The notes under the pieces: model-generated
The model's database searches: none
What the model saw: the letters and a program-made list of their open reading frames with translations, nothing else
What the model was told of the DNA's origin: nothing
Shown here: positions 1 through 64,000 of the stretch, piece after piece
Layout: every line of letters begins with the position of its first letter
Position numbering within the stretch: the first letter of the stretch is position 1
NCBI RefSeq assembly: GCF_039555335.1
Contig: NC_092647.1
Span: forward strand, 51,925,740-51,989,739
DNA length: 64,000 bases
Direction of reading: 5' to 3'
DNA from: Amphiura filiformis
Taxonomy: Eukaryota
Program-made: the position numbers and the translations under genes

Positions 1-257
1 TCAATGCTTTCGTGATTGAGTTGGAAGCGTACCGATAAACCGCCCTGTACGCATGTGTGTACGCTTTTATTTTATTTGCAACGATCCATGGTATTTAGCG
101 TTACCCTTCTCACTTAATTCTTCCTACATGTAACAAATTTAACAAACCATAAAAACTGACGTTTTTTTCCAAGGGCTTTCTTATTATTGTCGCTGTAATT
201 CAATTACTTTTGTTGAATGTAAACAGATTGTCTTCTTCCGTTCTTTATTTAATCCAG

Positions 258-740
258 ATCTCAATACTAATGGGCTTCACCTGGATATTCGGCTATATAG
301 CAACCTTCACTGGTATTGATGCTCTCTGGTTTGTATTTATCATCCTCAACTCATCTCGAGGGTTCTTCGTCTTCTTAGCCAACACCTGCAATAGGCGTGT
401 CTACAGATGCTATAGACAAGCACTCTGTGGACGAGGCAATAGAGTCAAACCCCAAATGGCATTAGAACTACCACAGCAACACTATCTTCAACCACAATAT
501 CCAATAGAAAACGATGGCAAATCATTGATTGCAGAAGCAATCAAAGAAGGGCAAGAGGGAGCACGAATCAAAGAAGTTAAGTATGAGGATGCACATAAAC
601 CAATTGGATACGACCCAGATAAACTACCATCTTCGTCTCGTGCAAGACCATCTTTGGGATATATGTTCTCGCAAAATCTTTGTGAGCGGAGTCTGGTTAT
701 TCCAGTCGGAAATGCCAAAAGAGGACAATCTGTACTTTAA
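258..740 (+). CDS. Terminal exon of class-B2 GPCR paralog 0, covering TM6, TM7 and the C-terminal tail through the stop codon. Earlier exons lie upstream of the window.
   Basis: Acceptor ttatttaatccag|ATC at 255-257. Encodes ISILMGFTWIFGY...FIILNSSRGFFVFLANTC, matching the family-B TM6 (GxTWxFG) and TM7 (NSxQGxFxF) motifs. About 90% identical to the terminal exons at 15074 and 34832. Confidence 0.75.
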   Translation: MSILMGFTWIFGYIATFTGIDALWFVFIILNSSRGFFVFLANTCNRRVYRCYRQALCGRGNRVKPQMALELPQQHYLQPQYPIENDGKSLIAEAIKEGQEGARIKEVKYEDAHKPIGYDPDKLPSSSRARPSLGYMFSQNLCERSLVIPVGNAKRGQSVL

Positions 741-1200
741 CTGTGTTGTATGCTTCTGATGGCTTAGGTCTTTTTTGGCCTCCACCAGTTTTGAGTGCAA
801 GCTGGATCAAAAGCAATCGAAAACTTGTGTGCATAATAATATTATTATTTCAGGTCTTAAGGTGTTTATCATTGTGATGCCATTCCGAGAGTGAAGAAAC
901 TAAGGCTAATGTGACATTTGAACTGTTGGTCTGTATTATCGTTAAAATCCTGTGTTGATTCTCACTTAATCCCAGATAGTGAACACGCTGAAGGAGCACA
1001 AGTCAACTGCTCCCAGCCGCAAAGCCTCTGATGTGGCAGAACATAAGTCAGAATCTCACCGCAAGTTTGACTGAGTATTTGGGATGAAGATGATAGCTAG
1101 AATACACGTGTTTAGTGTGGAGGCTATCCAAATAAAGACAAATCGCCAGAATTGAATCGCGATTAAAGACTGGCGTTGTCATCTTGGTACGTAAAGCTAC

Positions 1201-1530
1201 CTTTTGAGTTTGGTACCATTTTTGGTTTTTGAATTTGCACACGGGGCTTATCCTGAGTGTGACGCTAAGACATCTGGTTGTTGCCTAAAGGAGGTTTTTT
1301 TTCATTAGGAGCACCTACACATAATTATTGTATCTATATAATAGTAATAATGATTATAAATTAATGTATTATTATGAAACCACTGAGCCTAATTAATCAT
1401 GATTAAAATTTTAACCTCGGGAATATTGTATTTTTGTCTGAAAATTAATTTGATCCATGACATTTAGGACTAAAATTCACTACTGTATTTGCATATAGAT
1501 GAGAGAAACAAATTTAAATTTTTAATTTGT
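1201..1530. repeat. Non-autonomous repeat family A, about 300 bp (core ...ttgcctaaaggag..gagcacc.acaca...atgaaac.actaagcctaattaatca...ttaatttgatccatgaca...gtatttgcatatagatgaga). Four copies in the window.
   Basis: Copies at 1201-1530, 6340-6650, 17690-17990 and 19340-19670. Confidence 0.7.
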
Positions 1531-1974
1531 CCGTCTTAATACTCCAGTACGACATGCAGTAGTTTTCATTTGGCCGATATTTCTTAGTGTGTTTACTATT
1601 ATTTATAAAATGTGTATCAAAAGTGGCGTAAGGTGTTAACACACCACTATTGAAAACGCACAATTTCACTTTGTAACCATTATACCAAATTTAATTAATT
1701 AATTGTTGATTAATTAGCTAGTTTTGCTCGCAGAGACTTAGTGAAATGAAAAAGTACGTCATTAAAAACATATGTGCCCATATATCCAAAACCTTACGCC
1801 ACTATCATGAAAATGGAATGAAGCCGATTTTGTTTTGTGTCACTGGGTTCCATTGAATTTCAAATGGGGTTACCTGAATGGGTAACTAATTAGCTAATTT
1901 TGCTCGCAAAGACTGAGTGAAATGAAAGAGAACGTCATTTAAAACATAATGTGCCAAGTTTTAAAACAATTGCC

Positions 1975-2290
1975 AAAAATCACCTTACGCCACTATGGAA
2001 TGAAACCGATTTTGTTTTGTGTCAATTGGATATTTCCATTGAATTTTAAATGGGGTTACCTGAATGGGTGACTCCATTTAAAATCTACGTCCCCTGTGTG
2101 GGAGATTAAGGTCATGTCTTCCATAGGGGTGTATGGATATCAAATAGAATAGCCCAATACAAGTAAACCTAAAAATGACGAACAATCATCGAAAACAAAA
2201 CAGGAGCATATCGACAAAAGGACACACCCTGCATGCAAACCCAGGGGGGCACTCCAACTTTGGAGGTGACGCGTATGTAGGGCTGTTAAG
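1975..2290. repeat. Repeat family B (...caccttacgccactatggaatgaa.ccgattttgttttgtgtcaat...ggagattaaggtcatgtcttcca.aggggtgta...acgaacaatcatc.aaaacaaaacaggagcata).
   Basis: Tandem partial copy at 1780-1870. Second full copy at 19040-19320. Fragments at 6900-7010 and 20420-20460. Confidence 0.65.
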
Positions 2291-2868
2291 ACCCCTTTTC
2301 AGCATCGCTGTCACCCAAAGACCCCATATTTTTTTACGAACACATGCTCGCTCTGTCCCCCAAAGCCCCCCTCTTTTTCCATTTGATCTGTCACCCAAAG
2401 ACCCTTACAAGTTCAATTTGAACAGCAACTTTCATTTATCACTGATTTTGTTACTTATTTTGAAAAAATAAAGAAATTTGAAGCCATTTAGAACTAGAAA
2501 TTCGATTTTCGAGGTTTTTGTGGCGCTGTTTTGGTTCTCACCCAAAGATTCCATTTAAGAAAAAATCATGCTCTCACCCAATGACCCCATATTTTTTACA
2601 CGTTGCTCTCACCGAATGGCCCTTAGTGCGAAAGCGCCAGCCCTACACCTATATCCATTTCAAATTGAAGTGCCCCCCCCCCCCGATGCAAACTTGATTG
2701 ATTGTTAACTTAACCATGAATTTATTTTATCTTCATGGTTTCAACTTGTTCTCGTAAAATGGCTTCTTTCCTCTTTTCCCTCAGACCAAATCCAACCTTA
2801 TTTGCTTTTTTTAACCAAATTCCACTTTAATTTAGTTTCTCTCCTGCACCCTTTGTCCCGTTCGCACC

Positions 2869-5800
2869 ATGCCCGATTTGTCAACTTTCATGTCAGAGCA
2901 CAAATTCACTCCGTCTAAATTTAGTAGCGTACTCAATTCACATTCCCAAACTTCAGATAATTCATGTAACATTGACCTAAACCTGTGCTGCAAATGCAAA
3001 TATTACGACACTAATTCAATTATTAATGAAAATGCCCTCCGCCAAAATAAATTTTCTTTATTCCACCACAACACCAGAAGTATTAACAAAAAGGCTAGTA
3101 CTATTGTGGATTACATTTCGATTCTAAATCATGATTTTGACATTATAGGTTTTACAGAAACCTGGTTCAATTCAACCGATGAATCCAATTTAATTGACCT
3201 TGACAACTATGACAGAATAGACTGTATACGCCCTGATAGATCTGGTGGAGGTGCGTCCTTATTTATCCACTCTAAACATAATTTCATTCAAGGACCTGAC
3301 CTTAAAATAAAAGCCACTCACTGCGACTCTGTTTTCATCGAAATCCCTGATAAAAATATAATCGTTGGCGTCATTTATAAACCAGAATATGTCGATTACC
3401 ATCAGTTCATTTCTGACCTAGAATCAGCCCTGAATACCATCTCTAAAGAAAGGAAAAAATGTTTTGTCTCAGGCGACTTCAATATCGATCTCCTAAAATT
3501 TGACCATAACCATCAAGTCAATACATTCGTTAATCTGATGTACGCCTATTCATTTTTTTTGTATTGATCGACCCACCCGAGTCTACACAACCAAGACCGG
3601 TACTACAATCTCGCTAATTGACAATATTTTTACAAATGATACTGATAACCAAATAACTTCTGGCAACTTGGTTACAGACCTCTCAGATCATTTCCCAAAT
3701 TTTATTTCTGTTAAAGGCTCTCGTTTTGATAACATTTCTCAACCTATAACTAAACAAACAAGGCAATTCAAACCAAATAATATTAAAGGTTTCAAAAACT
3801 CCCTGTCTATTGTCAATTGGGATTTTATACTCCACGACGATAATCCTGAAAACTCATACACGAAATTCATTAATAAAACCACTGGCCTATTAGACATCCA
3901 CTGCCCTATAAGAACAACTAAAATGTCCAAACGTAAATCACCACGTAAGCCCTGGATCACTACAGGCCTTGTTAAATCAATTAGAACTAAAGATAAACTA
4001 TATAAAAAGTACATCTCTAAACCTACATCAGAAAATAAACTTAAATATACTAAATATAGAAATATATTAAATAATTTACTACGTACAGCCAAAAAATCCC
4101 ATATTACCGCCCAAATTGAATCAAATAAATTTAACATGAAAGAAACTTGGAAAACATTGAATAATCTTCAAGGTAGAAACAGACGTACCAAATTACCCGA
4201 CTTCTTTAAAGATAAAGATGGCAAAAAAATTACCAATTCAACTGAAATAGCCGATAACTTCAATAATTTTTTTACAAACATAGGCACTAAGCTAGCTGAG
4301 AAAATAACTACTCCTGACGATGACTACATCTCTCCACTAAATTCATTAAATCAGCATAGCAGTATGTTCTTAAACCCAACATCCCCTGACGAAATAATTA
4401 AAATAACTAAAAAACTTAAGGCTAGCAACAGTAGTGGCTTTGACAATATCAGCACTAAACTACTCAAAACAATAATCAATGAAATAGCCCCTGTTCTCTC
4501 ACATATTTTCAATAGGTCCCTACTCACAGGCATTGTCCCATCTTTACTCAAGATCGCAAAAGTAATACCAATTTTTAAATCTGGTGATAATCAGACTTGT
4601 AGTAATTATAGGCCGATTTCAATATTACCTTCTGTCTCGAAAATACTTGAAAAAATAATATACACCCGGCTTTCTGATTTCATTGCTAAAAATAATATCT
4701 TAAGTTCCCACCAATATGGTTTTAGACCAAACCGGTCCACATACATGGCAATAAATGACCTTTACTGCAAAATTACAGGTGCGTTAGACGAAAAATTGCA
4801 TAGTCTTGGGATATTCTTAGACTTAAGCAAGGCCTTTGATACCCTCAACCATGATATACTTCTCCAAAAACTAAATAGCTACGGTATCAGAGGTCTTGCC
4901 AATCTATGGATAAAAAATTATCTTTGTGAAAGAAAACAGTATGTCGTTTATAACCACCAGAAATCTGCAGAAGGTGACATAATATGCGGTGTCCCCCAGG
5001 GATCAATCCTTGGGCCACTTTTATTCCTTTTATATATAAATGACCTCCCACTTTCATCTCCTTCCTCCCATTTTATTATTTTTGCTGACGACACCAACAT
5101 TCTTTTTTCCCACAAAGACCCAGAACAACTTGAAGAATTAATAAATAAAGAACTCAAGAAAATTTCGAACTGGTTTAAATTCAATAAGCTTTCATTAAAT
5201 ATAGATAAAACTAACTTCATGATCTTTAAAAATAAATACAACAATAAGCCTGACCATAATTTTAACATTGAAATTGATAATAAAGATATCGAAAAAGTAG
5301 AAGTAACTAAATTCCTAGGTATTTTAATTGATAACAACCTTTCATGGAAGACCCATACATCCCATATATCAAAAATCGTTTCAAAATATAACGGCATAAT
5401 TAGGAAAGTCAGACCATTTTTAAACCAGGATTCCCTCCAAACACTTTACAACACTCTGGTGCTACCATACCTATCCTATTGCACAATGGTATGGGGTGAT
5501 AAAAATAATAGTAACTTGGAATCCCTTTTCATTATGCAAAAGAAAATCATCAGAACATGCACTTATTCACTTTGGCTGGATCATTCAACCCCTCTTTTCA
5601 TTTCCTTAAAAAACTAAAATTCGTGATATTTACACGTTTCAACTAGCAACTCATATGTATCGTTACCACCATGACCTCCTCCCACAGGACTTACCAAATA
5701 ATCATTTCATGACAAATTCTGAAATTCATAATTATGAGACCAGACAGGCCCTTGACCTTAACATCGCGACGACAAACACACTGCTAGCCAAAAACACAAT

Positions 5801-5885
5801 TAAAACCCAGGGACCTACCACTTGGAATTCACTGAACGACGACATTAAAAACTCTTGCTCCCTATCCTCCTTTAAAAACGAATGA
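2869..5885 (+). mobile_element. CR1/L2-like non-LTR retrotransposon (LINE) ORF2 region. The AP endonuclease domain (2869-3567) and the reverse-transcriptase domain (3668-5617) are separated by a frameshift.
   Basis: Endonuclease motifs IIGFTETW and GDFNIDLL. Reverse-transcriptase motifs FRPNRST, QGSILGPLLFLLYINDL and IFADDTNI (the F/YADD box). A 3' tail ORF runs to 5885. Confidence 0.8.
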
Positions 5886-7659
5886 AAAATTATATCCTGG
5901 ATCAATACCACTCTGAAACCGTCAATAACGAGTACGCATCAATCATGTAAATTTCCTTACCCCCCCCCTTGATGCTTTTTTTTCTGCACCCTCATTTTCA
6001 TGGATGTTCTAGTTCATATCAAAGTAGTTTTTGTCAAATATATTCATGTGGTATATGTATATGTACCTAATATGACATCCATTTACTGTTTTTCTTTTCT
6101 TTGCAAAAATGTTATTTTCATATTTAATAAATTATTAAATTCTATGTTTTTCATTGTAATATTTTCATGTAACCTTGGGTGCCATCAGCCACACGCTCAG
6201 CGTTCTTGATGGCATCCACATCTCATATAATTTATAATGTATTTGATTATCTGTATTTAATAATAATTTGTATATATGTGAGAAGAAACCAAATAAACTT
6301 GAATTGAAAACTGGGCTTCCCAGTCAATGCTATATTTCAGACTTTTATTTCAGGTTGGTACAATTTTTGTGGTTGAATTTGTACGTGTTTATCCATGAGT
6401 GTGACGGTAGCTAGATTGTCTGTACATCTGATTGTTGCCTATAGGAGTCCTTTTTGTTACCAGCACCGACACATTATCATGTATCTAATAATGATAAATA
6501 ATTATTATGGACACACTAAGCCTAATTAATCACGATTAGAAATTTAACCTCAGGAATATAGTATTTTTCATCTCCAAATTAATTTGATCCGTGACAACTA
6601 GGACTAATTAAGATTACTACTGTATTTGCATATAAGTGAGAAAAAAATGAAAGGTGCTACCGTATTCATGGTACTAGTGAAGATCGCTTTAAGGCAAGTT
6701 GTTTAGTAAAGCTATCCCGGGAAAGCGATTGAGTTGTCTGGAATAAAGAGCAGAGATCACGCCACAGGAGCCACCCAGTTTGATATGTTGCATTCTTTTT
6801 CAACATATCTCAGGTAAGAAACAAGTCGCTTTCTATTATTTTTATGCTCGATGTTCCCCCTCAATTTTTTGATATAAAATTTAGGCCTCTAATTTCTTTT
6901 GTCCCAATGGGATATTCCATTGATTTTCAAATGGGGTTACCTGAATAGTTGACTCCATTTGAAATCGACATCCACTGTATGGGAGATTAAAGTTATGTCA
7001 ACCAAATAGAAATATGGTTGAGTGCCTTTAAAAGGGCATTTCGTGATCCACAGCCTCATTTTCCCACTTTTTTTTCAAAAAAGTTTGAGATTTTTATACC
7101 ACTGGAAACCTCTGGCTACACAATGTTTATGTATCAAACATTTCTTGCAGATTAATTCGTTTAGCGAAAATATCGTCAAATTTGAATTACGTTCTGATAT
7201 ACCAGAACGAAATTACAACACTGGCCTATGGAGCAATGTAATACACATAATCATGCATAACTCGCAAACGCAAAATCGGAATCAACTGAAATTTTGGGAA
7301 TAAGCTTTTTTCGTGGCTACTGATAAATGTCATTAAAAGAGGATGTAAAGATCACGAAATCCTCCTTTAATTTACTGCCTGTTTCAATTCTCAGAGAAAA
7401 AAAAACATTGACGGCATTAATCAAGTATTAAAATGAGCAGAAATTGGCTAAATTAGAATTGGTTATGATTAGTAATGTTCAATCCTGCAAGTGTCCAACA
7501 GATGGAAGAAATTGAGTAAATTTTAATGATTTTAAGTAAGCTTATAAATTTCTGTAAATATTTTGTATTTAACGTTGGAAAACTATGTACTTTCAGATTA
7601 TTAATGTAGCAACTCCTACAAATAAATCATTGTATGTACCAGTAATTATATATACGTTG

Positions 7660-8140
7660 TAGGACGAGGTGATATCGGCTTAGATTTAATATCAATGGTG
7701 GTACATTATTAATAATGATGGTGTTGGCGTTGGTGTTTGATTATGGTATTTCTGATGCTCTTGGTGATGGGAGTGGTGATGGTGAAGGTGATGGTGGCTG
7801 TGATCAGTACATAGGGCCTTCGGTATATCTTCATATTTGAAGGGGTGTGAACTTATTTTTGGACACGCCTCTATTATAATGATACCCACACAGAGATCTG
7901 TGTGTACACAGAATATATTTTGAAAAAGCTATGGTCTATCACAGGAATGTATTAAATGGCCAATCATAGGGAAAGTTATCAAATTGCAGTAACTGTTTCC
8001 TTTGTTACCACATGTCAGTCATCTGATGGTTATTGGACCATTTAAACCTGCCAAAAACGCGATATACTGCTCGGCCTATGAATTTATATGTTGTTGTTAT
8101 TTTTTCACAGTTTAAAATACCCGATCATCTGACGAGCAAG
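7660..8140 (+). promoter_or_regulatory. Putative promoter and 5' flank of GPCR paralog A, conserved with 21720-21988 upstream of paralog B.
   Basis: The blocks ...gacgaggtgatatcggctt..., the G/T-rich minisatellite and the pyrimidine tract with cag lie immediately 5' of the signal-peptide ATG. Both paralogs share all three. Confidence 0.35.
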
Positions 8141-8204
8141 ATGAGATTGCGAAAAGTGAGCTTTCTTTTTACATTGCTGATATTTATTGAAATCTACGCC
8201 CAAG
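8141..8204 (+). CDS. Exon 1 (signal peptide) of GPCR paralog A, encoding MRLRKVSFLFTLLIFIEIYAQ plus 1 nt.
   Basis: ATG in gcaagATGa context. Classic n/h/c signal-peptide layout. Perfect donor CAAG|GTACGT. The phase-1 donor pairs with the phase-1 acceptor of the 10877 exon (g+AG gives GAG). Paralogous copy at 21989. Confidence 0.6.
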
Positions 8205-8569
8205 GTACGTTTTACGAGTGTGAATGTGAACGTTTCTGAGATTAAGGGTAGACGAGGTATTGTTGGTCGAAGCAGCCAAAACATCCATTCAGATGGTTTG
8301 TTATCTTGGTAACACAGCAAAAAAAAATCAAAATCTATTGTGCTCTGTTAACCTCGACCTAATTGTAACAAAACATCCAATACAATGCAATTTTTCTCAA
8401 TTTGATTCATTTTTGCCAAAGGAACAATTTGAGACCAGATGGATAAGGGAAGTGTGGTCATATGACACTTTGAGACGGCTAGCGTACCGGAGAGCGTACC
8501 GGTTGCCAAATTCGTCACCGTTACTGAATCTGCCGTGTCGCTAGCTCGTTTAAATCCATCGGACGCCGA

Positions 8570-9900
8570 AACACTTGGCCATGTGTGTAACGCTATGTAA
8601 CACTGAACTACCTCAATCAAAAATCACCAAGGATGAGAGAAAGGCTCTGTCGAAATTAACTATGGATGAAAACATCGCCAAAGTCCCGGCAGACAACGGC
8701 AAGTGTGTAGTGGTTTTGAACAAGTGTGAATATGATGACACGTGTAAGGGGTTACAGGAAAAAGGTAAATGAGTTTACTACTAAGATCCTTACTGAGAAA
8801 CCATAAACATCGATGACAAGAGACAGTTAGATCCCCTCTCTGAGCCAGCGGTAACTGCGTTTTATGGACTCCTGAAAATTCACAAACCAGAACCAATACC
8901 TGTCAGGCCCATTGTGAGTAGTATCGGATCTGTAACGTATAATCTCGCAAAGTACGCGGCTAAAATCTTAGGCCCCCTTTTTGGACAATCTCCGCACCAC
9001 ATCAAAAACACTCAAGAGTTTATTAACCGAATTAAGGATATCACATTAAGCGCAATAACATCGTATGACGTTAATACCGCTTTGTTCACGTGTATTCCAC
9101 CAGACTTTGCGCTGAAAGTTGTAAAGGAGTGTCTGAACAATGATACCACCTTGAGTGAACATGGTGAACGGACAAACCTTATGTAGATCAAATCGTGGAA
9201 CTCGTAAGCATCTGTTTTAATACCACCTATTTCTCCCATATCCCCAGTTAGCCCGATAGCCCCTGTGTATGGAAAGTTTCGAGCAGCAAGCCTTGCAACC
9301 ATATCCGGATGTTAAGCCTAGACTCTGGTTATGTCTCATCGACGATACCTTAGTGATTATTGAGTGCACCGAATTAGAAGGTTTCTTTCACATCAACATG
9401 CTAGACGACAACATCAAGTTTACCCAGGATAAGTGTAAAGACGACACACTAGCTTTCTTAGACTGTCTGATTAGTGTGAAGAACGATGGTTCGCTAACTT
9501 CAAAATTCACAGAAAACCCACGCACACTGATCATTATATACAATTTGGATCACATCACCCATTGATACACCAGTTGGAAGTAATAAGAACTCTACAATAC
9601 AGAGCAGATACCATCATAAGCGGGTGCGAACTTATTCCAGAGGAGAAAGACCACATCAAAGAATCGCTGAAGAACTGGGCTTTTCTGAAAGCCAACAAAA
9701 GTAGAAAAGACAAAAAACAGTTCAACCCAACAAAGCTTGCGTCACAATCCCATATGTAGCTGGACTGTCAGAACGTGTAAAGAAACACCTCAAAGCTTTT
9801 GGGATTTCCTCGTCGTTTAAGCCAAATAACACCCTACTTGGCAAGCTCGTACAAGTCAAAGACAAACAATCTAAAGAAAAACGCTCAAACTTAGTGTATG
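8570..9900 (+). mobile_element. Degenerate Penelope-like element (PLE) reverse-transcriptase region, broken by frameshifts, in intron 1 of GPCR paralog A.
   Basis: Translated fragments contain FYGLLKIHKPEPIPVRPIVSSIGSVTYNLAKY (the YGLPKIHK-type motif) and MLDDNIKFTQDK...LAFLDCLI. Confidence 0.55.
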
Positions 9901-10214
9901 GATTAGTGTGCTGTGACGCTGATTGTTCTGCTGCCTATGTTGGCAAAAAAACATAGCGACACACTAAAAAATATTTGAGATAACACGAACAATATTTCAA
10001 ACTTCAATAACACGAAAAAAGGCTGACACGAAAGAGACCTTACTAAATGCAATTACCCATGAAAATGTTTAGACACCTATGTAATTCCATTGGCCAATCA
10101 ACGCATAAAAATAAAAATATCGGGAAATAACACTATTTCAGGCAAATAATACTATACTCCCTTTAATCCTGTAGCCATTTTCTCAAATTACTTCACTGCA
10201 ATGAATAAAATGCC

Positions 10215-10300
10215 ACGGATTTTATTTTATTGGTGGTTCGGTAGTGCGAGCACTGGTCGGCAGTTCCGGAGGTCCTGGGTTCAAATACTGGTTAAGGATA
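10215..10300 (+). ncRNA. tRNA-derived SINE-like head (degenerate tRNA-like sequence, not a functional tRNA).
   Basis: A GGTTCAAAT box-B-like motif preceded by a D-arm-like GTAGTGCGAGCACTGG. The T-stem is not complementary. The paralogous copy at 30765-30845 belongs to the duplicated gene unit. Confidence 0.35.
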
Positions 10301-10876
10301 AGTTTTCTTTAATTAATAATTCAGACATTTACTAGTGGTTAGTGGCCGCGTCAGGGAATGAACACAGACGAGAGCTGTCACCATTGGGCCATGCACTCTC
10401 TAGTGTATGGGATATATCGGAGTAATATTGACATAATATTGTTTTATTATTATTTGTTACTAAAATGGGGGTTATAGCGCCCTCAACGTGCTACATGTAA
10501 AGACCGATTATAGAAAAATGGCCCTAAAATAAAAACGCCCCATTCATTTTTCCTCAAATTTTGCATAATTATGATGTATATAGATTTAACATCTGGAATG
10601 TAATACAAGTGGTGTCGTTGCTGCTCTTCTAATTCCATTTATAAAATGTCCGCCCCACCGTACCAAGATGCCCCGCCACCGATTAATTTTTTCGTACATC
10701 ATATTTGTAACGCATACGTGTTTGATCAAAATTTACAAAATGATGTACGAAAAAATAATCGCGCCCCGCCAAGGAATGAACACAGACGAGAGCTGTCACC
10801 ATGGGCCACGCACTCTCTAGTGTATGGGATATATCGGAGTAATGTTGACATATTTTTATTTTTATTATTATTTTAG

Positions 10877-13302
10877 AGTATGTTTACATCGGAGACGGGG
10901 AACTGGAAATTGCAGTCTGCCCAGAGCGTCATACGTCATGCCAGGAATGGTCATGTCCAGTGGATAAGTACGAACCTCTGTGCTATTGCATATCATCTAT
11001 ATGTCACCTATTCAATGATTGTTGCCTGGGAGCCTTATCCGAATGCTACGAGGATTCCGACATTCTGGCCGAAATCGAAGCTAAAATCGAGTCAAACGGT
11101 TTTACATCAGAAGATATCAGTTGCATTGATCCAACACATTATGCAGGTCCTTCATGGGGATATCAGATGATAGTAACTTGTAACAAAGCGTTCATAGATG
11201 AAGAAATCATCAGACACTGCACTAATGTCGCGAATAACGATGTTTATGGATCAATTCCTGTCACAGATATGGATGGTTTTACCTTTAGAAATGTTTTCTG
11301 CGCTCTCTGCAACTTTCGGGATATCACTAAACTATCTGTTTGGAGTGTTGACTTTATCTGCCCTCCTGAATCATTTAATACTTATATTGCAAACACATAC
11401 GATGTGTTGCATTACCTGGAGTCAGAATGCGATATCCAATACCATCTCCCTCACGATGTACATCCACTTCTAGTAGAGTTGTCGGCACGGCAATGTTTGA
11501 ATATTGACGTGATAGATAAATTAAGTTGCCGTAGATCCCATCCTGCGCATAAAGACTGCGCTGAATACACTGCTTATGTACAAATAAGTAATGGTTCTGA
11601 AGTTACATTCTTTAAAAATCCTCACTGTTTATTGTGCTACTTCAATCTTACTAGTTTTGATGAGTCCAATTTCAATATTCTGACCTGTGATTTTTGGGAG
11701 TTCCCAGGTTATGGTCTATGGCCTATGTTCAATCTCTTTCCAGATATGGAGAGTTATTCGTTGTATGCCCTTCCTATTTCAGTACTGTTAAACTTCGGCA
11801 GGATTAGTAGATTTGAAATAGTGCATGACTATGAATTGGTTACACACATGGAGATTGTTGAATGTCCCATTGGTCAGACTTACGATCCGTTTCAAGATAG
11901 ATGCCGCCGATTGGCTTGCCCGATTGGAATGGTGTTAGCTGGTGACACTTGTCTGTTTCCGTCGCATGCCAACAGAAATTGTCATGGCTCTGAAGGTCTG
12001 CTTAGTCTCACAATGTCAGTAAAATTCACCCAGAAGGACGTGAGTGTTTCAGAATTCTCAGAGTGTGTCCAAGAAACGTTAGATTTTAAGAATGACGCTT
12101 ATTTCAGTGTGTTCAATGCGTCTTTCAGCAATGGAACCCTGCAACTTGTATCGCCTGCTTTGGTTCCTCCAGGATATTTTAGTGAGTTAGAATCCACTTT
12201 GGACGAACACTTTGAGTCTATGATGAAAAGTGAAGATAAATTGTGCAAAATGTCCGAGATACAATTTGATATTGATTGTGCGCCAAGCGATATTCTGGAC
12301 CTTTGTTCCCAGCATAAGTATGATAAGGCTGCAAATAACTACATGCTGAACTTCGCCAATATCTTTGAAACTGAAAATTCTTCTCATCTTTTAGGACTTC
12401 AAGTAAAGTATTCCCAAAGCCCAGACGATGAATTCTTTCAGAAGTCTATTTCTATCATACAATGCGCGAATCAAAATACAAACCTATCATGTCCACTTCT
12501 TTCCTTTAATCGTACGCTGTTTCTGAGTGTACTAAACAAACCTGATTGGTTAGAATTCACTCCAACAGGTGTGCTGTTAAGTCCGGAGGAATATATCATA
12601 GGTTCCGATGATGAAATTCAGATTTGCTCCCTTCATGTTAGCACAATCAATAACAACACTAGATCAAATCTGGTATTTTATTCTGCAGCACAGGAAATTG
12701 TTGGCAATATATGTACGTCTGTGTCCCTCGTTAGCTGTACAATTACTTTCCTAACTATTTGTTTCTTCAAGTCATTACGCAACCGAGCCAGTCCTCTATT
12801 GCTTAATTTGGTCACTTCTCTCTTCCTTGCTGAATTCGTTTTAATTACCGGGGGTCATCAAACCCAACATCCTCAAGCCTGTGTTATGGTTGCCATACTA
12901 CTTCATTACTTTTGGTTATCTTCTTTCTCTTGGATGAATATCTTAGGATTTGACCTTTTCTTGACCTTTGGATCTGCAGATGCCTTCACTGCCCCAAAGA
13001 AGTTAGAAAAGAAATATTTATACATTTATTTGTCCTATGGGTGGGGTGTACCGTTGTCAGTTGTTGTACTTACAATTATACTTCACTCCTCTCAGTGTTC
13101 CACCTTATATGTTCAATATGGAGGGGAGGAAGCTTGCTGGATACAGAATGGTTGGGCAAATCTCATTCTCTTTGGTATTCCGGTTGCGATGATGATTGTA
13201 GTTAATACGTTATTTTATGTTGGTATTGTTTGGGGAATTTACAAATCGAGGTATGGCAACAGAAGAGTGGCTTCGGTGAAATATCTTATCATATATATGA
13301 AG
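10877..13302 (+). CDS. Exon 2 of GPCR paralog A, encoding the Cys-rich ectodomain plus TM1-TM5.
   Basis: Acceptor tattattattttag|AG. Open frame of 2426 nt, continuous with the ORF at 10960-13320. Family-B2 motifs are present: HYFWLSSFSWMNILGFDLFL (TM3), YGWGVPLSVV (TM4), ACWIQNG, FGIPVAMMIVVNTLFY (TM5). Donor ATGAAG|GTAATT at 13303. Confidence 0.8.
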
Positions 13303-13659
13303 GTAATTAGTGAAAAATAAAGAAACGAGTGCTTTAGGTCTGTTTAAAAAATCTTTATTGTATTTCTCTATGTAATGTGCGTTTTCCACTTTCTGCATGT
13401 CCAATCAGGATCATTTTAAAACTTTTTTTAGTGCAATGACAGCTATATTAATAAGAATTCCCTCTTATTGGTACTTTTAAAAGCAGTTTGGCATATTATG
13501 GTTGTTTTCGGGGTATATAGTTTGCGTGGCACTTTTTGCTGTTAATCGACAGTTTAATGTTAATTGAATTTAAAGATAGCAGACAATTAATTGAATTTAA
13601 AGATAGCAGGCAGCACAAATTAATATTATGCTGAAGCTGTGCCAGTGAAATAACCATCT

Positions 13660-14820
13660 CAAAAACAAGTAACTAACCCCCCTTAAATAATGGCCATTAT
13701 TCAGAAATAATCTGTAAAATGCGTTGGAAGCAGAATTTATTTCTGCACATTTTGACACCTCATTTGCAGCAATTGACTAATAAAATATTGACGTCACATC
13801 GTACATTTAAATCAATGTAACCCAAGATTTGAAAGTTGCAGTAAATTGTATTGCTTTTGTATTCAGTGTAATGGAAGGAAATCTGTGTAATGATATTTGA
13901 GTGTTTTTTGAATTGTAAAAATTTGTATGTACCCAGCAAACACAAAAACGTTTTTAAAACGTTTTAAATAAGTTATATTTTGGCTTTTGGTTTAGGTAAA
14001 AACGTTTTAATAACATCAAAATGTCGGGTTATATAAAGGTCATGATAACGTTTTAAAACGTTTTGTATGAAAACACACTAAAACAATATTTGTAAATGTT
14101 TTCAAAAAATGTTATTGTAAACTATTTTTGCAAACATTTTTGCCAAATATTGTGTCAATACTTAAATAACACTATGTTAAAATATTTGAACCCAGCAAAC
14201 ACAGAAATGTTCTTAGAATGTTTTTTTCAAAACCTTTTAATAACATTTAAATGTCGGGTTATATAAAGGTCATGAAAACGTTTTTAAAACGTTATTGAAA
14301 ATATTTTGGGCAAACATTTTTCGCAAAATATTTTTTCAACCCCAAAATAACATTCTGTTTAGAATGTTTCGTATCAAGTTTTCAAGAATGTTTTTGGAAT
14401 GTTATTAAAACGTTTTTATACCCTTTATATAACCCGACATTTAAATGTTTTCTGTAAAACATTTTGTTTGCTGAGCAGTAGATTATCAAAAAATGTTTTT
14501 TAAGGTTATGAAAACGTTTTATACTCTTAATATACTCTTTATATAACCCGACATTTAAACGTTTTCTGACAACCTTTTATAACCTTTTGCGAATGATGTC
14601 GAAAACGTTTTGTGTTTGCTGGGTAAGTGCAACTTTCAAATCTGGACCTCACTACATTAAATTGACCGGTGTTTTATTGTTTTCTGGGCTATCGTATCAA
14701 ACGAGGTGTCAAAATGCGCAGAAAAAAATTCTGCTTCCAACGTATTTTACAGATTTGTAATACAATAGCCCCTTTCTGAATAATGGCCATTATTTAAGGG
14801 GGGTTAGTTACTTTTTTTTG
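13660..14820. mobile_element. Large foldback element in intron 2 of GPCR paralog A, with inverted arms of about 150 bp and an internal array of AAAACGTTTT-containing units.
   Basis: The segment 13670-13790 is the reverse complement of 14690-14810. The interior repeats the units ...cgttttaaaacgtt... and ...ataccctttatataacccgacatttaaa... Related copies lie at 22380-22600. A foldback of the same type lies at 19960-20410. Confidence 0.6.
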
Positions 14821-15073
14821 AGATGTTTATAACATACGATAAAATACCGATACACGCTATGATACTAATCTATTTGCAAATATTCGTGGTATTTAGCGTT
14901 GATCTCCTTGTTTAATTCTTACTACTGTTCCCCTAAATTTACGTATATTAGCGACCCATAAAAGCTAACTAGATTTTTCCAAAGGGTTTTCTTCTTGCTG
15001 TATTTCCATATTTCTGTTCAATGTTATTATAACTAACAAGGTTCTTTTTTCTTCCATTCTTTATTTAATCCAG

Positions 15074-15556
15074 ATCTCGATACTAATGGGATTCACCTGG
15101 ATATTCGGCTATATAGCAACCTTCACTGGTATTGATGCTCTCTGGTTTGTATTTATCATCCTCAACTCATCTCAAGGGTTCTTCGTCTTGTTAGCCAACA
15201 CCTGTAATAGGCGTGTCTACAAATGTTATAGACAAGCACTCTGTGGACGAGGCAATAGAGTCAACCCCCAAATGGCACCAGAATTACCACAGCAACACCA
15301 TCTTCAACCACAATATCCAATAGAAAACGATGGCAAATCATTGTTTGCAGAAGCAATCAAGGAAGGGCAAGAGAGAGCACGAATCAAAGAAGTTAAGTAT
15401 GAGGATGCACATAAACCAATTGGATTCGACCCAGATAATCTACCATCTTCGTCTCGTGCAAGGCCATCTTTAGGCTATTTGTTTTCGCAAAATCTTTGTG
15501 AGCGGAGTCTGGTTATTCCAGTTGGAGATGCCGAAAGAGGACAATATGTACTCTAA
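15074..15556 (+). CDS. Exon 3 of GPCR paralog A, encoding TM6-TM7, the tail and the stop codon.
   Basis: Pyrimidine-rich acceptor ...ttctttatttaatccag|ATC. Phase 0, matching the donor at 13302. The junction reads KYLIIYMK|ISILMGFTWIFG, as expected for the family-B TM6 entry. Confidence 0.8.
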   Translation: MSILMGFTWIFGYIATFTGIDALWFVFIILNSSQGFFVLLANTCNRRVYKCYRQALCGRGNRVNPQMAPELPQQHHLQPQYPIENDGKSLFAEAIKEGQERARIKEVKYEDAHKPIGFDPDNLPSSSRARPSLGYLFSQNLCERSLVIPVGDAERGQYVL

Positions 15557-16439
15557 CTGTGTTGTGTGCTTCTGATCTTTTTTGGCCTCCACCAGAAATT
15601 TTGAGTGCAAGCCAGATCAAAAGCTTTCAAAAGCTATCGAAAACTTGTGTGCATTATAATAATATTATTATTAGGCAAAAAAAACAAGTTTGTTTCCTGT
15701 AGCGCGCGCATTACGTTTTTGACTGATTATTTTGCGAATTAGAATTTTTTTCACTTACAAAGAAAAAAATCGCAAAAAATAATATAAAACACAACTGGAG
15801 TGAACATTTACACAACAAACTAGCGTAGTGAAAGACTACTGGTGAATACATCACACATTTATTTAAATTTTTTTTTTTAATCTGCAGGTTGAAAAGGGAT
15901 CATTAATATTCTTGAATATGAAGAAATATGATTTTGTGTGTGTGTGTCGGAGAGACCCACAGAAATTCCCATTCCAATTTGCAGCAAAAAAGTTTTTGGT
16001 TTTTTTTTAAGACATGGATATATAAAAAAAAATTAAAAACCAATATTTCGCATTTAACTTTTTTGACTTGCTACAGGAAACTTGCTACAGGCCTAGGCTT
16101 AAGGTGTTTATCATTGTGATACCATTCCGGGAGTAAAGAAACTAAGGCTAAAGTGACCTTTGAACTGTTGGTCTGTACCATCTTTATTCGAATCCTGTGT
16201 GCATTCCCACTTAATCCCAGATAGTGAACATCCCGCTGTTTGCAAACTGCGAGGTGTGATGCGTAATTCTTTACATCGGAGTGTGAATACCAAATGATTT
16301 CTATGTCGGGCGATTTTCTTGCCAAATCCTTCCAAATCACGTAGTTGTTTCACAGATTCTTGTCCATAATTATTCCTTAAATCACTAAATAGATTCATCA
16401 GGTTTGTAGATATACAGTAAAATAATTTTCTTTTGCACA

Positions 16440-16990
16440 AAACCAAAATATTTTACTCACTTGACGGTTTCGCCTATCATGGTCGATAGGCATCATCAGA
16501 ATGATGTTGGATGATCCTTACTTCCGGTAGGACGTATCCCGACTGTAGAGGGTGTATTTACAGCCAGGAGAGGATCATTAGAGACTCGTCTAAAAGAACA
16601 CCAGAAAGAGACAGACAGGGTGTCAAAAACCAAATCAAATTACACCCGGCAAACCCGAAAACAATCAGCGAGTGAACAATCCAAGTCAGCTATAACAGAC
16701 CACGCAGTGCAACAAAATCATATCATCAATTGGGACAATGCCAAAATTCTTAGCAAGGAGTGTGATGCAAATGCCAGATATGTCAAAGAATCAATATGGA
16801 TCAGGAGACGAGGACCCAATGTCATGAATAGAGACGAGGGGCCCACTACCTTAGTCACGTGTATGATCCTCTCCTGGCTGTAAATACACCCTCTACAGTC
16901 GGGATACGTCCTACCGGAAGTAAGGATCATCCAACATCATTCTGATGATGCCTATCGACCATGATAGGCGAAACCGTCAAGTGAGTAAAA
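16440..16990 (+). mobile_element. Palindromic PLE-derived fragment (GIY-YIG C-terminal piece flanked by about 110-bp inverted repeats).
   Basis: Internal ORF encodes ...TRLKEH...AITDHAVQQNHIINWDNAKILSKECDANARYVKESIWIRR..NVMNRDEG, matching the endonuclease tail of the PLE at 46600-46830. The flank 16440-16560 is the reverse complement of 16880-16990. Confidence 0.5.
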
Positions 16991-17339
16991 TATTTTGGTT
17001 TTGTGCAAAAGAAAATTATTTTACATTACTTATAGTATTAATAGTATTTTAAACATGTTGTAAAGTTACACTGTAATTTGATTTATTTTGTAAGCATTGT
17101 ATTTATCTAAATTTGCAATTTTAATATTGTGTATTTGAATGTATGTAGTATTTTTAAAACCTTAATAATTATGTCATGTAAATGTTGTATTGATCCCTGG
17201 GTCTCAAGGAAGAACAGATTAATTGTGTATTCAACTGATTGAGTGTCCCAGGTTAAACAAGAAATAAAACAAACAAACAAAGACCATCCAAATAAAGACA
17301 CAATCACCAGAATTGAATTGCGATTAAGGACTGGAGTTG

Positions 17340-17700
17340 TCATATTAGTACGTAATGCTCAGGGCCGGATTTAACTTTTTTGGGGGGGCCTGGGCCAGGC
17401 CAAAATTTGGAGGCCCCAAACCCACCGTGAGGAAGGCATGTGCACTCAAGTGGCCAAGTTTTTAGATTTTACTAGGACATTGCGCCCGAAAAAAATTCAA
17501 TTTTAGACTATTTTAGCCCGAATTGAAGCTGAATTTTGCTATAATTTTATAACATGCCACTTTCGCAATTTTTGTAGGCTATTGGCCCAAAACATAGTAT
17601 TTTTCGGCTAAAATGAAAGATGCACACTGCACAGGGCAATTTTGGGGGCCCTGGGCCCGGGCCCATCTGGCCCTATGGTAAATCAGGCCCTGGTAAATGC
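17340..17700. mobile_element. Foldback MITE with GGGCC-rich termini.
   Basis: gggccggatttaac...gggcccgggcccatctggccc. The termini are inverted copies of each other. Confidence 0.45.
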
Positions 17701-18299
17701 TAACCTTTGAGTTTTTGTACCATTTTTTTAAATTTGCACGTCATGAGTGTGACGTTAAGACTGTCTGTAAGCCTGCATCTGATTCTTGCCTAAAGGATTC
17801 CTTTTCGTTAGGAGCACCGACACATATCATGATTGTATCTAATAATGATTATAAATTATTATTATGAAACAACTAAGCTAGCCTAAGTAATCATATTGTA
17901 TTTTTTATCTAAAAATTAATTTGATCCATGGCAGCCAGGACTACAATTCACTGCGGTATTTGCATATAGATGAGAGAAACCAATTAAAGTTTATCGCCTT
18001 AGTGAGGTGATACTCATGTACAACATGCAATGTTTTTCATTTTGCCGATATTTCTTAGTTTTTTTACTATTATAAAATGTGTATATAAAGTGGCGTAAGG
18101 TGTCAATACACCACGATGGAAAACACACAATTTCACTTTGTAACCATATACCAAATTTATTTAATTAATTGTTAAGTAATCAGCCAATATTGCCTGCTGA
18201 GACTTAGTGAAAGAGAACATCACATACTGCAGTTACTGTCCGTTTTCCTATACACAATACACAGTGCTCTTTCCCATTGACGCGTGACCTCTACAAATA

Positions 18300-18650
18300 G
18301 CCTACGTTAAAAGTATGGGGATATGCCTAGTTAACGTCGCTGTGTGAAAAATAACCGGCCAATATTAAAAGTACTCTTCTAAAGTTCTAGAAAATATAGT
18401 TTTGTAACATGTCCTAAATTTTTAGCTAATTTAGATGTTTGGAAATATGCGTACTTTGGTGTTTTAGTTAATGTTATAGGTAATAGTACATTGCCTAGTT
18501 AACGTCGCTGTGTGAAAAATAACCGGCCAATATTAAAAGTACTCTTCTAAAATTCTAGACAATATAGTTTTGTAACATGTCCTAAATTTTTAGCTAATTT
18601 AGATGTTTGGAAATATGCGTACTTTGGTGTTTTAGGAAGGATATGTAAAC
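18300..18650. repeat. Direct tandem duplication of about 175 bp.
   Basis: 18300-18475 is nearly identical to 18478-18650 (gcctagttaacgtcgctgtgtgaaaaataaccggccaatattaaaag...). Confidence 0.7.
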
Positions 18651-21600
18651 GACAGATAACACCAAAAAATATGAAGAAATTATTTCCAAACCGTGTTAAG
18701 TCTGCAAACCACCATGTTTCTCATTTTCAAGAACGCTGGTTAACAATAAGCACGTATTGTCTCATTTCGTAAACAAAGACCATACAGAATTGTTCTCTAG
18801 CGCTCGCTTTATAATCGTTCGCCCAACTGAAAGTATAATCCCAGTTCATTGCTCCATTGTACGTGTAAAGCAGACACATATGTTGTGTGTATTTAACCAG
18901 AGAAGATATGATTTAATCACTTGAGCTGTTTTCAATGAGTGTTATCTTGGTTTAATAGCTTTTAATGGGGTTTAAGTCCTGCAAAGGTCGAGTTGAATTC
19001 TACTGTAGACATGACTGCATCATGATTAAAAACATAATACGTGCCAATATACCACAGATCACCTTACGCCACTATGGAATGAAGCCGATTTTGTTTTGTG
19101 TCAATGGGACATTTCCATTGAATTTCAAATGAGGTCCTGAATGGGTGACTCCATTTAAAATCTACACCCCTTGTGTGGGAGATTAAGGTCATGTCTTCCA
19201 AAGGGGTGTATTGATTTCAAATAGAATATAAACCTAAAAATGACGAACAATCATCAAAAAACAAAACAGGAGCATATATATAGACAAAAGGACACACACT
19301 GCATGCAAACTGGGCTTCCCGGTCAATGCTATATTTCAGATTTTTTAAATAGTTTTGGTACCATTTTTTTTTGTGGTTGAATTTGCACGTGTTTGTACAT
19401 GAGTGTGACGCTAGCTTCCTGTACATGTGTCAGATTGTTCCCTAAAAGAGTCCTTTTTGTTACGAGCACCGACACATTATAGCTCATTCTCATGAATCTA
19501 ATAATGATTGTAATTATTCTTATGAAACACACTAAGCCTAATTAATCATAATTAACCATTTAGGAACCTCGGGGATATTGTATTTTTCATCTAAAAATTA
19601 ATTTGATCCATGACAACCAGGATTAATATTACTACGGTATTTGCATATAGATGAGAAAAAATGAAATGTGTTTCCGTATTAGTGACAAGCCCTAAAGCTA
19701 TTCAGTTATTGTCTGGAATATAGAACAGAGATCACGCCAACGGAGCAACTCGTTCAGTTTGATAAAGTACGTCTTTTTCAACATATAGCAGGTAAGACGC
19801 AAGTCATTTTGAACTATTTATGCTCGATTTTCTCCGCATTGTTTTGATATTAAATTTAGACCACTAGCAATTTGTTTTGTTCCAATAAATGGGATATTTC
19901 CACAGTGGGATATTTCATTAATTTTCAAATGGGTTGAAATCTAAAGTCTGCACAAAAAGTAACGCAGCTGTTATAAATAGGTCTATAGCTTCGGAACTAA
20001 TTATTGTTTCCATAATATTTCTACAGAGAAAGGAAAATTACTTATTTACGCGCATTTTGATACCTCATTTGTCAAATGTCTTTCAATATTAACAACACAA
20101 TAGTGCCTTTAAAGAAAAATATCTGAATTTAAAAGTTGCAGTTTACAGCGATCAATGGTTGTTACGCAAGCATTGTGGCACGTAAAACCGTCCATTACCG
20201 TATCTTCGCGCTTACTTCAAATCAATACAAATAGCTGCAACTTTTAAATTCGGGCATTTATCTTTAAAAACACTGCTGTATTGTTAACGAAATTGGACAA
20301 ATAGGGTATCAAAATGCGCGTAAATAAATAATCCTTCTTTCTATGTTGAAATATTGTGAACACAATTATTAGTTCTGACGCTATAGGCTTATAACAGCTG
20401 GGTTACTTTTTGTGCAGTCTTTACACCCCATGTGTGGGAGATAAATAGAAACATGGTTGAGTGTCTTTAATTTACTGCCTGTTTCGTGATCATAGCATCC
20501 TTTTTTATGATATTTTTCAGTAGATATCTACGAAAAAAGCGTCATTCCCAAAATTTCAGTTGATTCTGATTTTGCGTTTGCGAGTTATGCATGATAATGT
20601 GTTTTACACTGCTCCATAGGCCACTGTTGTAATTTCGTTCTGGTATACCAGAACGAAATTCAAATTTGACGATCTTTTTGCTTAATCTGCACGAAATATT
20701 TGGTACATAAACATCAATAGCAATGGTAAAACCTGAAAGTGTACCACAGATTGTTTGTATGTAGATTAGGCCATCTTAATTTAATAGTTGGTCTCGAAGC
20801 CCATCAAAAGTTAAAAACCTAATTCGGAATACAGTTTTTTGTTGTTGTTTTTTTGCTTTAATTTTTTGTTATCTCTGAACGAGCTTTTTGGCAATAATAG
20901 ACCACCTTTTCATCTCTCAAGGAGGTATCACTGTATTTATTATGGGACATTAGAGCACGTCAGACATATCGAATTACATTCTGAATACGAAGAATGTCCT
21001 TCTGATATCAAATAATTACAAAACAATACTGTCAAAACGCTCAAAACGCTCATTCTAGATCCAAGATGAAGAATTTTATTGACGTCTGGCGATGTCAGAC
21101 GTGAGATTTTTTGTGTGGTGAATTTGGGAAAGAATAAAACAGCGATAAAAACTGAATAACGCGCAAAAAGCGGGCGATTTTATTTATGCGCGCGGGGCTT
21201 TGAGAAGAACTCTTAATGACCTTAGGTAATTCCCAGTTGTAAATATATATTAAATAAAGCTATTATTTTTCGTAGTCAGAGGAATCGGGCAAGGGCTGAT
21301 TTATACCATTATAGCTGAGTCGCTCCTGTGAAGAAAACATGACGATTTCTGGGCATATAGAGAAGTGCAATATACATGATACTTCACAAAAAGTAACGCA
21401 GCCATTACAAATACGACTGTAGTACAAACCGATACAGTAAAACCCCGGGTATTTCTCGGCCCAAATTCACTGTCTTGGGCATTGGATATAGAGCTAGATT
21501 TTTGTCACGAATGCTTCGTAGTCAGTGTGCTTCTGCGAGCGTACATTGGTTCAGTTGTCGGCAGGTATGTTTTTTCAATGGATTGCCGAGCTTCCAAAAA

Positions 21601-21837
21601 GGCTTAATTGGGAAAATACACGCGCGTAGGGCACAAGAATTTTTTTTCCTTTTTTCTTTTTGTCGGATAGGGAGGAACTCTGCCCGCCCTATATATAATA
21701 TAATTATATAGGGTCTATGCGTTGAAGGACGAAGTGATATCGGCTTGATTAATATCGATGGTGCACTGTTGGTGTTAACGTTGGTGCTGATGGTGCGGTT
21801 GGCGTTGGCGTTGGTGTTTGTGGTATTTTGATGCTGT

Positions 21838-21900
21838 TGGTGACGGGAGTGGTGGCGGGAGTGGTGACGGGAGTGGTGACGGGAGTGGTGACGGTGGATG
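21838..21900. repeat. Minisatellite (GGGAGTGGTGAC)x4-5 in the promoter-proximal block of GPCR paralog B.
   Basis: Direct 12-mer repeats. The orthologous position in paralog A (7700-7810) holds a degenerate GGTGATGG-rich version. Confidence 0.7.
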
Positions 21901-21988
21901 TGGTGGCGTTTGTGATCAGTATTATATATAATGGTTTATGTCTGGCCTTTTTTTTCAGTTTAACATACCTAATCCCCTGACGAGTAAG

Positions 21989-22052
21989 ATGGAATTGCAA
22001 AAAGTGAGCTTTCTTTTTACATTGCTGATATTTATTGAAATCTACGCCCAAG
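21989..22052 (+). CDS. Exon 1 (signal peptide) of GPCR paralog B, encoding MELQKVSFLFTLLIFIEIYAQ plus 1 nt.
   Basis: Paralog of 8141-8204, with an identical hydrophobic core and an identical donor CAAG|GTACGT. The 5' flank is a shared promoter-like block. Confidence 0.6.
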
Positions 22053-23399
22053 GTACGTTTTTACTTTTAGCGTGTTAATATGAACGTTTCTGGGATGAAA
22101 GATCAGTAGTAAGGTGGTCTCTTTTCGTGTCAACATTTTTTGTTTTAGTCTCTCTTTGTGTTAGCCTATTATCGTTGTATTGAAGTTTATATTTTTTTAA
22201 TCTTTAATATTTGTCGTGTATATGTGTTAAAACGTCGATTTGAAAGTAACGTCGCTGTCACTCTACATGCTCTATAACCGTACCTCATGCAAGACTCTTT
22301 TCGTGTTATTTTATTGATTATTTAATGGAAACGTAAATGCGTCGATTGCGTAACAAATCGTGTCGATTGCGACCCAGCAAATAAGTTGTTGAAAGTTCTT
22401 AAACGTATTATTCAAAGGACATGAAAACGTTTTTAAATGTTAATGTAAAATATTTTGGGCAAACAGTTTTTGCAAATAGTTTGTCAACAATTAAATAGCA
22501 TAGCATTCTGTTTCGAATGTTTTACATCAAGTTTTCAAAAATGTTTTTGAACGTTATTAAAACGTTTTTATACCCTTTATATAACCCAAGGTTAGCAACT
22601 AAACTGTTGCGATTTGGTAGTTCATCGCATCTTGCGAATGATAGTGAGCTTTGGCAAAAACTGCATTAATCATTTTACTGGGCGTGTAGAAGAATTCAAA
22701 TATCACAGATATACTTTTGTAGGTCCTGTGGTTCTCGAGTTATGTTGTAAAGAGGGCTGAAACAACAACACATTTTGTAAAACGTACATAACTCATTAAC
22801 AGCAATAAATCAAAAAAGTTTTTAAAGTATATGATTTGTAGAATGAACTTTTGCAAAACATCAAAGTGTTATTTTTCAATAATATATTGATTTATATAAT
22901 AAATCGATTTTTTTTGGCTGCTTCGACCACCAACAATGCCTAGTCTACCCCTAAAGCCATATTATAAAATTTCTTTAAAAATAGATTAGTATTTATTTTC
23001 CATAAAATGTTAGCTTTTACTGTCAGATATGTCTCCTTTTAATTTTGAGCCGAACAAGTGAGGTAAAGCATAGAAAATTGGAATTTACTACTAGCGCCCA
23101 TGCATGTTACTCACGCGGTTGTAATACGATACGATCCTCGGGGTGTGTGTGTATGTGTATCCCGCACGCCGTGTACGTACTGTGCATACGTGTTCGACTA
23201 ATATTTCCATCGTAATAATAAAACGCCGGTTCCATCGTTTTATTCAAAATCTCGGATTTTGACAAACTACAACACCTAAAGTCTTGATTTTTGCAGAGTA
23301 TCTTTATTGACTAAAGTAGATTACAATCGTGTAAAAAACAGAATTTAAAAAGATTTTTGAGGGCGTTCTCCTCAGCAAATGTTATAATATGGCTTTAAA

Positions 23400-23790
23400 C
23401 AACTGGGGTAACAAATTGCGTCGATAAAGGGTATTATTGTTGGTCGAGGGCAGCAAAAAAAAGTAGTTCACAGCATCGTGCGAATGGTAGTGAGCTTTAG
23501 CAAAAATTGCATTGCTCAATTCATAGCGAGTGGGTAGAAGAATTCAAATATCACAGATATACTGATCGGTAGGTCTTGTGGTTCTTGAGTTATGTTGTAA
23601 AGAGGGCTGAAACAACAACGCTTTTGTAAAACATACATAACTCATTAACAACAATAAATTAAGCAAGTTTTCAAAGTATGATTTGTAGAATGAACTTTTG
23701 CAAAACACCAAAGTGTTATTTTTCAATAATATATTGATTCAGATAATGAAAATCGATTTTTTTTTGGCTGCTTCGACCAACAATACCTCG
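23400..23790. mobile_element. MITE family C, about 370 bp, with terminal inverted repeats GGTATTGTTGGTCGA(G/A)GCAGC.
   Basis: Copies at 22590-22950, 23400-23790, 45170-45530, 57600-57900 (partial) and 59400-59710. A terminal fragment lies at 8237-8283. Confidence 0.65.
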
Positions 23791-24575
23791 TATACAAATA
23801 AAAAATAAATATAAATATAAATATGAATAAATATAAATAAAAATATAAATATGAATAAATATAAATAAAAAATAAATACCCTAAGTAACAAATGCATCAA
23901 TTGCGTCGATTGCGTATCAAATTGCTTCGATTGCGTAACAAATTTCATCGATTGCATACCATCGCATAGATCAGTGTTCTTAGCAATGGTAATCATGCAT
24001 CAATTGCTATAGTAAACATTATAATCATTTAATGTATACCTGTAGTAACTGTAACTCTTCCTACAGTTTGTCCACTTAGAAGTACGAAGTAAAGTACACA
24101 GTAAATTGCGCAGTTTCTGCGCGTTGTAATGTACGTGAGCCAAGCGTTGTTAATCGGTGTTGAATCCACAGTCCAGTAGCGTATACGTGAACGCAAGATT
24201 ACGCGTACGTGTACGTGTTACGTGTAGTAAGCGAGTAAAGGTCGTCATGCCTGGAACGTAAACACTCTCTTATGTTGGAAGTAGCACCTCGAACATTACC
24301 GCTTTATTCTTTATTTTATTGCTGATATCAACAGTGAAATCATCTTGTAAGGTTGAGTGGAAATAACAGACGGACATTCCTGTAGTGTCTTACACCCTCT
24401 GATATTCATGTATCAGGATGTCAACCTTATGTATCTAACTTAATCTAAGATAGTATGTCAACCCTGTGTGAAACGGCACTCAAGAATAAGAACATGTCTG
24501 AGTCACAACATCATATTTGTGTGTCTGATTAACTACATTATATTGGCGACGAGTGAACGGATTCAAGATAACAAA

Positions 24576-25322
24576 ATGGCAACTTTCAATATTCCAGCAC
24601 CTGCACAGCTGGATATGACAGCAACTAACCTTGCCGTAAGTTGGTTAAAATTCAAACAACGCTATGAAAACTTTGCACTAGCCACTGGTTGTATCAGCCA
24701 TGTCAGCCAGCCAGATGAAACACAAGTGGCTACACTTCTTTCAGTAATTGGACAGGAAGCAGTAGACACTTATAATACATTTGCATGGGCCAACGTCGGT
24801 GATGACAAGAAGATTGCCCCAGTATTAGCTAAATTTGAAGCGTTCTGCTCACCGAAGAAGAACGTAGTGTACGAGCGTTACATATTCAACTCGCGAATGC
24901 GCAAGGAAGGTGAGTCCATCGACTCATTTGCCACAAATCTCAAACTGTTATCTGACACTTGTGAGTTTGGTGCACTGAAGGAGTCCCTGATCATGGATAG
25001 AATCATCCTTGTTGGGTTACGCGATACGCGTATGAAGCAACGTCTAATGAACATTGACAAATTAACACTTGAAAAAGCCGTCAATCAGATTAGATCAGCA
25101 GAAACCGCTGCTGCACAGGTTAAACAGATAGATACGCCCAAACTGGAGCACGTCAAAGCAGTGCGACACAAAATCAAGCCCAGCACAAGCCACAGTCAAA
25201 CCCACAAACGCAACGACCCAAGTCAAAGCCACCCGCCAGTTGTTACTTGTGTGGAGGTCAGTACCCACACACTGGTGATTGCCCCGCTAAAGGAAAAAAA
25301 TTCAACTTTTGCGGTAAGATGA
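24576..25322 (+). CDS. gag: gag ORF of the LTR retrotransposon.
   Basis: ATG at 24576, immediately after the LTR and primer-binding site. Zinc knuckles (CX2CX4-5HX3-4C) lie at the gag-pol junction, in the pol frame. Confidence 0.6.
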   Translation: MATFNIPAPAQLDMTATNLAVSWLKFKQRYENFALATGCISHVSQPDETQVATLLSVIGQEAVDTYNTFAWANVGDDKKIAPVLAKFEAFCSPKKNVVYERYIFNSRMRKEGESIDSFATNLKLLSDTCEFGALKESLIMDRIILVGLRDTRMKQRLMNIDKLTLEKAVNQIRSAETAAAQVKQIDTPKLEHVKAVRHKIKPSTSHSQTHKRNDPSQSHPPVVTCVEVSTHTLVIAPLKEKNSTFAVR

Positions 25323-28300
25323 ATCATTACGCTAAAGTATGTAAACAAGCAAAGAAACAGCCAAACAATCGCGCTGCAGCTATTAGCAGTAACAAGTCAG
25401 ACTCTGAAGAAGACTACGCGTTTAGAATTACGTCTAATGAAGATAAACAACCTAGAGTAAACATACAAACGCAAGGATCAACACTGAATGTAATGATAGA
25501 CACTGGTACAGGTAAAAACATCATGAGCACAGAAACATTCAAGAACTTGAAAATCAGACCACAGCTAGAAAAAAGTCATGATGACAGACCACTTTATGGT
25601 TATGGTGGCAAGGCACCACTAGATGTTGTTGGCAGTTTTACATCACAGACAGCATACAATGATGTGGAGATTGCGACAACTTGGTATGTCGTAAAAGGTA
25701 ACAGAGGAACAGACTCTCTGTTAAGCTTCAGCAGTTCAAAGGAACTCGGTCTTGTTGCAATAACCTACAGTATTGCTAGTAATCTTAGTGAAGATGTGTT
25801 GCATAAATATGATGATCGATTCACCGGTATTGGTCAACTGAAGGATGCAAAATGCACCTTGCACATCGATACCAGTATACAGCCAGTCGCGCAGCCGCAT
25901 CGACGCATACCGTTTCACTTAAGACAGAAAGTAGCCGCTGAGTTGCAACGACTCCAAGACCTTGACATTATTGAACCTGCTGAGGATCAACCAACACCGT
26001 GGATCTCCCCATTAACAATCGTCACAAAGCCCAAAAAGCCTGATGAGATACGCATCTGTATTGATATGAGATCTGCTAACAAAGCGATACACCGAGAGAG
26101 ACATGTGACACCAACAATTGATGACATCGTCACACAAGTCAATGGTGCTGTTATGTTCTCAAAGCTTGACTTAAACTCAGGCTATCATCAAGTGGAGTTG
26201 GCACCTGAATCAAGATACATCACAACATTCTCCAGTCATGTTGGTTTATTCCGCTACAAACGCTTGAACTTTGGAGTTAGTTCAGCTGCTGAACAATTTC
26301 AGAACTTAATACAATCTGCGTTAGGAGGACTCAACGGAGTCCTGAACATAAGCGATGACATTCTTGTGTTCGGACACACAGAAGAGGAGCATGCTGCTAA
26401 TCTTGAAGCTTGCTTTGAACGTCTCCGCGCAAAGAACTTGACGCTCAATCGCGGCAAATGTGAACTGTTCCAGCGAAGAATTGAATTTTTCGGGCATATC
26501 TTTACAGACACAGGAATACAGCCAGATCCAAAGAAAGTATCTGCAATAACTAATGCTGCTGCACCTCAGAGCAAAGAGGAAGTCCACAGTCTTCTCGGTA
26601 TGGTAAACTATTGTGCAAGGTTCATTCCAAACCTTGCAATGCTTACTGATCCATTGCGCCAACTCATTAAAGACAACACTATCTGGACATGGACTGAAAC
26701 CCACCAGAACGCACTGCAGCAAATCAAGGACAAGCTAACTGCAGCAGAAACAATGTCATACTTCGATCCACAAAAGTCAACAGAAGTTATTGTGGATGCA
26801 AGCCCTGTTGGACTTGGAGCCATTCTAGTCCAGCATAGCATGACAGATCAGTCATCGTATGTAGTAGCGTATGCAAGCAGATCGCTAACTCCCACAGAAC
26901 AACGCTATTCGCAAATTGAACGCGAGGCACTTGCGGTAACTTGGGGCATTCGACACTTTCGTCTATTTCTCTATGGAAGCACGTTTCAAGTCATCACAGA
27001 TCATAAACCATTGCTCACTTTGTTTAACAATCCAGCAGCAAAGCCACCGCTACGCATAGAGCACTGGTTGATGAAAATACAGGAATACAGCTACCAGCTA
27101 CTGTACAAGCCAGGCAAGAACAATCCCGCTGACTTCCTATCAAGACACCCACTTCCAGAAAGTGCACATAAGACATCAGCAGAAGACTATGTCAATATGG
27201 TATCCCTCAATGCAGTTCCCAAGTCCATATCGCTAGAAGAGATACAGAATAACACTAAAGCAGATAAGCTACTGCAACTGTGCATGACTGCAGTTACGAC
27301 TGGTAATTGGCATCACGCGCGCACACAAGTACCACCAGATCAGATCCAAGAGTTTGAAAGCATTCACAAACTGCGCAATGATCTGACTGTTGACACGGAA
27401 CATGGCATACTCTTACGCGATCATCGCATTGTGCTACCACGTGAACTTCGTCAACGCACAATCAACATTGCACATGAAGGCCATCAAGGCATTGTAAAAA
27501 CTAAACAACTTTTGCGTGAGAAAGTGTGGTTCCCCGGCATTGACAATATGGTTGAAACCACAGTAGAAAAGTGCCTTCCCTGTCAAGTTACTACACCTGC
27601 GAAAGCTGTACATGAACCGCTCAAAATGACTGAACTCCCTGACTCCCCATGGACACATGTCAGTATCGACTTCAAAGATCTTCCGTCTGGAGATTACCTT
27701 CTCGTTGTCATCGATGACTACAGTAGATATCCAGAGGTAGACATTGTAAGTTCCACCAGCGCAAGATCAGTTATTCCAAAGCTAGACAGAATCTTTGCCA
27801 CCTTCGGTAGTCCGCAAGTTGTTCGCACAGACAACGGTCCACCGTTTAACAGCGCAGACTTCGCAGCATTCGCCGACTACATTGGATTCAAGCATCGTAA
27901 AATCACTCCCCTCTGGCCCCAAGCCAACGGCGAGGTTGAAAGAATGATGAGGAATCTCAAGAAACTATACAGAACAGCGATAGAAGAGAACCGCCCTTGG
28001 AAGCAAGCACTATACGCTTACCTTCGCAACTACCGTGCTACGCCTCACAGTACAACAGGTGTTCCCCCCGCAACCCTTCTCTTCCAACACAACTATCGCA
28101 CACGCCTACCAGAGACAATAACTGTAAAACAATCTGCACTTGACAAAAGTGTCAGACACAAAGATAAGAAAGAGAAACAACGCATGAAACGCAATGCAGA
28201 AAAACACAAGACATTCAGAAAGACTAAATTCCAAATTGGAGATGTTGTCCTAGTCAAACGCACAGGCATCATTCCCAATGCAGTCAGTCCATATCACAGT

Positions 28301-28582
28301 GAACCAGCTCAGATCACTATGATAAATGGCTGCATGATCACAGCAAGCAGAAATGGTGCAACAGTCACACGCAATGCATCATTCTTCAAACGTCTTAAGC
28401 ATCATAGCAATGACTCTGTGTCCCAATCAGACTTTGACCCTGATCCCTATGATGATCCCCCTGAAGACGACCAGCAACAGCCACCAGCAAATCCTCCAGC
28501 ACCAGCGCAGGTACCAGCTCGACGAAACCCAATGAGAAATCGTCAGCGCCCAGCTCATCTGCAAGATTTTGTGCTAGGATAA
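25247..28582 (+). CDS. pol: pol ORF encoding protease (DTGTG), reverse transcriptase (ISDDILVF), RNase H and integrase (HHCC finger HEGHQG...CLPCQ plus DDE core).
   Basis: A 1111-aa uninterrupted ORF whose 5' end overlaps gag in another frame. The domain order is typical of Gypsy. Confidence 0.8.
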   Translation: MCGGQYPHTGDCPAKGKKFNFCGKMNHYAKVCKQAKKQPNNRAAAISSNKSDSEEDYAFRITSNEDKQPRVNIQTQGSTLNVMIDTGTGKNIMSTETFKNLKIRPQLEKSHDDRPLYGYGGKAPLDVVGSFTSQTAYNDVEIATTWYVVKGNRGTDSLLSFSSSKELGLVAITYSIASNLSEDVLHKYDDRFTGIGQLKDAKCTLHIDTSIQPVAQPHRRIPFHLRQKVAAELQRLQDLDIIEPAEDQPTPWISPLTIVTKPKKPDEIRICIDMRSANKAIHRERHVTPTIDDIVTQVNGAVMFSKLDLNSGYHQVELAPESRYITTFSSHVGLFRYKRLNFGVSSAAEQFQNLIQSALGGLNGVLNISDDILVFGHTEEEHAANLEACFERLRAKNLTLNRGKCELFQRRIEFFGHIFTDTGIQPDPKKVSAITNAAAPQSKEEVHSLLGMVNYCARFIPNLAMLTDPLRQLIKDNTIWTWTETHQNALQQIKDKLTAAETMSYFDPQKSTEVIVDASPVGLGAILVQHSMTDQSSYVVAYASRSLTPTEQRYSQIEREALAVTWGIRHFRLFLYGSTFQVITDHKPLLTLFNNPAAKPPLRIEHWLMKIQEYSYQLLYKPGKNNPADFLSRHPLPESAHKTSAEDYVNMVSLNAVPKSISLEEIQNNTKADKLLQLCMTAVTTGNWHHARTQVPPDQIQEFESIHKLRNDLTVDTEHGILLRDHRIVLPRELRQRTINIAHEGHQGIVKTKQLLREKVWFPGIDNMVETTVEKCLPCQVTTPAKAVHEPLKMTELPDSPWTHVSIDFKDLPSGDYLLVVIDDYSRYPEVDIVSSTSARSVIPKLDRIFATFGSPQVVRTDNGPPFNSADFAAFADYIGFKHRKITPLWPQANGEVERMMRNLKKLYRTAIEENRPWKQALYAYLRNYRATPHSTTGVPPATLLFQHNYRTRLPETITVKQSALDKSVRHKDKKEKQRMKRNAEKHKTFRKTKFQIGDVVLVKRTGIIPNAVSPYHSEPAQITMINGCMITASRNGATVTRNASFFKRLKHHSNDSVSQSDFDPDPYDDPPEDDQQQPPANPPAPAQVPARRNPMRNRQRPAHLQDFVLG

Positions 28583-30906
28583 TTTGACTGAAAAAAAAAC
28601 AACTACAAATGTACATGTGTTTTTGTATGTCAATTTCACATACGTGTTTATGAAACCACACAAAAGTTATGTGGAATGTTCAGTGAAATTTTGGACACTT
28701 TTCCCCACAATAATCACATGTATGTATTTCTGTGAGCCAATTGATTTCATAACAAATTTTGAAAATTGTGTCACCAAATTTTAAGTGAACATTTGTGCAA
28801 AGAAATGCACCTGCTATTTAATTTCTGTGTGACAAGTTGGACACATGTAAAATCACATGGAATATGTGAAAACCATATAATTTTCTTGTATTGATCAGTT
28901 ACACTTCAACTACATGTAAATTTTCAGTACCACCTGGACTACACAATGTACATGTAAACCGCAATGTACAATGTACTCTGTATGTAAAACTCCCTACATG
29001 TATGTTCATGTGTAATCAAAGTGCACAATACCTGGCCACAGCTTGTAATTTTAAAGACTGAAAGTTAAAAAGACTTTAACTTGTTAAATTGGTAAACTAT
29101 GTAACACTATTGTACATGTGTTAAAGTGTTGACTTTATGAAACTGTTGAACAGTTTTCCCAGTTTAAGAAAGAAAAGACTTTCATGTTGTTATATGAACA
29201 CTCAAAATGCTCAGTGTTGTTTTGAAAAAAAAAACAAAACAAAGGTGAACAGTAAAGATGCAGTGAGTTTACACAACACTTAAAAAAAGGTTGAAAGAGA
29301 GACTATTGACAAAGAACAATGGCAAACTGAACATTTATCTTATTGAGTTAATTGAAACTGGAAAACCACCAGTATTTAATTTCTTCTGATCAAGGTTGAA
29401 ATATGCCAACCTGTATTTGAGTTGAACCTAATTTGCAAACTTTGAAGGCCACAAGTTTGAATCTTACATTTTGCATCAGATCATATTTAAGGGTAAATGA
29501 TCTCTCTAAAAAGATGGGAGAGATGTAGTGTCTTACACCATCTGATATTCATGTATCAGGATGTCAACCTTATGTATCTAACTTAATCTAAGATAGTATG
29601 TCAACCCTGTGTGAAACGGCACTCAAGAATAAGAACATGTCTGAGTCACAACATCATATTTGTGTGTCTGATTAACTACATTATAATTCCGAATGAAAGA
29701 ATCATGTGAATTAGACGATCTTTAGCTTGTTTTCGTTGCTAAAAAGGATTCAATTATGTTTCACCGTTATTCATCACCGAATAACGGCGAAACATGATTG
29801 AATCCCGAAATGAAATATCACGAAAAGAGTCTCATATGAGGTGCGCTTGTAGATTGACGGTGACGTTACTATCAACTCGACGTAATAACAGTCCTGTACA
29901 ATGATTTTATAAAGTCGATAATATATTATCGACTTTCATCACATGGGCGCAGCCATTTGCAGTTGGCGCCAAGTTGTCTGGCATGTGGCTTGAAGCTCTG
30001 CGGGTGGTCTTCCTGTAGTTTTCAATGGCAAGAGAGTAACTGTGGCCATTTTTCTGCTTATAGAAAATTGTATTTTGTGCTAATTTAAAACAATATTGTA
30101 TTCTCTCGATAACTTTTTTAATCTTTCGACAAAAATTTTACAAATATTGTTTTGTGCATTGTATGTGAAATTTAGAATCACCCAGTGCTCAGAATTTTTG
30201 CCGTAAGCGGTTTATCAAAAATTCATGATTCATTTTCAAAATTCTCCTATTCATTTGTGTGTGCAGCTGAAAATCATACAGCCATCTGACAATGGGTGGT
30301 CTGCTAATGGCTGCCTCCATGAGCTCTACTCGATAATATATTATCGACCAGGACTGAATAACGTCTTCACGAAAAAAGTAACGATACAATATTTCAAAAA
30401 GAGACCACCCTTATTACTCAGGAAATGTCGCAATTCACCTTTTCGGTACATCCCATAAGCCTTTGCGAGTACACCTGAGAACTCGTCATTTGACGTCACG
30501 CCGATCTGCACCGATGCGCACATCGATTATCGAACATCGTTACTGTGCATTACAAGTCAGCGTGACGTAAAATGACGAGTTCTCAGGTCTACTCGCAAAG
30601 GCTTATAGGATTTACCAAAAAGGTGAATTAAATGCAATTACTCGAGCAAAATGTTAGGCAATCATGTAATTCCATCGGGTAATCAACGCATTGAAAATAA
30701 TGGGAAATAGCACAAGGTCAGGCAAATATACTGCTTCACTGAAATGAATAAAATATCACGAGTTTTCTCGGTGGCTTGGTTCTGCGAGCAGATGTCAGCA
30801 GTTCTGGCGGTCCCGGGTTCAAATACTGGTTAGGGTTAAGAGCTCTCACTCTCTAGTGTATGGAATACATCGGAGTAATATTGACATAATATTTGTTTTA
30901 TTTTAG

Positions 30907-33389
30907 AGTATGTTTATATCGGAGACGGGGAACTGGAAGTTACAGTTTGTCCAGAGCGTCATACGTCATGCCAGGAATTGGGGTCATGTCCAGGAGATAA
31001 GTACGAACCTTTGTGCTACTGCATATCATCTATATGTCACCTATTCAATGATTGTTGCCTAGGAGCTTTATCCGAATGCTACAAGGATTCCGACATTCTG
31101 ACCGAAATCGAAGCTAAAATCGAGTCAAACGGTTTTACATCAGATGATATCAGCTGCATTGATCCAACACATTATGTAGGTCCCTCATGGGGATATCAGA
31201 TGATAGTAACGTGTAACAAATCGTTCACAGATGAAGAAATAATCAGACACTGCACTAATGTCGCGAATAACGATGTTTATGGATCAATTCCTGTCACAGA
31301 TATGGATGGTTTTACCTTTAGAAATGTTTTCTGCGCTCTCTGCAACTTTCGGGATATCACTAAGCTATCTGTTTGGAATGTCAAGTTTATCTGCCCTCCT
31401 GATTCATTTAATACTTATATTGCAAACACATACGATGTATTGCATTATCTGGAGTCAGAATGCGATATCAAATACCATTTCCCTGACGGTGTACATCCCC
31501 TTCTAGTAGAGTTATCGAGAAGGCAATGTTTGAATGTTGACGTGATTGATGAATTAAGTTGCCGTAGATCTCATCCTGCGCATAAAGACTGCGCTGAATA
31601 CACCGCTTATGTACAAATAAGTAATGGTTCTGAAGTTACATTCTTTAAAAATCCTCACTGCGTATTGTGTTACTTCAATCTTACAAGTTTTGATGAGTCC
31701 AATTTCAATAATCTGACCTGTGATTTTTGGGAGTTCCCAGGTTATGGTCTATGGTCTATGTTCAATCTCTATCCAGACACGGGGAGTTATTCGTTTTATG
31801 CCCTTCCTATTTCAGTACTGTTAAACTTCGGCAGGATTAGTAGTTTTGCGATAGTCCACAACAATGAATTAGTTACACACACTGAGGTTGTTGAATGTCC
31901 CATTGGTCAGACTTACGATCCGTTTCAAGATAGATGCCGCCGATTGATTTGCCCGATTGGAATGGCGTTAGCTGGTGACACTTGTCTGTTTCCGTCGCGT
32001 GCCAACAGAAATTGTCATAGCTCTGAAGGTCAGCTTAATCTCACAATGTCAGTAAAATTCACCCAGAAGGACGTGATTGTTTCAGAATTCTCAAAGTGTT
32101 TCCAAGAAACGTTAGATTTTAAGAATGGGGCATATTTCAGTGTGTTCAGTGAGTCTTTCAGCAATGGAACCCTGCAACTTGTGTCGACTGCTTTGGTTCC
32201 TCCAGGATATTTTAGTGAGTTAGAGTTCATTTTGAACGATCACTTTAAGTCTATGATTAAAGGTGAAGATAAATCGTGCAAAATGTCCGAGATACAATTT
32301 GATATTGTTTGTGAGTCAAGCGGTATTACAGACTTTTGTTCTCAGCATAAGTATGATAAGGCTGCAAATAATTACACGTTGAACATCGCCAATATCTTTG
32401 AAACTGAAAATTCCTCTCATCTATTAGGACTTCAAGTAAAGTATTCCCAAAGCCCAGACAATGAATTCTTTCAGAAGTCCATTTCAATCATACAATGCGC
32501 GAATCAATATGCAAACTTGTCATGTCCACTTCTTTCCTTTAATCGTACGCTGTTCCTGAGTGTACTAAACAAACCTGATTGGTTAGAATTCACTCCAACA
32601 GGTGTGCTGTTAAGTCCTGAGGAATATATCATAGCTTCCGATGATGAAATTCAGATTTGCTCCCTTCATGTTAGCACAATCAATAACAGCACCAGACCAA
32701 CGGCTGTATTTCATTCGACAGCACAAGAAATTGTTGGGCATATCTGTACGGCTGTATCCCTCGTCGGTTGTACCATTACTTTCCTAACTATCTGTTTCTT
32801 CAAGTCATTACGCAACCGAGTCAGTCCTCTATTGCTTAATTTGGTCACTTCTCTCTTCCTTGCTGAATTCGTTTTAATTACCGGGGGCCATCAAACGCAA
32901 CATCCTCAAACCTGTGTAATGGTTGCCATACTACTTCATTACTTTTGGTTATCTTCTTTCTCTTGGATGAATATCTTAGGATTTGACCTTTTCTTGACCT
33001 TTGGATCTGCAGATGCCTTCACTGCCCCAAAGAAGTTAGAAAAGAAATATTTATATAAGTATTTGACCTATGGGTGGGGTGTATCGTTGTCGGTTGTTGT
33101 ACCTACATTTATACTTCACTCCTGTCAATGTTCCGCCATATATGTTCAGTATGGAGGGGAGGAAGCTTGCTGGATATACAATGGTTGGGCAAACCTTATA
33201 CTCTTTGGAATCCCGGTTGCGATGATGATTGCAGTTAATACGGTATTTTATGTTGGCATCGTTTGGGGAATATGCAAATCGAGATATGACAACAGAAGAG
33301 TGACGTCTGGCAATGCTGAAGTCAGCAATACAGTCCGTCAGAAGGAACGTGCAAGGACGTCGTTAAAATATCTCATCATATATATAAAG
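30907..33389 (+). CDS. Exon 2 of GPCR paralog B, encoding the ectodomain plus TM1-TM5.
   Basis: Acceptor tgttttattttag|AG is conserved with paralog A. The frame is open from the acceptor. In-frame 3-nt indel relative to A (ELGSCPGD versus EWSCPVD). A further in-frame block of about 18 codons lies in ICL3 before the donor AAAG|GTAAAC. Confidence 0.8.
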
Positions 33390-33697
33390 GTAAACATTTT
33401 TTAATGATAGTAGTAAAAAGTAAAAAAAAGATAAGAAAAGGAGGGCGGACATTGAAATAAGAAATCGTATTTCTTTTTGTTAATTATGTGCGTTTTCCAC
33501 TTTCTGCATTTCCAATCAGGAACATTTCCAATCTTTAAAAAAACAAGTTGCGTGACACTACCAGAAATTCATTAATTGTGGCTGTTAATTTCTAGATAAC
33601 AGGACACATATTGAGCATAAACATTATGCTGAAAATGTAATATCTGTAAAACAGTTCTGACATACGTGCCTCCAGTACATAAATTTTTGGTTCACCT

Positions 33698-33868
33698 CAG
33701 ATTCGGTAGTGACATCAATGTTTTTTCGTGATTGAGTTGCAAGCGTCCCGATAAACCGCACTGTACGCGTGCTTGTACGCTTTTTGCGAATGACTTAACG
33801 CACATGATTCAATACTGCGACAAGCGAAATACGCCCCTAAGTCACTACCAAACATGAGGCGCACCAAA
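33698..33868. mobile_element. Palindromic MITE of about 170 bp (TCGGTAGTGAC...GTCACTACCAAA).
   Basis: An inverted copy lies at 55188-55370. Half-copies are fixed upstream of each GPCR terminal exon (1-110 and 14830-14900). Confidence 0.55.
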
Positions 33869-34308
33869 GAATAATCATTCTATTTGCAACGAATTATGGT
33901 AATTAGCGTTGCCCTTCTCATTGATTCTTCCTATCTGTAAATTGTTCAGTTCAGTTCAGTTTTATTTTCATCTCAACACACATACATATAAATAACATGA
34001 TATAGAAAAAAACCATTTTGTAATAAATTAGTAACAATGCAATGCCAAATAATTTATAATTGAGATATCAATATTAATATTACAAAATAATATTTTAATA
34101 ATGTGGTATGAGAGATGTGGATGCCACAGAAACGCAAAGCGTGTAAAGTTGTGGCACCCATTTGAAGGTTACAGACAAGTCTATAGCTTAAATACAATAT
34201 TCGATATTTATAAGGTTACAAATTCTATGAATGCCATAGACAGACAACATAAAGTCCGAAAAATCAATGAAGCATAAAATGCGAACTAAAGCAGCGCATG
34301 TAAATCCA

Positions 34309-34790
34309 TCATGCAGGAGAAAGCACTTTAAACATCATCATGTAAATATCCATTGATGAGGTTTTGTTTGAATGTTTTTTTAAATACTGTAGGAGACAGG
34401 GTGAGTTTAAGGGATTGGTCAAGATCATTCCAGAGGAGAGCACCATGTGTTTTGATGGTGTTGCTAGCAAAAACCGTATTAAATAATTGGATGTGAAAGT
34501 CTTTAGAATGTCTGGTATCGTGTGTATGGATGTCGTCATTAGTAGTAAAGAAGTTGTCGTAGAGGTCATTTTGTAATGAAATTTATGCATAAAAATTGCT
34601 GTTTGAAATTTGAATATGTCATGGATCTTAAGGGCATTTAATTGGTGGAAAAGTGGGTCAGTGTGGGCGAGCCATAAAGAATTTGTGCACGTCCTAACAA
34701 CTCGTTTTTGTAGGAGAAAAAGAGAATCTTGAAAATTGTTTTTCCAAGGGCTTTCTTTCTCGCTGTAAAAGCGAGAATTCGCTTGAATGT
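34309..34790 (-). mobile_element. 3' fragment of the same LINE family, inserted in intron 2 of GPCR paralog B.
   Basis: The minus-strand ORF contains LQKRVVRTCTNSLWLAHTDPLF, homologous to MQKKIIRTCTYSLWLDHSTPLF of the LINE at 5530-5600. The segment is absent from the corresponding introns of paralogs 0 and A. Confidence 0.5.
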
Positions 34791-34831
34791 TATATATCAA
34801 GTTGTCTTCTTCCATTCTTTATTTAATCCAG

Positions 34832-35314
34832 ATCTCGATACTAATGGGATTCACCTGGATATTCGGCTATATAGCAACCTTCACTGGTATTGATGCTCTC
34901 TGGTTTATATTTATCATCCTCAACTCATCTCAAGGGTTCTTCGTCTTCTTAGCCAACACCTGCAATAGGCGTGTCTACAAATGCTATAGACAAGCACTCT
35001 GTGGACGAGGCAATAGAGTCAAACCGGAACTGGCACCAAAACTACCACAGCAACACCATCTTCAACCACAATATCCAATAGAAAACGATGGCAAATCATT
35101 GATTGCAGAAGCAATCAAGGAAGGGCAAGAGAGAGCACGAATCAAAGAGGTTAAGTATGAGGATGCACATAAACCAATTGGATACGACCCAGATAATCTA
35201 CCATCTTCGTCTCGTGCAAGACCATCTTTAGGATATTTGTTCTCGCAAAATCTTTGTGATCGGAGTCTGGTTATTCCAGTCGGAAATGCCGAAAGAGGAC
35301 AATCTGTACTTTAA
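34832..35314 (+). CDS. Exon 3 of GPCR paralog B, encoding TM6-TM7, the tail and the stop codon.
   Basis: Acceptor tttaatccag|ATC is identical to the other two paralogs. Encodes ISILMGFTWIFGY...NSSQGFFVFLANTC. Confidence 0.8.
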   Translation: MSILMGFTWIFGYIATFTGIDALWFIFIILNSSQGFFVFLANTCNRRVYKCYRQALCGRGNRVKPELAPKLPQQHHLQPQYPIENDGKSLIAEAIKEGQERARIKEVKYEDAHKPIGYDPDNLPSSSRARPSLGYLFSQNLCDRSLVIPVGNAERGQSVL

Positions 35315-36909
35315 CTATGTTGTGTACTTCTGATGGTGTTGGCCTTTTTAAGCCAGAACCATCAAAAGTTTTGAGTGCAAGCTGGATCCAAAACTTTCGG
35401 AAACATTTGTGCATAATAATAATATCATTATTACATTCATTAAAGTTAATTGATTAATGTGATCATTGTGATGCCATTCCGAGAGCAGACCAAGTAAGAC
35501 TGAAATTAAACTTGAACTTGAATGTTGGTTTCTATGATTGTTGTTCAAATCCTGAGCGGATTTCCAGACAATCACAGACAGTGGAAATGCCGCAGGAGCA
35601 AAAGTCAACTGCCCTCAGCCTTAAAATCTCTACTGGAGCAGAGCATAAGAAAGATTCGCGCCACAATATTGACTGAGAATTCGCAAATAATTTATTTGAG
35701 ATTAGGATGATATTGAGTCATTGACCCGGGTGATGGGAGTATTCAGTAAAAATGGGTGACGGGTATGTGCGGCTACATTGACCCACATTTTTCAACTCCG
35801 TCTCACTCAATGACCCTTTTTTGTTTTATTGAAATCCCTCTCACCCAGAAATCTCTCACTGAATGACCCAAAATTTGTCCCATTCTCACTGAATGACCTC
35901 TTTTTTTTGTCAGATTTTCCCCAGTCTCACGGAAAGACCCTCTTTTTGGGGTCTTCTCACTGAAAGACCCCCTTTTTCGGTATCTAAGCTGTACCAAAAG
36001 ACCCCTAGTTTCAAACTGCTGTCCGCACATCCCCGTCACTAAAGTCAAGCCCCCCGGATATTGAGCACCCGCGTTTGATGTGGGAGACCAGAATTGAAAG
36101 AATACTAGCAACTGGATTTGCCATCCTTATGCAATATGATCTAAGTGTTTGATTTGGTTATCGTTTGAATTGTATAATTTGTAAATCCACAATCTGATCA
36201 TTGGTTTTCAGGGACATTTTGTTTCGTTTAAGGCATAGGCTTTAGGCCAAAATGCATTCTGAATACGAGGATTGTCTTGATATCAAATAATTCTGATTTT
36301 TTGAAATTCACAATAAAATACAAATTTTATGTCAAATTATAGAAGGTAATTGTATTAAGGTGGTACTACACCCTTTGATGAATTTGTGACTATTTGTGCA
36401 TTTTTCTCAAAAAAACAATAGCACACTGGTAACAAACGTTATGTATATTATAGGGGCAAATACTCCAGTTACTACACTGGAATTTCAGTGACTCAAAACA
36501 ATCGGTACGTTATTTGTGATAAGAAAAGAGGCACCGCTAGAATGTACCTCAGTGCCGCCAAAAAGGGGCGTTAAGGGATTGCTTTACCTAGGGGGCCCGC
36601 AGAAATAAAGAAAACATACAATAATGGGGCCATAAAAGCAAAGAAAAGACACCTCAATGGGTCCGTAAAAAGGGGGCCATGCGTTCATTTTAACCCCGGG
36701 CCCGTAATGGCTCCCGGCGGCACTGATGTACCTCATTTATATAAAATGAACCACTTGCCTTGAATCACTGAAATTTCAGTGAAGTAATTGGATTCCTTGG
36801 CCCTGTAATATACATAACTTTTATCACCAGTGTGTAGTTATGTTTTGAGAACAATGCAAAATTAGTCACAAAATTTATCACGTTAAATGATTCCGAAATT
36901 CATCTTCCC

Positions 36910-37040
36910 TTAGGAAGTATTGTCATTTATATTACCAGATGTGTCCAGCAAAGGTCTGTTATATTTTTCTTTATAAATGAGTAAGACTGGTATACAAAAT
37001 GTAATGGCTGCAAGTGTTGCCCAATTCGTCCACATAACAC
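36910..37040 (-). CDS. MFS paralog 1 exon 11 (TM12, C-terminus, TAA stop).
   Basis: Acceptor tcgttacag|GT. Encodes GVMWTNWATLAAITFCIPVLLIYKEKYNRPLLDTSGNINDNTS*. Confidence 0.65.
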
Positions 37041-37192
37041 CTGTAACGAAAGATAAAAATGTATTGTTTTTAGATTAAACCGGCTATTTTCAAATTAACA
37101 TTGAAGTTAATTTCTCTACAAAAACATTTCAAAAATTACTAATTGAAGTCAAAACGTCATTATTATACCCTTCATCTTGATTCGGTACGTAC

Positions 37193-37375
37193 CAATATTA
37201 GGGATCATCATAACTAAAAGGAAGACAAGACCAGTGAAAGATCGAAGCCACATCAACAATCCCATTGCAATCCCTTCTGATACTGGGTACACTCCTTCAA
37301 CAATAAGTTCGCAATAGATAGGAGGAGTGCCATTTATGAGGAAGCCAAAAAGGATGTTTGAAGCGTAAAGGCTGG
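37193..37375 (-). CDS. MFS paralog 1 exon 10 (TM9-TM11).
   Basis: Acceptor tgtttacag|CC. Donor ATTG|GTACGT. Encodes ASLYAS...YCELIVEGVYPVSEGIAMG...VMMIPNI. Compare FLVCR FEFAVEITYPESEGTSSG. Confidence 0.7.
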
Positions 37376-38560
37376 CTGTAAACAGACAAAATATCACAAT
37401 ATCACATGTTCGCTAGGATGAGTAATACATTATCCTTAAGTGGCACTGATAACAATATTTATATCATGATTACAGTGACTTTAGCCGTGTGATAGTTTTT
37501 ACTATCACATGGCATGAAAAGAAACCATGTGACATCATGATATAAAACAAATATTACATGCCAATATTCGTGTAATAGTAAAAATAAATCATTTGGTCAA
37601 ATTTCCAAATTTGACCTCATCACACTCATAGGCATGTAATATTTGTATACTATTAATCAGCTGAATATTTAATATTAAATATAGTTTGTGATCAATGCAC
37701 GGTTGTTTGATGTCATGTAAAACTGCCATTTTAACGAAAAGTTGAACAATGATTGCGCTATTTATCTTAAATCTTGTTTGCCTCTTTACAAGGGGTATAC
37801 ACTTATAAAAGTGGTATTAGAAATTCAGAAACAAAGACTTAAAAATAGGAAGGACATTTTCAAGAAAACTTTTTATCATGAAATGTAAGGAATAACTCAT
37901 ATTGATTGCCTAATTTAAATTTAAAACATATGTAAATAGCGCCCTCATTTTGCACACAAATGTATAGTTGATGTACTAAAATTACAAACACACACAATAA
38001 AAACAGAACAATATGAATAATTTGAAAAGTTATGAAAATCTATGTTAATTATAGCTAAAAATATAGGTGAATATTAGTGTGATAGCTGTTGGTATTGTCC
38101 AGGCCTAAACATTATATAATGTTTTGTTAGAAAAATTAATAAATGATCATTTAAACAGTAGCGAATTGAGTGCGTGTCCTGGTTACAGTGCATTGGCCTA
38201 TCTCGAATTTCTGCAGTCACATTGTAGCACTGGATTATATTGTAATGCGCCACTGTGCAATGGGGTACGGTGTCACAGCGGTCTAAGACTCTTTTCACCT
38301 CTTTCCTCTCCCCACCCGGGTTACAAATAAGTACCGGTTTTATTCAATGACGAGAAGATAGATAACGGACGAGCTGGGCAGAGGCGTAACGATCCATTTT
38401 GAAAGAGAAAAGTTTTTGAACTACGCTGTCTATGATGATCACTTTTTGGTTTTAAAAAGTTTTTAAAAATAGTTCTACAGTTTAAAGTTTTTGTGTTTGA
38501 CATTTGTCAGAGTTAAGAATCTGAATAATTTATGAAAACACATGTAGTCTTGATATTTAC

Positions 38561-38672
38561 CTAAATTAAAGTGTATAACACCTAAGGTTAAGAGGAGAAA
38601 CCACGTAAAGCAGAGGCAGACGATAAGCAGAGTAAAACTAGCTTCATTTTCCCGCCAATAATATCAACAATC
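38561..38672 (-). pseudogene. MFS paralog 1 exon 9 (TM8). It carries a 7-nt deletion relative to paralog 2, which causes a frameshift and a premature TAA.
   Basis: Acceptor tttctag|GATTGTTGAT. Donor TTTAG|GTAAAT. Alignment to 54230-54348 shows that catacag (plus strand) is missing. The downstream codons FTWFLLLTLGV are out of frame with the upstream codons RIVDIIGGKMKLVLLC. Confidence 0.55.
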
Positions 38673-39249
38673 CTAGAAATACAATGATAAAATTGGTTCT
38701 CAAATTATTCCCAATAACTGATACTTCCTGGTTACATAAATCTTTTGATATTCACGTGTGTATTTAGTATGATTATGGTTATATATGGCTAAACATCTTG
38801 TATTGAAGGGGTCTGCCCGTCAGTCCGAAACACCGTCATTCCGAAACCCCGTTAGTCCGAAAATTAACGGATTTTTAGAGTGACGGGGTTTCGCATGCAA
38901 AGTTAACATTATTTGTCTGTGACTATACAGAAGTTACAGTACGGTATATCAGCCATTATTACAAAACTAATATGCTGCTAATAAACCATAATGTCAATTA
39001 ATATGTACCAGATTATGATGTATATCATTAAGACTATAAATGAAAATATAGGTGGGTTCATTAAGAATAAAATACATCATTCTGCAATTCCCGAAAACCT
39101 TTACAAGCCAAAGAAACTAAAACTACGTCATGGTGCGCAGATCATCACTCCGCCTGCTTGACCAGCCTCGTGTGCATAAACGATGACGTAGTATCGGTTT
39201 CTTTTGCAAAGGATTTCGGAAATTACCGAACTGGTATATTTATACTCAC

Positions 39250-39317
39250 CTGGAAAATATAAGCCCTCCTGCAGCACCTGCCAAATTAGAGTAGGCACCG
39301 ATTCTTCCTGTTGTTTC
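39250..39317 (-). CDS. MFS paralog 1 exon 8.
   Basis: Acceptor catttcag|GAA. Donor TCCAG|GTGAGT. Encodes ETTGRIGAYSNLAGAAGGLIFS. Compare FLVCR [22 protein letters not shown]. Confidence 0.7.
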
Positions 39318-39518
39318 CTGAAATGTTAATCAACTAATCAAACATTTTTCGTAACTATTATCGTGTAAGGGGGTATGTCGGTGAGGGTTGTGTGAACGGG
39401 TGTATAGACGAGTATTCGTAATCACGTAATTATACTAGTCTTAAGACTACGTTCCTCATTTGTTATAAGAACCAAAATAATTTGAATCACTAAGGCATAT
39501 GTCCTAAAACATACTCAC

Positions 39519-39623
39519 TTGTTGAACGTTCATGGTATGCAGAAATATAGTGTCAATTTGAGTCCTCCATGAGTTGAAAAAACCAGCCCATATACAGTAA
39601 CAAAGCGCTGGTATCCAAAACTG
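39519..39623 (-). CDS. MFS paralog 1 exon 7 (TM7).
   Basis: Phase-0 acceptor gaataag|CAG. The alternative ccag|G lies 7 nt upstream and gives an immediate stop. Donor CAACAA|GTGAGT. Encodes QFWIPALCYCIWAGFFNSWRTQIDTIFLHTMNVQQ. Confidence 0.55.
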
Positions 39624-39895
39624 CTTATTCCTGGTATGGCATACAAAGACATAAAATAAATAATACATTTTCTATAATAATTCGATGATCATCGAGTGGG
39701 AGCTGCGCGGAGGCTTCCGATGCATTATTCTTATTAATATAGGCGAAAGTTTTCAAAGCCTATAACAATGAAGTTCTCATGCAAAAATTTAAGCTTTTTA
39801 TAAGTCATTTGGCCTTACTATCCCTGTGGGGATTTTGTACCTATAATTTGATCTACATCACAAGCAAGTCTTCATACGCTTCATCATACTCACAC

Positions 39896-40023
39896 TGCAA
39901 GAATTTTAGCACCAGGAATAAAATCTTCTCTTTTAGATTCAGCTGATGCACTAGGAGGTGTCGGAGGTTTGGCGGGAAAATATAGCCAAGTTAGAAGACA
40001 CAAAAATGCAACCCAAGCACACT
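39896..40023 (-). CDS. MFS paralog 1 exon 6 (end of TM6 plus central loop).
   Basis: Acceptor tctcattcag|AG. Donor TTGCA|GTGTGAGT. Encodes ECAWVAFLCLLTWLYFPAKPPTPPSASAESKREDFIPGAKILA. Compare FLVCR ...AFKEKPRYPPS. Confidence 0.7.
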
Positions 40024-41009
40024 CTGAATGAGACATTATATCAATATTAGATGTGAAAAATTTGAAGCTTAAAGTTTACTGTAAACATTGTAAAAATTTT
40101 AGCTTTTGAGTAGTATAGCTAAAATTTCTGTTGCAAACTACAGCACAATGGTTTGTGAGCATTGAAATGGTAGTATATCCCTAAATGTGATTAATGAATA
40201 AATAGCTGAGGGACGAGCTTTTGATACACTAGCGAATGTTCTCTTCGTTCCCCCATGGGTCTGATGCTGACATAAGGCCAAAAAAATTGTTGTGTTGCCC
40301 TCAACCGTCCGACCTTTTTTTTTTTTTTTTTTTGAATGATGATTTTTACAGATTTGTTCAAAAACTCAATGTTTTTCACTTAAAATTATTATTTTATTGA
40401 AAGACTAGTCTTTAATTGATGTCTAACACTACAGGTATCCAGAAGTCAAAATTGACAAATGTCCCCTAATTGAAGAAGCATTATTTAATATTTTTAAAAA
40501 CTGAAGGTTTAAAAATCGAGTATCGAAAGTTCAAGAGTTAACGTGCTTCGCGGTCACCATCTTTCGCGGTCACTGCAATACGTGGTTGGTTAATTCAAAG
40601 TTTGGTTAATTGTACTGATATTTTGGTCTTAGTGATTAGTGGTGTGATATTATTATTTACAAATAGAAAAGCAAGGTGGACCCAACTTTTATTCACCTTT
40701 CCTGACAGAACTGTCACATGAAGTTACACAGTTAGAATGCATGTACAATATTATGCTGATCACCTAGGCCTATAAAGGATTTCCATGCTCTTTTGATCCC
40801 ATTTGTTTATGTTCAAGTGTGGTCATTATTACACCCCTTTACATGCTCAGATGAGCGGCAGGTCAATGCTTGTTGTTATTATTATGTAAATAAGATGTTA
40901 ACTCCAAAATGGACATTGACCCTTTTGAGTACACAATTGATGTAAATGAGATGATAAACAATCTTGATCTCCAGCACATAATTGACATTATATAAGGAGT
41001 TGTGCAATA

Positions 41010-41425
41010 ATTATGTGTACCCCCGGGTGGTGAATTCTCAAAGTGGTCTGCCAAAAATCGATTCTCTCCCCCCATTTTTGACGTGCCCAAAAAATCTTTG
41101 CCCCCCCCCCTTTACATACTAAGATTTTGGGGAACCGAAATTTAAAACCTTATATTGTCTTATCATATAATGCGAGCGCAGCGAGCAGGAAATGTTGTTT
41201 ATTTGAACGTATTCCTAATGGTTTCCTACACCTTTTTAGGACGTAATATAGAAATGGTGCCCAAAATATCTGTGCCACAAATCGCTTGCCCCCCTTTCGA
41301 CCTGCCAAAATCGCTTGCCCCCCCCTTTCGACCTGACAAAAAATGCTTGCCCCCCCCCCCCTTTTGGCCTGCCAAAAAATCTTTGCCCCCCCCTATAATT
41401 CACCACCCTGGGGTACACATAATTA
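41010..41425. mobile_element. MITE with 30-bp terminal inverted repeats ATAATTATGTGTACCCC(C)GGGTGGTGAATTC and an internal array of GCC(T/A)G(C/A)CAAAA..GC(T/A)TTGCCCCCCC units.
   Basis: The two ends are reverse complements of each other. A second copy at 63045-63480 lies in the opposite orientation. Confidence 0.7.
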
Positions 41426-42499
41426 TAAACATTATAAAGAGTTATAAACAGTCTTGATCTCCAATCCTTATTGACATAATTGATTTATTGTGAGCTTGAC
41501 AAATAATAAATCTGGAGGTATGTGTAGAGGTATATTGATGTAGTAGTTGATGCAGTGACCGGAGTATGAGACAAAAAAGTAGTTGTGAGTGAAAAATATG
41601 ACATTGTTATTTTAGTCCGAAAGGCCCTTTCAGTGCTTTTGGAACTAATTAACTTAATTTGAACCCCTTAACGTAAACAAAAACAAAATTTGATATTTTA
41701 TTGGGGTGCGCACGACCTTGTTCTTCGCATTGCAAAAGTATGTTTTCCGAAATAATGTAAAGCGTAAAAGTTTTTAGCTGTGGTATTAAAATACTCGAAA
41801 ATGAAATTTTCCAACGTGTTTTAGAGACACCCTGCACAGTGTCATCGTCCCGATATCTTCATGGCAGAAAATGCCATGGTAGGGTGAATCCACAGCCACG
41901 AATGGGTGTTCACACCTGTTTATAAAACACATAATAGGCTGAAGGACATCCGACTAAGGCTAATGATATTAGCCTGTGACTGACCTCTGTACGGTCAGCA
42001 AGCATACATACGCCATTGTCTAATGCTTTGCCTTTACGATAGTCTCCTACACAGTCAGTTTGTGTCAGTCGGTCTGACACTCGTCGATCCTGTATGTTCG
42101 TGATAGCCACATACAGTCTGGGCCGAGACTACCTCCACGAGGCCTCGAGGGTCTACGCTGCGCTATATAAAATCTGATGATTTTGGTCACTTTTTCAGCT
42201 CAAGACGCACGCTGGTTTTTCAAAGCGCAACCTAACGACGATAATATATGTTGAACATATATGTTCAAGTGCAAGGAACCACATCTGGTTTCTTTATATA
42301 CGAAATCATTTACGGGAGATATTCATCATTTTCCACCCCGGTATCAAAAGATTTATCGTCTGAATATCAATCGTGCATAGCACATTTACGTGTATCGATC
42401 CCGTGTATTCATTTGAGTGTCTCTGGCTGTACTAATGTAATTATTAACCGGGCGATGTCGGTGTGCCCTGTATGAAGTAGTTTCATTGTGTATACTTGC

Positions 42500-42618
42500 C
42501 AATGTACATTAACAAATAAATTTCTTGTATATGTTTAGATTTGACTGTCGAAGTGATGTTAAGATGTTCCTCATCGCACAAAGACTTCACGACATAAGTT
42601 CCATTAGCTGGATGGAGA
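42500..42618 (-). CDS. MFS paralog 1 exon 5, a mini-exon encoding the N-glycosylated TM5-TM6 loop and the start of TM6. It uses a GC donor.
   Basis: Acceptor ttgtattccag|TCT. Encodes SLHPANGTYVVKSLCDEEHLNITSTVKSKHIQEIYLLMYI. The donor is ATTG|GCAAGT, the canonical GC-AG donor consensus. A length of 119 nt is the only one that reconciles the phase-2 end of exon 4 with the phase-1 start of exon 6. The block is conserved at 56845-56963 inside otherwise diverged introns. Confidence 0.5.
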
Positions 42619-43269
42619 CTGGAATACAAAATACGAAGCGCAATAATAAAGCAATATTAAAAGTGTGTACACAAAAGCTAACTTTACTAACACGTAGTAG
42701 GTGAACAAATGCCATATTCGATTTTTGATAGATAAAAATATGTTATTAATCATGATGAACACATTCAGTTGAACTCGAAATTATCATGTTTATTACATGA
42801 AAATACTAGTAAATGGTTATAAAAAAAGGTTGATATAATTAGTGACAGTAAAGAAGTATACGTAGGCTTACATTATTGAATCAACATATCTTAATGGCAT
42901 AATTATAATGGCTCACTTCAATACTGAACAATTCCGATTTTAGAATCTACCAGTTTATTGATCGCGAGAGCCCGAATAGTGAATGAAAAGATCAGGTGTG
43001 AAAATCTATCAATATCCCCGGTCAATTGTGCACAAAGTAATACAAAATTAATACATAAAATCAGACTTTTAAGCTTAAAAATGCAATAACCAGATTTATT
43101 TATTTATTTAATATTTCTTTATTTTGGATAGCTCTTTCAATACATATACTGGTCTCCCAAGAGGTCCAGATAACTGTTACATAAAATGTTAACAAAATAA
43201 TTATACAAAATATGATAAATAATACATATATTGAAAAACAATCATGCGATTATGGATTATGAATCTTAC

Positions 43270-43524
43270 TTAAACAATAGCATTTTTAAACATGTGTAGA
43301 CTCAAAGAGTCATAATCTAAACGCACACCAACTGGAAGGTTATTCCACAACTTAGTTCCTCTATAATAATAGTGAAAGGTACGTTTACCCAGAGTGTTCT
43401 TCCAAAGTGGAATAACTAAAGTTTTTGAAGATTGACTACGGGTACCTTTTGTATGCATACATTCAGTAAAAATAAATTGAGAACTCAAATAAGATGGTGC
43501 TGAACCTTGAAGGCACTTAAACAC
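43270..43524 (-). mobile_element. CR1/L2-type LINE 3' tail fragment.
   Basis: Encodes ...KRTFHYYYRGTKLWNNLP...SLHMFKNAI, the conserved LINE C-terminal tail motif. Confidence 0.4.
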
Positions 43525-43715
43525 TACAACAAGAAGCTGATTTTTTCACCTTTCATCCAGTTTTGTCCAATTTAATGATTTCATTAAGTCATTGACTACG
43601 GAGAAGTCTAGCTATAAGTTGGAAAGACATTCGATTGATCCAATATCGATACTTCCTTTTTATTTTGGCAAAAATATTATCTTAACTAATTTTATCACCA
43701 AATGGCACTGATTAC

Positions 43716-43922
43716 CTTGTACTGTCGGTGCATTTGAATTCAGATACTATTGACGGTCCAATCAGGAACGAGGCCGCCAAGCCAAGGAAACCTATAGATG
43801 TTAATACTCCTGTTGATGTTGTACGCTGATGAGGTGGAAACCAGGTGACTGAGAAGAGAGGAGCTCCTGTAATTAAAACTGGAGCTCCTAAACCATTAAA
43901 CATCTGCCCGATATTCATCGTC
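43716..43922 (-). CDS. MFS paralog 1 exon 4 (TM4-TM5).
   Basis: Acceptor cttttag|GACGATG. Donor ACAAG|GTAATC. Encodes FSVTWFPPHQRTTSTGVLTSIGFLGLAASFLIGPSIV, matching the FLVCR/SLC49 pattern S.WF..(Q/E)R..A......LG.A.GFL.PP.V. Confidence 0.75.
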
Positions 43923-44335
43923 CTAAAAGTAGCAAATAACGTTTTCTTTAGACAAGAATAAAACACGAAGATCGCGCCATTCCTGGGAAGGTATGTTCCG
44001 AAGGCGTAATGTTCCGAAGGCGCATGCAGCCTGAGGAAAATTCTTGTTGGAAGATTCTTTTTTTTTTCCTTCAGCATTTAATGTCGCGATAATGTTATCA
44101 CGACATTCGTAAAACTTTCCATGGAAAAGTTTTACAAATGGTGCGTTATTATCTATGTCGCTTCATTCATACACAATGATGGAGCGAAAAAAACATTGCG
44201 TGACGTCACAGGTGTGTGTAAATGTCATGTCAAAACCCATCCACTTCGTCTAAAAGCCTGGCAAACAAAAAACGCAAAATGTGGGTCGGTCGAGCCCCTA
44301 TTGAAGTGGCGTGTTTTTTCTACATACATTTCTTA

Positions 44336-44426
44336 CCATTTCATATATTCTGTTGGCACCGGAATACACCGTACAGCTGTTCCAATCAAAATCAGTGTCG
44401 ACGAACATAACATGGCAAGTTTCAAA
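44336..44426 (-). CDS. MFS paralog 1 exon 3 (TM3).
   Basis: Acceptor aaaatgcag|GT. Donor AAATG|GTAAGA. Encodes GLKLAMLCSSTLILIGTAVRCIPVPTEYMKW. Confidence 0.7.
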
Positions 44427-45559
44427 CCTGCATTTTAAAAATGAATAAGAACTACAATGAAAAAATACGAGTAAAATGTGACACAATCTGATCCAATCAG
44501 ACCAAAACACATTTCTAGTGCTATAATTAAAGACAGAGATAAAAAGATTACGATCCTTGATTGGTTTACACAGGTTAATCAGCGTGTAAAAGGAAGACCG
44601 ATCTATCTGGTGCTGATCGGAGAAAAGGAATAGCAGCAAATGGCGAAATATTACGTACTTTTACAAGGCAAAAAGCAGCTTTTCTAATTATTGTGGACAT
44701 GGTGCCTTCGGTTAAGAAAGTTTCCTACTATAAAGACCTAACTTTTGAGATGGTTTGCATGTCGAAAGGTGCAAAATTAACAATAAGGCGCCCGGTTATA
44801 AATACGCGTTCAGCAAGTCATCATCACGACACTTGTAAACAAACCGTGCTCGAGTTTGATTGACAGGTGACGTCAGACGCGATAAATTGTCTTTATCTTT
44901 CATTATACCCCTTTATACGTGTACCCTATTTTGAAATCCTAAAGACTGCTCCAAACGGTCCCCTTTCATTGGCTGACTTGGATCTGACTTACCAGCCAAG
45001 TTGGGTGTCTATTTCAAGTTCCAGTGGCGGCACCAGGAATTTTAATCCACCAGGTGCGACTCAGCATAATGTGAAATTTCTATAGAATTACAATTCAGAT
45101 CTTTATTCCGTTCTTTGATAATCAATGGTGCAATGCAGAGGAGTAGTTTTAAGATAAACTTAAGGTTATTAATCATTTTAAACTGTTGTGATTTGGTAGT
45201 TCACAGCATCTTACGAATTGTAGTGAGTTTTGGCAAAAACTGCATTGCTCAATTCATAGCGAGCGTGTAGAAGAATTAAAATATCACAGATATACTTTTA
45301 TAGATGCTGCGGTTCTTGAGTTACATTGTAAAGAGGTCTGAAACAACAACACTTTTGTAAAACGTACATAACTCATTAACAACAATAAATTAAGCAAGTT
45401 TGCAAAGTATACGATTTGTAGAATGAACTTTTGCAAAGCATCAAGGATTTAATTTTCAATAATATATTGATCTAGATAATGAAAATCGATTTTTAGGTTG
45501 CTTCGACCAACAATACCTCGCCTACCCTTAAAGTCTAGTGCAGAGCAATACATTCAAAT

Positions 45560-47060
45560 ACGCCCGCAAATACGTTAGCGAATCCGAATGTAGAAACATA
45601 CATGGATAAGATAATTAATCCTGAATGAAGAGATTTATACGTGTTGGGAATAGACATCAAAGGTATATTTTAAAACTGGTCAACAACACTCACTTTTTGA
45701 ACCGAATATTTCAGAGAAACCATTCTCCGTCCTCAGCGGTGTAATGCTGTTGGTAGACTGACTGATGATTCTCCAGTGACAGTGTTTCTAGATGTTATTG
45801 ACAATGTCCTTTTTGTCCTTTGTGATGGTGTTTCTAGAAGAGAATCATATATTCTAAAGATGCGCAATGGGCCTCCCGGTCAGCCCGATTATCGACAACT
45901 TATACATGGAATGGTTTGAAAACAAAGCGCTAACATCCACCGCTGACCCCCAAGAATTTGGCTTCGTTATGTGGACGATACCTTCGTGGTAATCAATAAG
46001 GAGAAAGTCCAACAGTTCACTGACCACATTAACAGTCAAAATGAACATATCAAATTTACCAACGATCCAGAGAAGGACGGTCAATTACCATTCCTAGATA
46101 CTTTGGTAAAAAGACAAACAGACGGTACGGTAAAGGTGAGTATTTACCGGAAACCTACGCATACTGACCAGTATTTGGCTTTTGATTCCCACCATCCACT
46201 TGAACACAAACTCAGTGTAATCAGAACCCTTTTCCATCGGGCAGATACTTTAGTTACTGATACGGAAGATCGAGAAAAAGAAATAAATTACGTCAAAGGG
46301 GCCCTTAGACGCTACAAGGAGTGGAGTTTTAAACGTGCTCAAACCAAAAAACAACCGGTTGAAAAACAGTGCGATTCGGAATCCTCTTCCAAGACATTTG
46401 TTGTAGTTCCGTACGTCCAGGGCCTATCAGAAAAGGTCAAAAGAATACTTGGCAGTTACGGTGTATCGGTGGTATTCAAACTGCACCAAACGCTTCGCCA
46501 ATTACTTGTTGCCCTGAAAGACAAACCTCGCGAGGAAGACAAGTCAGGAGTTGTGTACCGTGTACCCTGTGAAGGCTGCGAGAAAGTGTACGTGGGTGAA
46601 ACCAAGCGAACCCTCGGTGAGCGCCTGAAAGAACACACTGCCAAGACAACCTCAAATCAGTCGGCATTAGCAGAGCACAGCAAGGACACCGGACATAAAC
46701 CGGACATTGGAAATGTTAAAGTCCTCTGCAGAGAAGACAAGTTTTTGCCAAGGAAAGTGAGGGAAGCCATTAAAATCAAACAAGAGACAAGCCCCATCCT
46801 AAATAGGGACGGGGGCCTAGAACTTTCTAGAATATATGATTCTCTTCTAGAAACACCATCACAAAGGACAAAAAGGACATTGTCAATAACATCTAGAAAC
46901 ACTGTCACTGGAGAATCATCAGTCAGTCTACCAACAGCATTACACCGCTGAGGGCGGAGAATGGTTTCTCTGAAATATTCGGTTCAAAAAGTGAGTGTTG
47001 TTGACCAGTTTTAAAATATACCTTTGATAATTAATCCTGTTATATATCAATACTTCTAGG
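45560..47060 (+). mobile_element. PLE 3' half (reverse-transcriptase C-terminus plus GIY-YIG endonuclease, ORF 45971-46951) bounded by inverted terminal repeats of about 150-280 bp. It lies in intron 2 of MFS paralog 1.
   Basis: GIY-YIG core SGVVYRVPCEGCEKVYVGETKRTLGERLKEH. Reverse-transcriptase tail YRKPTHTDQYLAFDSHHP. The segment 45560-45850 is the reverse complement of 46800-47060. Confidence 0.7.
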
Positions 47061-47174
47061 GCGAATTTAATGAGCTGGTTTACAAAACATCTCAACCCAT
47101 ACTACCATAATGGGTAAATAACATTGCACAGTTCATGAAATGAATGATTGTTTGTTCTTTTATTTAAATCTGAC

Positions 47175-47285
47175 CTTTGTTGTCCATCAACCAAGAAAAG
47201 AAGGCAACGGTCACACACACGGACATTGGTCCCCATATGGTGAGTAATGCAATATCACCGTCATTCCACCCTAACACGGGTTTAG
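47175..47285 (-). CDS. MFS paralog 1 exon 2 (TM2).
   Basis: Acceptor attttag|CT. Donor AAAG|GTCAGA. Phase is consistent with exon 1. Encodes AKPVLGWNDGDIALLTIWGP... Confidence 0.7.
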
Positions 47286-48149
47286 CTAAAATATGAAAAT
47301 GATTGTGAAAAAATAACAAAACTATTTAGAAGACACACGTGTTGCTAGTGCTCATTAAAATGCGTTAAAGTGCAAAACCTGTCAAACTGCTTCGGCGTAT
47401 GTGTCGACCTCAGAAACTATAGAAGACAGCATAATGCGAGAATAGAAGGCCAACTTCAACTTTTTATATTTCGGTAGCTTTATATTTAGTTAGAAGGTAA
47501 TTTCGGATTTAAATTTAGACTGAGCTCAAAAAGAAACTTATAATTTTTCACAAGGTCATATCTTGAAATCCTGTCCATCAAATTGAACCAAAATTACACA
47601 CAGGTTTACTTCAATACTCTACTCTTAACACATGTCAGTAACCAATCAGTTATCCAACTGACACAACAGCAAAATGCATTGACATGGAACAGCTCTCTGG
47701 ACCACATTCACAGCCCAGCCCTGCTTCATGAAAAAAGTGTATGAAAAGCAGAAAGCAGCACCGTTTTATCATCTGTGCAAGGATCTTGTAAGCATTCTCA
47801 CAGATTTTTTGTGCTGGGTGCCAAATGTTGGGCTGTGAAAGTGGAGGAAGTCCAGGAAGCTGTCCCATGACAGTGCATTTTGCTGTTGTGTCAGTTGGAC
47901 AACTGCTTGGTTACTGACATGTGTTTTGCGTAGAGTATTAAGGTAATCCTGTGTGTAATTTTGGTTCATTTTGATTGACAGTATTTTAAGATATGACATT
48001 GTGATTCACAAGTTGTAAAAAATTATAAGTTTCTTTTTGAGCTCAGTTTATATCTTTTTGGTTCAATCAACTACTACAGTTTACTACAACTCTATTACAC
48101 AATACAATATAATAAACTACTAAATGCAAGTAGTAAACTCTTTGTATAC

Positions 48150-48351
48150 CTGTATCAGCTATTGATCCCCACGTATTCCATATTAAAGTTTGAGTACCCG
48201 CTAGAGCAGTATATAACGCCAAAAGATACCACCGCCGTCCATAGGTGGTGTATTGATGATCTTCAGGTGGTGTTGATTGATTGGTCCAGTTGATGTTAGT
48301 GCTTTCTGGAGTCGGTAAAGCATTTTTTAGTAACGCCGCCTTTTCATCCAT
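48150..48351 (-). CDS. Exon 1 of MFS (SLC49/FLVCR-like) transporter paralog 1, encoding MDEKAALLKN... and TM1.
   Basis: ATG at 48351. Encodes RRWYLLALYTALAGTQTLIWNTWGSIADT. Donor ACAG|GTATAC. Paralogous exon at 62518-62719. Confidence 0.7.
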
Positions 48352-50275
48352 GTCTGATATCAGATGACAAGTGCAGATGTTAACATTCGATACCTAATGC
48401 ATTTTCATTGTCTTTGACTTTGACGAAATACTCCGCAACGCCTCTTCTGAAGCCAAACGCAAAGGAATGTGAGAGCGCTGAGAGAGCTATTAATCTTGGA
48501 GTTTTTGCTGTTTTCTTAGGTGGTTGGTTACTTCTTGTTTGAATGCTTTTGAATTGTACTTCCAGCTAGGTTGTATCCCGGGTTGTGTGCAAAAACACGT
48601 ATTTTCACTTGTTCCTCAATGTTTTCGTAACTCGCTGGAGTATCTGTGCATTTGACAATAGAAAGTTTGCGAAACGCGATTCAAAAGCACAAACTTCAAC
48701 GTCTGGAGGATTATAGAGCTAGGGTTATCTATTCAAAACTACTATGCCATGAAGGCTTCTGGAAGTCAAAGTGAACGCGAAAATCTATAGTAAGCAGTAA
48801 ATTATATTTATTATTATATTTTGTATCTTAATAACAATCGGAGAAATACATCCAAGCAAGGCAGCTGAAAACAAAATTCAGTGCAAAAATACCAACCTCA
48901 GAATGATTGGGACCTTTTGGATCAAGAGGCAGTAAAATTCGGAAACCATGCAAACTGTTGATACAGATCACCGAGATTTACTACGTAGATATGAAGGGTC
49001 CGACTTACCACTTATCAGTGGATCCGACGTATGCCGCAAATACATGCAAATCTCCGCATATCAGATATGACTTTAATAGCTTTTAACAATCCATACACTA
49101 GAATTCACATATTATTCCTGTCCACGGATGTTCATCATCATAACCCTAAAATCAAAATAATCTAAACATTCCTTACGTGTGTCGGGATTGCAATGTTTCA
49201 TATTTGCTCTGGGAATCGCGTTAATCGTGATAGTTGTTATTGATTGTTTGATAAGCCACGTGAGTATAAAGTCCGCTTTTCTCGAAATGTACTACTGAAA
49301 ATTGCTAAACTTGATTATGTTCTGCCAGTTGAAACTGGTGTCATACCATTTGGTAGGCCTAGGAGCCGACCGGCATGACCGGGGGAGCCAAAGTTTCTCT
49401 CTCAAGGAGAGAGGAGTATTCATATATGATACAATAACTGAGATACGAATACAACCAAATAAAGAAATAATTTATATAAGTGAAACAAAGAATTTTACGG
49501 AAAAAGAATGTTCAGACTATAAGAGAAGGAATGGCCATGTACCGATAATAAAGACAAACAAAATCTCAAAAACGTGTTTACAGCCTTGTGATTGAAATAT
49601 CCTCACCGATCTTGTGTATCTTCAACAATCAAGTTTTTAAACATTGACTTTTCAAGCTTGTAAAATATAACGATCACCGTCGCATTATCATGATTATGGA
49701 GGCTTGAATGTTCAAAGTAGATTCGTCTGCCAAAATCCAATTTCGGTGAGTCATCACAATCTTGACTGAACTTAAGTTTTCCCTTAAGCGTGTTTGAAAA
49801 ATGACCGTAGAAGACCTTAGTAAAAAAAACAATAAATATTTCACACCAGCAGTGAAATCAAAAAGATCCAAAACCTGACCCTACCTCAGGACATCATGAG
49901 ATATGTCTGGTTGGCTTAAAAAACGAACTGGTTAAAATGCTTCAATTTTCAATGTTGAGCTATATTTTGTATTATTAACTTGCGACATTATTTCACTGAA
50001 ACTTAATTAAGCCATATGTAACAGGTTACCACATCCACACTACAGCAATGTTGAAAAATTTGTCACCTATACCACCATATTAGGTAGTTGATTTTGGTAA
50101 CTATTTTGTATTTATTTGTCCAATCCATTTCAACTAGGCAATCTAAATTGTACTTACCATTTACATCCCAAGGTATCTTAGTATATCCACCTCACACTTT
50201 TCAATATATATCCAGTAAAAGACAAAATACCAAAATTGATGCCTCATTATGATATCATGTATTCAAAATGGATGC

Positions 50276-50340
50276 CTAAATTTGACCTGAACAAAGTGAC
50301 CTATAACCTGACCTATGATGACCTATAACCTGACCTATGA
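50276..50340. repeat. Minisatellite (tgacctataacc / tgacctatgatgacctata units).
   Basis: Direct repeats are visible in the sequence. Confidence 0.6.
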
Positions 50341-51799
50341 TGACCTATAGCCTTTTTAAATCTCTTTTCCTAACAACACATTATAGGTATATAGTATTAA
50401 ATTGACTATGCATCCATTGTGGAAGCGAATATTTAATTTATCAAGTGTTTTCACAAATTTTCAATAGAGAGTATAAGAAAGGATTTAATGTATTCTATTC
50501 ATGTACTCTACTTAAACATGTTGAATAGAATAAATTAATGTTTGTTATGAAACACACATCTGAGTTACTAGGATACAGTAAACAAAAAATATATAGGGCT
50601 AAAATGATTTTAAATGGTTTAAAAGCACTTTGTATGTAGAGATATTTTATCAGTTCAGGACATGAGGTGATGAACATATTTATGTACTTCATAAATTTGC
50701 AACCAAAAAAATAAGAGGGGTACTGATAAAAATCATGGTATTATACCCCCCTTTTTATGTGTCTTAATTACATCATATATACACATTCCACGACTGACGT
50801 TTGCCTACGAAGGGGACTCAGGGAACTGCATCCAATTCTTGGACCTAACCATAACTTACGCTTCAAAGAGAATTAAAATATCCCATTTTATACGAAGAAA
50901 AAAGGCCAGAACAGTTCTTGTACCGATCTTCCTGTCAACCACAACCAGTTTTGGTTGTTTCCTACGTATGCCCAAATCATACGCTATGCAAGAAAGAGTA
51001 ACTTTAAAATTGTTGCTGAAAAGAAGGATTTCTCTACCAGTATGCTTCGACTTTATTTATAAATGCGTTTTTATAAATACGTAAGTGACCACCTCCGCGA
51101 TGCCATAACAGCTTATAGACAGTATGTCTTGAAGTGAACTTCTACATAGCGGATGGGCTTCCTATATAATTGAATGCAAAGGCGGTAAACAAAGCTAGAC
51201 TGTGCAGCAAAGCTGTCTATTTTGTTCAACTTTGTGTTTATATTTTAAACGTTGTTGTTTTTGATACATATTCCAAATTCTGAATCCACTCTCCTTGTGT
51301 AATAATTTTGCTGTTCAATGAATACTTAAATTTGATGATATTTATAGTTCCTATCCTTTTCAATGAGATTTGGTCACGCTTGCTGGTCTTGGTATATGTC
51401 GTGCCCATGGGTCACGTGCTTATTTATAAATATAGTCAAAATACAGCCGTACTGTCAAAAGCAAGTTGGTCGATCAATTTTAAAGAACGTCATAATTTCA
51501 TTGAAAGAAACCAAAGTCTCTTGCCATACCTTTGGTTAAATCAATTTTACTATTCAAAGTAGTTTATTTATTATAATACGTTCAATCTTACCTAGTAATC
51601 ACATAGTAACAAGGCACATGGTAACAATATAGTAGTACATGAATAAACAAAACGTTATACTTTATATAATTACACTTTATACAGGTACATCCAATATGAT
51701 TATTTAAAAAAATGTATTTTCATCAATCATCATGGTTTCAAAATCTGACATTCTGCCGTCTCTTTTACTTTCTCTATTTTAACATCTTAACAGGGAAAG

Positions 51800-52125
51800 T
51801 TTTCACTTAGGCGACGAAAAAACCCATGGTCTACGAGCCTGACCGACCCAGAATTTGCGTTTTGGAGAACTTTTTTTTAAATTTTGCTAAAATCAAGTAA
51901 AATCTGCCGTTTTGGGGCCAGAATTTATTAATTTTGGCTGAAAATGTTTAGAAATGTGTTTGCAAAAAATCTTCAGATTTTGTTCAGATTTGGCAGCTTT
52001 TGGGGTATTTTTTAGAGTAATTTTAGCCTCCAGAAAAAAACCCAACAACAACAAAAACGACCGACCCTACTTGAAAGGTTCGTCCGCCAGTAAAACAAGG
52101 TTGGGTTTTTTTTCGCCGCCTATCG
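51800..52125. mobile_element. MITE or foldback element with terminal inverted repeats GGCGACGAAAAAACCC....
   Basis: The termini are reverse complements. A related copy at 59790-60100 is inverted. Confidence 0.55.
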
Positions 52126-53366
52126 TTTCAATAATACAATCAAAATAAATTACAATCAGAATTATGAATGAAAGTAAAAAGAGCAGTCTAAAAACAGACC
52201 GGACATCCAGTAAAACATATAGTGATAAAAACATACATTTCGAAAAATGATGGACTAATCCAGGAAGGCCCTTGTTTTGAATGGAAAAACGAAACAAAAG
52301 ATTATATCTGAATATTATGAAAGATGTCGGATTATTGCACAATTTCAAGATTACTTTAAACGATGGATATTGTCTGGTGTAATGTATCTTCTTTAACCTA
52401 TATCTAAACAAATAAGGCTAACTGTCAGCATACTTTTTTGTATATTAGTTAATGTGTTAATGTATCATGAGTTTTATCAACGTTGAATTCAAATGGGACG
52501 CTGAGCTCAATAAAAATGACGACCAATTTCTTAAGGGTTTTCCAGAATAAACGTAAGTCGGAACTAGGTTTGTAGTTGACTTGTTGTGGGGGACGTAATG
52601 TTAATTGCTTCGGTTACCAAGTCGGGCAACGTTTGGGGAGCATTGACATCATTAATAAAGACCAATTTAATGGTCTTGACAATATAATTGAGAATGTTAT
52701 TGTGCCTCCATGTGAACCAACCTTGTTCAAAAGTAAGTCTTACTTATTTATAAGTAAGTCTTTAAAAGGGAATTTTGAAATGGTTACGTTAGTTGAGAGT
52801 CTCTCAGTTCCAGCTGGCTCGTCATTTATCAAAGATCAAATACTCCTTTGCCCCATCTCCCATCGTTTAAGATTGGTGTTATTATTCATTGTGTCAGCAA
52901 GAACATTGACCAAAAATTTCACCGTGTGGAAGAATGTATATTATGCTCTTCCAATGTTGACATGTTGCTTCCAGAGTAAAAAGATCGAGAAATCGCCATT
53001 GAACATTAACATGATTAACAAGGAGGGTTTTAACATGCGAGTTCCACATATTTTTAACTTGGTCCTAATAGGTTTTAGCACTTTTTTGAACAGTTTTGAG
53101 AGGAGTATCAACTTGGAATAGGGTTTTCCTGGTCCAGTATTGTTCATTATTGAGACGAGTGTCGAGACAGTTGACAATGGGACCTCCTTTAAATTCGACC
53201 AGTAGTCAGACAAAAAAATCGCCCAGACCGCCCTTGTGAACTTATTTACTTTCCTCTGTTGACAAGGGCGGTCTTCAATGAACGGCTATTTTCAGAGCCA
53301 CCAAAAACTTTTACAAGCGACAGTCTTTAGTGATCAGCTCTTTTCTAAGCCATCAGATTCCGATAT

Positions 53367-53512
53367 TCATATTTCATTGGAAGTATTCTCATTTATATTA
53401 CATGTACCAGATGTGTCCAGCAAAAGTCTGTTATATTTTTCTTTATAAATGAGTAATACTGGTACACAAAATGTAATGGCTCCAAGTATTGCCCAATTCG
53501 TCCACATAACAC
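53367..53512 (-). CDS. MFS paralog 2 exon 11 (TM12, C-terminus, TGA stop).
   Basis: Acceptor cgttacag|GT. Carries a 6-nt in-frame insertion and a 4-codon C-terminal extension relative to paralog 1. Confidence 0.65.
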
Positions 53513-53646
53513 CTGTAACGAAAGTAGATAAATAATTTTTAGAATAAACTAGACAATTTACAAATTAAAACTGATTTTAATTTTTTTTTAAAGCTACTTG
53601 ATGTCAAAATGCCATTGTTATATCGCTCTTTTTTGGGGGTACGTAC

Positions 53647-53829
53647 CAATATTAGGGATCATCATCACTAAAAGAAAGATAAGAGCAGTGAAAGCTCGAA
53701 ACCACATCAACGATCCTGTTGCAATCCCTTCTGATACTGGGTACACTCCTTCAACAATAAGTTCACAATAGATAGGAGGGGTGCCTTTTATGAGGAAGGC
53801 AAACAGGATGATTGAAGCGTAAAGGCTGG
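53647..53829 (-). CDS. MFS paralog 2 exon 10 (TM9-TM11).
   Basis: Acceptor ctatttacag|CC. Donor ATTG|GTACGT. Confidence 0.7.
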
Positions 53830-54229
53830 CTGTAAATAGACAAAATATCAAAGGTAAAGATGCATTACAAAACAAAACGTATAGTATATAATTATACCAA
53901 ATACATTTGCTCAATTGTTATCTAAACATTGCTATTAAATCCACTTTTATGGGAACTCCATGTTCACTGGAATGAGCGATCCATTTGGCGCTGACAACAG
54001 TATTTTATTAGCTGAATGTTACGCTAGTTCATGATCATCTGAATGGACCACACAGTAAAGTGGTGCAGTTTCAATAGGGAAAAACACATCTCTCTGATTT
54101 CTACGATAGAATCACTTTTTAGTGAAAATTTTGTCAAAGTAATAATTATATTGTGTAAAGCTTTTTTGTTTGACATTTGTTATAAAGTAATTTGATTTAT
54201 AATTATGATTCGGAATACTCCATATTTAC

Positions 54230-54348
54230 CTAAATTAAAGCGTATAACGCCCAGGGTCAGGAGGAGAAACCACGTAAAGCAGCATACAGAGGCAGTCGAT
54301 ACGCAAAGTAAAACTAGCTTCATTTTCCCGCCAATAATATCGACAATT
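54230..54348 (-). CDS. MFS paralog 2 exon 9 (TM8), intact.
   Basis: Acceptor ttttcag|AATTGTCGAT. Donor TTTAG|GTAAAT. Encodes RIVDIIGGKMKLVLLCVSTASVCCFTWFLLLTLGVIRFNLG. Compare FLVCR [28 protein letters not shown]. Confidence 0.7.
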
Positions 54349-54973
54349 CTGAAAATGCAATGATAAGAATTTCTTTCAATTACATGACAATTCCCGATCA
54401 TGTAAATAGACATACGTCCCTTACCCTTTGATACTAGTATTGACAGTAGCGTAGCCAGGATTTTTTAGTGTGAGGGGCAAAGCCAAATTTTAGTCCCCAT
54501 TTGTCAATTTTTGTCCCATTTTTAGTCATTTTAAGGTACTCATTGCCGTCCCATTTTAACCCTGATAATTTTCTGTGGGGGCAGTCACCCACCCCGGCTT
54601 CCCACTGGCTACGCCCATGAATATTCACGTGAGTGTTTTGTACGACTGTTTGTAGTTTCATGGCATAATCCGACGCATAGAAAGTAACATTTCATATCTT
54701 TGACTATTCAGAAGTAGGCTACAATAGCAATTCATTTAAACATATCACATAATTATTTAGTAGCTTTCGCGTTCGCTGCGCCGCAGCAAACTAATATGCT
54801 GTTCATAAACCAACAATAATTACAATTAATATGCAGTTATGCACCAGAAAAGTACGTCATAGTCGCTGCGTAGATTGTCCAATTGACCAGCCTCATGCGC
54901 ATAAACGATGACGTAGTATCGGTTTCTTTTGCAAAGAATTGCGGGAATTACCTAACTGGTATGTTGTCACTCA

Positions 54974-55041
54974 CCTGGAAAATATAAGCCCTCCTGCAGC
55001 ACCTGCCAAAGCCGAGTAGGCACCGATTCTTCCTGCTGTTT
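54974..55041 (-). CDS. MFS paralog 2 exon 8.
   Basis: Acceptor tatttcag|GAA. Donor TCCAG|GTGAGT. Confidence 0.7.
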
Positions 55042-55417
55042 CCTGAAATAGTATTCAACTAAACATTAACTTGTAGTAGGCCTATCGTGGGTGTGTGGGA
55101 TGGGGGTGTTTATGTGTAAGGTCAGAGATGCGGGAGAAGGGGTACGTGGATGTAACTATAATTATTTTGGTTTATCTCAAGTTCGGTAATGATGTAGGTG
55201 CGTATTTCGCTCGCCGCAGTATCAAATCGCGCGAGTAAAGTTAAACGCCCTGAGTGTATACGCACGCGTACAGGGGCGGTTTGTTAGCACGCTTGCGGCG
55301 CAACCGCGAAAGAGCATTAACGTCACTACCAAACTTGAGGTGAACCAAATTACGTTTCGAAGAAGGGCATTCATTTGTTTTGAGAAACAAAATAATTTGA
55401 ATCAAAGACATACTCAC

Positions 55418-55521
55418 TTGTTGAACGTTCATCGTAGTAAAAATATAGTGTCAGTTTGAGACCTCCACGCGTTGTAAAATCCAGCCCCTATGCAGAAACA
55501 AACCGTTGGTATCCAAAACTG
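55418..55521 (-). pseudogene. MFS paralog 2 exon 7 (TM7). A 1-nt deletion relative to paralog 1 causes a frameshift and an in-frame TGA before the donor.
   Basis: The exon is 104 nt versus 105 nt in paralog 1. The indel maps to ...tatttttactacgatg versus ...tatttctgcataccatg. The amino-acid sequence has also diverged (QFWIPTVCFCIGAGFYNAWRSQTDTIFLLR*). Confidence 0.5.
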
Positions 55522-55713
55522 CTTATTCCTGGAAAAACATACAAAAGTCATAATTATTATGACTTTATAATTTATTTGATATGAAGATCACTGACATGTT
55601 CACCGCTCACTCACACACACACCACCACCACCATTCACTCACTTCGTAGTCACACAATAAATAAACTGATAAATGTACCAATAATTAATTGGCATAATTA
55701 ATTATACTCACAC

Positions 55714-55841
55714 TGCAAGAATTTTAGCACCTGGAATAAAATCTTCCCTTTTAGTTTCAGCTGATGCACTTGGAGGTGTCGGAGGTTTGGCGGGAAAATA
55801 TAGCCAAGTTAGAAGACACAAACATGCCACCCAGCCGCACT
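55714..55841 (-). CDS. MFS paralog 2 exon 6.
   Basis: Acceptor tctcattcag|AG. Donor TTGCA|GTGTGAGT. Encodes ECGWVACLCLLTWLYFPAKPPTPPSASAETKREDFIPGAKILA. Confidence 0.7.
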
Positions 55842-56844
55842 CTGAATGAGACATATAATTACATCAAAATATTACTTAGAAACTAATAATATAAATTTTA
55901 ATGTGGATCAGCTTTCCCATTTTATGGGAACATAATTATAGAAAATTGCTATGCTAATAATTGTCATGCGTAATGGAAAAAAAAGTTGCAGATTGTTGAT
56001 ACAAAATTGTACCCATGAAAAGGCCTATCTGTTATAGCTTATTAGATTTATTAATAAATCACACAAGTTTTAAAAGTTTATGTTAAACATTTTATAATGA
56101 ATAGCTTTGATATTTCCCTACGATGAAATACCAGGGGGATAAGCTTTCGAATGTTATCTTCGTGACATCATGAGTCTGCTGAAGATGACAAAGTTCATTT
56201 GGCCTCCTCGAGAGTGACGTCATCAGTACACTGTCTAACTTGACGCGTGTACAGATGTACGCCTTTTAATGCGCGTGTAAACATGCCAGTTCTTTGAGTT
56301 CGTACTATTAGAAGCACACACTGATGACGTCACTCTCTCGAGAAATCCAAACGGACTATTGAACTATAGAAAGCTCAAGAGTTTCCTTTCCTAGAGAAAG
56401 ATCACTGCTATATGTTAATGTTCTGCCCTAGAGTAGCATTTACTGGGTGTATCTAAAAGCTCTATATCGTCTGAATGAAATGGAAGACCTTAAAACTAAA
56501 AGGCGGTTTTAGTCACATGGAGTGCATTTCAAGATATTTGGCAAAGACAGTAATTATGTCCATGTAGTTTCAATTTCAATATAAGGTAATTTCGTCGATG
56601 AAGTTTCAATGCTCTACAACATGGTACAGAGGGTAGTAGTACCGGTGTGGATATCCCCTTATAGCAGAGAAACTGACACTAACACGTTGTCAACTCTCAT
56701 ATACTTTCAGAATGTTGAAAATTGACTCCTTAATTTCATGCACTGAGGTATTTTAAGTTCATGACTCGTGGAATTCATTAAAAATGAATTGTCGTGATGT
56801 GATATACAGAATGCTCTAATAATTTACTAACTCAACATACTTGC

Positions 56845-56963
56845 CAATGTACATTAACAAATAAATTTCTTGTATATGTTTAGATTTGATTGTCGATGTG
56901 ACGTTAAGATGTTCCTCCTCGCGCAAAGACTTCACGACATAAGTTCCATTAGCTGGATGGAGA
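56845..56963 (-). CDS. MFS paralog 2 exon 5, a mini-exon with a GC donor.
   Basis: Same acceptor (ttatattccag|TCT) and same GC donor (ATTG|GCAAGT) as 42500-42618. Both N-x-T glycosylation sites are retained (NGT, NVT). Confidence 0.5.
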
Positions 56964-57049
56964 CTGGAATATAAAATGCGAGGCACAAACAGAGCAAAGT
57001 TTAGAACTGTGTACTAACTTTTCTACCATATACTACTGGACAAATATCA

Positions 57050-57310
57050 TTGGTTTCCGTATTGCTTTACATGATACCTCAATGCATGAAACCCAACACA
57101 AGACCAGGAAGAGGGCAGCACCAACTGAGATACCACCATCTGCAGACCAACCTTGATATTTATAGATATTCTTTCTACCCACGAGTCATACCATTGTGGA
57201 ATTTGCTCCCAACCCAGGCTGTGCTTGCAACATCACCAGAGGCTTTCAACTTAGCTGCGATGCCCTTCATCAGGCAGTTGCAGCCAGCAGCCTCCGGCAA
57301 GAGTTGGTAG
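57050..57310 (+). mobile_element. LINE 3' tail fragment.
   Basis: Encodes SFYPRVIPLWNLLP...SPEAFNLAAMPFI. Confidence 0.4.
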
Positions 57311-58012
57311 ACAGCAACTCATCTAGTTTTTAACCACACCGCACCTTAAGTTTCTTCAGCATTTAATTTTCTGCACTTTGGACCACATGCACATTGTTGC
57401 CAGCTTCCGGGACAGCAGATAATGCTTTTATGGAAGTCACCTATCAAGTATCAAGTATCAAGTATGATGAAAAACGTAATAAATCTAGTATACACTTTAG
57501 TCATATCTGTTCACTATATAGCATTGAAGAAACTCTCTAGAACTAATATTCGGTGAGAACCTTCGTGTGCCGCACATTCACAGCTTCCAATGGCAGCGAG
57601 TAATTCTATGTTTGCCTAAGGTTATTTTAAACAGTTGCGATTTGGTAGCTCACAGCATCTTACGAATGGTAGTGTGAGCTTTGGCAACAATTGCATTGAT
57701 CATTTCATAGCGAGTGTGTAGAAGAATTCATATATCACAGATATACTTTTGTTGGTCATGTGGTTCTTGAGTTATGTTGTAAAGAGGGCTGAAACAACAA
57801 CACTTTAGTAAAACGTACATAACTCATTAATAACAATAAATCAAGCAAGTTTCAATAGTATATGATTTATAGAATGAACTTTTGCAAAACTTCAACTTAA
57901 AAGGAAAAATGGCTGATCTCTCTCTCGGATGTCGTAGACTGCATATTATTTGCTATCAGCTTTGGCGTAAAATAATCTTATATGATTTTTATAACAAAAT
58001 GGCAATGATCAC

Positions 58013-58219
58013 CTTGTACTGTTGGTACATTTGAATTCTGAAACTATTGACGGTCCAATCAGGAACGAGGCCGCCAATCCGAGGGAACCTATAGATGTTA
58101 ATACCCCTGTTGATGTTGTACGCTGATGAGGTGGAAACCAGGTGACTGAGAAGAGAGGAGGTCCTGCAATTAAAGCAGGACCTCCTAGACCATTAAATAA
58201 CTGCCCGATATTCATCGTC
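58013..58219 (-). CDS. MFS paralog 2 exon 4 (TM4-TM5).
   Basis: Acceptor tatttcag|GACGATG. Donor ACAAG|GTGATC. The protein is nearly identical to 43716-43922. Confidence 0.75.
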
Positions 58220-60159
58220 CTGAAATACAATAAAAGTTTGTATGTAACAAATACCGTGTTCGTTTGATAAAGATAGGGTAAAACACGAAGATCACGGCAT
58301 TTCTTGACATTCTCGCCAGCAATTTCTTGTCTGATAATTCCTGTTGTTTTGTTTGTTTTTGTTTTTGTTTTTTGCATCAGCGATTTGTACGAACGTAGTG
58401 ATATTGATACCATGACATTCGTAAAACTATTATTTATATCGCTTCATTCCTACAAAATAATGGAGTGAAAAAAACACAATAGCGTGTGTGTTAATATCAT
58501 CATGATCATGCACCAGTACTATCAAACTTTAGTTATCATTCATGTAATTTAAAGACCCATTCAGTGATCCCAGCGAAAGTACAAAAATATATATAATTGT
58601 TTGTAAATTTGTTTAAAGTGAAGGATAAGTCAGTCAAATTGTCATCTGGTATTTTTTAAATGACAAATTTGGCAAAAAACAAAGAAAACAGCAGTATTGA
58701 CGAAGTCGGAAGTCGAAGCCCCATTCAAATACATGTAGCTAATTTAGATACTGTCAGTATCTAAATTACAGATTCATGTAAATTTCATATTTTTGTCTTA
58801 AATACACAGCTTTCGGCTGAACCACAAGCAGGCTATGTTAACATATTTATGACAATGACTAAGGTACCAAAATCTGAATTTTGATGATTTTTACGATCGT
58901 CCGGATGAGCAAATCACTGAATGGGCCTTTAAGTAAATGCATCAGAATGAATCATTTTGCATCAGAGTCTGTAAGACTAAGCTAAAAGTCCCGCAAATAC
59001 ATGTCCTAGTCAAAAAGGCAAGAATTGGGTTCGATTCGGATTGATTACATGTTTAATTAGATATCAAAGTTCAAGATCATGTCATCAAATTTACAGAAAA
59101 CCTAATCTAATTTTGGTCAAGTACAAACACGTAGACTAGAAATAATTAGATAGTGGTCAGTTCCACATTCAAGAAATCCTTTTGCATGAACAATGCAGTT
59201 TCTTTCAATTTCCACTAGGGATTAACATTGTCTATCGAGGCTACAAACCATGCAAACTGATTATTAGTATTTTGAACCAATAACCAATCATAACAGTGCA
59301 TTGTTTATTACCCCTTCTTTTTTGGTGCTAAAAGGTTTGAATTGACTTGAAACAAAAACACAGATGACCTAAGGACATAATGCTTAAGGTTAGCATAAAC
59401 TGTAGTTTAAACTGTTGCGATTTGGTACTTTTTAGCATCTTGCGAATGGTAGTGAGCTTTGGCAAAAATTGCATTGATTCAAAAATTCAAATATCACAGA
59501 TATACTTTTGTAGGTACTGTGGTCCTTGAGTTATGTTGTAATGAGGGCTGAAACAACAACACTTGTAAAAAGTACATAACTCATTCACAACAATAAATCA
59601 AGCAAGCAAGTATATGATTGTAGAATGAACTTTTGCAAAACATCAAAGCGTTATTTTTCAATAATATATTGATTTTTTTTTGCTGCTTCGACTAACAATA
59701 CCTGGTCTACCCAGTTTACCCTCAATCATGACTGTGACATACAAACGAACATACTTCATATAATAACGTTGAACAGACTACACCAAAGTATAAGGCGATG
59801 AAAAAAACCCTGTTCTACGGGCGGACTCACCAAACATAATTCAAGCAAATGCCGACTTCAATTTTCGCTGAATTTCTCATGAAGTCGATAAGGTGGGTCG
59901 GTCGGGATTAAAAATACCAAAATAATCGTAAAAAATCACAGAAAGCTTGAAATATCTGAAAATTTGTGGTCATAGATTTATGGTCAAAATCAATCCACGT
60001 TGGCCAAAAACGGTTGTTTTTAATTTCATACGGCTAAAACAAATAACGAAGTTCCCAAAATGCAATATCTGGGTTGGTCGGCCTGTAGAAAAGGGGTTTT
60101 GTTTCGTCTCCTTCTATATATATATATATATATAAAATTTCCCGGGATAATTTCCATAC

Positions 60160-60250
60160 CATTTCATATATTCTATTGGCACCGGGATACACCGTACAGC
60201 TGCTCCAAGCAACATAAGTGTCGACGAACATAGCATGGCAATTTTCAAAC
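60160..60250 (-). CDS. MFS paralog 2 exon 3.
   Basis: Acceptor caaaatacag|GT. Donor AAATG|GTATGG. Encodes GLKIAMLCSSTLMLLGAAVRCIPVPIEYMKW. Confidence 0.7.
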
Positions 60251-61537
60251 CTGTATTTTGAAAATGTGCAAACGAACAACACGGAAGTTGTTCAAGTAAA
60301 TGTGACACAATCTGAAAGTCGTTATTAATGAAATTGCGATATAAGTAAAAAATAAGGTGTAAAAACAATTTTCTACAATATTCTAAATTTCCGACTTGGG
60401 TCTGAGTGGATCAGACCATGTAAGTTTAGCGAATCGAACCTGTTGAAGAGAATAAAAACGCCTTCTATAGCGGTCACGACGGTAATGTCTTTTTGCTATC
60501 TAATGTCGAACTTACTATCAATAATACGAAGGAAATGCATGACATGTATAAGATATGAAATACAAGTGAGTATTTGAAGTCACAAAAACATGCGGTACCT
60601 CACGTGACCTTGCATTATGACACCGTATTTGTCTGTGTGTTCGCATTCATGTTCTCCTCATTGTCCTGTGAATAAAAATCTAATCAGATATAAAGGTATC
60701 TGGCTCCCGGCATGAATTACTGATTTTATAAGTATGTAAAGAAAATTACACAATAGTGATTACGGTGCTCAGTAATGCACAAATTAACCAAGAAAGTCTT
60801 GAGGTCACATTGAGGTTGCAGTGGCGTGTCTGGGATTGAAAATCACGTGGGCCACGGCAATATTTTAAGATTGGCAGCTGATTTACATTGGCTGAGTTAA
60901 TTGTCATGTGTGTGTATGTATATTATATATATAACTGTTGCGATTTGGTAGTTACTGGTCTTTACATGTAGCCTATGGAGAGAGTGCCCGTTGAGGGCGC
61001 TATAACCCCCATTTTAGGAACAAAAATGTGATTTTAAAAAAACTGACTCGTGCAAATTTTCTAAAATTTTCAGAGTATGTAGTATGAACATGTAGAAATA
61101 TAATCAAGTAGTTACCCTACCTGCTCTTCTCCGAAAAAATAAAAAGTCCTATACCTCAATGATAATGAAACCTAGGTGAGCTATTAAATTGCGCATTTAA
61201 CCCATTATAGAATTCGAGTCAAGCTGTCTGCGGATATTATTAGCGCCCTCTAGCAAGGTCACGGTGTCATTTTAATAACAATACGCTATTTACATAACAA
61301 TAAATTGGACACATGCTAATTAGCGATTGTTACATCATGATTCTATCATCCCTGGCAATGCCATGCATTTGTTTTGATCAAGAATGTGATTTTAGTTTAG
61401 AATTATGGACTTTATAAAGGCAATAAGCAAAGTACACAGTGTACACATTTAATGAGCTGATACAAAACATTTGAATCCGTTACCGCGCTATTGATACCTA
61501 TGCATAGTCCATGAAATGATTGTGTTAAAAAACTGAC

Positions 61538-61648
61538 CTTTGACGTCCAGCAACCAAGAGAATAAGATAATAGTAACACACATGGATATTGGTCCCCATA
61601 TTGTTAATAATGCAATATCACCATCATTCCACCCTAACACGGGTTTGG
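61538..61648 (-). CDS. MFS paralog 2 exon 2.
   Basis: Acceptor gtttttcag|CC. Donor AAAG|GTCAGT. Confidence 0.7.
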
Positions 61649-62517
61649 CTGAAAAACAATAATAATATAACATAGTTGTGGGAAATGACATGACTAATTA
61701 AGTAAAAGACTCATAATGCTGGAAAACCAAAAAATACATCGTGTGTTTCTCTGGCTCTCAGCTGTTCTCAATGAGAGAACAATCAAAGTCAGCAAAATAT
61801 TTCTAAACTGCTTTATATGTGTCGTCCCATGCAGAATGGAGAAATAAGTTCTGGTACCGATCCAAAAGCAATGAAGTACTCACTCGATATATTTCAGTTC
61901 TTATCAGCAGTGGCGTAGATTTCTTTTTGACAGTGGGGAGATGGGGTTGGAAAAAATTTCTTGAAGTATATTGAATTTAGCACCTTTTGGCGATATAATA
62001 AGGTAACGGTCCAATTGCGAGCGAAGCGCGCGAAAAATTTTGCCATTTTGAGGCTAAACTGTTGAAATATAGTATATAAAATTTGCCCTTTTTGGGGCTA
62101 AAATGGCCAAATATAAGGTTAATTTGGTCAGAAACCCCCCAAACCCACATACAGGCGTCAACATTGGGGGATGATTGGGGATTTATCTCCCCCCCCCCAT
62201 ACACCCCCCGGATCTACGCCGATATGCCTATCAGGAACCTTGTTCACTATGCAATGACTGTAGTGTTATGATATATCGAGTGAGTACTGCATTTCTTTTG
62301 GATCTGTACCAGAACATATTTATTTAAGTTGAAGTTGGGCTTTGTTTCTCCATTCTGCATTGGTTGAACGATCCTGATGAATCTCATTAATAACCAACTT
62401 CAACCTTTTTACCCTCTGTCTTGCATGTTGGTAGCCTAACAGATAGGGTTACGCGAATTTCGCATTCAAATTTAGAAGCCTCAGTTGTGCATCTTTCTGG
62501 TGCAACTTTTGACATAC

Positions 62518-62719
62518 CTGTATCAGCTATTGATCCCCACGTATTCCATATTAAAACCTGAGTACCCGCTATAGCAGTGTATAACGCCAGAAGATACCAC
62601 CGCCGTCCATAGGTGGTGTATTGATGATCTTCAGGTGGTGTTGATTGATTGGTCCAGTTGATGTTAGTACTTTCTGGAGTCGGTGAAGTATTTTTTAGTA
62701 ACGGAGCCCTTTCATCCAT
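62518..62719 (-). CDS. MFS paralog 2 exon 1, encoding MDERAPLLKN... and TM1.
   Basis: Paralog of 48150-48351. Donor ACAG|GTATGT. Confidence 0.7.
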
Positions 62720-64000
62720 GATCCATGTCCGATATCAAAATGCAGATGTTAACATTTGATGCCTAATGACATCGGCGCTGCAGCTAGGTTGTCATGTAAA
62801 ATACCCGCAGTACATTTACTTGTTTCTCAATTTAACACACCGGAGTATTTGTTGATCTGTTGATGTGAAATATGAAAAAGACATATTAGGCTACGTACTC
62901 CAAAATTAAACACCTGTCATTTACCCTCTTAAGGCTACGCTAAGTTTTTACAACATCTGTCCTCATTGGTGCACGTAGACTCATTCAAAATTATTTTTTC
63001 TGAAAATAAATGTCGTAGGAAGGAACTTTACAGAGCATCTAAAGGTCTAAGGGGTGGTGCAATAATTATGTGTACCCCCCCGGGGGTGAATTATAGGGGG
63101 GGGGGGCAAAGCTTTTTTGGCAGGCCAAAAGGGGGGGGCAAGCATTTTTTGGCAGGTCGAAAGGGGGGGTCAAGCGATTTTTGGCAGGTCGAAAGGGGGG
63201 GGCAAGCAATTTTTGGCACAGATATTTTGGGCACCGTTTCTATATTACGCCCTAAAAAGGCGTAGGAAAACGTTACGAACACGTTCAAATATGCAAAATT
63301 TCCTGCTCGCTGCGCTCGCATTATATGTTAAGACAATTTAAGGTTTTAAATTCGGGTTCCCCAAAATCTTGCATGTGTAAGGGGGGGGGGGGGCAAAGGT
63401 TTTTTGGCACGGCCAAAGGGGGGGGCAAGCGATTTTTGGCAGACCATTTTGAGAATTCACCCCCCCGGTACACATAATTATTGCACCACCCCTAAGGATT
63501 CTTTTTTAATAATCATCTTATTCTGAGCCAAAGGGAACTTAAACCTTTGTTGCTAGTGTTTGAAATTTTTACTTCATTCAAGCACCGTGCCTTTCTTTAA
63601 ATCACTTCATTTTGGAAAGCTTTTGGAAAACGGCTCTCGTTTCTAGTAACAAACTAGAGAAATAATGTTGATATGTAAAATGGGAATATGTGGTTCCTGA
63701 TTTCTTTTATGACTATATGTTTTATGAATTTGGTAATTTTCAGTGCTCCGCACCTATCAAAAACGATTTGGTTAAATTGCTTCTATTTTTAATGTTAAGC
63801 TATATATATTTTGCATTTTAACTAGCGACATTATTTCAGTGAAACCTAATTGTAAAAAGTTTCCATGACCAGACTACAGCAATATTGAAAAAAATCTCTC
63901 GTCACCTTACACCTATATCTCTTTTCCATTTCAACTAGACAGTATTGATTCATGCCATTTCGTATCCTTAATGAAATGACCATTATGTCAAAACGGCATT

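Follow-up and report, generated by a model that had tools for sequence, protein, structure and literature searches.

Tandem-duplicated class-B receptor genes of a brittle star carry a somatomedin-B-like module, lack a detectable GAIN domain and probably belong to the Methuselah-like family

What kind of receptor is encoded by the tandem genes in this window of 64,000 nucleotides (the whole stretch of DNA analysed), and how might it be activated? The tandemly arrayed class-B receptor genes named in the original prediction were recovered, with sets of open reading frames where they had been placed and with 7tm_2 matches to their 7TM cores. At least three three-exon paralogs had been claimed; the layout is real and two genes on the plus strand, A (8141-15556) and B (21989-35314), are complete, but the third, an upstream copy referred to as copy 0, is represented by its last exon only (258-740), its other exons lying outside the window. 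This exon, which encodes TM6-TM7 and the C-terminal tail on the plus strand, was located by tblastn with the gene B protein (87% identity), and its acceptor (...tttaatccag|ATCTCA at 258) and TAA stop codon (738-740) were read directly. On the same strand, gene A comprises exon 1 (8141-8204), with the ATG, the signal peptide MRLRKVSFLFTLLIFIEIYAQ and a phase-1 donor G|gtacg, exon 2 (10877-13302), with the entire ectodomain, TM1-TM5 and a shortened ICL3, and exon 3 (15074-15556), with TM6-TM7, the C-terminal tail and the stop codon. Gene B, also on the plus strand, comprises exon 1 (21989-22052; ATG and signal peptide MELQKVSFLFTLLIFIEIYAQ), exon 2 (30907-33389; ectodomain, TM1-TM5 and ICL3, aa 22-849) and exon 3 (34832-35314; TM6-TM7 to ~34984 and a C-terminal tail ending -QSVL, including the stop codon). 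Splicing in silico yielded products of 990 aa for gene A and 1009 aa for gene B. Each of the proposed joins (8204>10877, 13302>15074, 22052>30907 and 33389>34832) has GT..AG borders and preserves the reading frame, in phase 1 at the first junction of a gene and phase 0 at the second. The exon 2-exon 3 join is matched without extra residues in the RefSeq homolog P0002 (Amphiura filiformis: ...VIYAKISILMGFTWIFGYIA...), and the start of exon 2 is the start of conserved sequence in the same homolog (EYLYVGDG); confirmation of the joins of both genes is by in silico splicing and homology only. The first intron of gene B houses a full-length LTR retrotransposon. The C-terminal end reads -QYVL in gene A and -QSVL in gene B and copy 0.

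Pfam 7tm_2 (PF00002) was found in both proteins at E values far beyond chance, 6e-28 for gene A and 7e-30 for gene B (98.2 and 104.5 bits, against a gathering cut-off of 20.6). In gene B the match spans aa 629-887, and TM1-TM5 with ICL3 were placed at 32718-33389 (+) using this match and hydropathy. No domain besides 7tm_2 was matched in the Pfam scan of the two window proteins, HRM included. All of the previously quoted 7TM motifs were found in the translation (SWMNILGFDLFL, YGWG, ACW, GFTWIFG and NSSQGFFVF), and the B2 assignment agreed with a PDB sequence search at E up to 10, in which all 23 matches were adhesion GPCRs, with ADGRL3 the best (E 6e-23, about 30% identity), and none was a secretin-family (B1) receptor. 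These matches support a 7TM of the adhesion (B2) type, not of the secretin type, and the window receptors, having neither an HRM nor a B1-type 7TM match, do not appear to be secretin-like (class B1) GPCRs.

The ectodomain had been described as roughly 560 aa long and rich in Cys and N-x-S/T; the composition holds (34 Cys and 12 N-x-S/T sequons) but the length is ~600 aa. It had also been described as unlike known modules, which is correct in that none of the usual adhesion-GPCR modules was found, but its N-terminus appears to be of the somatomedin-B (SMB) type. Its modules are, in order, an SMB-like module, two ~70-aa Cys modules, a small Cys knot and a ferredoxin/SEA-like juxtamembrane alpha/beta domain; no solved structural relative of the ectodomain was found. 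The SMB-like Cys module (gene B aa 36-79; 30948-31079, +) was delineated by column-by-column alignment with homolog segments. Among 34 homologs, 17 reach E<=0.01 against Pfam Somatomedin_B (PF01033; best 9e-9), the match being N-terminal in those for which positions were given. The window copies themselves gave no Somatomedin_B match at E<=1, although the segment aligns with the matching homologs; it has D->S/I in the CxCD motif and keeps the Cys framework. The two repeats of the Cys-rich module, at gene B aa 119-186 (31197-31400, +; ...FRNVFCALCN...C) and aa 233-295 (31539-31727, +; ...FKNPHCVLC...C), were identified by profile-profile self-alignment (probability 96%, E 4.9e-9), and repeat 1 has a pLDDT of about 90 in the predicted model. 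The small Cys knot (aa 352-391; 31896-32015, +; CPxGxxYDPFxxxCRxLxCPxGxxLxxxxC) is EGF/TNFR-like by eye and found no match in the Pfam scan; its four Cys are invariant in the family alignment and it forms short beta-hairpins in the model. It is followed by the beta-alpha-beta-beta-alpha-beta (ferredoxin/SEA-like) domain (aa 398-490; 32034-32312, +) and by a beta-rich juxtamembrane subdomain (aa 503-606; 32349-32660, +), taken from the predicted models, which ends at the last conserved Cys (...EIQIC).

A search of 1.84 billion representatives with the ectodomain returned 193 relatives counted at 50% clustering, 48 of them at E<=1e-10, and each of the 30 relatives looked up is named 'uncharacterized protein' or is nameless. 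The source genera are Amphiura, Acanthaster, Asterias, Patiria, Diadema, Lytechinus, Apostichopus, Glandiceps, Branchiostoma and Lingula. The proposal of a lineage-specific family was contradicted by the presence of the same ectodomain in four echinoderm classes (brittle stars, sea stars, sea urchins, sea cucumbers) and, outside echinoderms, in a hemichordate, in amphioxus, in the brachiopod Lingula and in the annelid Capitella, and members of the family have been published before (PMC4768249, PMC2246102). The giant exon, taken earlier as a sign of a recent lineage-specific family, is real but is a feature of the whole family and not a local novelty. In the aligned homologs Pfam found 7tm_2 throughout (34/34) and GPS or GAIN in none (0/34), the amphioxus and hemichordate members showing the same pattern. 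Some family members add N-terminal LDLa and SRCR modules; the amphioxus homolog P0085 (B. belcheri XP_019637887) has SMB and 7tm_2 only in Pfam.

The ectodomain HMM was then run against the supplement of PMC4768249, where it matched Spur_XP_011660493 (1e-73), Skow_XP_006821924 (2.7e-68), Ctel_216805 (2.1e-56) and Skow_XP_006818657 (1e-49), proteins which Table S3 of that study lists as Mth/Mthl family members; no arthropod sequence of the supplement was matched. Methuselah_N (PF06652), an arthropod-specific domain (PMC4768249), had no Pfam match in the window proteins or the 34 homologs. Homology to the listed members would place the window genes within the Mth/Mthl family as de Mendoza et al. 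2016 define it. Gene B's 7TM scored 160, 135, 110 and 108 bits against the Mthl of Skow, Spur, Daphnia and Capitella, respectively, 85 bits against human ADGRL3 and 54 bits against Dmel Mthl10, and the 7TM of Dmel Mthl1 scored 46 bits to gene B versus 20 to ADGRL3. With the family 7TM profile, scores of 138 (Esup), 124 (Tcas), 118-119 (human ADGRL2/3), 113 (Dmel Mth), 109 (Mthl10) and 99 bits (Mthl1) were obtained. The family 7TM therefore appears about equally distant from arthropod Mthl (99-138 bits) and from ADGRL2/3, and similarity scores alone would indicate no preference for arthropod Mth/Mthl over latrophilins; since they do not separate the two, the 'Methuselah-like' label rests on the published 7TM phylogeny (PMC4768249). 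The window genes add to an old family that is known but has been characterised poorly, and are not new in kind, and more paralogs of it in an echinoderm genome are in themselves unsurprising. Overall, we consider it probable that these are tandem-duplicated, protein-coding echinoderm genes for SMB-bearing, GAIN-less class-B GPCRs of the group catalogued as non-arthropod Mth/Mthl.

A separate question concerns role and not identity, namely whether the arrayed receptors are environmental, chemosensory or involved in non-self recognition and not developmental or hormonal. The size of the family points in this direction, as do the shared chromosome or scaffold and near-consecutive RefSeq accession numbers of members in Amphiura, Asterias and Patiria, the additional N-terminal binding modules (LDLa, SRCR) of some members, the extracellular location of the fastest-evolving part and the repeated lineage-specific expansions, including that of sea urchin (PMC4768249). 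However, dN/dS is <1 everywhere measured (one paralog pair compared) and the characterised insect relative binds an endogenous secreted ligand (PMC6794076), and we regard such a role as rather unlikely.

Between genes A and B, exon 2 is 92.5% identical in nucleotide sequence and a ~150-nt exon-1 stretch is 85.5% identical within a surrounding intron that is unalignable. At a dS of 0.15, the overall dN/dS ratio is 0.34; it is lower in the 7TM (0.25) and higher in the C-terminal ectodomain half (0.54). These values indicate that both paralogs are under purifying selection and that the local duplication, as judged by dS, is moderately recent. Compared with gene B and homologs, gene A has lost 18 aa of ICL3 through an in-frame deletion, which may impair coupling. 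This deletion, the -QYVL end of gene A, the retrotransposon within gene B intron 1 and the raised dN/dS of the C-terminal ectodomain half could be read as signs that at least one copy is decaying into an unprocessed pseudogene, but both genes have ~3-kb frames without stop or frameshift and with all splice signals intact, the exons are still 92% identical whereas the introns have diverged past alignment, every invariant family residue including the Cys framework is retained, the deletion keeps the frame and the ratios overall and in the 7TM are low; decay is therefore very unlikely.

Between the beta-rich subdomain and TM1 lies a hydrophilic, N-glycosylation-rich stalk with N-x-S/T sequons (gene B aa 607-625; 32661-32717, +; SLHVSTINNSTRPTAVFHS), which is disordered in both predicted models (pLDDT <50). 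Judged by the distance to TM1, it lies where the GPS and tethered agonist would be expected, and neither motif is present: the canonical CxCxHLT is absent, the window reading ...EIQICSLHVST..., and TxFxxLM does not occur in the stalk of the window receptor. In the ADGRL3 alignment, gene B V622 falls 16 residues past the start of the ADGRL3 chain. The beta-rich subdomain N-terminal of TM1 gave no GAIN match. The window receptor has no detectable GAIN, GPS cleavage motif or TxFxxLM tethered agonist, in agreement with the original prediction that it may be a GAIN-less or divergent-GAIN receptor; the degenerate C-x-x-H pattern also proposed there is not conserved, its His being missing from most family members. 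A GAIN directly N-terminal of TM1 is the distinguishing feature of adhesion GPCRs (PMC12716839), and it was not found in the window receptors. A strongly degenerate GAIN-B remnant may nevertheless exist in the juxtamembrane part, because the AlphaFold confidence of this part is only moderate. That the receptors are canonical adhesion GPCRs, with a divergent functional GAIN, autoproteolysis at a cryptic GPS (…ICSLH|VST…) and a non-canonical tethered agonist, is most improbable. In its favour, latrophilins are closest to the 7TM among solved structures, CSLHVST lies at the same distance from TM1 as HL|T in ADGRL3 and is preceded by the beta-rich subdomain, and two adhesion-GPCR features, the toggle Trp (GFTW) and the Cys-Trp of ECL2, are retained. 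The family consensus before TM1 (IQVCSFxxxNGTxNxT) has no conserved His and no L-T/S pair.

The window receptors are most likely uncleaved receptors for secreted ligands. The receptor chain would stay whole, with no autoproteolytic split, and activation would follow the binding of a protein or peptide, secreted or from the matrix, to the ectodomain. From there the signal would reach the 7TM via the ~20-residue glycosylated stalk or by direct ectodomain-7TM contact, and the 7TM would then signal to heterotrimeric G proteins, as modelled on insect Mist/Mthl1, whose ligand is Fog and which signals to G-alpha-12/13 (PMC6794076). The arthropod relatives behind this mechanistic analogy carry unrelated ectodomains. 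Local duplication followed by purifying selection would have given paralogs whose main differences lie in the membrane-proximal ectodomain and ICL3, and which therefore probably differ in ligand or coupling properties. Tentatively, the ~550 residues between SMB and TM1 could represent an ancient bilaterian extracellular unit, structurally undescribed, in which a duplicated 'xRNxxCAxCN' Cys module is combined with a ferredoxin/SEA-like domain at the place of GAIN. If so, a branch of adhesion-type receptors swapped out, or never gained, the GAIN/tethered-agonist switch and relies on another juxtamembrane module, which may be force- or protease-sensitive like other SEA-like domains, and this branch has since expanded strongly in echinoderms.

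With this assignment, a sizeable set of RefSeq 'uncharacterized protein' entries from echinoderms, hemichordates, amphioxus and a brachiopod is tied to a named receptor family, which gains a domain map (SMB, two Cys modules, Cys knot, ferredoxin/SEA-like domain). A conflict of classification also becomes apparent, one kind of receptor having been called 'Adhesion' (2008) and 'Methuselah-like' (2016) with a 7TM equally similar to both. The receptors are natural adhesion-type 7TM cores with a large ectodomain yet no GAIN, GPS or Stachel, and are therefore possible comparators for the tethered-agonist dependence of adhesion-GPCR signalling.

Among known systems, the latrophilins (ADGRL1-3), which include the best solved 7TM match, have the TM3-ECL2 Cys pair, GxTWxFG (TM6) and NSxQG (TM7) in common with the window receptors; unlike them, the window receptors have no RBL/OLF/HormR/GAIN, GPS cleavage motif or TNFAVLM tethered agonist, replace the class-B His(TM2)/Glu(TM3) pair by L and L (ADGRL3 alignment) and are encoded by three exons. 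ADGRA1 has almost no ectodomain, unlike the window receptors with about 600 extracellular residues. ADGRA1/GPR123 is an atypical vertebrate adhesion GPCR without GAIN (PMC12324398), and an adhesion-type 7TM without GAIN is common to both; the ADGRA subfamily was absent among the 23 PDB matches, and no specific 7TM relationship was seen. Nordstrom et al. 2008 (PMC2246102) reported an expansion of amphioxus 'Adhesion' GPCRs, with ten genes, in which Somatomedin B and Kringle domains occur. The likeness to the window genes lies in an SMB or SMB-like module that precedes the class-B 7TM of an invertebrate deuterostome; unlike in that set, no Kringle was found in the window genes or scanned homologs. 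Drosophila Methuselah, Mthl1/Mist and Mthl10 are likewise GAIN-less class-B receptors of the 7tm_2 type in which a Cys-rich ectodomain serves to bind secreted ligands, and the arthropod 7TMs are related to that of the window family. The Mth/Mthl family is absent from vertebrates and shows lineage-specific expansions (PMC4768249). Its annelid member Ctel_216805 leaves profile positions 339-512 unmatched and lacks the ferredoxin/SEA-like region in the middle. With the non-arthropod Mth/Mthl (de Mendoza, Jones & Friedrich 2016, PMC4768249), which have an N-terminal somatomedin-B module, with a Somatomedin B column in Table S3, and no GAIN, the window genes share the entire architecture; there is no essential difference, and they represent further paralogs from another echinoderm.

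The sequence is AT-rich animal DNA (GC 33-45%) in which retrotransposons are present, and two very long open reading frames of 786 aa (10960-13320) and 808 aa (30978-33404) were found on the + strand, each with a shorter ORF of 156-175 aa about 1.5-1.8 kb downstream on the same strand; another small ORF of this kind, the third, occupies 210-740 (+ strand). Splice junctions were read directly, yielding two complete + strand genes: gene A, with exons 8141-8204, 10877-13302 and 15074-15556 (product of 990 aa), and gene B, with exons 21989-22052, 30907-33389 and 34832-35314 (product of 1009 aa), whose proteins are 87.6% identical. All introns of both genes are bounded by GT..AG, with phases 1 and 0, and the exon joins of the original prediction agree exactly with direct junction reading and are supported in silico and by homology, as is its three-exon layout for both complete genes. 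The expectation of at least three paralogs sharing this layout held for two complete copies, but the third, an upstream paralog (copy 0), is represented in the window by its last exon only (258-740, +); downstream of gene B no more copies of the receptor gene were found within the window. The exon 2/3 join is matched residue for residue by the RefSeq model of a brittle-star homolog (…VIYAKISILMGFTWIFGYIA…), and the start of exon 2 is the exact start of conserved sequence in the same homolog. In many relatives predicted from ORFs the sequence ends with "…IYxKV", a read-through of the same phase-0 donor, which together with the matching join indicates that the giant exon and the exon 2/3 intron are family-wide.

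Pfam matched the spliced proteins of genes A and B to 7tm_2 only (E 6e-28 and 7e-30), with GPS and GAIN unmatched. All matches up to E=10 against all PDB sequences were adhesion GPCRs, with ADGRL3 best (6e-23), followed by L2, G6, E1, D1, L4, E5, G2 and others. No secretin-family receptor, of which the PDB contains many, was among the matches up to E=10, and membership of the secretin type (B1) was ruled out, the PDB matches being solely adhesion GPCRs; the HRM Pfam model did not match the window proteins. The TM3-ECL2 Cys pair, the ECL2 Trp, GFTW in TM6 and NSxQG in TM7 are conserved across the family, and these motifs, together with the adhesion-only PDB matches, confirm the proposed class-B2 assignment of the helical core.

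The GAIN-less reading was likewise upheld. The window proteins did not match the Pfam models SEA, Methuselah_N, EGF or TNFR any more than GAIN or GPS, and a GPS or GAIN match was found in none of the 34 homologs of the family alignment. A profile of ~250 membrane-proximal residues found nothing among 177,635 PDB sequences, GAIN structures included, no adhesion-GPCR or polycystin GAIN was among the 60 matches listed in either of two further searches, and Foldseek returned no match against the PDB at E<=1e-3. A degenerate GPS-like C-x-x-H pattern had been noted before TM1; its position is plausible, "ICSLHVST" being spaced from TM1 as HL|T is in ADGRL3, but the family consensus there reads IQVCSFxxxNGTxNxT, in which the His is not conserved, and the pattern was therefore rejected as a conserved GPS remnant. 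SEA-type autoproteolysis was set aside as well, the family alignment having no conserved G|S turn. The segment after the last Cys is hydrophilic, carries N-glycosylation sequons and is disordered, without a strand, in both models. A degenerate remnant of GAIN-B next to TM1, where model confidence is only moderate, is unlikely, and every test run came out negative. The receptor is read as GAIN-less, with neither self-cleavage nor tethered-agonist apparatus.

The ectodomain, which contains 34 Cys and 12 N-x-S/T sequons in total, was divided on gene B numbering. An SMB-like Cys module (aa 36-79) was aligned with homolog segments; Pfam Somatomedin_B matches 17 of the 34 homologs (best E 9e-9), N-terminally wherever the position was reported, and the copies in genes A and B lie below the threshold of this model. 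Contrary to what had been supposed, the ectodomain is thus not wholly unassigned. A ~70-aa Cys module (…[FY][RK]NxxCAxCN…C) occurs twice (aa 119-186 and 233-295); profile-profile alignment showed homology between the two copies (probability 96%, E 4.9e-9), and the duplicated region was modelled at pLDDT about 90 and has no PDB relative. These are followed by a small four-Cys knot (aa 352-391), a beta-alpha-beta-beta-alpha-beta domain (aa 398-490), a beta-rich subdomain (aa 503-606) and a 19-residue stalk (aa 607-625) leading into TM1. Extra N-terminal modules are present in certain homologs, namely two LDLa matches in P0025 and SRCR in P0103. An activin-receptor-like Cys pattern was seen, by eye only, in the Acanthaster protein P0008, and a further homolog, P0003, has six tandem copies of the segment 'DYQYIGEGDLAHVSSNGE', with which exon 2 of the window genes opens.

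The distribution of the family was established with the ectodomain alone, by searching 1.84 billion cluster representatives exhaustively with HMMER; this gave 193 proteins at E<=1e-3, 48 of which reach E<=1e-10, the best relative being from the brittle star Amphiura filiformis (44% identity). The family was found solely through this search; another homology search, with the full protein and then with the 34-sequence alignment, gave one weak match confined to the 7TM. The 'uncharacterized protein' entries among the relatives looked up come from the brittle star Amphiura, the sea stars Acanthaster, Asterias and Patiria, the sea urchins Diadema and Lytechinus, the sea cucumber Apostichopus, the hemichordate Glandiceps, the cephalochordate Branchiostoma and the brachiopod Lingula. 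With relatives of this range the description 'lineage-specific' is wrong, and the receptor family is old. The relatives also point to an echinoderm source for the window, most likely an ophiuroid or a lineage whose close relatives are not represented. Members from Amphiura, Asterias and Patiria have near-consecutive RefSeq accessions on a shared chromosome or scaffold, so tandem clustering is probably typical of it.

Amphioxus receptors with a somatomedin-B module ahead of a class-B 7TM have been filed under 'Adhesion' (Nordstrom et al. 2008, PMC2246102). From 7TM phylogeny combined with reciprocal BLAST, De Mendoza, Jones & Friedrich (2016, PMC4768249) defined an ancient Methuselah/Methuselah-like (Mth/Mthl) family; it occurs in cnidarians, annelids, molluscs, echinoderms, hemichordates and cephalochordates, is absent from vertebrates and has expanded repeatedly, the sea urchin included. 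Against the Mth/Mthl sequences in the supplement of that study, the ectodomain HMM scored 1e-73 for sea-urchin Spur_XP_011660493, 2.7e-68 and 1e-49 for acorn-worm Skow_XP_006821924 and Skow_XP_006818657, and 2.1e-56 for annelid Ctel_216805, with no match to the arthropod sequences of the supplement. Across two Skow members and one each from Spur, Daphnia and Capitella, the gene B 7TM reached 160, 135, 127, 110 and 108 bits, compared with 85 bits against ADGRL3. As judged from these ectodomain and 7TM scores, the window genes are members of the family called Mthl in PMC4768249. When compared by profile scores, with ADGRL2 and ADGRL3 (from PDB alignments) as the human adhesion side, the family 7TM profile scored arthropod Mthl (99-138 bits) and human ADGRL2/3 (118-119 bits) about equally; the label 'Methuselah-like' as opposed to 'GAIN-less adhesion' therefore rests on the published tree (PMC4768249). 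Gene B alone scores ADGRL3 above Drosophila Mthl10 or Mthl1.

Genes A and B share 92.5% nucleotide identity in exon 2 and 85.5% in the exon-1 region, and their introns are mostly unalignable. The Nei-Gojobori procedure gave dS 0.15, dN 0.05 and dN/dS 0.34; by region, dN/dS was 0.25 (7TM), 0.27 (N-terminal ectodomain) and 0.54 (C-terminal ectodomain). The two are moderately old duplicates under purifying selection; decay and very recent copying both fail to fit. Relative to gene B and the homologs, which have the long form, gene A carries an in-frame 18-aa deletion in ICL3 (13240-13290 versus 33300-33389; …NRRV|ASVKYL… versus …NRRVTSGNAEVSNTVRQKERARTSLKYL…), which could alter G-protein coupling. 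Genes A and B differ chiefly in the membrane-proximal ectodomain and in how long ICL3 is, which suggests divergent ligand or coupling properties. The C terminus of copy 0 (729-737) and of gene B (35303-35311) is -QSVL, similar to a class-I PDZ-ligand, and that of gene A (15545-15553) is -QYVL; homologs of other species do not keep the motif, and a PDZ-ligand role for -SVL is given little weight.

Intron 1 of gene B contains an apparently intact Ty3/Gypsy-type LTR retrotransposon (24381-29692, +), with 169-nt LTR segments (24381-24549 and 29524-29692, 98% identical), a gag-like ORF (24468-25322) and a 1111-aa pol ORF (25247-28582; RT, RNase H and integrase domains), which makes up most of the excess of intron 1 in gene B (8.9 kb) over that of gene A (2.7 kb). 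A LINE-type retrotransposon (2869-5617, +) between copy 0 and gene A encodes, in separate ORFs, an endonuclease/exonuclease/phosphatase domain (2869-3567) and a reverse transcriptase (3668-5617). The 326-aa product of an ORF at 45971-46951 (+) matches GIY-YIG weakly, short of the Pfam cut-off (E 3e-4), and could represent the endonuclease portion of a Penelope-like element. On the strand opposite to the GPCR genes, a multi-exon gene is present in two tandem copies (~37149-48351 and ~53618-62719, -) with paired near-identical exon ORFs (e.g. 43712-44077 and 58009-58413, 48067-48351 and 62387-62719); two exons match MFS_1 (E 2e-5), and the pair resembles a duplicated transporter gene of the major-facilitator type, so that tandem duplication in the region extends beyond the GPCR genes. 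Just downstream of gene A, two perfectly (100%) matching 162-nt arms form an inverted repeat (16417-16578 and 16863-17024) around a 284-nt spacer, and a second pair of 107 nt, 82% complementary, lies at 19977-20083 and 20286-20392; foldback or MITE-like elements could explain both, as could an assembly artefact.

Each receptor has a type-I N-terminus of the secreted pathway, an ectodomain that is large, glycosylated and rich in disulfides, and an adhesion-type 7TM. Such a receptor would remain one piece and be activated by a protein or peptide ligand binding the ectodomain; either the short stalk or a direct contact between ectodomain and 7TM would relay the signal to G proteins. A role in environmental sensing or immunity would be a reasonable alternative, suggested by the large family, the tandem arrangement and the binding modules added at some N-termini. 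For activation by a secreted ligand there is precedent in a characterised relative from insects, Mist/Mthl1: secreted Fog activates it, and it acts through G-alpha-12/13 (Concertina) on RhoGEF2 (PMC6794076). Mthl10 is reported to be linked with growth-blocking peptide. The window genes are new members of a known family that is itself functionally uncharacterised, and their remaining interest lies in the undescribed ectodomain architecture and in a natural case of an adhesion-type 7TM working without GAIN. Compared with latrophilin ADGRL3, in which the class-B His of TM2 (…IHKNL…) and Glu of TM3 (…FLEGVQLY…) are present, gene B has Leu at both aligned positions (aa ~668 and ~712; …LLLNL… and …NILGFDLF…), which may represent the paired loss of a conserved polar contact.

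What the first reader, a model, noticed from the sequence alone, without database searches (positions are those of the whole stretch)
36910..62719. Tandem pair of SLC49/FLVCR-like MFS transporter genes with fully reconstructed 11-exon models
Two minus-strand paralogs (36.9-48.4 kb and 53.4-62.7 kb) share every exon boundary. The encoded proteins show family hallmarks: FSVTWFPPHQRTTSTGVLTSIGFLGLAASFLIGP (TM4-TM5), a WLYFPAKPPTPPS central loop, TGRIGAY, and YPVSEGIA (the FLVCR YPESEG analogue). FLVCR/SLC49 proteins transport heme and choline. A lineage-specific tandem duplicate adjacent to a GPCR array is noteworthy.
Basis: partly seen in the sequence, partly recalled or inferred. Interest (0 to 1): 0.55.

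Follow-up and report, generated by a model that had tools for sequence, protein, structure and literature searches.

The report
Two broken brittle-star SLC49A4 transporter copies

Summary
Two head-to-tail minus-strand paralogues (A 48351-36910, B 62719-53367) each have 11 coding exons. All 20 splice sites sit at equivalent positions, and intron 5 is GC-AG in both. The window is Amphiura filiformis: RefSeq XP_072020444.1 ("solute carrier family 49 member 4 homolog") matches copy B's exons at 100%.

The subfamily is SLC49A4/DIRC2, the lysosomal H+-driven pyridoxine exporter, not FLVCR (heme/choline). Repaired A is 35% identical to mammalian SLC49A4 (E 9e-67). FLVCR1 is only a weak PDB hit (E 5e-14).

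The models are not "fully reconstructed". Copy A has a 7-bp deletion in exon 9, giving a stop after 374 aa. Copy B has a 1-bp deletion in exon 7, giving a stop after 319 aa. The RefSeq model avoids B's lesion through a weak cryptic donor found only in B, which deletes TM7.

dN/dS is 0.35, the same as the intact GPCR duplicates next door, so the lesions are recent. They could also be errors of the nanopore-based assembly, although 6.3 kb of neighbouring paralogous coding sequence has no frameshift.

Verdict: ordinary young tandem duplicates in a brittle-star SLC49A4 expansion, probably decaying. Low interest.

The parts
48150..48351 (-). Copy A exon 1 (ATG at 48351-48349; encodes the N-terminal DEKAALL acidic dileucine motif and TM1)
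47175..47285 (-). Copy A exon 2
44337..44427 (-). Copy A exon 3
43716..43922 (-). Copy A exon 4 (WFPPHQRTTSTG; TM4-TM5)
42500..42618 (-). Copy A exon 5 (luminal TM5-TM6 loop with NGT and NIT sequons); it is followed by a GC-AG intron
39894..40023 (-). Copy A exon 6 (TM6 and the WLYFPAKPPTPPS central loop)
39519..39630 (-). Copy A exon 7 (112 nt, intact; TM7)
39250..39317 (-). Copy A exon 8 (ETTGRIGAY...; TM8)
38561..38672 (-). Copy A exon 9, 112 nt instead of 119. A 7-bp deletion lies between 38614 and 38613, and the resulting premature TAA is at 38590-38588
37193..37375 (-). Copy A exon 10 (YPVSEGIA; out of frame as the sequence stands)
36910..37040 (-). Copy A exon 11 (ancestral-frame stop TAA at 36912-36910; 6-bp in-frame deletion relative to B)
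62518..62719 (-). Copy B exon 1 (ATG at 62719-62717; DERAPLL motif)
61538..61648 (-). Copy B exon 2
60160..60250 (-). Copy B exon 3
58013..58219 (-). Copy B exon 4
56845..56963 (-). Copy B exon 5 (followed by a GC-AG intron)
55712..55841 (-). Copy B exon 6
55418..55528 (-). Copy B ancestral exon 7, 111 nt instead of 112. A 1-bp deletion lies between 55437 and 55436, and the premature TGA is at 55431-55429. The canonical donor CAA|GTGAGT is kept
55504..55528 (-). The 25-nt truncated exon 7 used by RefSeq model XP_072020444.1. It ends at the cryptic donor ACG|GTTTGT, which is absent from copy A (GCG|CTTTGT). Using it drops 29 aa of TM7
54975..55042 (-). Copy B exon 8
54230..54348 (-). Copy B exon 9 (119 nt, intact)
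53647..53829 (-). Copy B exon 10
53367..53512 (-). Copy B exon 11 (stop TGA at 53369-53367)

Best explanation
The region contains two head-to-tail tandem paralogues of the SLC49A4 (DIRC2) branch of the SLC49 major-facilitator family, in the brittle star Amphiura filiformis. They belong to a brittle-star-specific expansion of about ten loci.

By homology, the ancestral product was a 12-helix transporter of the lysosomal membrane. It would be sorted by an N-terminal ExxxLL motif, carry a glycosylated luminal loop between TM5 and TM6, and export a small metabolite in symport with H+. For human DIRC2 that metabolite is pyridoxine. This function is inferred, not shown.

In this sequence both copies keep every splice site, the start codon and the stop codon, but each carries one frame-disrupting deletion. 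The 7-bp deletion in exon 9 of A ends the protein in TM9. The 1-bp deletion in exon 7 of B ends it at the close of TM7.

The most likely reading is that these are young duplicates kept under purifying selection until recently and now being lost as pseudogenes or segregating null alleles. This is near certain for nothing but most secure for copy A. The annotated 466-aa RefSeq product of B is an ORF-preserving splice choice that removes TM7 and is unlikely to be a working transporter.
For: Gene structure: the exon models and conserved splice sites come.

Lesions:
- The deletions and resulting stops are shown.
- The 7-bp deletion is flanked by CTG microhomology (CT[CTGTATG]CTGC). That is a mutational signature, not a base-calling one.
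- No protein close to copy A exists in 5.8 billion clustered proteins. Only B's model and a truncated 301-aa model of a third close paralogue (P0002) were found.
- Gnomon's exon 7 for B ends at the only frame-preserving GT inside the exon. That donor is weak, while the perfect canonical donor GTGAGT is retained (own inspection of the sequence).

Assembly quality: 6.3 kb of paralogous GPCR coding sequence in the same window has no frameshift. Genome BUSCO is 96.1% complete (PMC11310086).

Subfamily:
- Best hits carry SLC49A4/DIRC2 names.
- Repaired A is 35% identical to mammalian SLC49A4, E 9e-67.
- The tree places A and B inside the A. filiformis clade.
- The ExxPLL consensus is conserved, matching human E10RQPLL15 (PMC9719028).

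Fold: the AF2 model of intact paralogue P0003 has pTM 0.84, shows 12 TM helices, and fits FLVCR2 best.

Past constraint: dN/dS is 0.35 with dS 0.17.

Signs of altered or relaxed constraint: A, B and (where it reaches) P0002 share derived changes at columns fully conserved in 36 other family members: P63S, A173G, W329R and F332A.
Against: - The assembly is nanopore R9.4.1 plus flye plus racon, with Merqury QV 31.6 (6.8e-4 errors per base) and 3.2% heterozygosity. A uniform error rate would predict about one error per 1.5-kb CDS, so the 1-bp deletion in B in particular could be an artefact.
- Each copy has exactly one lesion.
- dN/dS downstream of the lesions (0.38) is no higher than upstream (0.34).
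- The overall value equals that of the intact neighbouring GPCR duplicates (0.34). There is therefore no sign of prolonged neutral decay.
- No reads or RNA-seq could be examined.
Confidence: 0.65

Rival explanations
1. Both genes are intact and functional in the animal. On this view the two deletions are assembly or polishing artefacts, or come from a null haplotype captured by the haploid mosaic assembly.
For: - The assembly is nanopore R9.4.1-based with QV 31.6, and heterozygosity is 3.2%.
- There is exactly one lesion per copy. All 20 splice sites, the start codons and the stop codons are intact.
- dN/dS of 0.35-0.38 holds even downstream of the lesions and equals the intact GPCR neighbours.
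- The two damaged exons are among the most divergent between the copies, which could reflect local polishing trouble.
Against: - A 7-bp deletion with flanking microhomology is not a typical nanopore or polishing error.
- B's deletion is not inside a long homopolymer.
- There are no frameshifts in 6.3 kb of paralogous GPCR coding sequence, nor in a 1,111-aa gypsy pol ORF, in the same window.
- Genome BUSCO is 96.1% complete.
- The third close paralogue (P0002) also has only a truncated model.
Confidence: 0.2
2. Copy B is functional through the splice form annotated in RefSeq (XP_072020444.1, 466 aa). That form uses the internal donor at 55504/55503 to bypass the frameshift.
For: - The model exists in RefSeq and reproduces the window exactly.
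- The cryptic GT is specific to B, so it could in principle be a compensatory change.
Against: - The form lacks 29 residues that align with TM7 in all 40 homologues, including near-invariant Y, G and W positions.
- An 11-helix product would invert the topology of TM8-12. This follows from the established 6+6 architecture of MFS proteins.
- The cryptic donor ACG|GTTTGT is weak, whereas the canonical CAA|GTGAGT is perfect and retained.
- It is the only frame-preserving GT in the exon, as expected if the annotation software was maximising the ORF.
Confidence: 0.05
3. The genes are FLVCR-type (SLC49A1/2) plasma-membrane heme or choline/ethanolamine transporters.
For: - FLVCR1/2 are the only solved relatives.
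- YPVSEG aligns with FLVCR1's YPESEG, and the R of A's TGRIG / B's AGRIG aligns with FLVCR1's AGRIG.
Against: - Similarity to FLVCR1 is limited to two fragments, with a whole-sequence E of 5e-14. Against mammalian SLC49A4 it is 35% identity over 451 aa, E 9e-67.
- Every named top hit is SLC49A4/DIRC2.
- The N-terminal ExxxLL lysosomal motif and the long sequon-bearing TM5-6 loop are DIRC2 features (sequence).
Confidence: 0.02

Closest known systems
Human/vertebrate SLC49A4 (DIRC2), the lysosomal H+-driven pyridoxine exporter (PMC9719028; Savalas et al. 2011 as cited there)
   Same: - Full-length collinear similarity: 35% identity, E 9e-67.
- An N-terminal acidic dileucine motif: DEKAALL / DERAPLL versus human ERQPLL.
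- A long luminal TM5-TM6 loop with N-glycosylation sequons.
- A PPxPPS central loop and a YPVxEG motif.
- A 12-TM MFS fold, seen in the modelled paralogue.
   Different: - Both window copies have broken reading frames.
- They belong to a multi-copy brittle-star expansion rather than being a single-copy gene.
- Four positions fully conserved in the other family members are changed: P63S, A173G, W329R and F332A.
- Substrate and localisation are untested.
A. filiformis RefSeq XP_072020444.1, 'solute carrier family 49 member 4 homolog' (P0001)
   Same: It is the annotated product of copy B. Ten of its eleven exons are identical to the model given here.
   Different: Its exon 7 is cut to 25 nt at a cryptic donor, omitting 29 aa (TM7) to step around the 1-bp deletion. 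The ancestral exon 7 (55528-55418) is frameshifted.
FLVCR1/FLVCR2 (SLC49A1/2), choline/ethanolamine (and formerly heme) transporters, PDB 8ubw and 8vzo
   Same: - Same SLC49 family and the same fold. The model of paralogue P0003 fits FLVCR2 with TM 0.94 at 20-22% identity.
- The YPxSEG motif is shared.
   Different: - A different subfamily with only about 20-25% identity.
- FLVCRs act at the plasma membrane and lack the ExxxLL lysosomal signal and the DIRC2-type luminal loop.
Other A. filiformis SLC49A4-like paralogues (P0003 and P0006 on the same chromosome; P0004, P0005, P0009, P0032, P0073 elsewhere; P0002 truncated)
   Same: The same family and the same species-level expansion. P0002 is 88% identical to A over exons 1-6 and groups with A and B.
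   Different: P0003 and the other full-length paralogues (472-524 aa) are only 42-56% identical to A and B. The A/B/P0002 subclade is the only one in which every member has a defective or truncated model.

Membership tests
Major facilitator superfamily (MFS) | Significant match to Pfam MFS_1 (PF07690) above the gathering score | tested here: met
   53 bits against a cut-off of 33.4, E 3.3e-14, for the concatenated copy A exons.
Major facilitator superfamily (MFS) | Twelve transmembrane helices in two six-helix bundles, encoded by an open reading frame | tested here: not met
The intact paralogue P0003 models as 12 TM, pTM 0.84.
- As the sequence stands, A stops in TM9 (374 aa) and B stops at the end of TM7 (319 aa). 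The RefSeq B model lacks TM7.
SLC49 family | Closest solved or characterised relatives are SLC49 members rather than other MFS families | tested here: met
   - the only PDB sequence hits are FLVCR1 and FLVCR2.
- the paralogue model matches FLVCR1/2 at E 1e-15 to 1e-17, against 4e-08 or weaker for all other MFS structures.
SLC49A4 / DIRC2 subfamily | Greater full-length similarity to SLC49A4 orthologues than to other SLC49 members, and nesting within the SLC49A4 clade | tested here: met
   - all named top hits are SLC49A4/DIRC2, vertebrates included.
- 35% identity, E 9e-67, to mammalian SLC49A4, against E 5e-14 for FLVCR1.
- neighbour-joining tree.
SLC49A4 / DIRC2 subfamily | N-terminal acidic dileucine ([DE]xxxL[LI]) lysosomal sorting motif | tested here: met
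   A has M-D-E-K-A-A-L-L and B has M-D-E-R-A-P-L-L. The family consensus is ExxPLL. The human motif is E10RQPL14L15 (PMC9719028). Whether the motif functions was not testable.
SLC49A4 / DIRC2 subfamily | Lysosomal localisation, cathepsin L processing in the luminal loop, and H+-coupled pyridoxine transport | not testable with these tools
   Only sequence correlates can be seen: a long, poorly conserved TM5-TM6 loop with NGT and NIT/NVT sequons, encoded by exon 5.
SLC49A4 / DIRC2 subfamily | Retention of family-invariant residues | tested here: inconclusive
   73 columns are at least 90% conserved among 36 other members. A departs at 5 of them and B at 7. Four of the shared departures are at 100%-conserved columns (P63S, A173G, W329R, F332A). 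These are shared derived changes, compatible with either relaxed constraint or altered specificity.
FLVCR (SLC49A1/2) subfamily | Best reciprocal similarity to FLVCR1/2 | tested here: not met
   FLVCR similarity is far weaker than SLC49A4 similarity, and no FLVCR-named protein appears among the top hits.

The most novel reading that the evidence does not exclude
The A/B/P0002 subclade could be a functional, neofunctionalised offshoot of SLC49A4. On this reading the two frameshifts are assembly artefacts or rare null alleles. The shared replacement of family-invariant residues would then have changed the substrate or gating of a lysosomal transporter in brittle stars. Those replacements are W329R and F332A at the start of TM8 (the R matching the FLVCR state), P63S and A173G.
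Probability: 0.1. Interest if true: 0.35.

Novelty: already known. Interest (0 to 1): 0.12.

Why it matters
It matters little beyond annotation hygiene. Copy B is already in RefSeq as an SLC49A4 homologue. The useful corrections are these:

- The family assignment should be SLC49A4/DIRC2 (lysosomal, vitamin B6-type substrate) rather than FLVCR (heme/choline).
- Neither copy has an intact frame in the reference assembly.
- The 466-aa RefSeq protein lacks TM7 and should not be used as a functional transporter in comparative or expression studies.

The pair is a small example of birth-and-death turnover in a moderately expanded transporter family in a highly heterozygous marine invertebrate.

Tried and rejected
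- **Locus DNA for other paralogues.** The look-up of encoding contigs for P0001 and P0002 returned nothing on record. The third paralogue's locus and an independent copy of this locus could therefore not be examined, and no outgroup DNA was available for branch-specific dN/dS.
- **Structure of copy A itself.** I modelled the intact paralogue P0003 instead.
- **AFDB fold search.** The afdb50 library, meant to rank the SLC49 subfamilies with names, was unavailable. SLC49A3/MFSD7 was therefore never compared directly.
- **Splice rescue of the frameshifts.** In B the stop lies upstream of the canonical donor, and the only frame-preserving internal GT is the one Gnomon used. In A, skipping exon 9 does not restore the frame. 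The only frame-preserving internal donor (after exon nt 68, TTTAC|GTGGTT) would delete half of TM9. This is my own inspection of the sequences.
- **Exon-wise gene conversion.** I tested whether it explains exons being much more similar than introns. Per-exon synonymous differences range from 0.04 to 0.30, but the heterogeneity is not significant (my arithmetic: chi-square about 13.6, 10 d.f.). The same pattern of conserved exons and unalignable introns holds for the GPCR pair, so it is not specific to this locus.
- **Non-coding RNAs.** The Rfam and tRNA scans of the window were empty.
- **Transcript evidence.** No transcript-derived (Logan or ENA) protein close to A or B appeared in the protein searches. 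The intact paralogues also lack such members, so this absence is uninformative.


Full report
**What is in the sequence**

A blastn comparison of 36-49.5 kb with 52.5-64 kb gives ten collinear blocks of 75-93% identity on the same strand.

A protein search with the concatenated exons identified the source. The best hit, P0001, is RefSeq XP_072020444.1, "solute carrier family 49 member 4 homolog" of the brittle star Amphiura filiformis, on a 64.3-Mb chromosome. An exhaustive spliced match of P0001 to the window reproduces it exactly in 11 exons of copy B (62719-53367).

Aligning each B exon, with its flanks, to the other locus gives 11 equivalent exons for copy A (48351-36910). The AG acceptors and GT donors sit at identical positions. 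Intron 5 uses a GC donor in both copies.

Neither copy is open when translated through these conserved splice sites.

- Copy A lacks 7 bp in exon 9. B reads GCCT-CTGTATG-CTGC and A reads GCCT-CTGC. The exon is 112 nt instead of 119. The frame runs into TAA at 38590-38588 after 374 codons, in the middle of TM9.
- Copy B lacks 1 bp near the 3' end of exon 7, which is 111 nt against 112 in A. That gives ...DTIFLLR and a TGA at 55431-55429 after 319 codons.
- Intact family members read through both places, for example P0003...LDTIFYNTVGVGQ... and ...LTSCGIGCVVWIIL.... A therefore keeps the ancestral exon 7 and B keeps the ancestral exon 9.

The RefSeq model for B avoids the lesion by ending exon 7 after 25 nt at ACG|GTTTGT. 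This GT is absent from A and is the only frame-preserving GT in the exon. The perfect canonical donor CAA|GTGAGT is still there. The 466-aa product consequently lacks 29 residues that align with TM7 in every homologue.

I found no protein model close to copy A in the 5.8-billion-cluster database. The third close paralogue, P0002 on another chromosome, has only a 301-aa model that ends by reading into intron 6.

**Real lesions or assembly errors?**

Reasons for caution:
- The published assembly is nanopore R9.4.1 plus flye plus racon. Its Merqury QV is 31.6 and heterozygosity is 3.22% (PMC11310086).
- Each gene has exactly one lesion.
- dN/dS between A and B in the repaired frame is 0.35 (dS 0.17, dN 0.061). 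It is 0.38 downstream of the lesions.
- That is indistinguishable from the intact secretin-type GPCR duplicates next door (dS 0.16, omega 0.34).
- There has therefore been no long period of neutral decay.

Reasons to think the lesions are real:
- A 7-bp deletion flanked by CTG microhomology looks like a mutation, not a base-calling error.
- B's deletion is not in a long homopolymer.
- 6.3 kb of paralogous GPCR coding sequence in the same window aligns without a single frameshift. A 1,111-aa gypsy pol ORF is also open.
- Genome BUSCO completeness is 96.1%.
- All three members of this subclade have defective models.

I put about 0.65 on recent, real inactivation, most securely for copy A. I put about 0.2 on both genes being intact in the animal.

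**What family**

- Pfam gives MFS_1 above threshold.
- The only solved relatives are FLVCR1 and FLVCR2 (E 5e-14 to 1e-8, two fragments).
- An AlphaFold model of the intact paralogue P0003 (pLDDT 85.5, pTM 0.84, twelve TM helices) matches FLVCR2 and FLVCR1 structures with target TM-scores of 0.82-0.94. Its E-values are about eight or more orders of magnitude better than for any other MFS transporter.

SLC49 is therefore right. Within SLC49 the subfamily is SLC49A4/DIRC2.

- Every named protein among the top 120 profile hits is SLC49A4 or DIRC2, from cnidarians to mammals.
- Repaired A is 35% identical to mammalian SLC49A4 over 451 residues (E 9e-67).
- In a neighbour-joining tree, A, B and P0002 form a tight clade inside a group of A. 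filiformis paralogues (P0003/4/5, P0006/9, P0032, P0073). That group sits with the other echinoderm SLC49A4 homologues.

DIRC2-specific features are present:
- The N-terminal acidic dileucine motif (DEKAALL / DERAPLL) corresponds to the human E10RQPLL15 that directs DIRC2 to lysosomes (PMC9719028).
- A long, poorly conserved TM5-TM6 loop carries NGT and NIT/NVT sequons (exon 5).

[quoted passage not shown] That is the best functional analogy for the ancestral gene, not heme or choline transport. SLC49A3/MFSD7 could not be compared directly because no sequence was available and the AFDB library was offline.

**Peculiarities of the subclade**

Among 73 columns at least 90% conserved in 36 other SLC49A4 proteins, A and B share substitutions at four fully conserved ones. 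These are P63S (WGSIADT versus WGPIADT), A173G, W329R and F332A. P0002 shares the first two; it ends before the other two positions.

The arginine does match FLVCR1's AGRIG. These changes pre-date the A/B split. They fit either relaxed constraint or a change of specificity. I cannot tell which.

**Context and side observations**

- It also holds a LINE and a Ty3/gypsy element.
- Copy A's intron 2 contains a Penelope-like GIY-YIG fragment flanked by 99.4%-identical inverted repeats.
- A 434-bp MITE-like element lies in A's intron 5 and again upstream of B.
- A 370-bp dispersed repeat occurs six times in the window.
- Introns of A and B are almost entirely unalignable, although four-fold degenerate sites differ by only 13%. 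The GPCR pair shows the same contrast. This remains unexplained.

**Verdict**

This is a correct observation of an ordinary, partly annotated tandem duplication. The family is refined to SLC49A4/DIRC2. The important correction is that both reading frames are broken in the reference sequence. Interest is low.

Noticed in passing
window 210-740, 10960-15556, 30978-35314 (+ strand): A tandem array of secretin-family (Pfam 7tm_2) GPCR genes. Each has a large first coding exon (786 and 808 aa ORFs) and a last exon of about 160 aa. Only the last exon of a third copy is in the window. The two full copies are 88.6% identical in protein, with dS 0.16 and dN/dS 0.34. That is the same divergence as the SLC49A4 pair, and there are no frameshifts.
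   Followed up: partly
window 36910-62719 introns; also 13.4-15.0 kb versus 33.5-34.7 kb: Paralogous introns are essentially unalignable. For example, intron 1 is 864 versus 869 bp with 6% aligned, and intron 6 has 0% aligned. Yet four-fold degenerate sites in the exons differ by only 13%. The GPCR pair shows the same pattern. Exon-limited gene conversion or very fast intron turnover could explain it. Per-exon heterogeneity in synonymous divergence was not significant.
   Followed up: partly
window 45684-47000 (intron 2 of copy A): A fragment of a Penelope-like retroelement. It has a 326-aa plus-strand ORF (45971-46951) with a weak GIY-YIG endonuclease match (E 3e-4). It is flanked by inverted repeats of about 170 bp that are 99.4% identical (45684-45856 and 46828-46984).
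   Followed up: partly
window 40993-41426 and 63062-63493: A 434-bp MITE-like element with 30-nt terminal inverted repeats. One copy lies in intron 5 of copy A. Another lies in opposite orientation just upstream of copy B, at 87% identity. Its G/P-rich pseudo-ORFs have no Pfam match.
   Followed up: partly
window 8246, 22600, 23463, 45159, 57624, 59383 (about 330-370 bp each; the 8246 copy is a 44-bp fragment): A dispersed short repeat, possibly SINE-like, with six copies in the window at 76-89% identity. Three lie in introns of the two SLC49A4 copies.
   Followed up: no
window 2869-5617 and 24468-28582 (+ strand): A LINE-type element (endonuclease-like ORF plus an RVT_1 reverse transcriptase) and an apparently intact Ty3/gypsy element. 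The gypsy element has a gag ORF and a 1,111-aa pol ORF with RT, RNase H and integrase domains. Both lie between the GPCR copies.
   Followed up: partly
P0002 (XP_072018973.1, another A. filiformis chromosome): A third close paralogue, 88% identical to copy A over exons 1-6, is annotated only as a 301-aa protein. The model reads through two donor sites (the YGNYIEDEG insertion and the terminal ...AKILAV). This suggests a further defective or fragmentary copy of the same subclade.
   Followed up: partly

Follow-up and report, generated by a model that had tools for sequence, protein, structure and literature searches.

The window that we analysed, a stretch of 64,000 nucleotides from the brittle star Amphiura filiformis, contains two tandem minus-strand genes for SLC49A4/DIRC2-like MFS transporters, with 11 coding exons each. 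Each of the two copies carries a frameshift of its own, and the question is what these frameshifts are. An earlier note on this DNA had left three answers open and had made no choice among them: that both duplicates are freshly pseudogenising, that the frameshifts are assembly or sequencing indel errors, or that each copy is rescued by alternative splicing.

The family membership of the genes was evaluated using copy 1 with its reading frame repaired. The MFS_1 domain of Pfam (PF07690) covered residues 57-437 of this 490-aa protein (64.9 bits, with 33.4 as the cutoff; E=7.7e-18). Intact SLC49A4 homologues of echinoderms shared 43-54% identity with it over >90% of the length. The name SLC49A4/DIRC2 homologue was carried by 23 of the 27 homologue matches (these names are source annotations and not a phylogeny), from brittle stars, sea stars, crinoids, a sea urchin, a chiton, a soft coral and a mantis shrimp. 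When the PDB was searched with phmmer, FLVCR1/2 alone were returned (E 8e-16 to 3e-12). For helix mapping, an intact paralogue on the same chromosome (P0003, 54% identical) stood in for the two copies, and the repaired copies aligned to it without gaps through the C-domain. Its AlphaFold model (pLDDT 82, pTM 0.81) had 12 TM helices in a 6+6 arrangement, with a central loop between the bundles. Foldseek with this model gave FLVCR1/2 as the best matches (E~1e-17, TM score up to 0.93), the next MFS protein being at ~1e-8. By sequence, copies 1 and 2 are SLC49A4/DIRC2-like members of the SLC49 family of the MFS. In A. filiformis this family has at least seven loci, a brittle-star-specific expansion.

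Table 1. Features of the two transporter genes, in positions of the window (P1, copy 1; P2, copy 2; a slash marks an exon-intron boundary, a caret the site of the missing base)
Feature	Position	Strand	Basis or remark
P1, start to stop codon	36910..48351	-	exon models, canonical AG/GT sites plus one GC-AG intron
P1 exons 1-6	48150-48351, 47175-47285, 44337-44427, 43716-43922, 42500-42618, 39894-40023	-	
P1 exons 7-11	39519-39630, 39250-39317, 38561-38672, 37193-37375, 36910-37040	-	
P1 private 7-nt deletion, exon 9, codons 367-369, TM9	38611..38614	-	pairwise alignment; helix map from the P0003 model
P1 premature TAA	38588..38590	-	374-aa product; the last exon junction follows 210 nt downstream
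P2, start to stop codon	53367..62719	-	exon models; RefSeq XP_072020444.1 matches apart from 29 aa in exon 7
P2 exons 1-6	62518-62719, 61538-61648, 60160-60250, 58013-58219, 56845-56963, 55712-55841	-	
P2 exons 7-11	55418-55528, 54975-55042, 54230-54348, 53647-53829, 53367-53512	-	
P2 private 1-nt deletion, exon 7, best placement TTAC^TACG (A missing), codon 318, C-terminal end of TM7	55436..55437	-	
P2 premature TGA	55429..55431	-	319-aa product; the last exon junction follows 381 nt downstream
Internal GT donor of P2 exon 7, CCAACG/GTTTGT, used by the RefSeq model	55502..55503	-	
GC donor of intron 5, first four bases GCAA (ATTG/GCAAGT)	P1 42496..42499; P2 56841-56844	-	
Conserved element, 5' end of intron 8	P1 39158..39249; P2 54883-54974	-	~88% identical, ungapped

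In copy 1, we recovered exon 9, its 7-nt shortfall relative to copy 2 and the resulting TAA at the same coordinates as had been reported before; the lesion had been assigned to TM8, and the AlphaFold model of the intact paralogue places it in TM9 instead. The heptanucleotide CTGTATG of copy 2 is missing at the junction 38613/38614, which is ambiguous over 4 nt owing to a CTG microhomology. A loss flanked in this way is typical of deletion by replication slippage or repair, and favours inactivation. The shifted frame reads ...SSASALRGFSS and then terminates. The raw CDS of 1466 nt (2 mod 3) became a clean 490-aa ORF on adding back 7 nt.

In copy 2, the missing nucleotide of exon 7 and the TGA ahead of the donor (by 11 nt) were confirmed, while the exon itself, previously given as 55418-55521, was 7 nt short on the acceptor side and ends at 55528. 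Adding back 1 nt to the raw CDS of 1487 nt (2 mod 3) gave a clean 495-aa ORF. The earlier placement of this gap at a T-run was not the most parsimonious alignment. At TTAC[A]TACG the gap left three synonymous mismatches and no amino-acid changes, against five mismatches (two extra) and two amino-acid changes when placed in the T5 run at 55439-55443, which lies 2 nt away. As read off the sequence, the gap also sits 4 nt upstream of a CpG, counted to its C. Exon 7 had further been described as unusually diverged; its amino-acid divergence is only marginally higher (8/37 differences vs 51/453, Fisher p=0.07), exon 2 is equally diverged, and the dN/dS of exon 7, at 0.26, is not elevated.

The remaining exons were intact in both copies, as had been stated, with no further stop, splice-site or start defect, given the GC donor of intron 5. 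With a GT donor at this intron both copies would be out of frame, and with the GC donor both have the correct phase. The conserved element at the start of intron 8 has a 37-nt core that is identical between the copies and contains TGACGT; it gave no RNA-fold signal and no Rfam match.

We then consider the history of the two copies. Distant, undamaged paralogues show no alignment gap at either lesion site. The full-length form is therefore ancestral, and the deletions are derived, each private to its copy. The dN/dS between the copies was about 0.35 and pN/pS was 0.38 overall (p=1.5e-7), indicating purifying selection. For exons 8-11, which lie downstream of the P2 lesion, pN/pS was 0.42 (p=0.007) and dN/dS was 0.39-0.42, and the derived amino-acid changes were balanced between the copies (19 vs 19). 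In the introns, the mismatch density was 0.173, equal to dS, and the indel density 0.029 per site. Calibrated on these intron indels, a copy that had been neutral since the duplication should have accumulated ~19 frameshifting indels. We observed one per copy, so that the neutral phase covers ~5% of the time since duplication, with a 95% upper bound of ~25%.

Both copies are recognisable, intron-containing genes with a disabling lesion (a frameshift plus a premature stop), as is the case for an unprocessed pseudogene. Relaxed constraint, i.e. a dN/dS near 1 and extra lesions, was seen in neither copy, and a pseudogene reading is compatible with this only if inactivation was very recent. Fresh pseudogenisation is the best supported of the three earlier options, in view of the persisting signs of selection, the single lesion per copy and the young age of these lesions, and we consider recent, real inactivating mutations in redundant tandem duplicates to be the probable explanation on the sequence evidence. 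Two independent hits, both falling in the final few percent of the pair's history, would be a coincidence, unless both copies lost constraint together.

The single lesion in each otherwise well-conserved CDS is also the pattern that sparse random errors would leave. One or both frameshifts may be nanopore consensus errors, or the result of chimeric polishing at heterozygous indels, with the real genes intact. The source assembly was built with Flye from ONT R9.4.1 reads called with an old basecaller (Guppy 2.3.5), and was polished by Racon alone (two rounds with nanopore and two with Illumina reads). It has a QV of 31.6 (Merqury error rate 6.8e-4 per base) at a heterozygosity of 3.22%, and uniformly distributed errors would give about one per 1.5-kb CDS. 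Gene fragmentation by residual indels of long reads is well documented, and such indels persist where short-read mapping is ambiguous (PMC12007338, PMC8812927, PMC9262707), as it is between ~90%-identical paralogues. The peptide around the 1-nt site is perfectly conserved once one base is restored, and the T5 run and the CpG, which both count against a real mutation, are close by; of the two lesions, the one in copy 2 is the more likely artefact. However, residual R9.4.1 errors are chiefly homopolymer-length errors (PMC8812927, PMC9262707), and the 7-nt loss, in non-repetitive sequence, is not of this type. The 1-nt loss is probably not of this type either, as its best placement is outside the T-run, which weakens the support that this run had been thought to give. 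The two CDSs together have eight homopolymers of >=5 nt, and none of these is out of frame. We found no frameshift in ~9 kb of other ORFs of the window (the intact gag and pol of a Ty3/gypsy element, whose LTRs are 99.4% identical, and two 2.4-kb adhesion-GPCR exons), and given two indels in ~12 kb, we calculated the chance of one falling in each 1.5-kb CDS as ~0.03. A BUSCO completeness of 92.7-96.1% argues that the indel rate in genes is far below the genome-wide QV. Error is a live rival at this assembly quality; we judge it possible but rather unlikely.

The third option was that the genes still function through alternative splicing, at the internal exon 7 donor in P2 and at exon 9 sites in P1, giving shorter working proteins. 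In-frame, stop-free alternatives do exist, one in P2 and three in P1 (an internal donor at -44 or -41, or an acceptor at +35, of exon 9). The P2 donor arose by a P2-specific CTT>GTT change (L296V), is absent in P1, and is annotated by RefSeq: XP_072020444.1 corresponds to copy 2 with 86 nt, and with them most of TM7, dropped. To this extent the earlier suggestion stands. However, the donor is weak (ACG/GTTTGT, with T at +3 and +4; T at +3 occurs in 0/20 real donors of these genes), and competes with a consensus CAA/GTGAGT 86 nt downstream. Every in-frame rescue in either copy cuts into a transmembrane helix, as mapped on the P0003 model, and functional rescue is therefore unlikely. In P2, with 29 aa lost, TM8-12 would take an inverted topology within the 12-TM MFS fold, and in P1 the alternatives lose or misread 12-16 TM9 residues. 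No rise in dN/dS was seen for the stretch of exon 7 that is skipped, so it was coding until recently. For copy 1, we found no protein model among 5.8 billion protein clusters, which speaks against splice rescue and for inactivation. We regard working spliced products as very unlikely, and XP_072020444.1 is probably an ORF-preserving artefact without TM7.

Programmed -1 ribosomal frameshifting would provide the net -1 shift that both lesions need, and a near-slippery A UUU UUA lies immediately 5' of the P2 gap. The first base of this heptamer is A and not U, so that it departs from X XXY YYZ, and the spliced mRNA downstream of it shows less structure than do shuffled controls (z=+1.37). Copy 1 has no candidate slippery site before its TAA, and the family offers no precedent; we give this explanation almost no credence. 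A broader proposal, that the P2 lesion is bypassed in vivo, either through the new internal donor, as a TM7-less SLC49A4 derivative of 11 helices whose role would be new, non-transport or regulatory, or by -1 slippage at A-UUU-UUA, with the duplicate kept in use, also appears highly improbable.

In the preferred explanation, recent inactivation, the SLC49A4/DIRC2-type pair came from a local duplication (dS about 0.17) and was under purifying selection for the greater part of the time since. Each copy would then, very recently, have acquired its own inactivating deletion: 7 nt in TM9 of P1 through a microhomology-flanked event, as in replication slippage or repair, and 1 nt at the end of TM7 of P2. 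The deletions would then be real germline variants, either fixed or segregating as null alleles on the sequenced haplotype, and each copy would now encode a truncated half to two-thirds of a transporter. As the premature stops lie far upstream of the last exon junction, we would expect nonsense-mediated decay to act on the transcripts. The genes may be dispensable, and loss of the sub-clade is probably tolerated, because the family is expanded and includes a close third copy, XP_072018973.1, which lies on another chromosome and is truncated after exon 6. This third copy fits birth-and-death turnover in the clade, and is in favour of inactivation.

If the lesions are real, the locus captures the near-simultaneous loss of function in both members of a young tandem pair, within a lineage-specific SLC49A4 expansion. 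This would be textbook birth-and-death turnover, an ordinary outcome of gene duplication and of modest biological significance. The practical value lies in annotation: XP_072020444.1 is unfit for use as a functional SLC49A4 sequence, copy 1 is without a protein model, and gene-family counts in a nanopore brittle-star genome of this QV may be skewed by decaying copies or residual indels.

Among known systems, the pair most resembles young unprocessed pseudogenes or segregating null alleles in tandem families, with introns, a tandem arrangement, one private disabling indel each, a residual signature of purifying selection and other paralogues present. It differs in that both members would have been disabled very recently and at much the same moment. 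The likeness to the gene-fragmenting indels of nanopore assemblies lies in the R9.4.1-based source, its QV and a RefSeq model of copy 2 that sidesteps the frameshift; the difference is that the 7-nt lesion is not a homopolymer-length change, the 1-nt lesion is probably not one either, and the other ORFs of the window are clean. As transporters, the nearest named relatives are the echinoderm homologues called SLC49A4/DIRC2, which have the MFS_1 domain and the 12-TM architecture in common with the pair, whereas the brittle-star pair sits in a lineage-specific expansion and is frame-disrupted in both copies as assembled. Human SLC49A4/DIRC2 is a lysosomal exporter of pyridoxine that is driven by H+, and lysosomal H+-coupled transport of vitamin B6 is established for human DIRC2 only (PMC9719028). 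The closest solved structures are those of FLVCR1 and FLVCR2 (SLC49A1/A2), transporters of choline/ethanolamine (heme); in fold matching they lead other MFS proteins by ~8 orders of magnitude, but they are just ~20-22% identical and belong to the A1/A2 subfamily, while the brittle-star pair is A4-like.

When the window was compared with itself, a multi-exon gene was seen twice on the (-) strand, in collinear and diverged copies at ~36.9-50.1 kb and 53.4-63.9 kb (here copy 1 and copy 2). Models with 11 coding exons were built for both from translated conserved blocks and aligned flanks. The acceptors in these models were AG throughout, and the donors were GT save that of intron 5, where a conserved GC donor (ATTG/GCAAGT) makes a good GC-AG consensus. 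Both copies are in phase with GC, while the nearest GT donor was rejected, as with it the frame is lost in both alike. The claim of the earlier note that all other exons are intact thus holds, but only if intron 5 is GC-AG. Automated gene models may stumble at this intron; use of GT there makes both genes look frameshifted.

The raw CDSs (1466 nt in copy 1 and 1487 nt in copy 2) carried exactly one disruption each, and both private frameshifts with their premature stops were present as the earlier note had described (TAA in copy 1, TGA in copy 2). Exon 7 of copy 2 starts where it had been placed, at 55418, but ends at 55528 and not at 55521. With the missing 7 nt or 1 nt put back, the repaired ORFs were uninterrupted, at 490 aa (copy 1) and 495 aa (copy 2). 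The premature stops lie 210 nt (copy 1) and 381 nt (copy 2) upstream of the last exon junction. Under the usual exon-junction rule, such stops mark transcripts for NMD, so the transcripts of both copies should be NMD substrates. Copy 2 also carries a private out-of-frame uAUG at -7 (62720-62726, (-)) in a strong context (ggacATGG), which encodes MDHG followed by a stop, overlaps the main start and might lower the translation of this copy; no counterpart was seen in copy 1. Alignment scoring did not favour a tandem duplication of 7 nt at the start codon of copy 2.

Coordinates of the gene lesions and other features in the window
Feature	Position	Strand	Remarks
Intron 5 GC-AG donor ATTG/GCAAGT, both SLC49A4 copies	42496-42499 (copy 1), 56841-56844 (copy 2)	(-)	phase of both CDSs
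Copy 1 exon 9	38561-38672	(-)	CTGTATG missing; reads ...SSASALRGFSS, then TAA 38588-38590
Copy 2 exon 7	55418-55528	(-)	one base missing; TGA stop 55429-55431
Intronic element, 5' end of intron 8	39158-39249 (copy 1), 54883-54974 (copy 2)	(-)	~88% identical, 115 ungapped columns
Ty3/gypsy LTR retrotransposon	24381-29685		apparently intact, very young; between the two adhesion-GPCR copies
Adhesion/secretin-type GPCR (7tm_2) large exons	10960-13320 and 30978-33404	(+)	ORFs 786 and 808 aa
Insertion in copy 1 intron 2	45656-47028		1.37 kb; 201-nt inverted terminal repeats, 99.5% identity
Interspersed repeat family, ~350 nt	22600-22956, 23463-23795, 45159-45533, 57623-57895, 59383-59712		76-89% identical
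LINE-like non-LTR retrotransposon fragment	2869-5617	(+)	Exo_endo_phos endonuclease ORF and reverse-transcriptase ORF
Perfect 162-nt inverted repeat	16417-16578 / 16863-17024
144-nt tandem direct repeat	18324-18467 / 18492-18635		98.6% identical
430-nt internally repetitive block, inverted orientation	40995-41426 (copy 1 intron 5) / 63062-63493 (upstream of copy 2 exon 1)

The source assembly was made from ONT R9.4.1 reads (Guppy 2.3.5 basecalls) using Flye, with two nanopore and two Illumina rounds of Racon polishing and purging of haplotypes with purge_dups; its Merqury QV is 31.6 (6.8e-4 errors per base), its heterozygosity 3.22% and its BUSCO completeness 92.7-96.1% (PMC11310086). At a uniform rate, a CDS of 1.5 kb would contain about one error, so the reading that at least one lesion (most likely the 1-nt one) is an assembly artefact has to be taken seriously. 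It is also known that genes can be fragmented by residual long-read indels, which in repeated sequence outlast short-read polishing (PMC12007338, PMC8812927, PMC9262707). However, judging from the BUSCO completeness, indel errors in genes are far less frequent than the genome-wide QV suggests, and ~9 kb of other ORFs in the window (the Ty3/gypsy element and the two 2.4-kb adhesion-GPCR exons) showed no frameshift. Homopolymers of at least 5 nt in the two CDSs were in frame in eight cases out of eight. Residual long-read errors are mainly in homopolymer length; the 7-nt loss is of another type, and is flanked by CTG microhomology, a typical mark of real small deletions. The 1-nt gap, which the earlier note had put at a T-run, was best placed outside it, as TTAC[A]TACG. 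With this placement the two copies share the local peptide IFLHTMNVQQ and differ nearby by three synonymous changes only, whereas a placement in the T5 run costs 2 extra mismatches and 2 amino-acid changes. An artefact at one or both sites appears less likely, and we favour, with moderate confidence, that both lesions are real germline variants, fixed or segregating.

The dN/dS comparison between the paralogs that had been proposed earlier gave 0.35 for the repaired copies (dN=0.06, dS=0.17), with a pN/pS of 0.38 by site counts (Fisher p=1.5e-7). In exons 8-11, downstream of the copy 2 stop, pN/pS was 0.42 (p=0.007). With 17 more distant homologues used for polarisation, the amino-acid differences were shared 19:19 by the two copies, indicating that neither lineage has been long adrift. 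An old pseudogene in one of the copies was rejected on this split and on the selection still visible downstream of the lesions. Exon 7 had been described as unusually diverged; its excess of amino-acid differences was marginal (Fisher p=0.07), its dN/dS was 0.26 and exon 2 was equally diverged, so special relaxation of exon 7 in copy 2, or a non-coding state of it, was rejected too. Uncollapsed haplotypes were likewise rejected (exon identity of 85-96%, introns mostly unalignable, genes of 11.4 vs 9.4 kb).

In the alignable intron flanks of the two copies, the mismatch density was 0.173 per site, the same as dS. Indel events numbered 0.029 per site, and 89% of them were not multiples of three. 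From this density, ~19 frameshifting indels are expected in a copy that has been neutral since duplication, while we found one per copy. The unconstrained phase was therefore short, about 5% of the post-duplication time (95% upper bound about 25%).

The repaired protein contained an MFS_1 domain. Its closest database relatives were echinoderm RefSeq 'solute carrier family 49 member 4 (DIRC2) homolog' proteins, Amphiura filiformis first, and the sole relatives among solved structures were FLVCR1 and FLVCR2 (the SLC49A1/A2 transporters). At least seven SLC49A4-like loci on at least four chromosomes were matched in A. filiformis, vs two or three in sea stars. As a proxy for the repaired copies, an AlphaFold model was made of P0003, an intact paralogue on the same chromosome. 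The model (pLDDT 82, pTM 0.81) had the expected 6+6 helices, and its best fold matches were FLVCR2 and FLVCR1 (TM up to 0.93). Mapped onto it, the copy 2 lesion fell at the C-terminal end of TM7, in agreement with the earlier assignment, while the copy 1 lesion fell in TM9 and not in TM8.

RefSeq protein XP_072020444.1 (466 aa, 64.3-Mb chromosome) is the copy 2 model minus 29 residues of exon 7 (VCFC...NVQQ). It sidesteps the frameshift via an internal donor (CCAACG/GTTTGT, 55503) that precedes the canonical one (55418) by 86 nt, and on the P0003 model this loses most of TM7. Among the protein-database matches, none was a protein matching copy 1. On another chromosome (97.7 Mb), a third close copy, XP_072018973.1 (301 aa), was 83-87% identical over exons 1-6, with 9 aa inserted where exons 3 and 4 meet. 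Its RefSeq model stops precisely where exon 6 ends, which would fit reading on into a GTG TGA like that of intron 6 in both window copies; this dispersed copy is probably truncated or decaying. The protein database held no transcript-derived or Logan-derived A. filiformis proteins for either copy or for the intact paralogues; nothing about the expression of copies 1 and 2 follows from this.

Both lesion exons and their surroundings were scanned exhaustively for other GT donors and AG acceptors. The in-frame, stop-free options were one in copy 2 (the RefSeq donor at -86) and three in copy 1 (donors at -44 and -41, acceptor at +35), and with each of these, TM7 or TM9 is partly lost or misread. 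Skipping exon 9 of copy 1 or exon 7 of copy 2 breaks the frame either way. The internal donor of copy 2 has T at +3 (seen in 0 of 20 genuine donors of the two copies) and has a consensus GTGAGT donor as its competitor; the GT of the internal donor was born of a copy 2-specific L296V change, and 13 of 17 outgroups have Leu at this position. Read-through or chimeric transcripts that would join the intact halves were excluded by gene order, reasoning from coordinates. Copy 2 is transcriptionally upstream of copy 1, and a cis-spliced chimera (5' from copy 2, 3' from copy 1) without exon 7 of copy 2 takes exons 7-11 of copy 1, and therefore keeps the exon 9 lesion. Beside the copy 2 gap lies a near-slippery A-UUU-UUA, but -1 ribosomal frameshifting there was also rejected, as the downstream structure was absent (z=+1.37); copy 1 had no slippery candidate site.

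The intron 8 element was better conserved than the exons, and its core of 37 identical nt, TTTGCAAAAGAAACCGATACTACGTCATCGTTTATGC, includes TGACGT, a motif like a CRE half-site. Within the window it was confined to the two copies, and as a structured RNA it gave 0 Rfam matches and no fold signal. An enhancer within the intron, a splicing element and a gene-conversion tract are all conceivable. The insertion in intron 2 of copy 1, missing from copy 2, has a 326-aa ORF (45971-46951, (+)) that matched a GIY-YIG nuclease weakly and below threshold, and is probably a young mobile element. Members of the ~350-nt repeat family (no tRNA-like head by ARAGORN) lie inside introns of both genes. Elsewhere in the window, the Ty3/gypsy element has 162-nt LTRs identical at 161 positions (99.4%), a gag-like ORF (24468-25322, 284 aa) and an overlapping pol ORF (25247-28582, 1111 aa; RT, RNase H, integrase). 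The two adhesion-GPCR exons, from a second duplicated gene pair, are 92% identical, differ by an in-frame 54-nt indel and end at a common AAG/GTAA donor; together with flanking repeated blocks (73-1079, 14871-15669 and 34739-35681), they suggest a ~20-kb segmental duplication. The two ORFs of the LINE-like fragment are in different frames, and it is therefore a degenerate copy.

The most useful by-product of these studies is for annotation: in XP_072020444.1, TM7 has probably been given up to preserve the ORF, and copy 1 is without a protein model. Residual errors of the QV-31.6 nanopore assembly are the less likely explanation of the lesions. Most likely, copies 1 and 2 are nascent pseudogenes or null alleles of young tandem duplicates in an expanded transporter family, with one very recent disabling indel per copy, which is an ordinary phenomenon.
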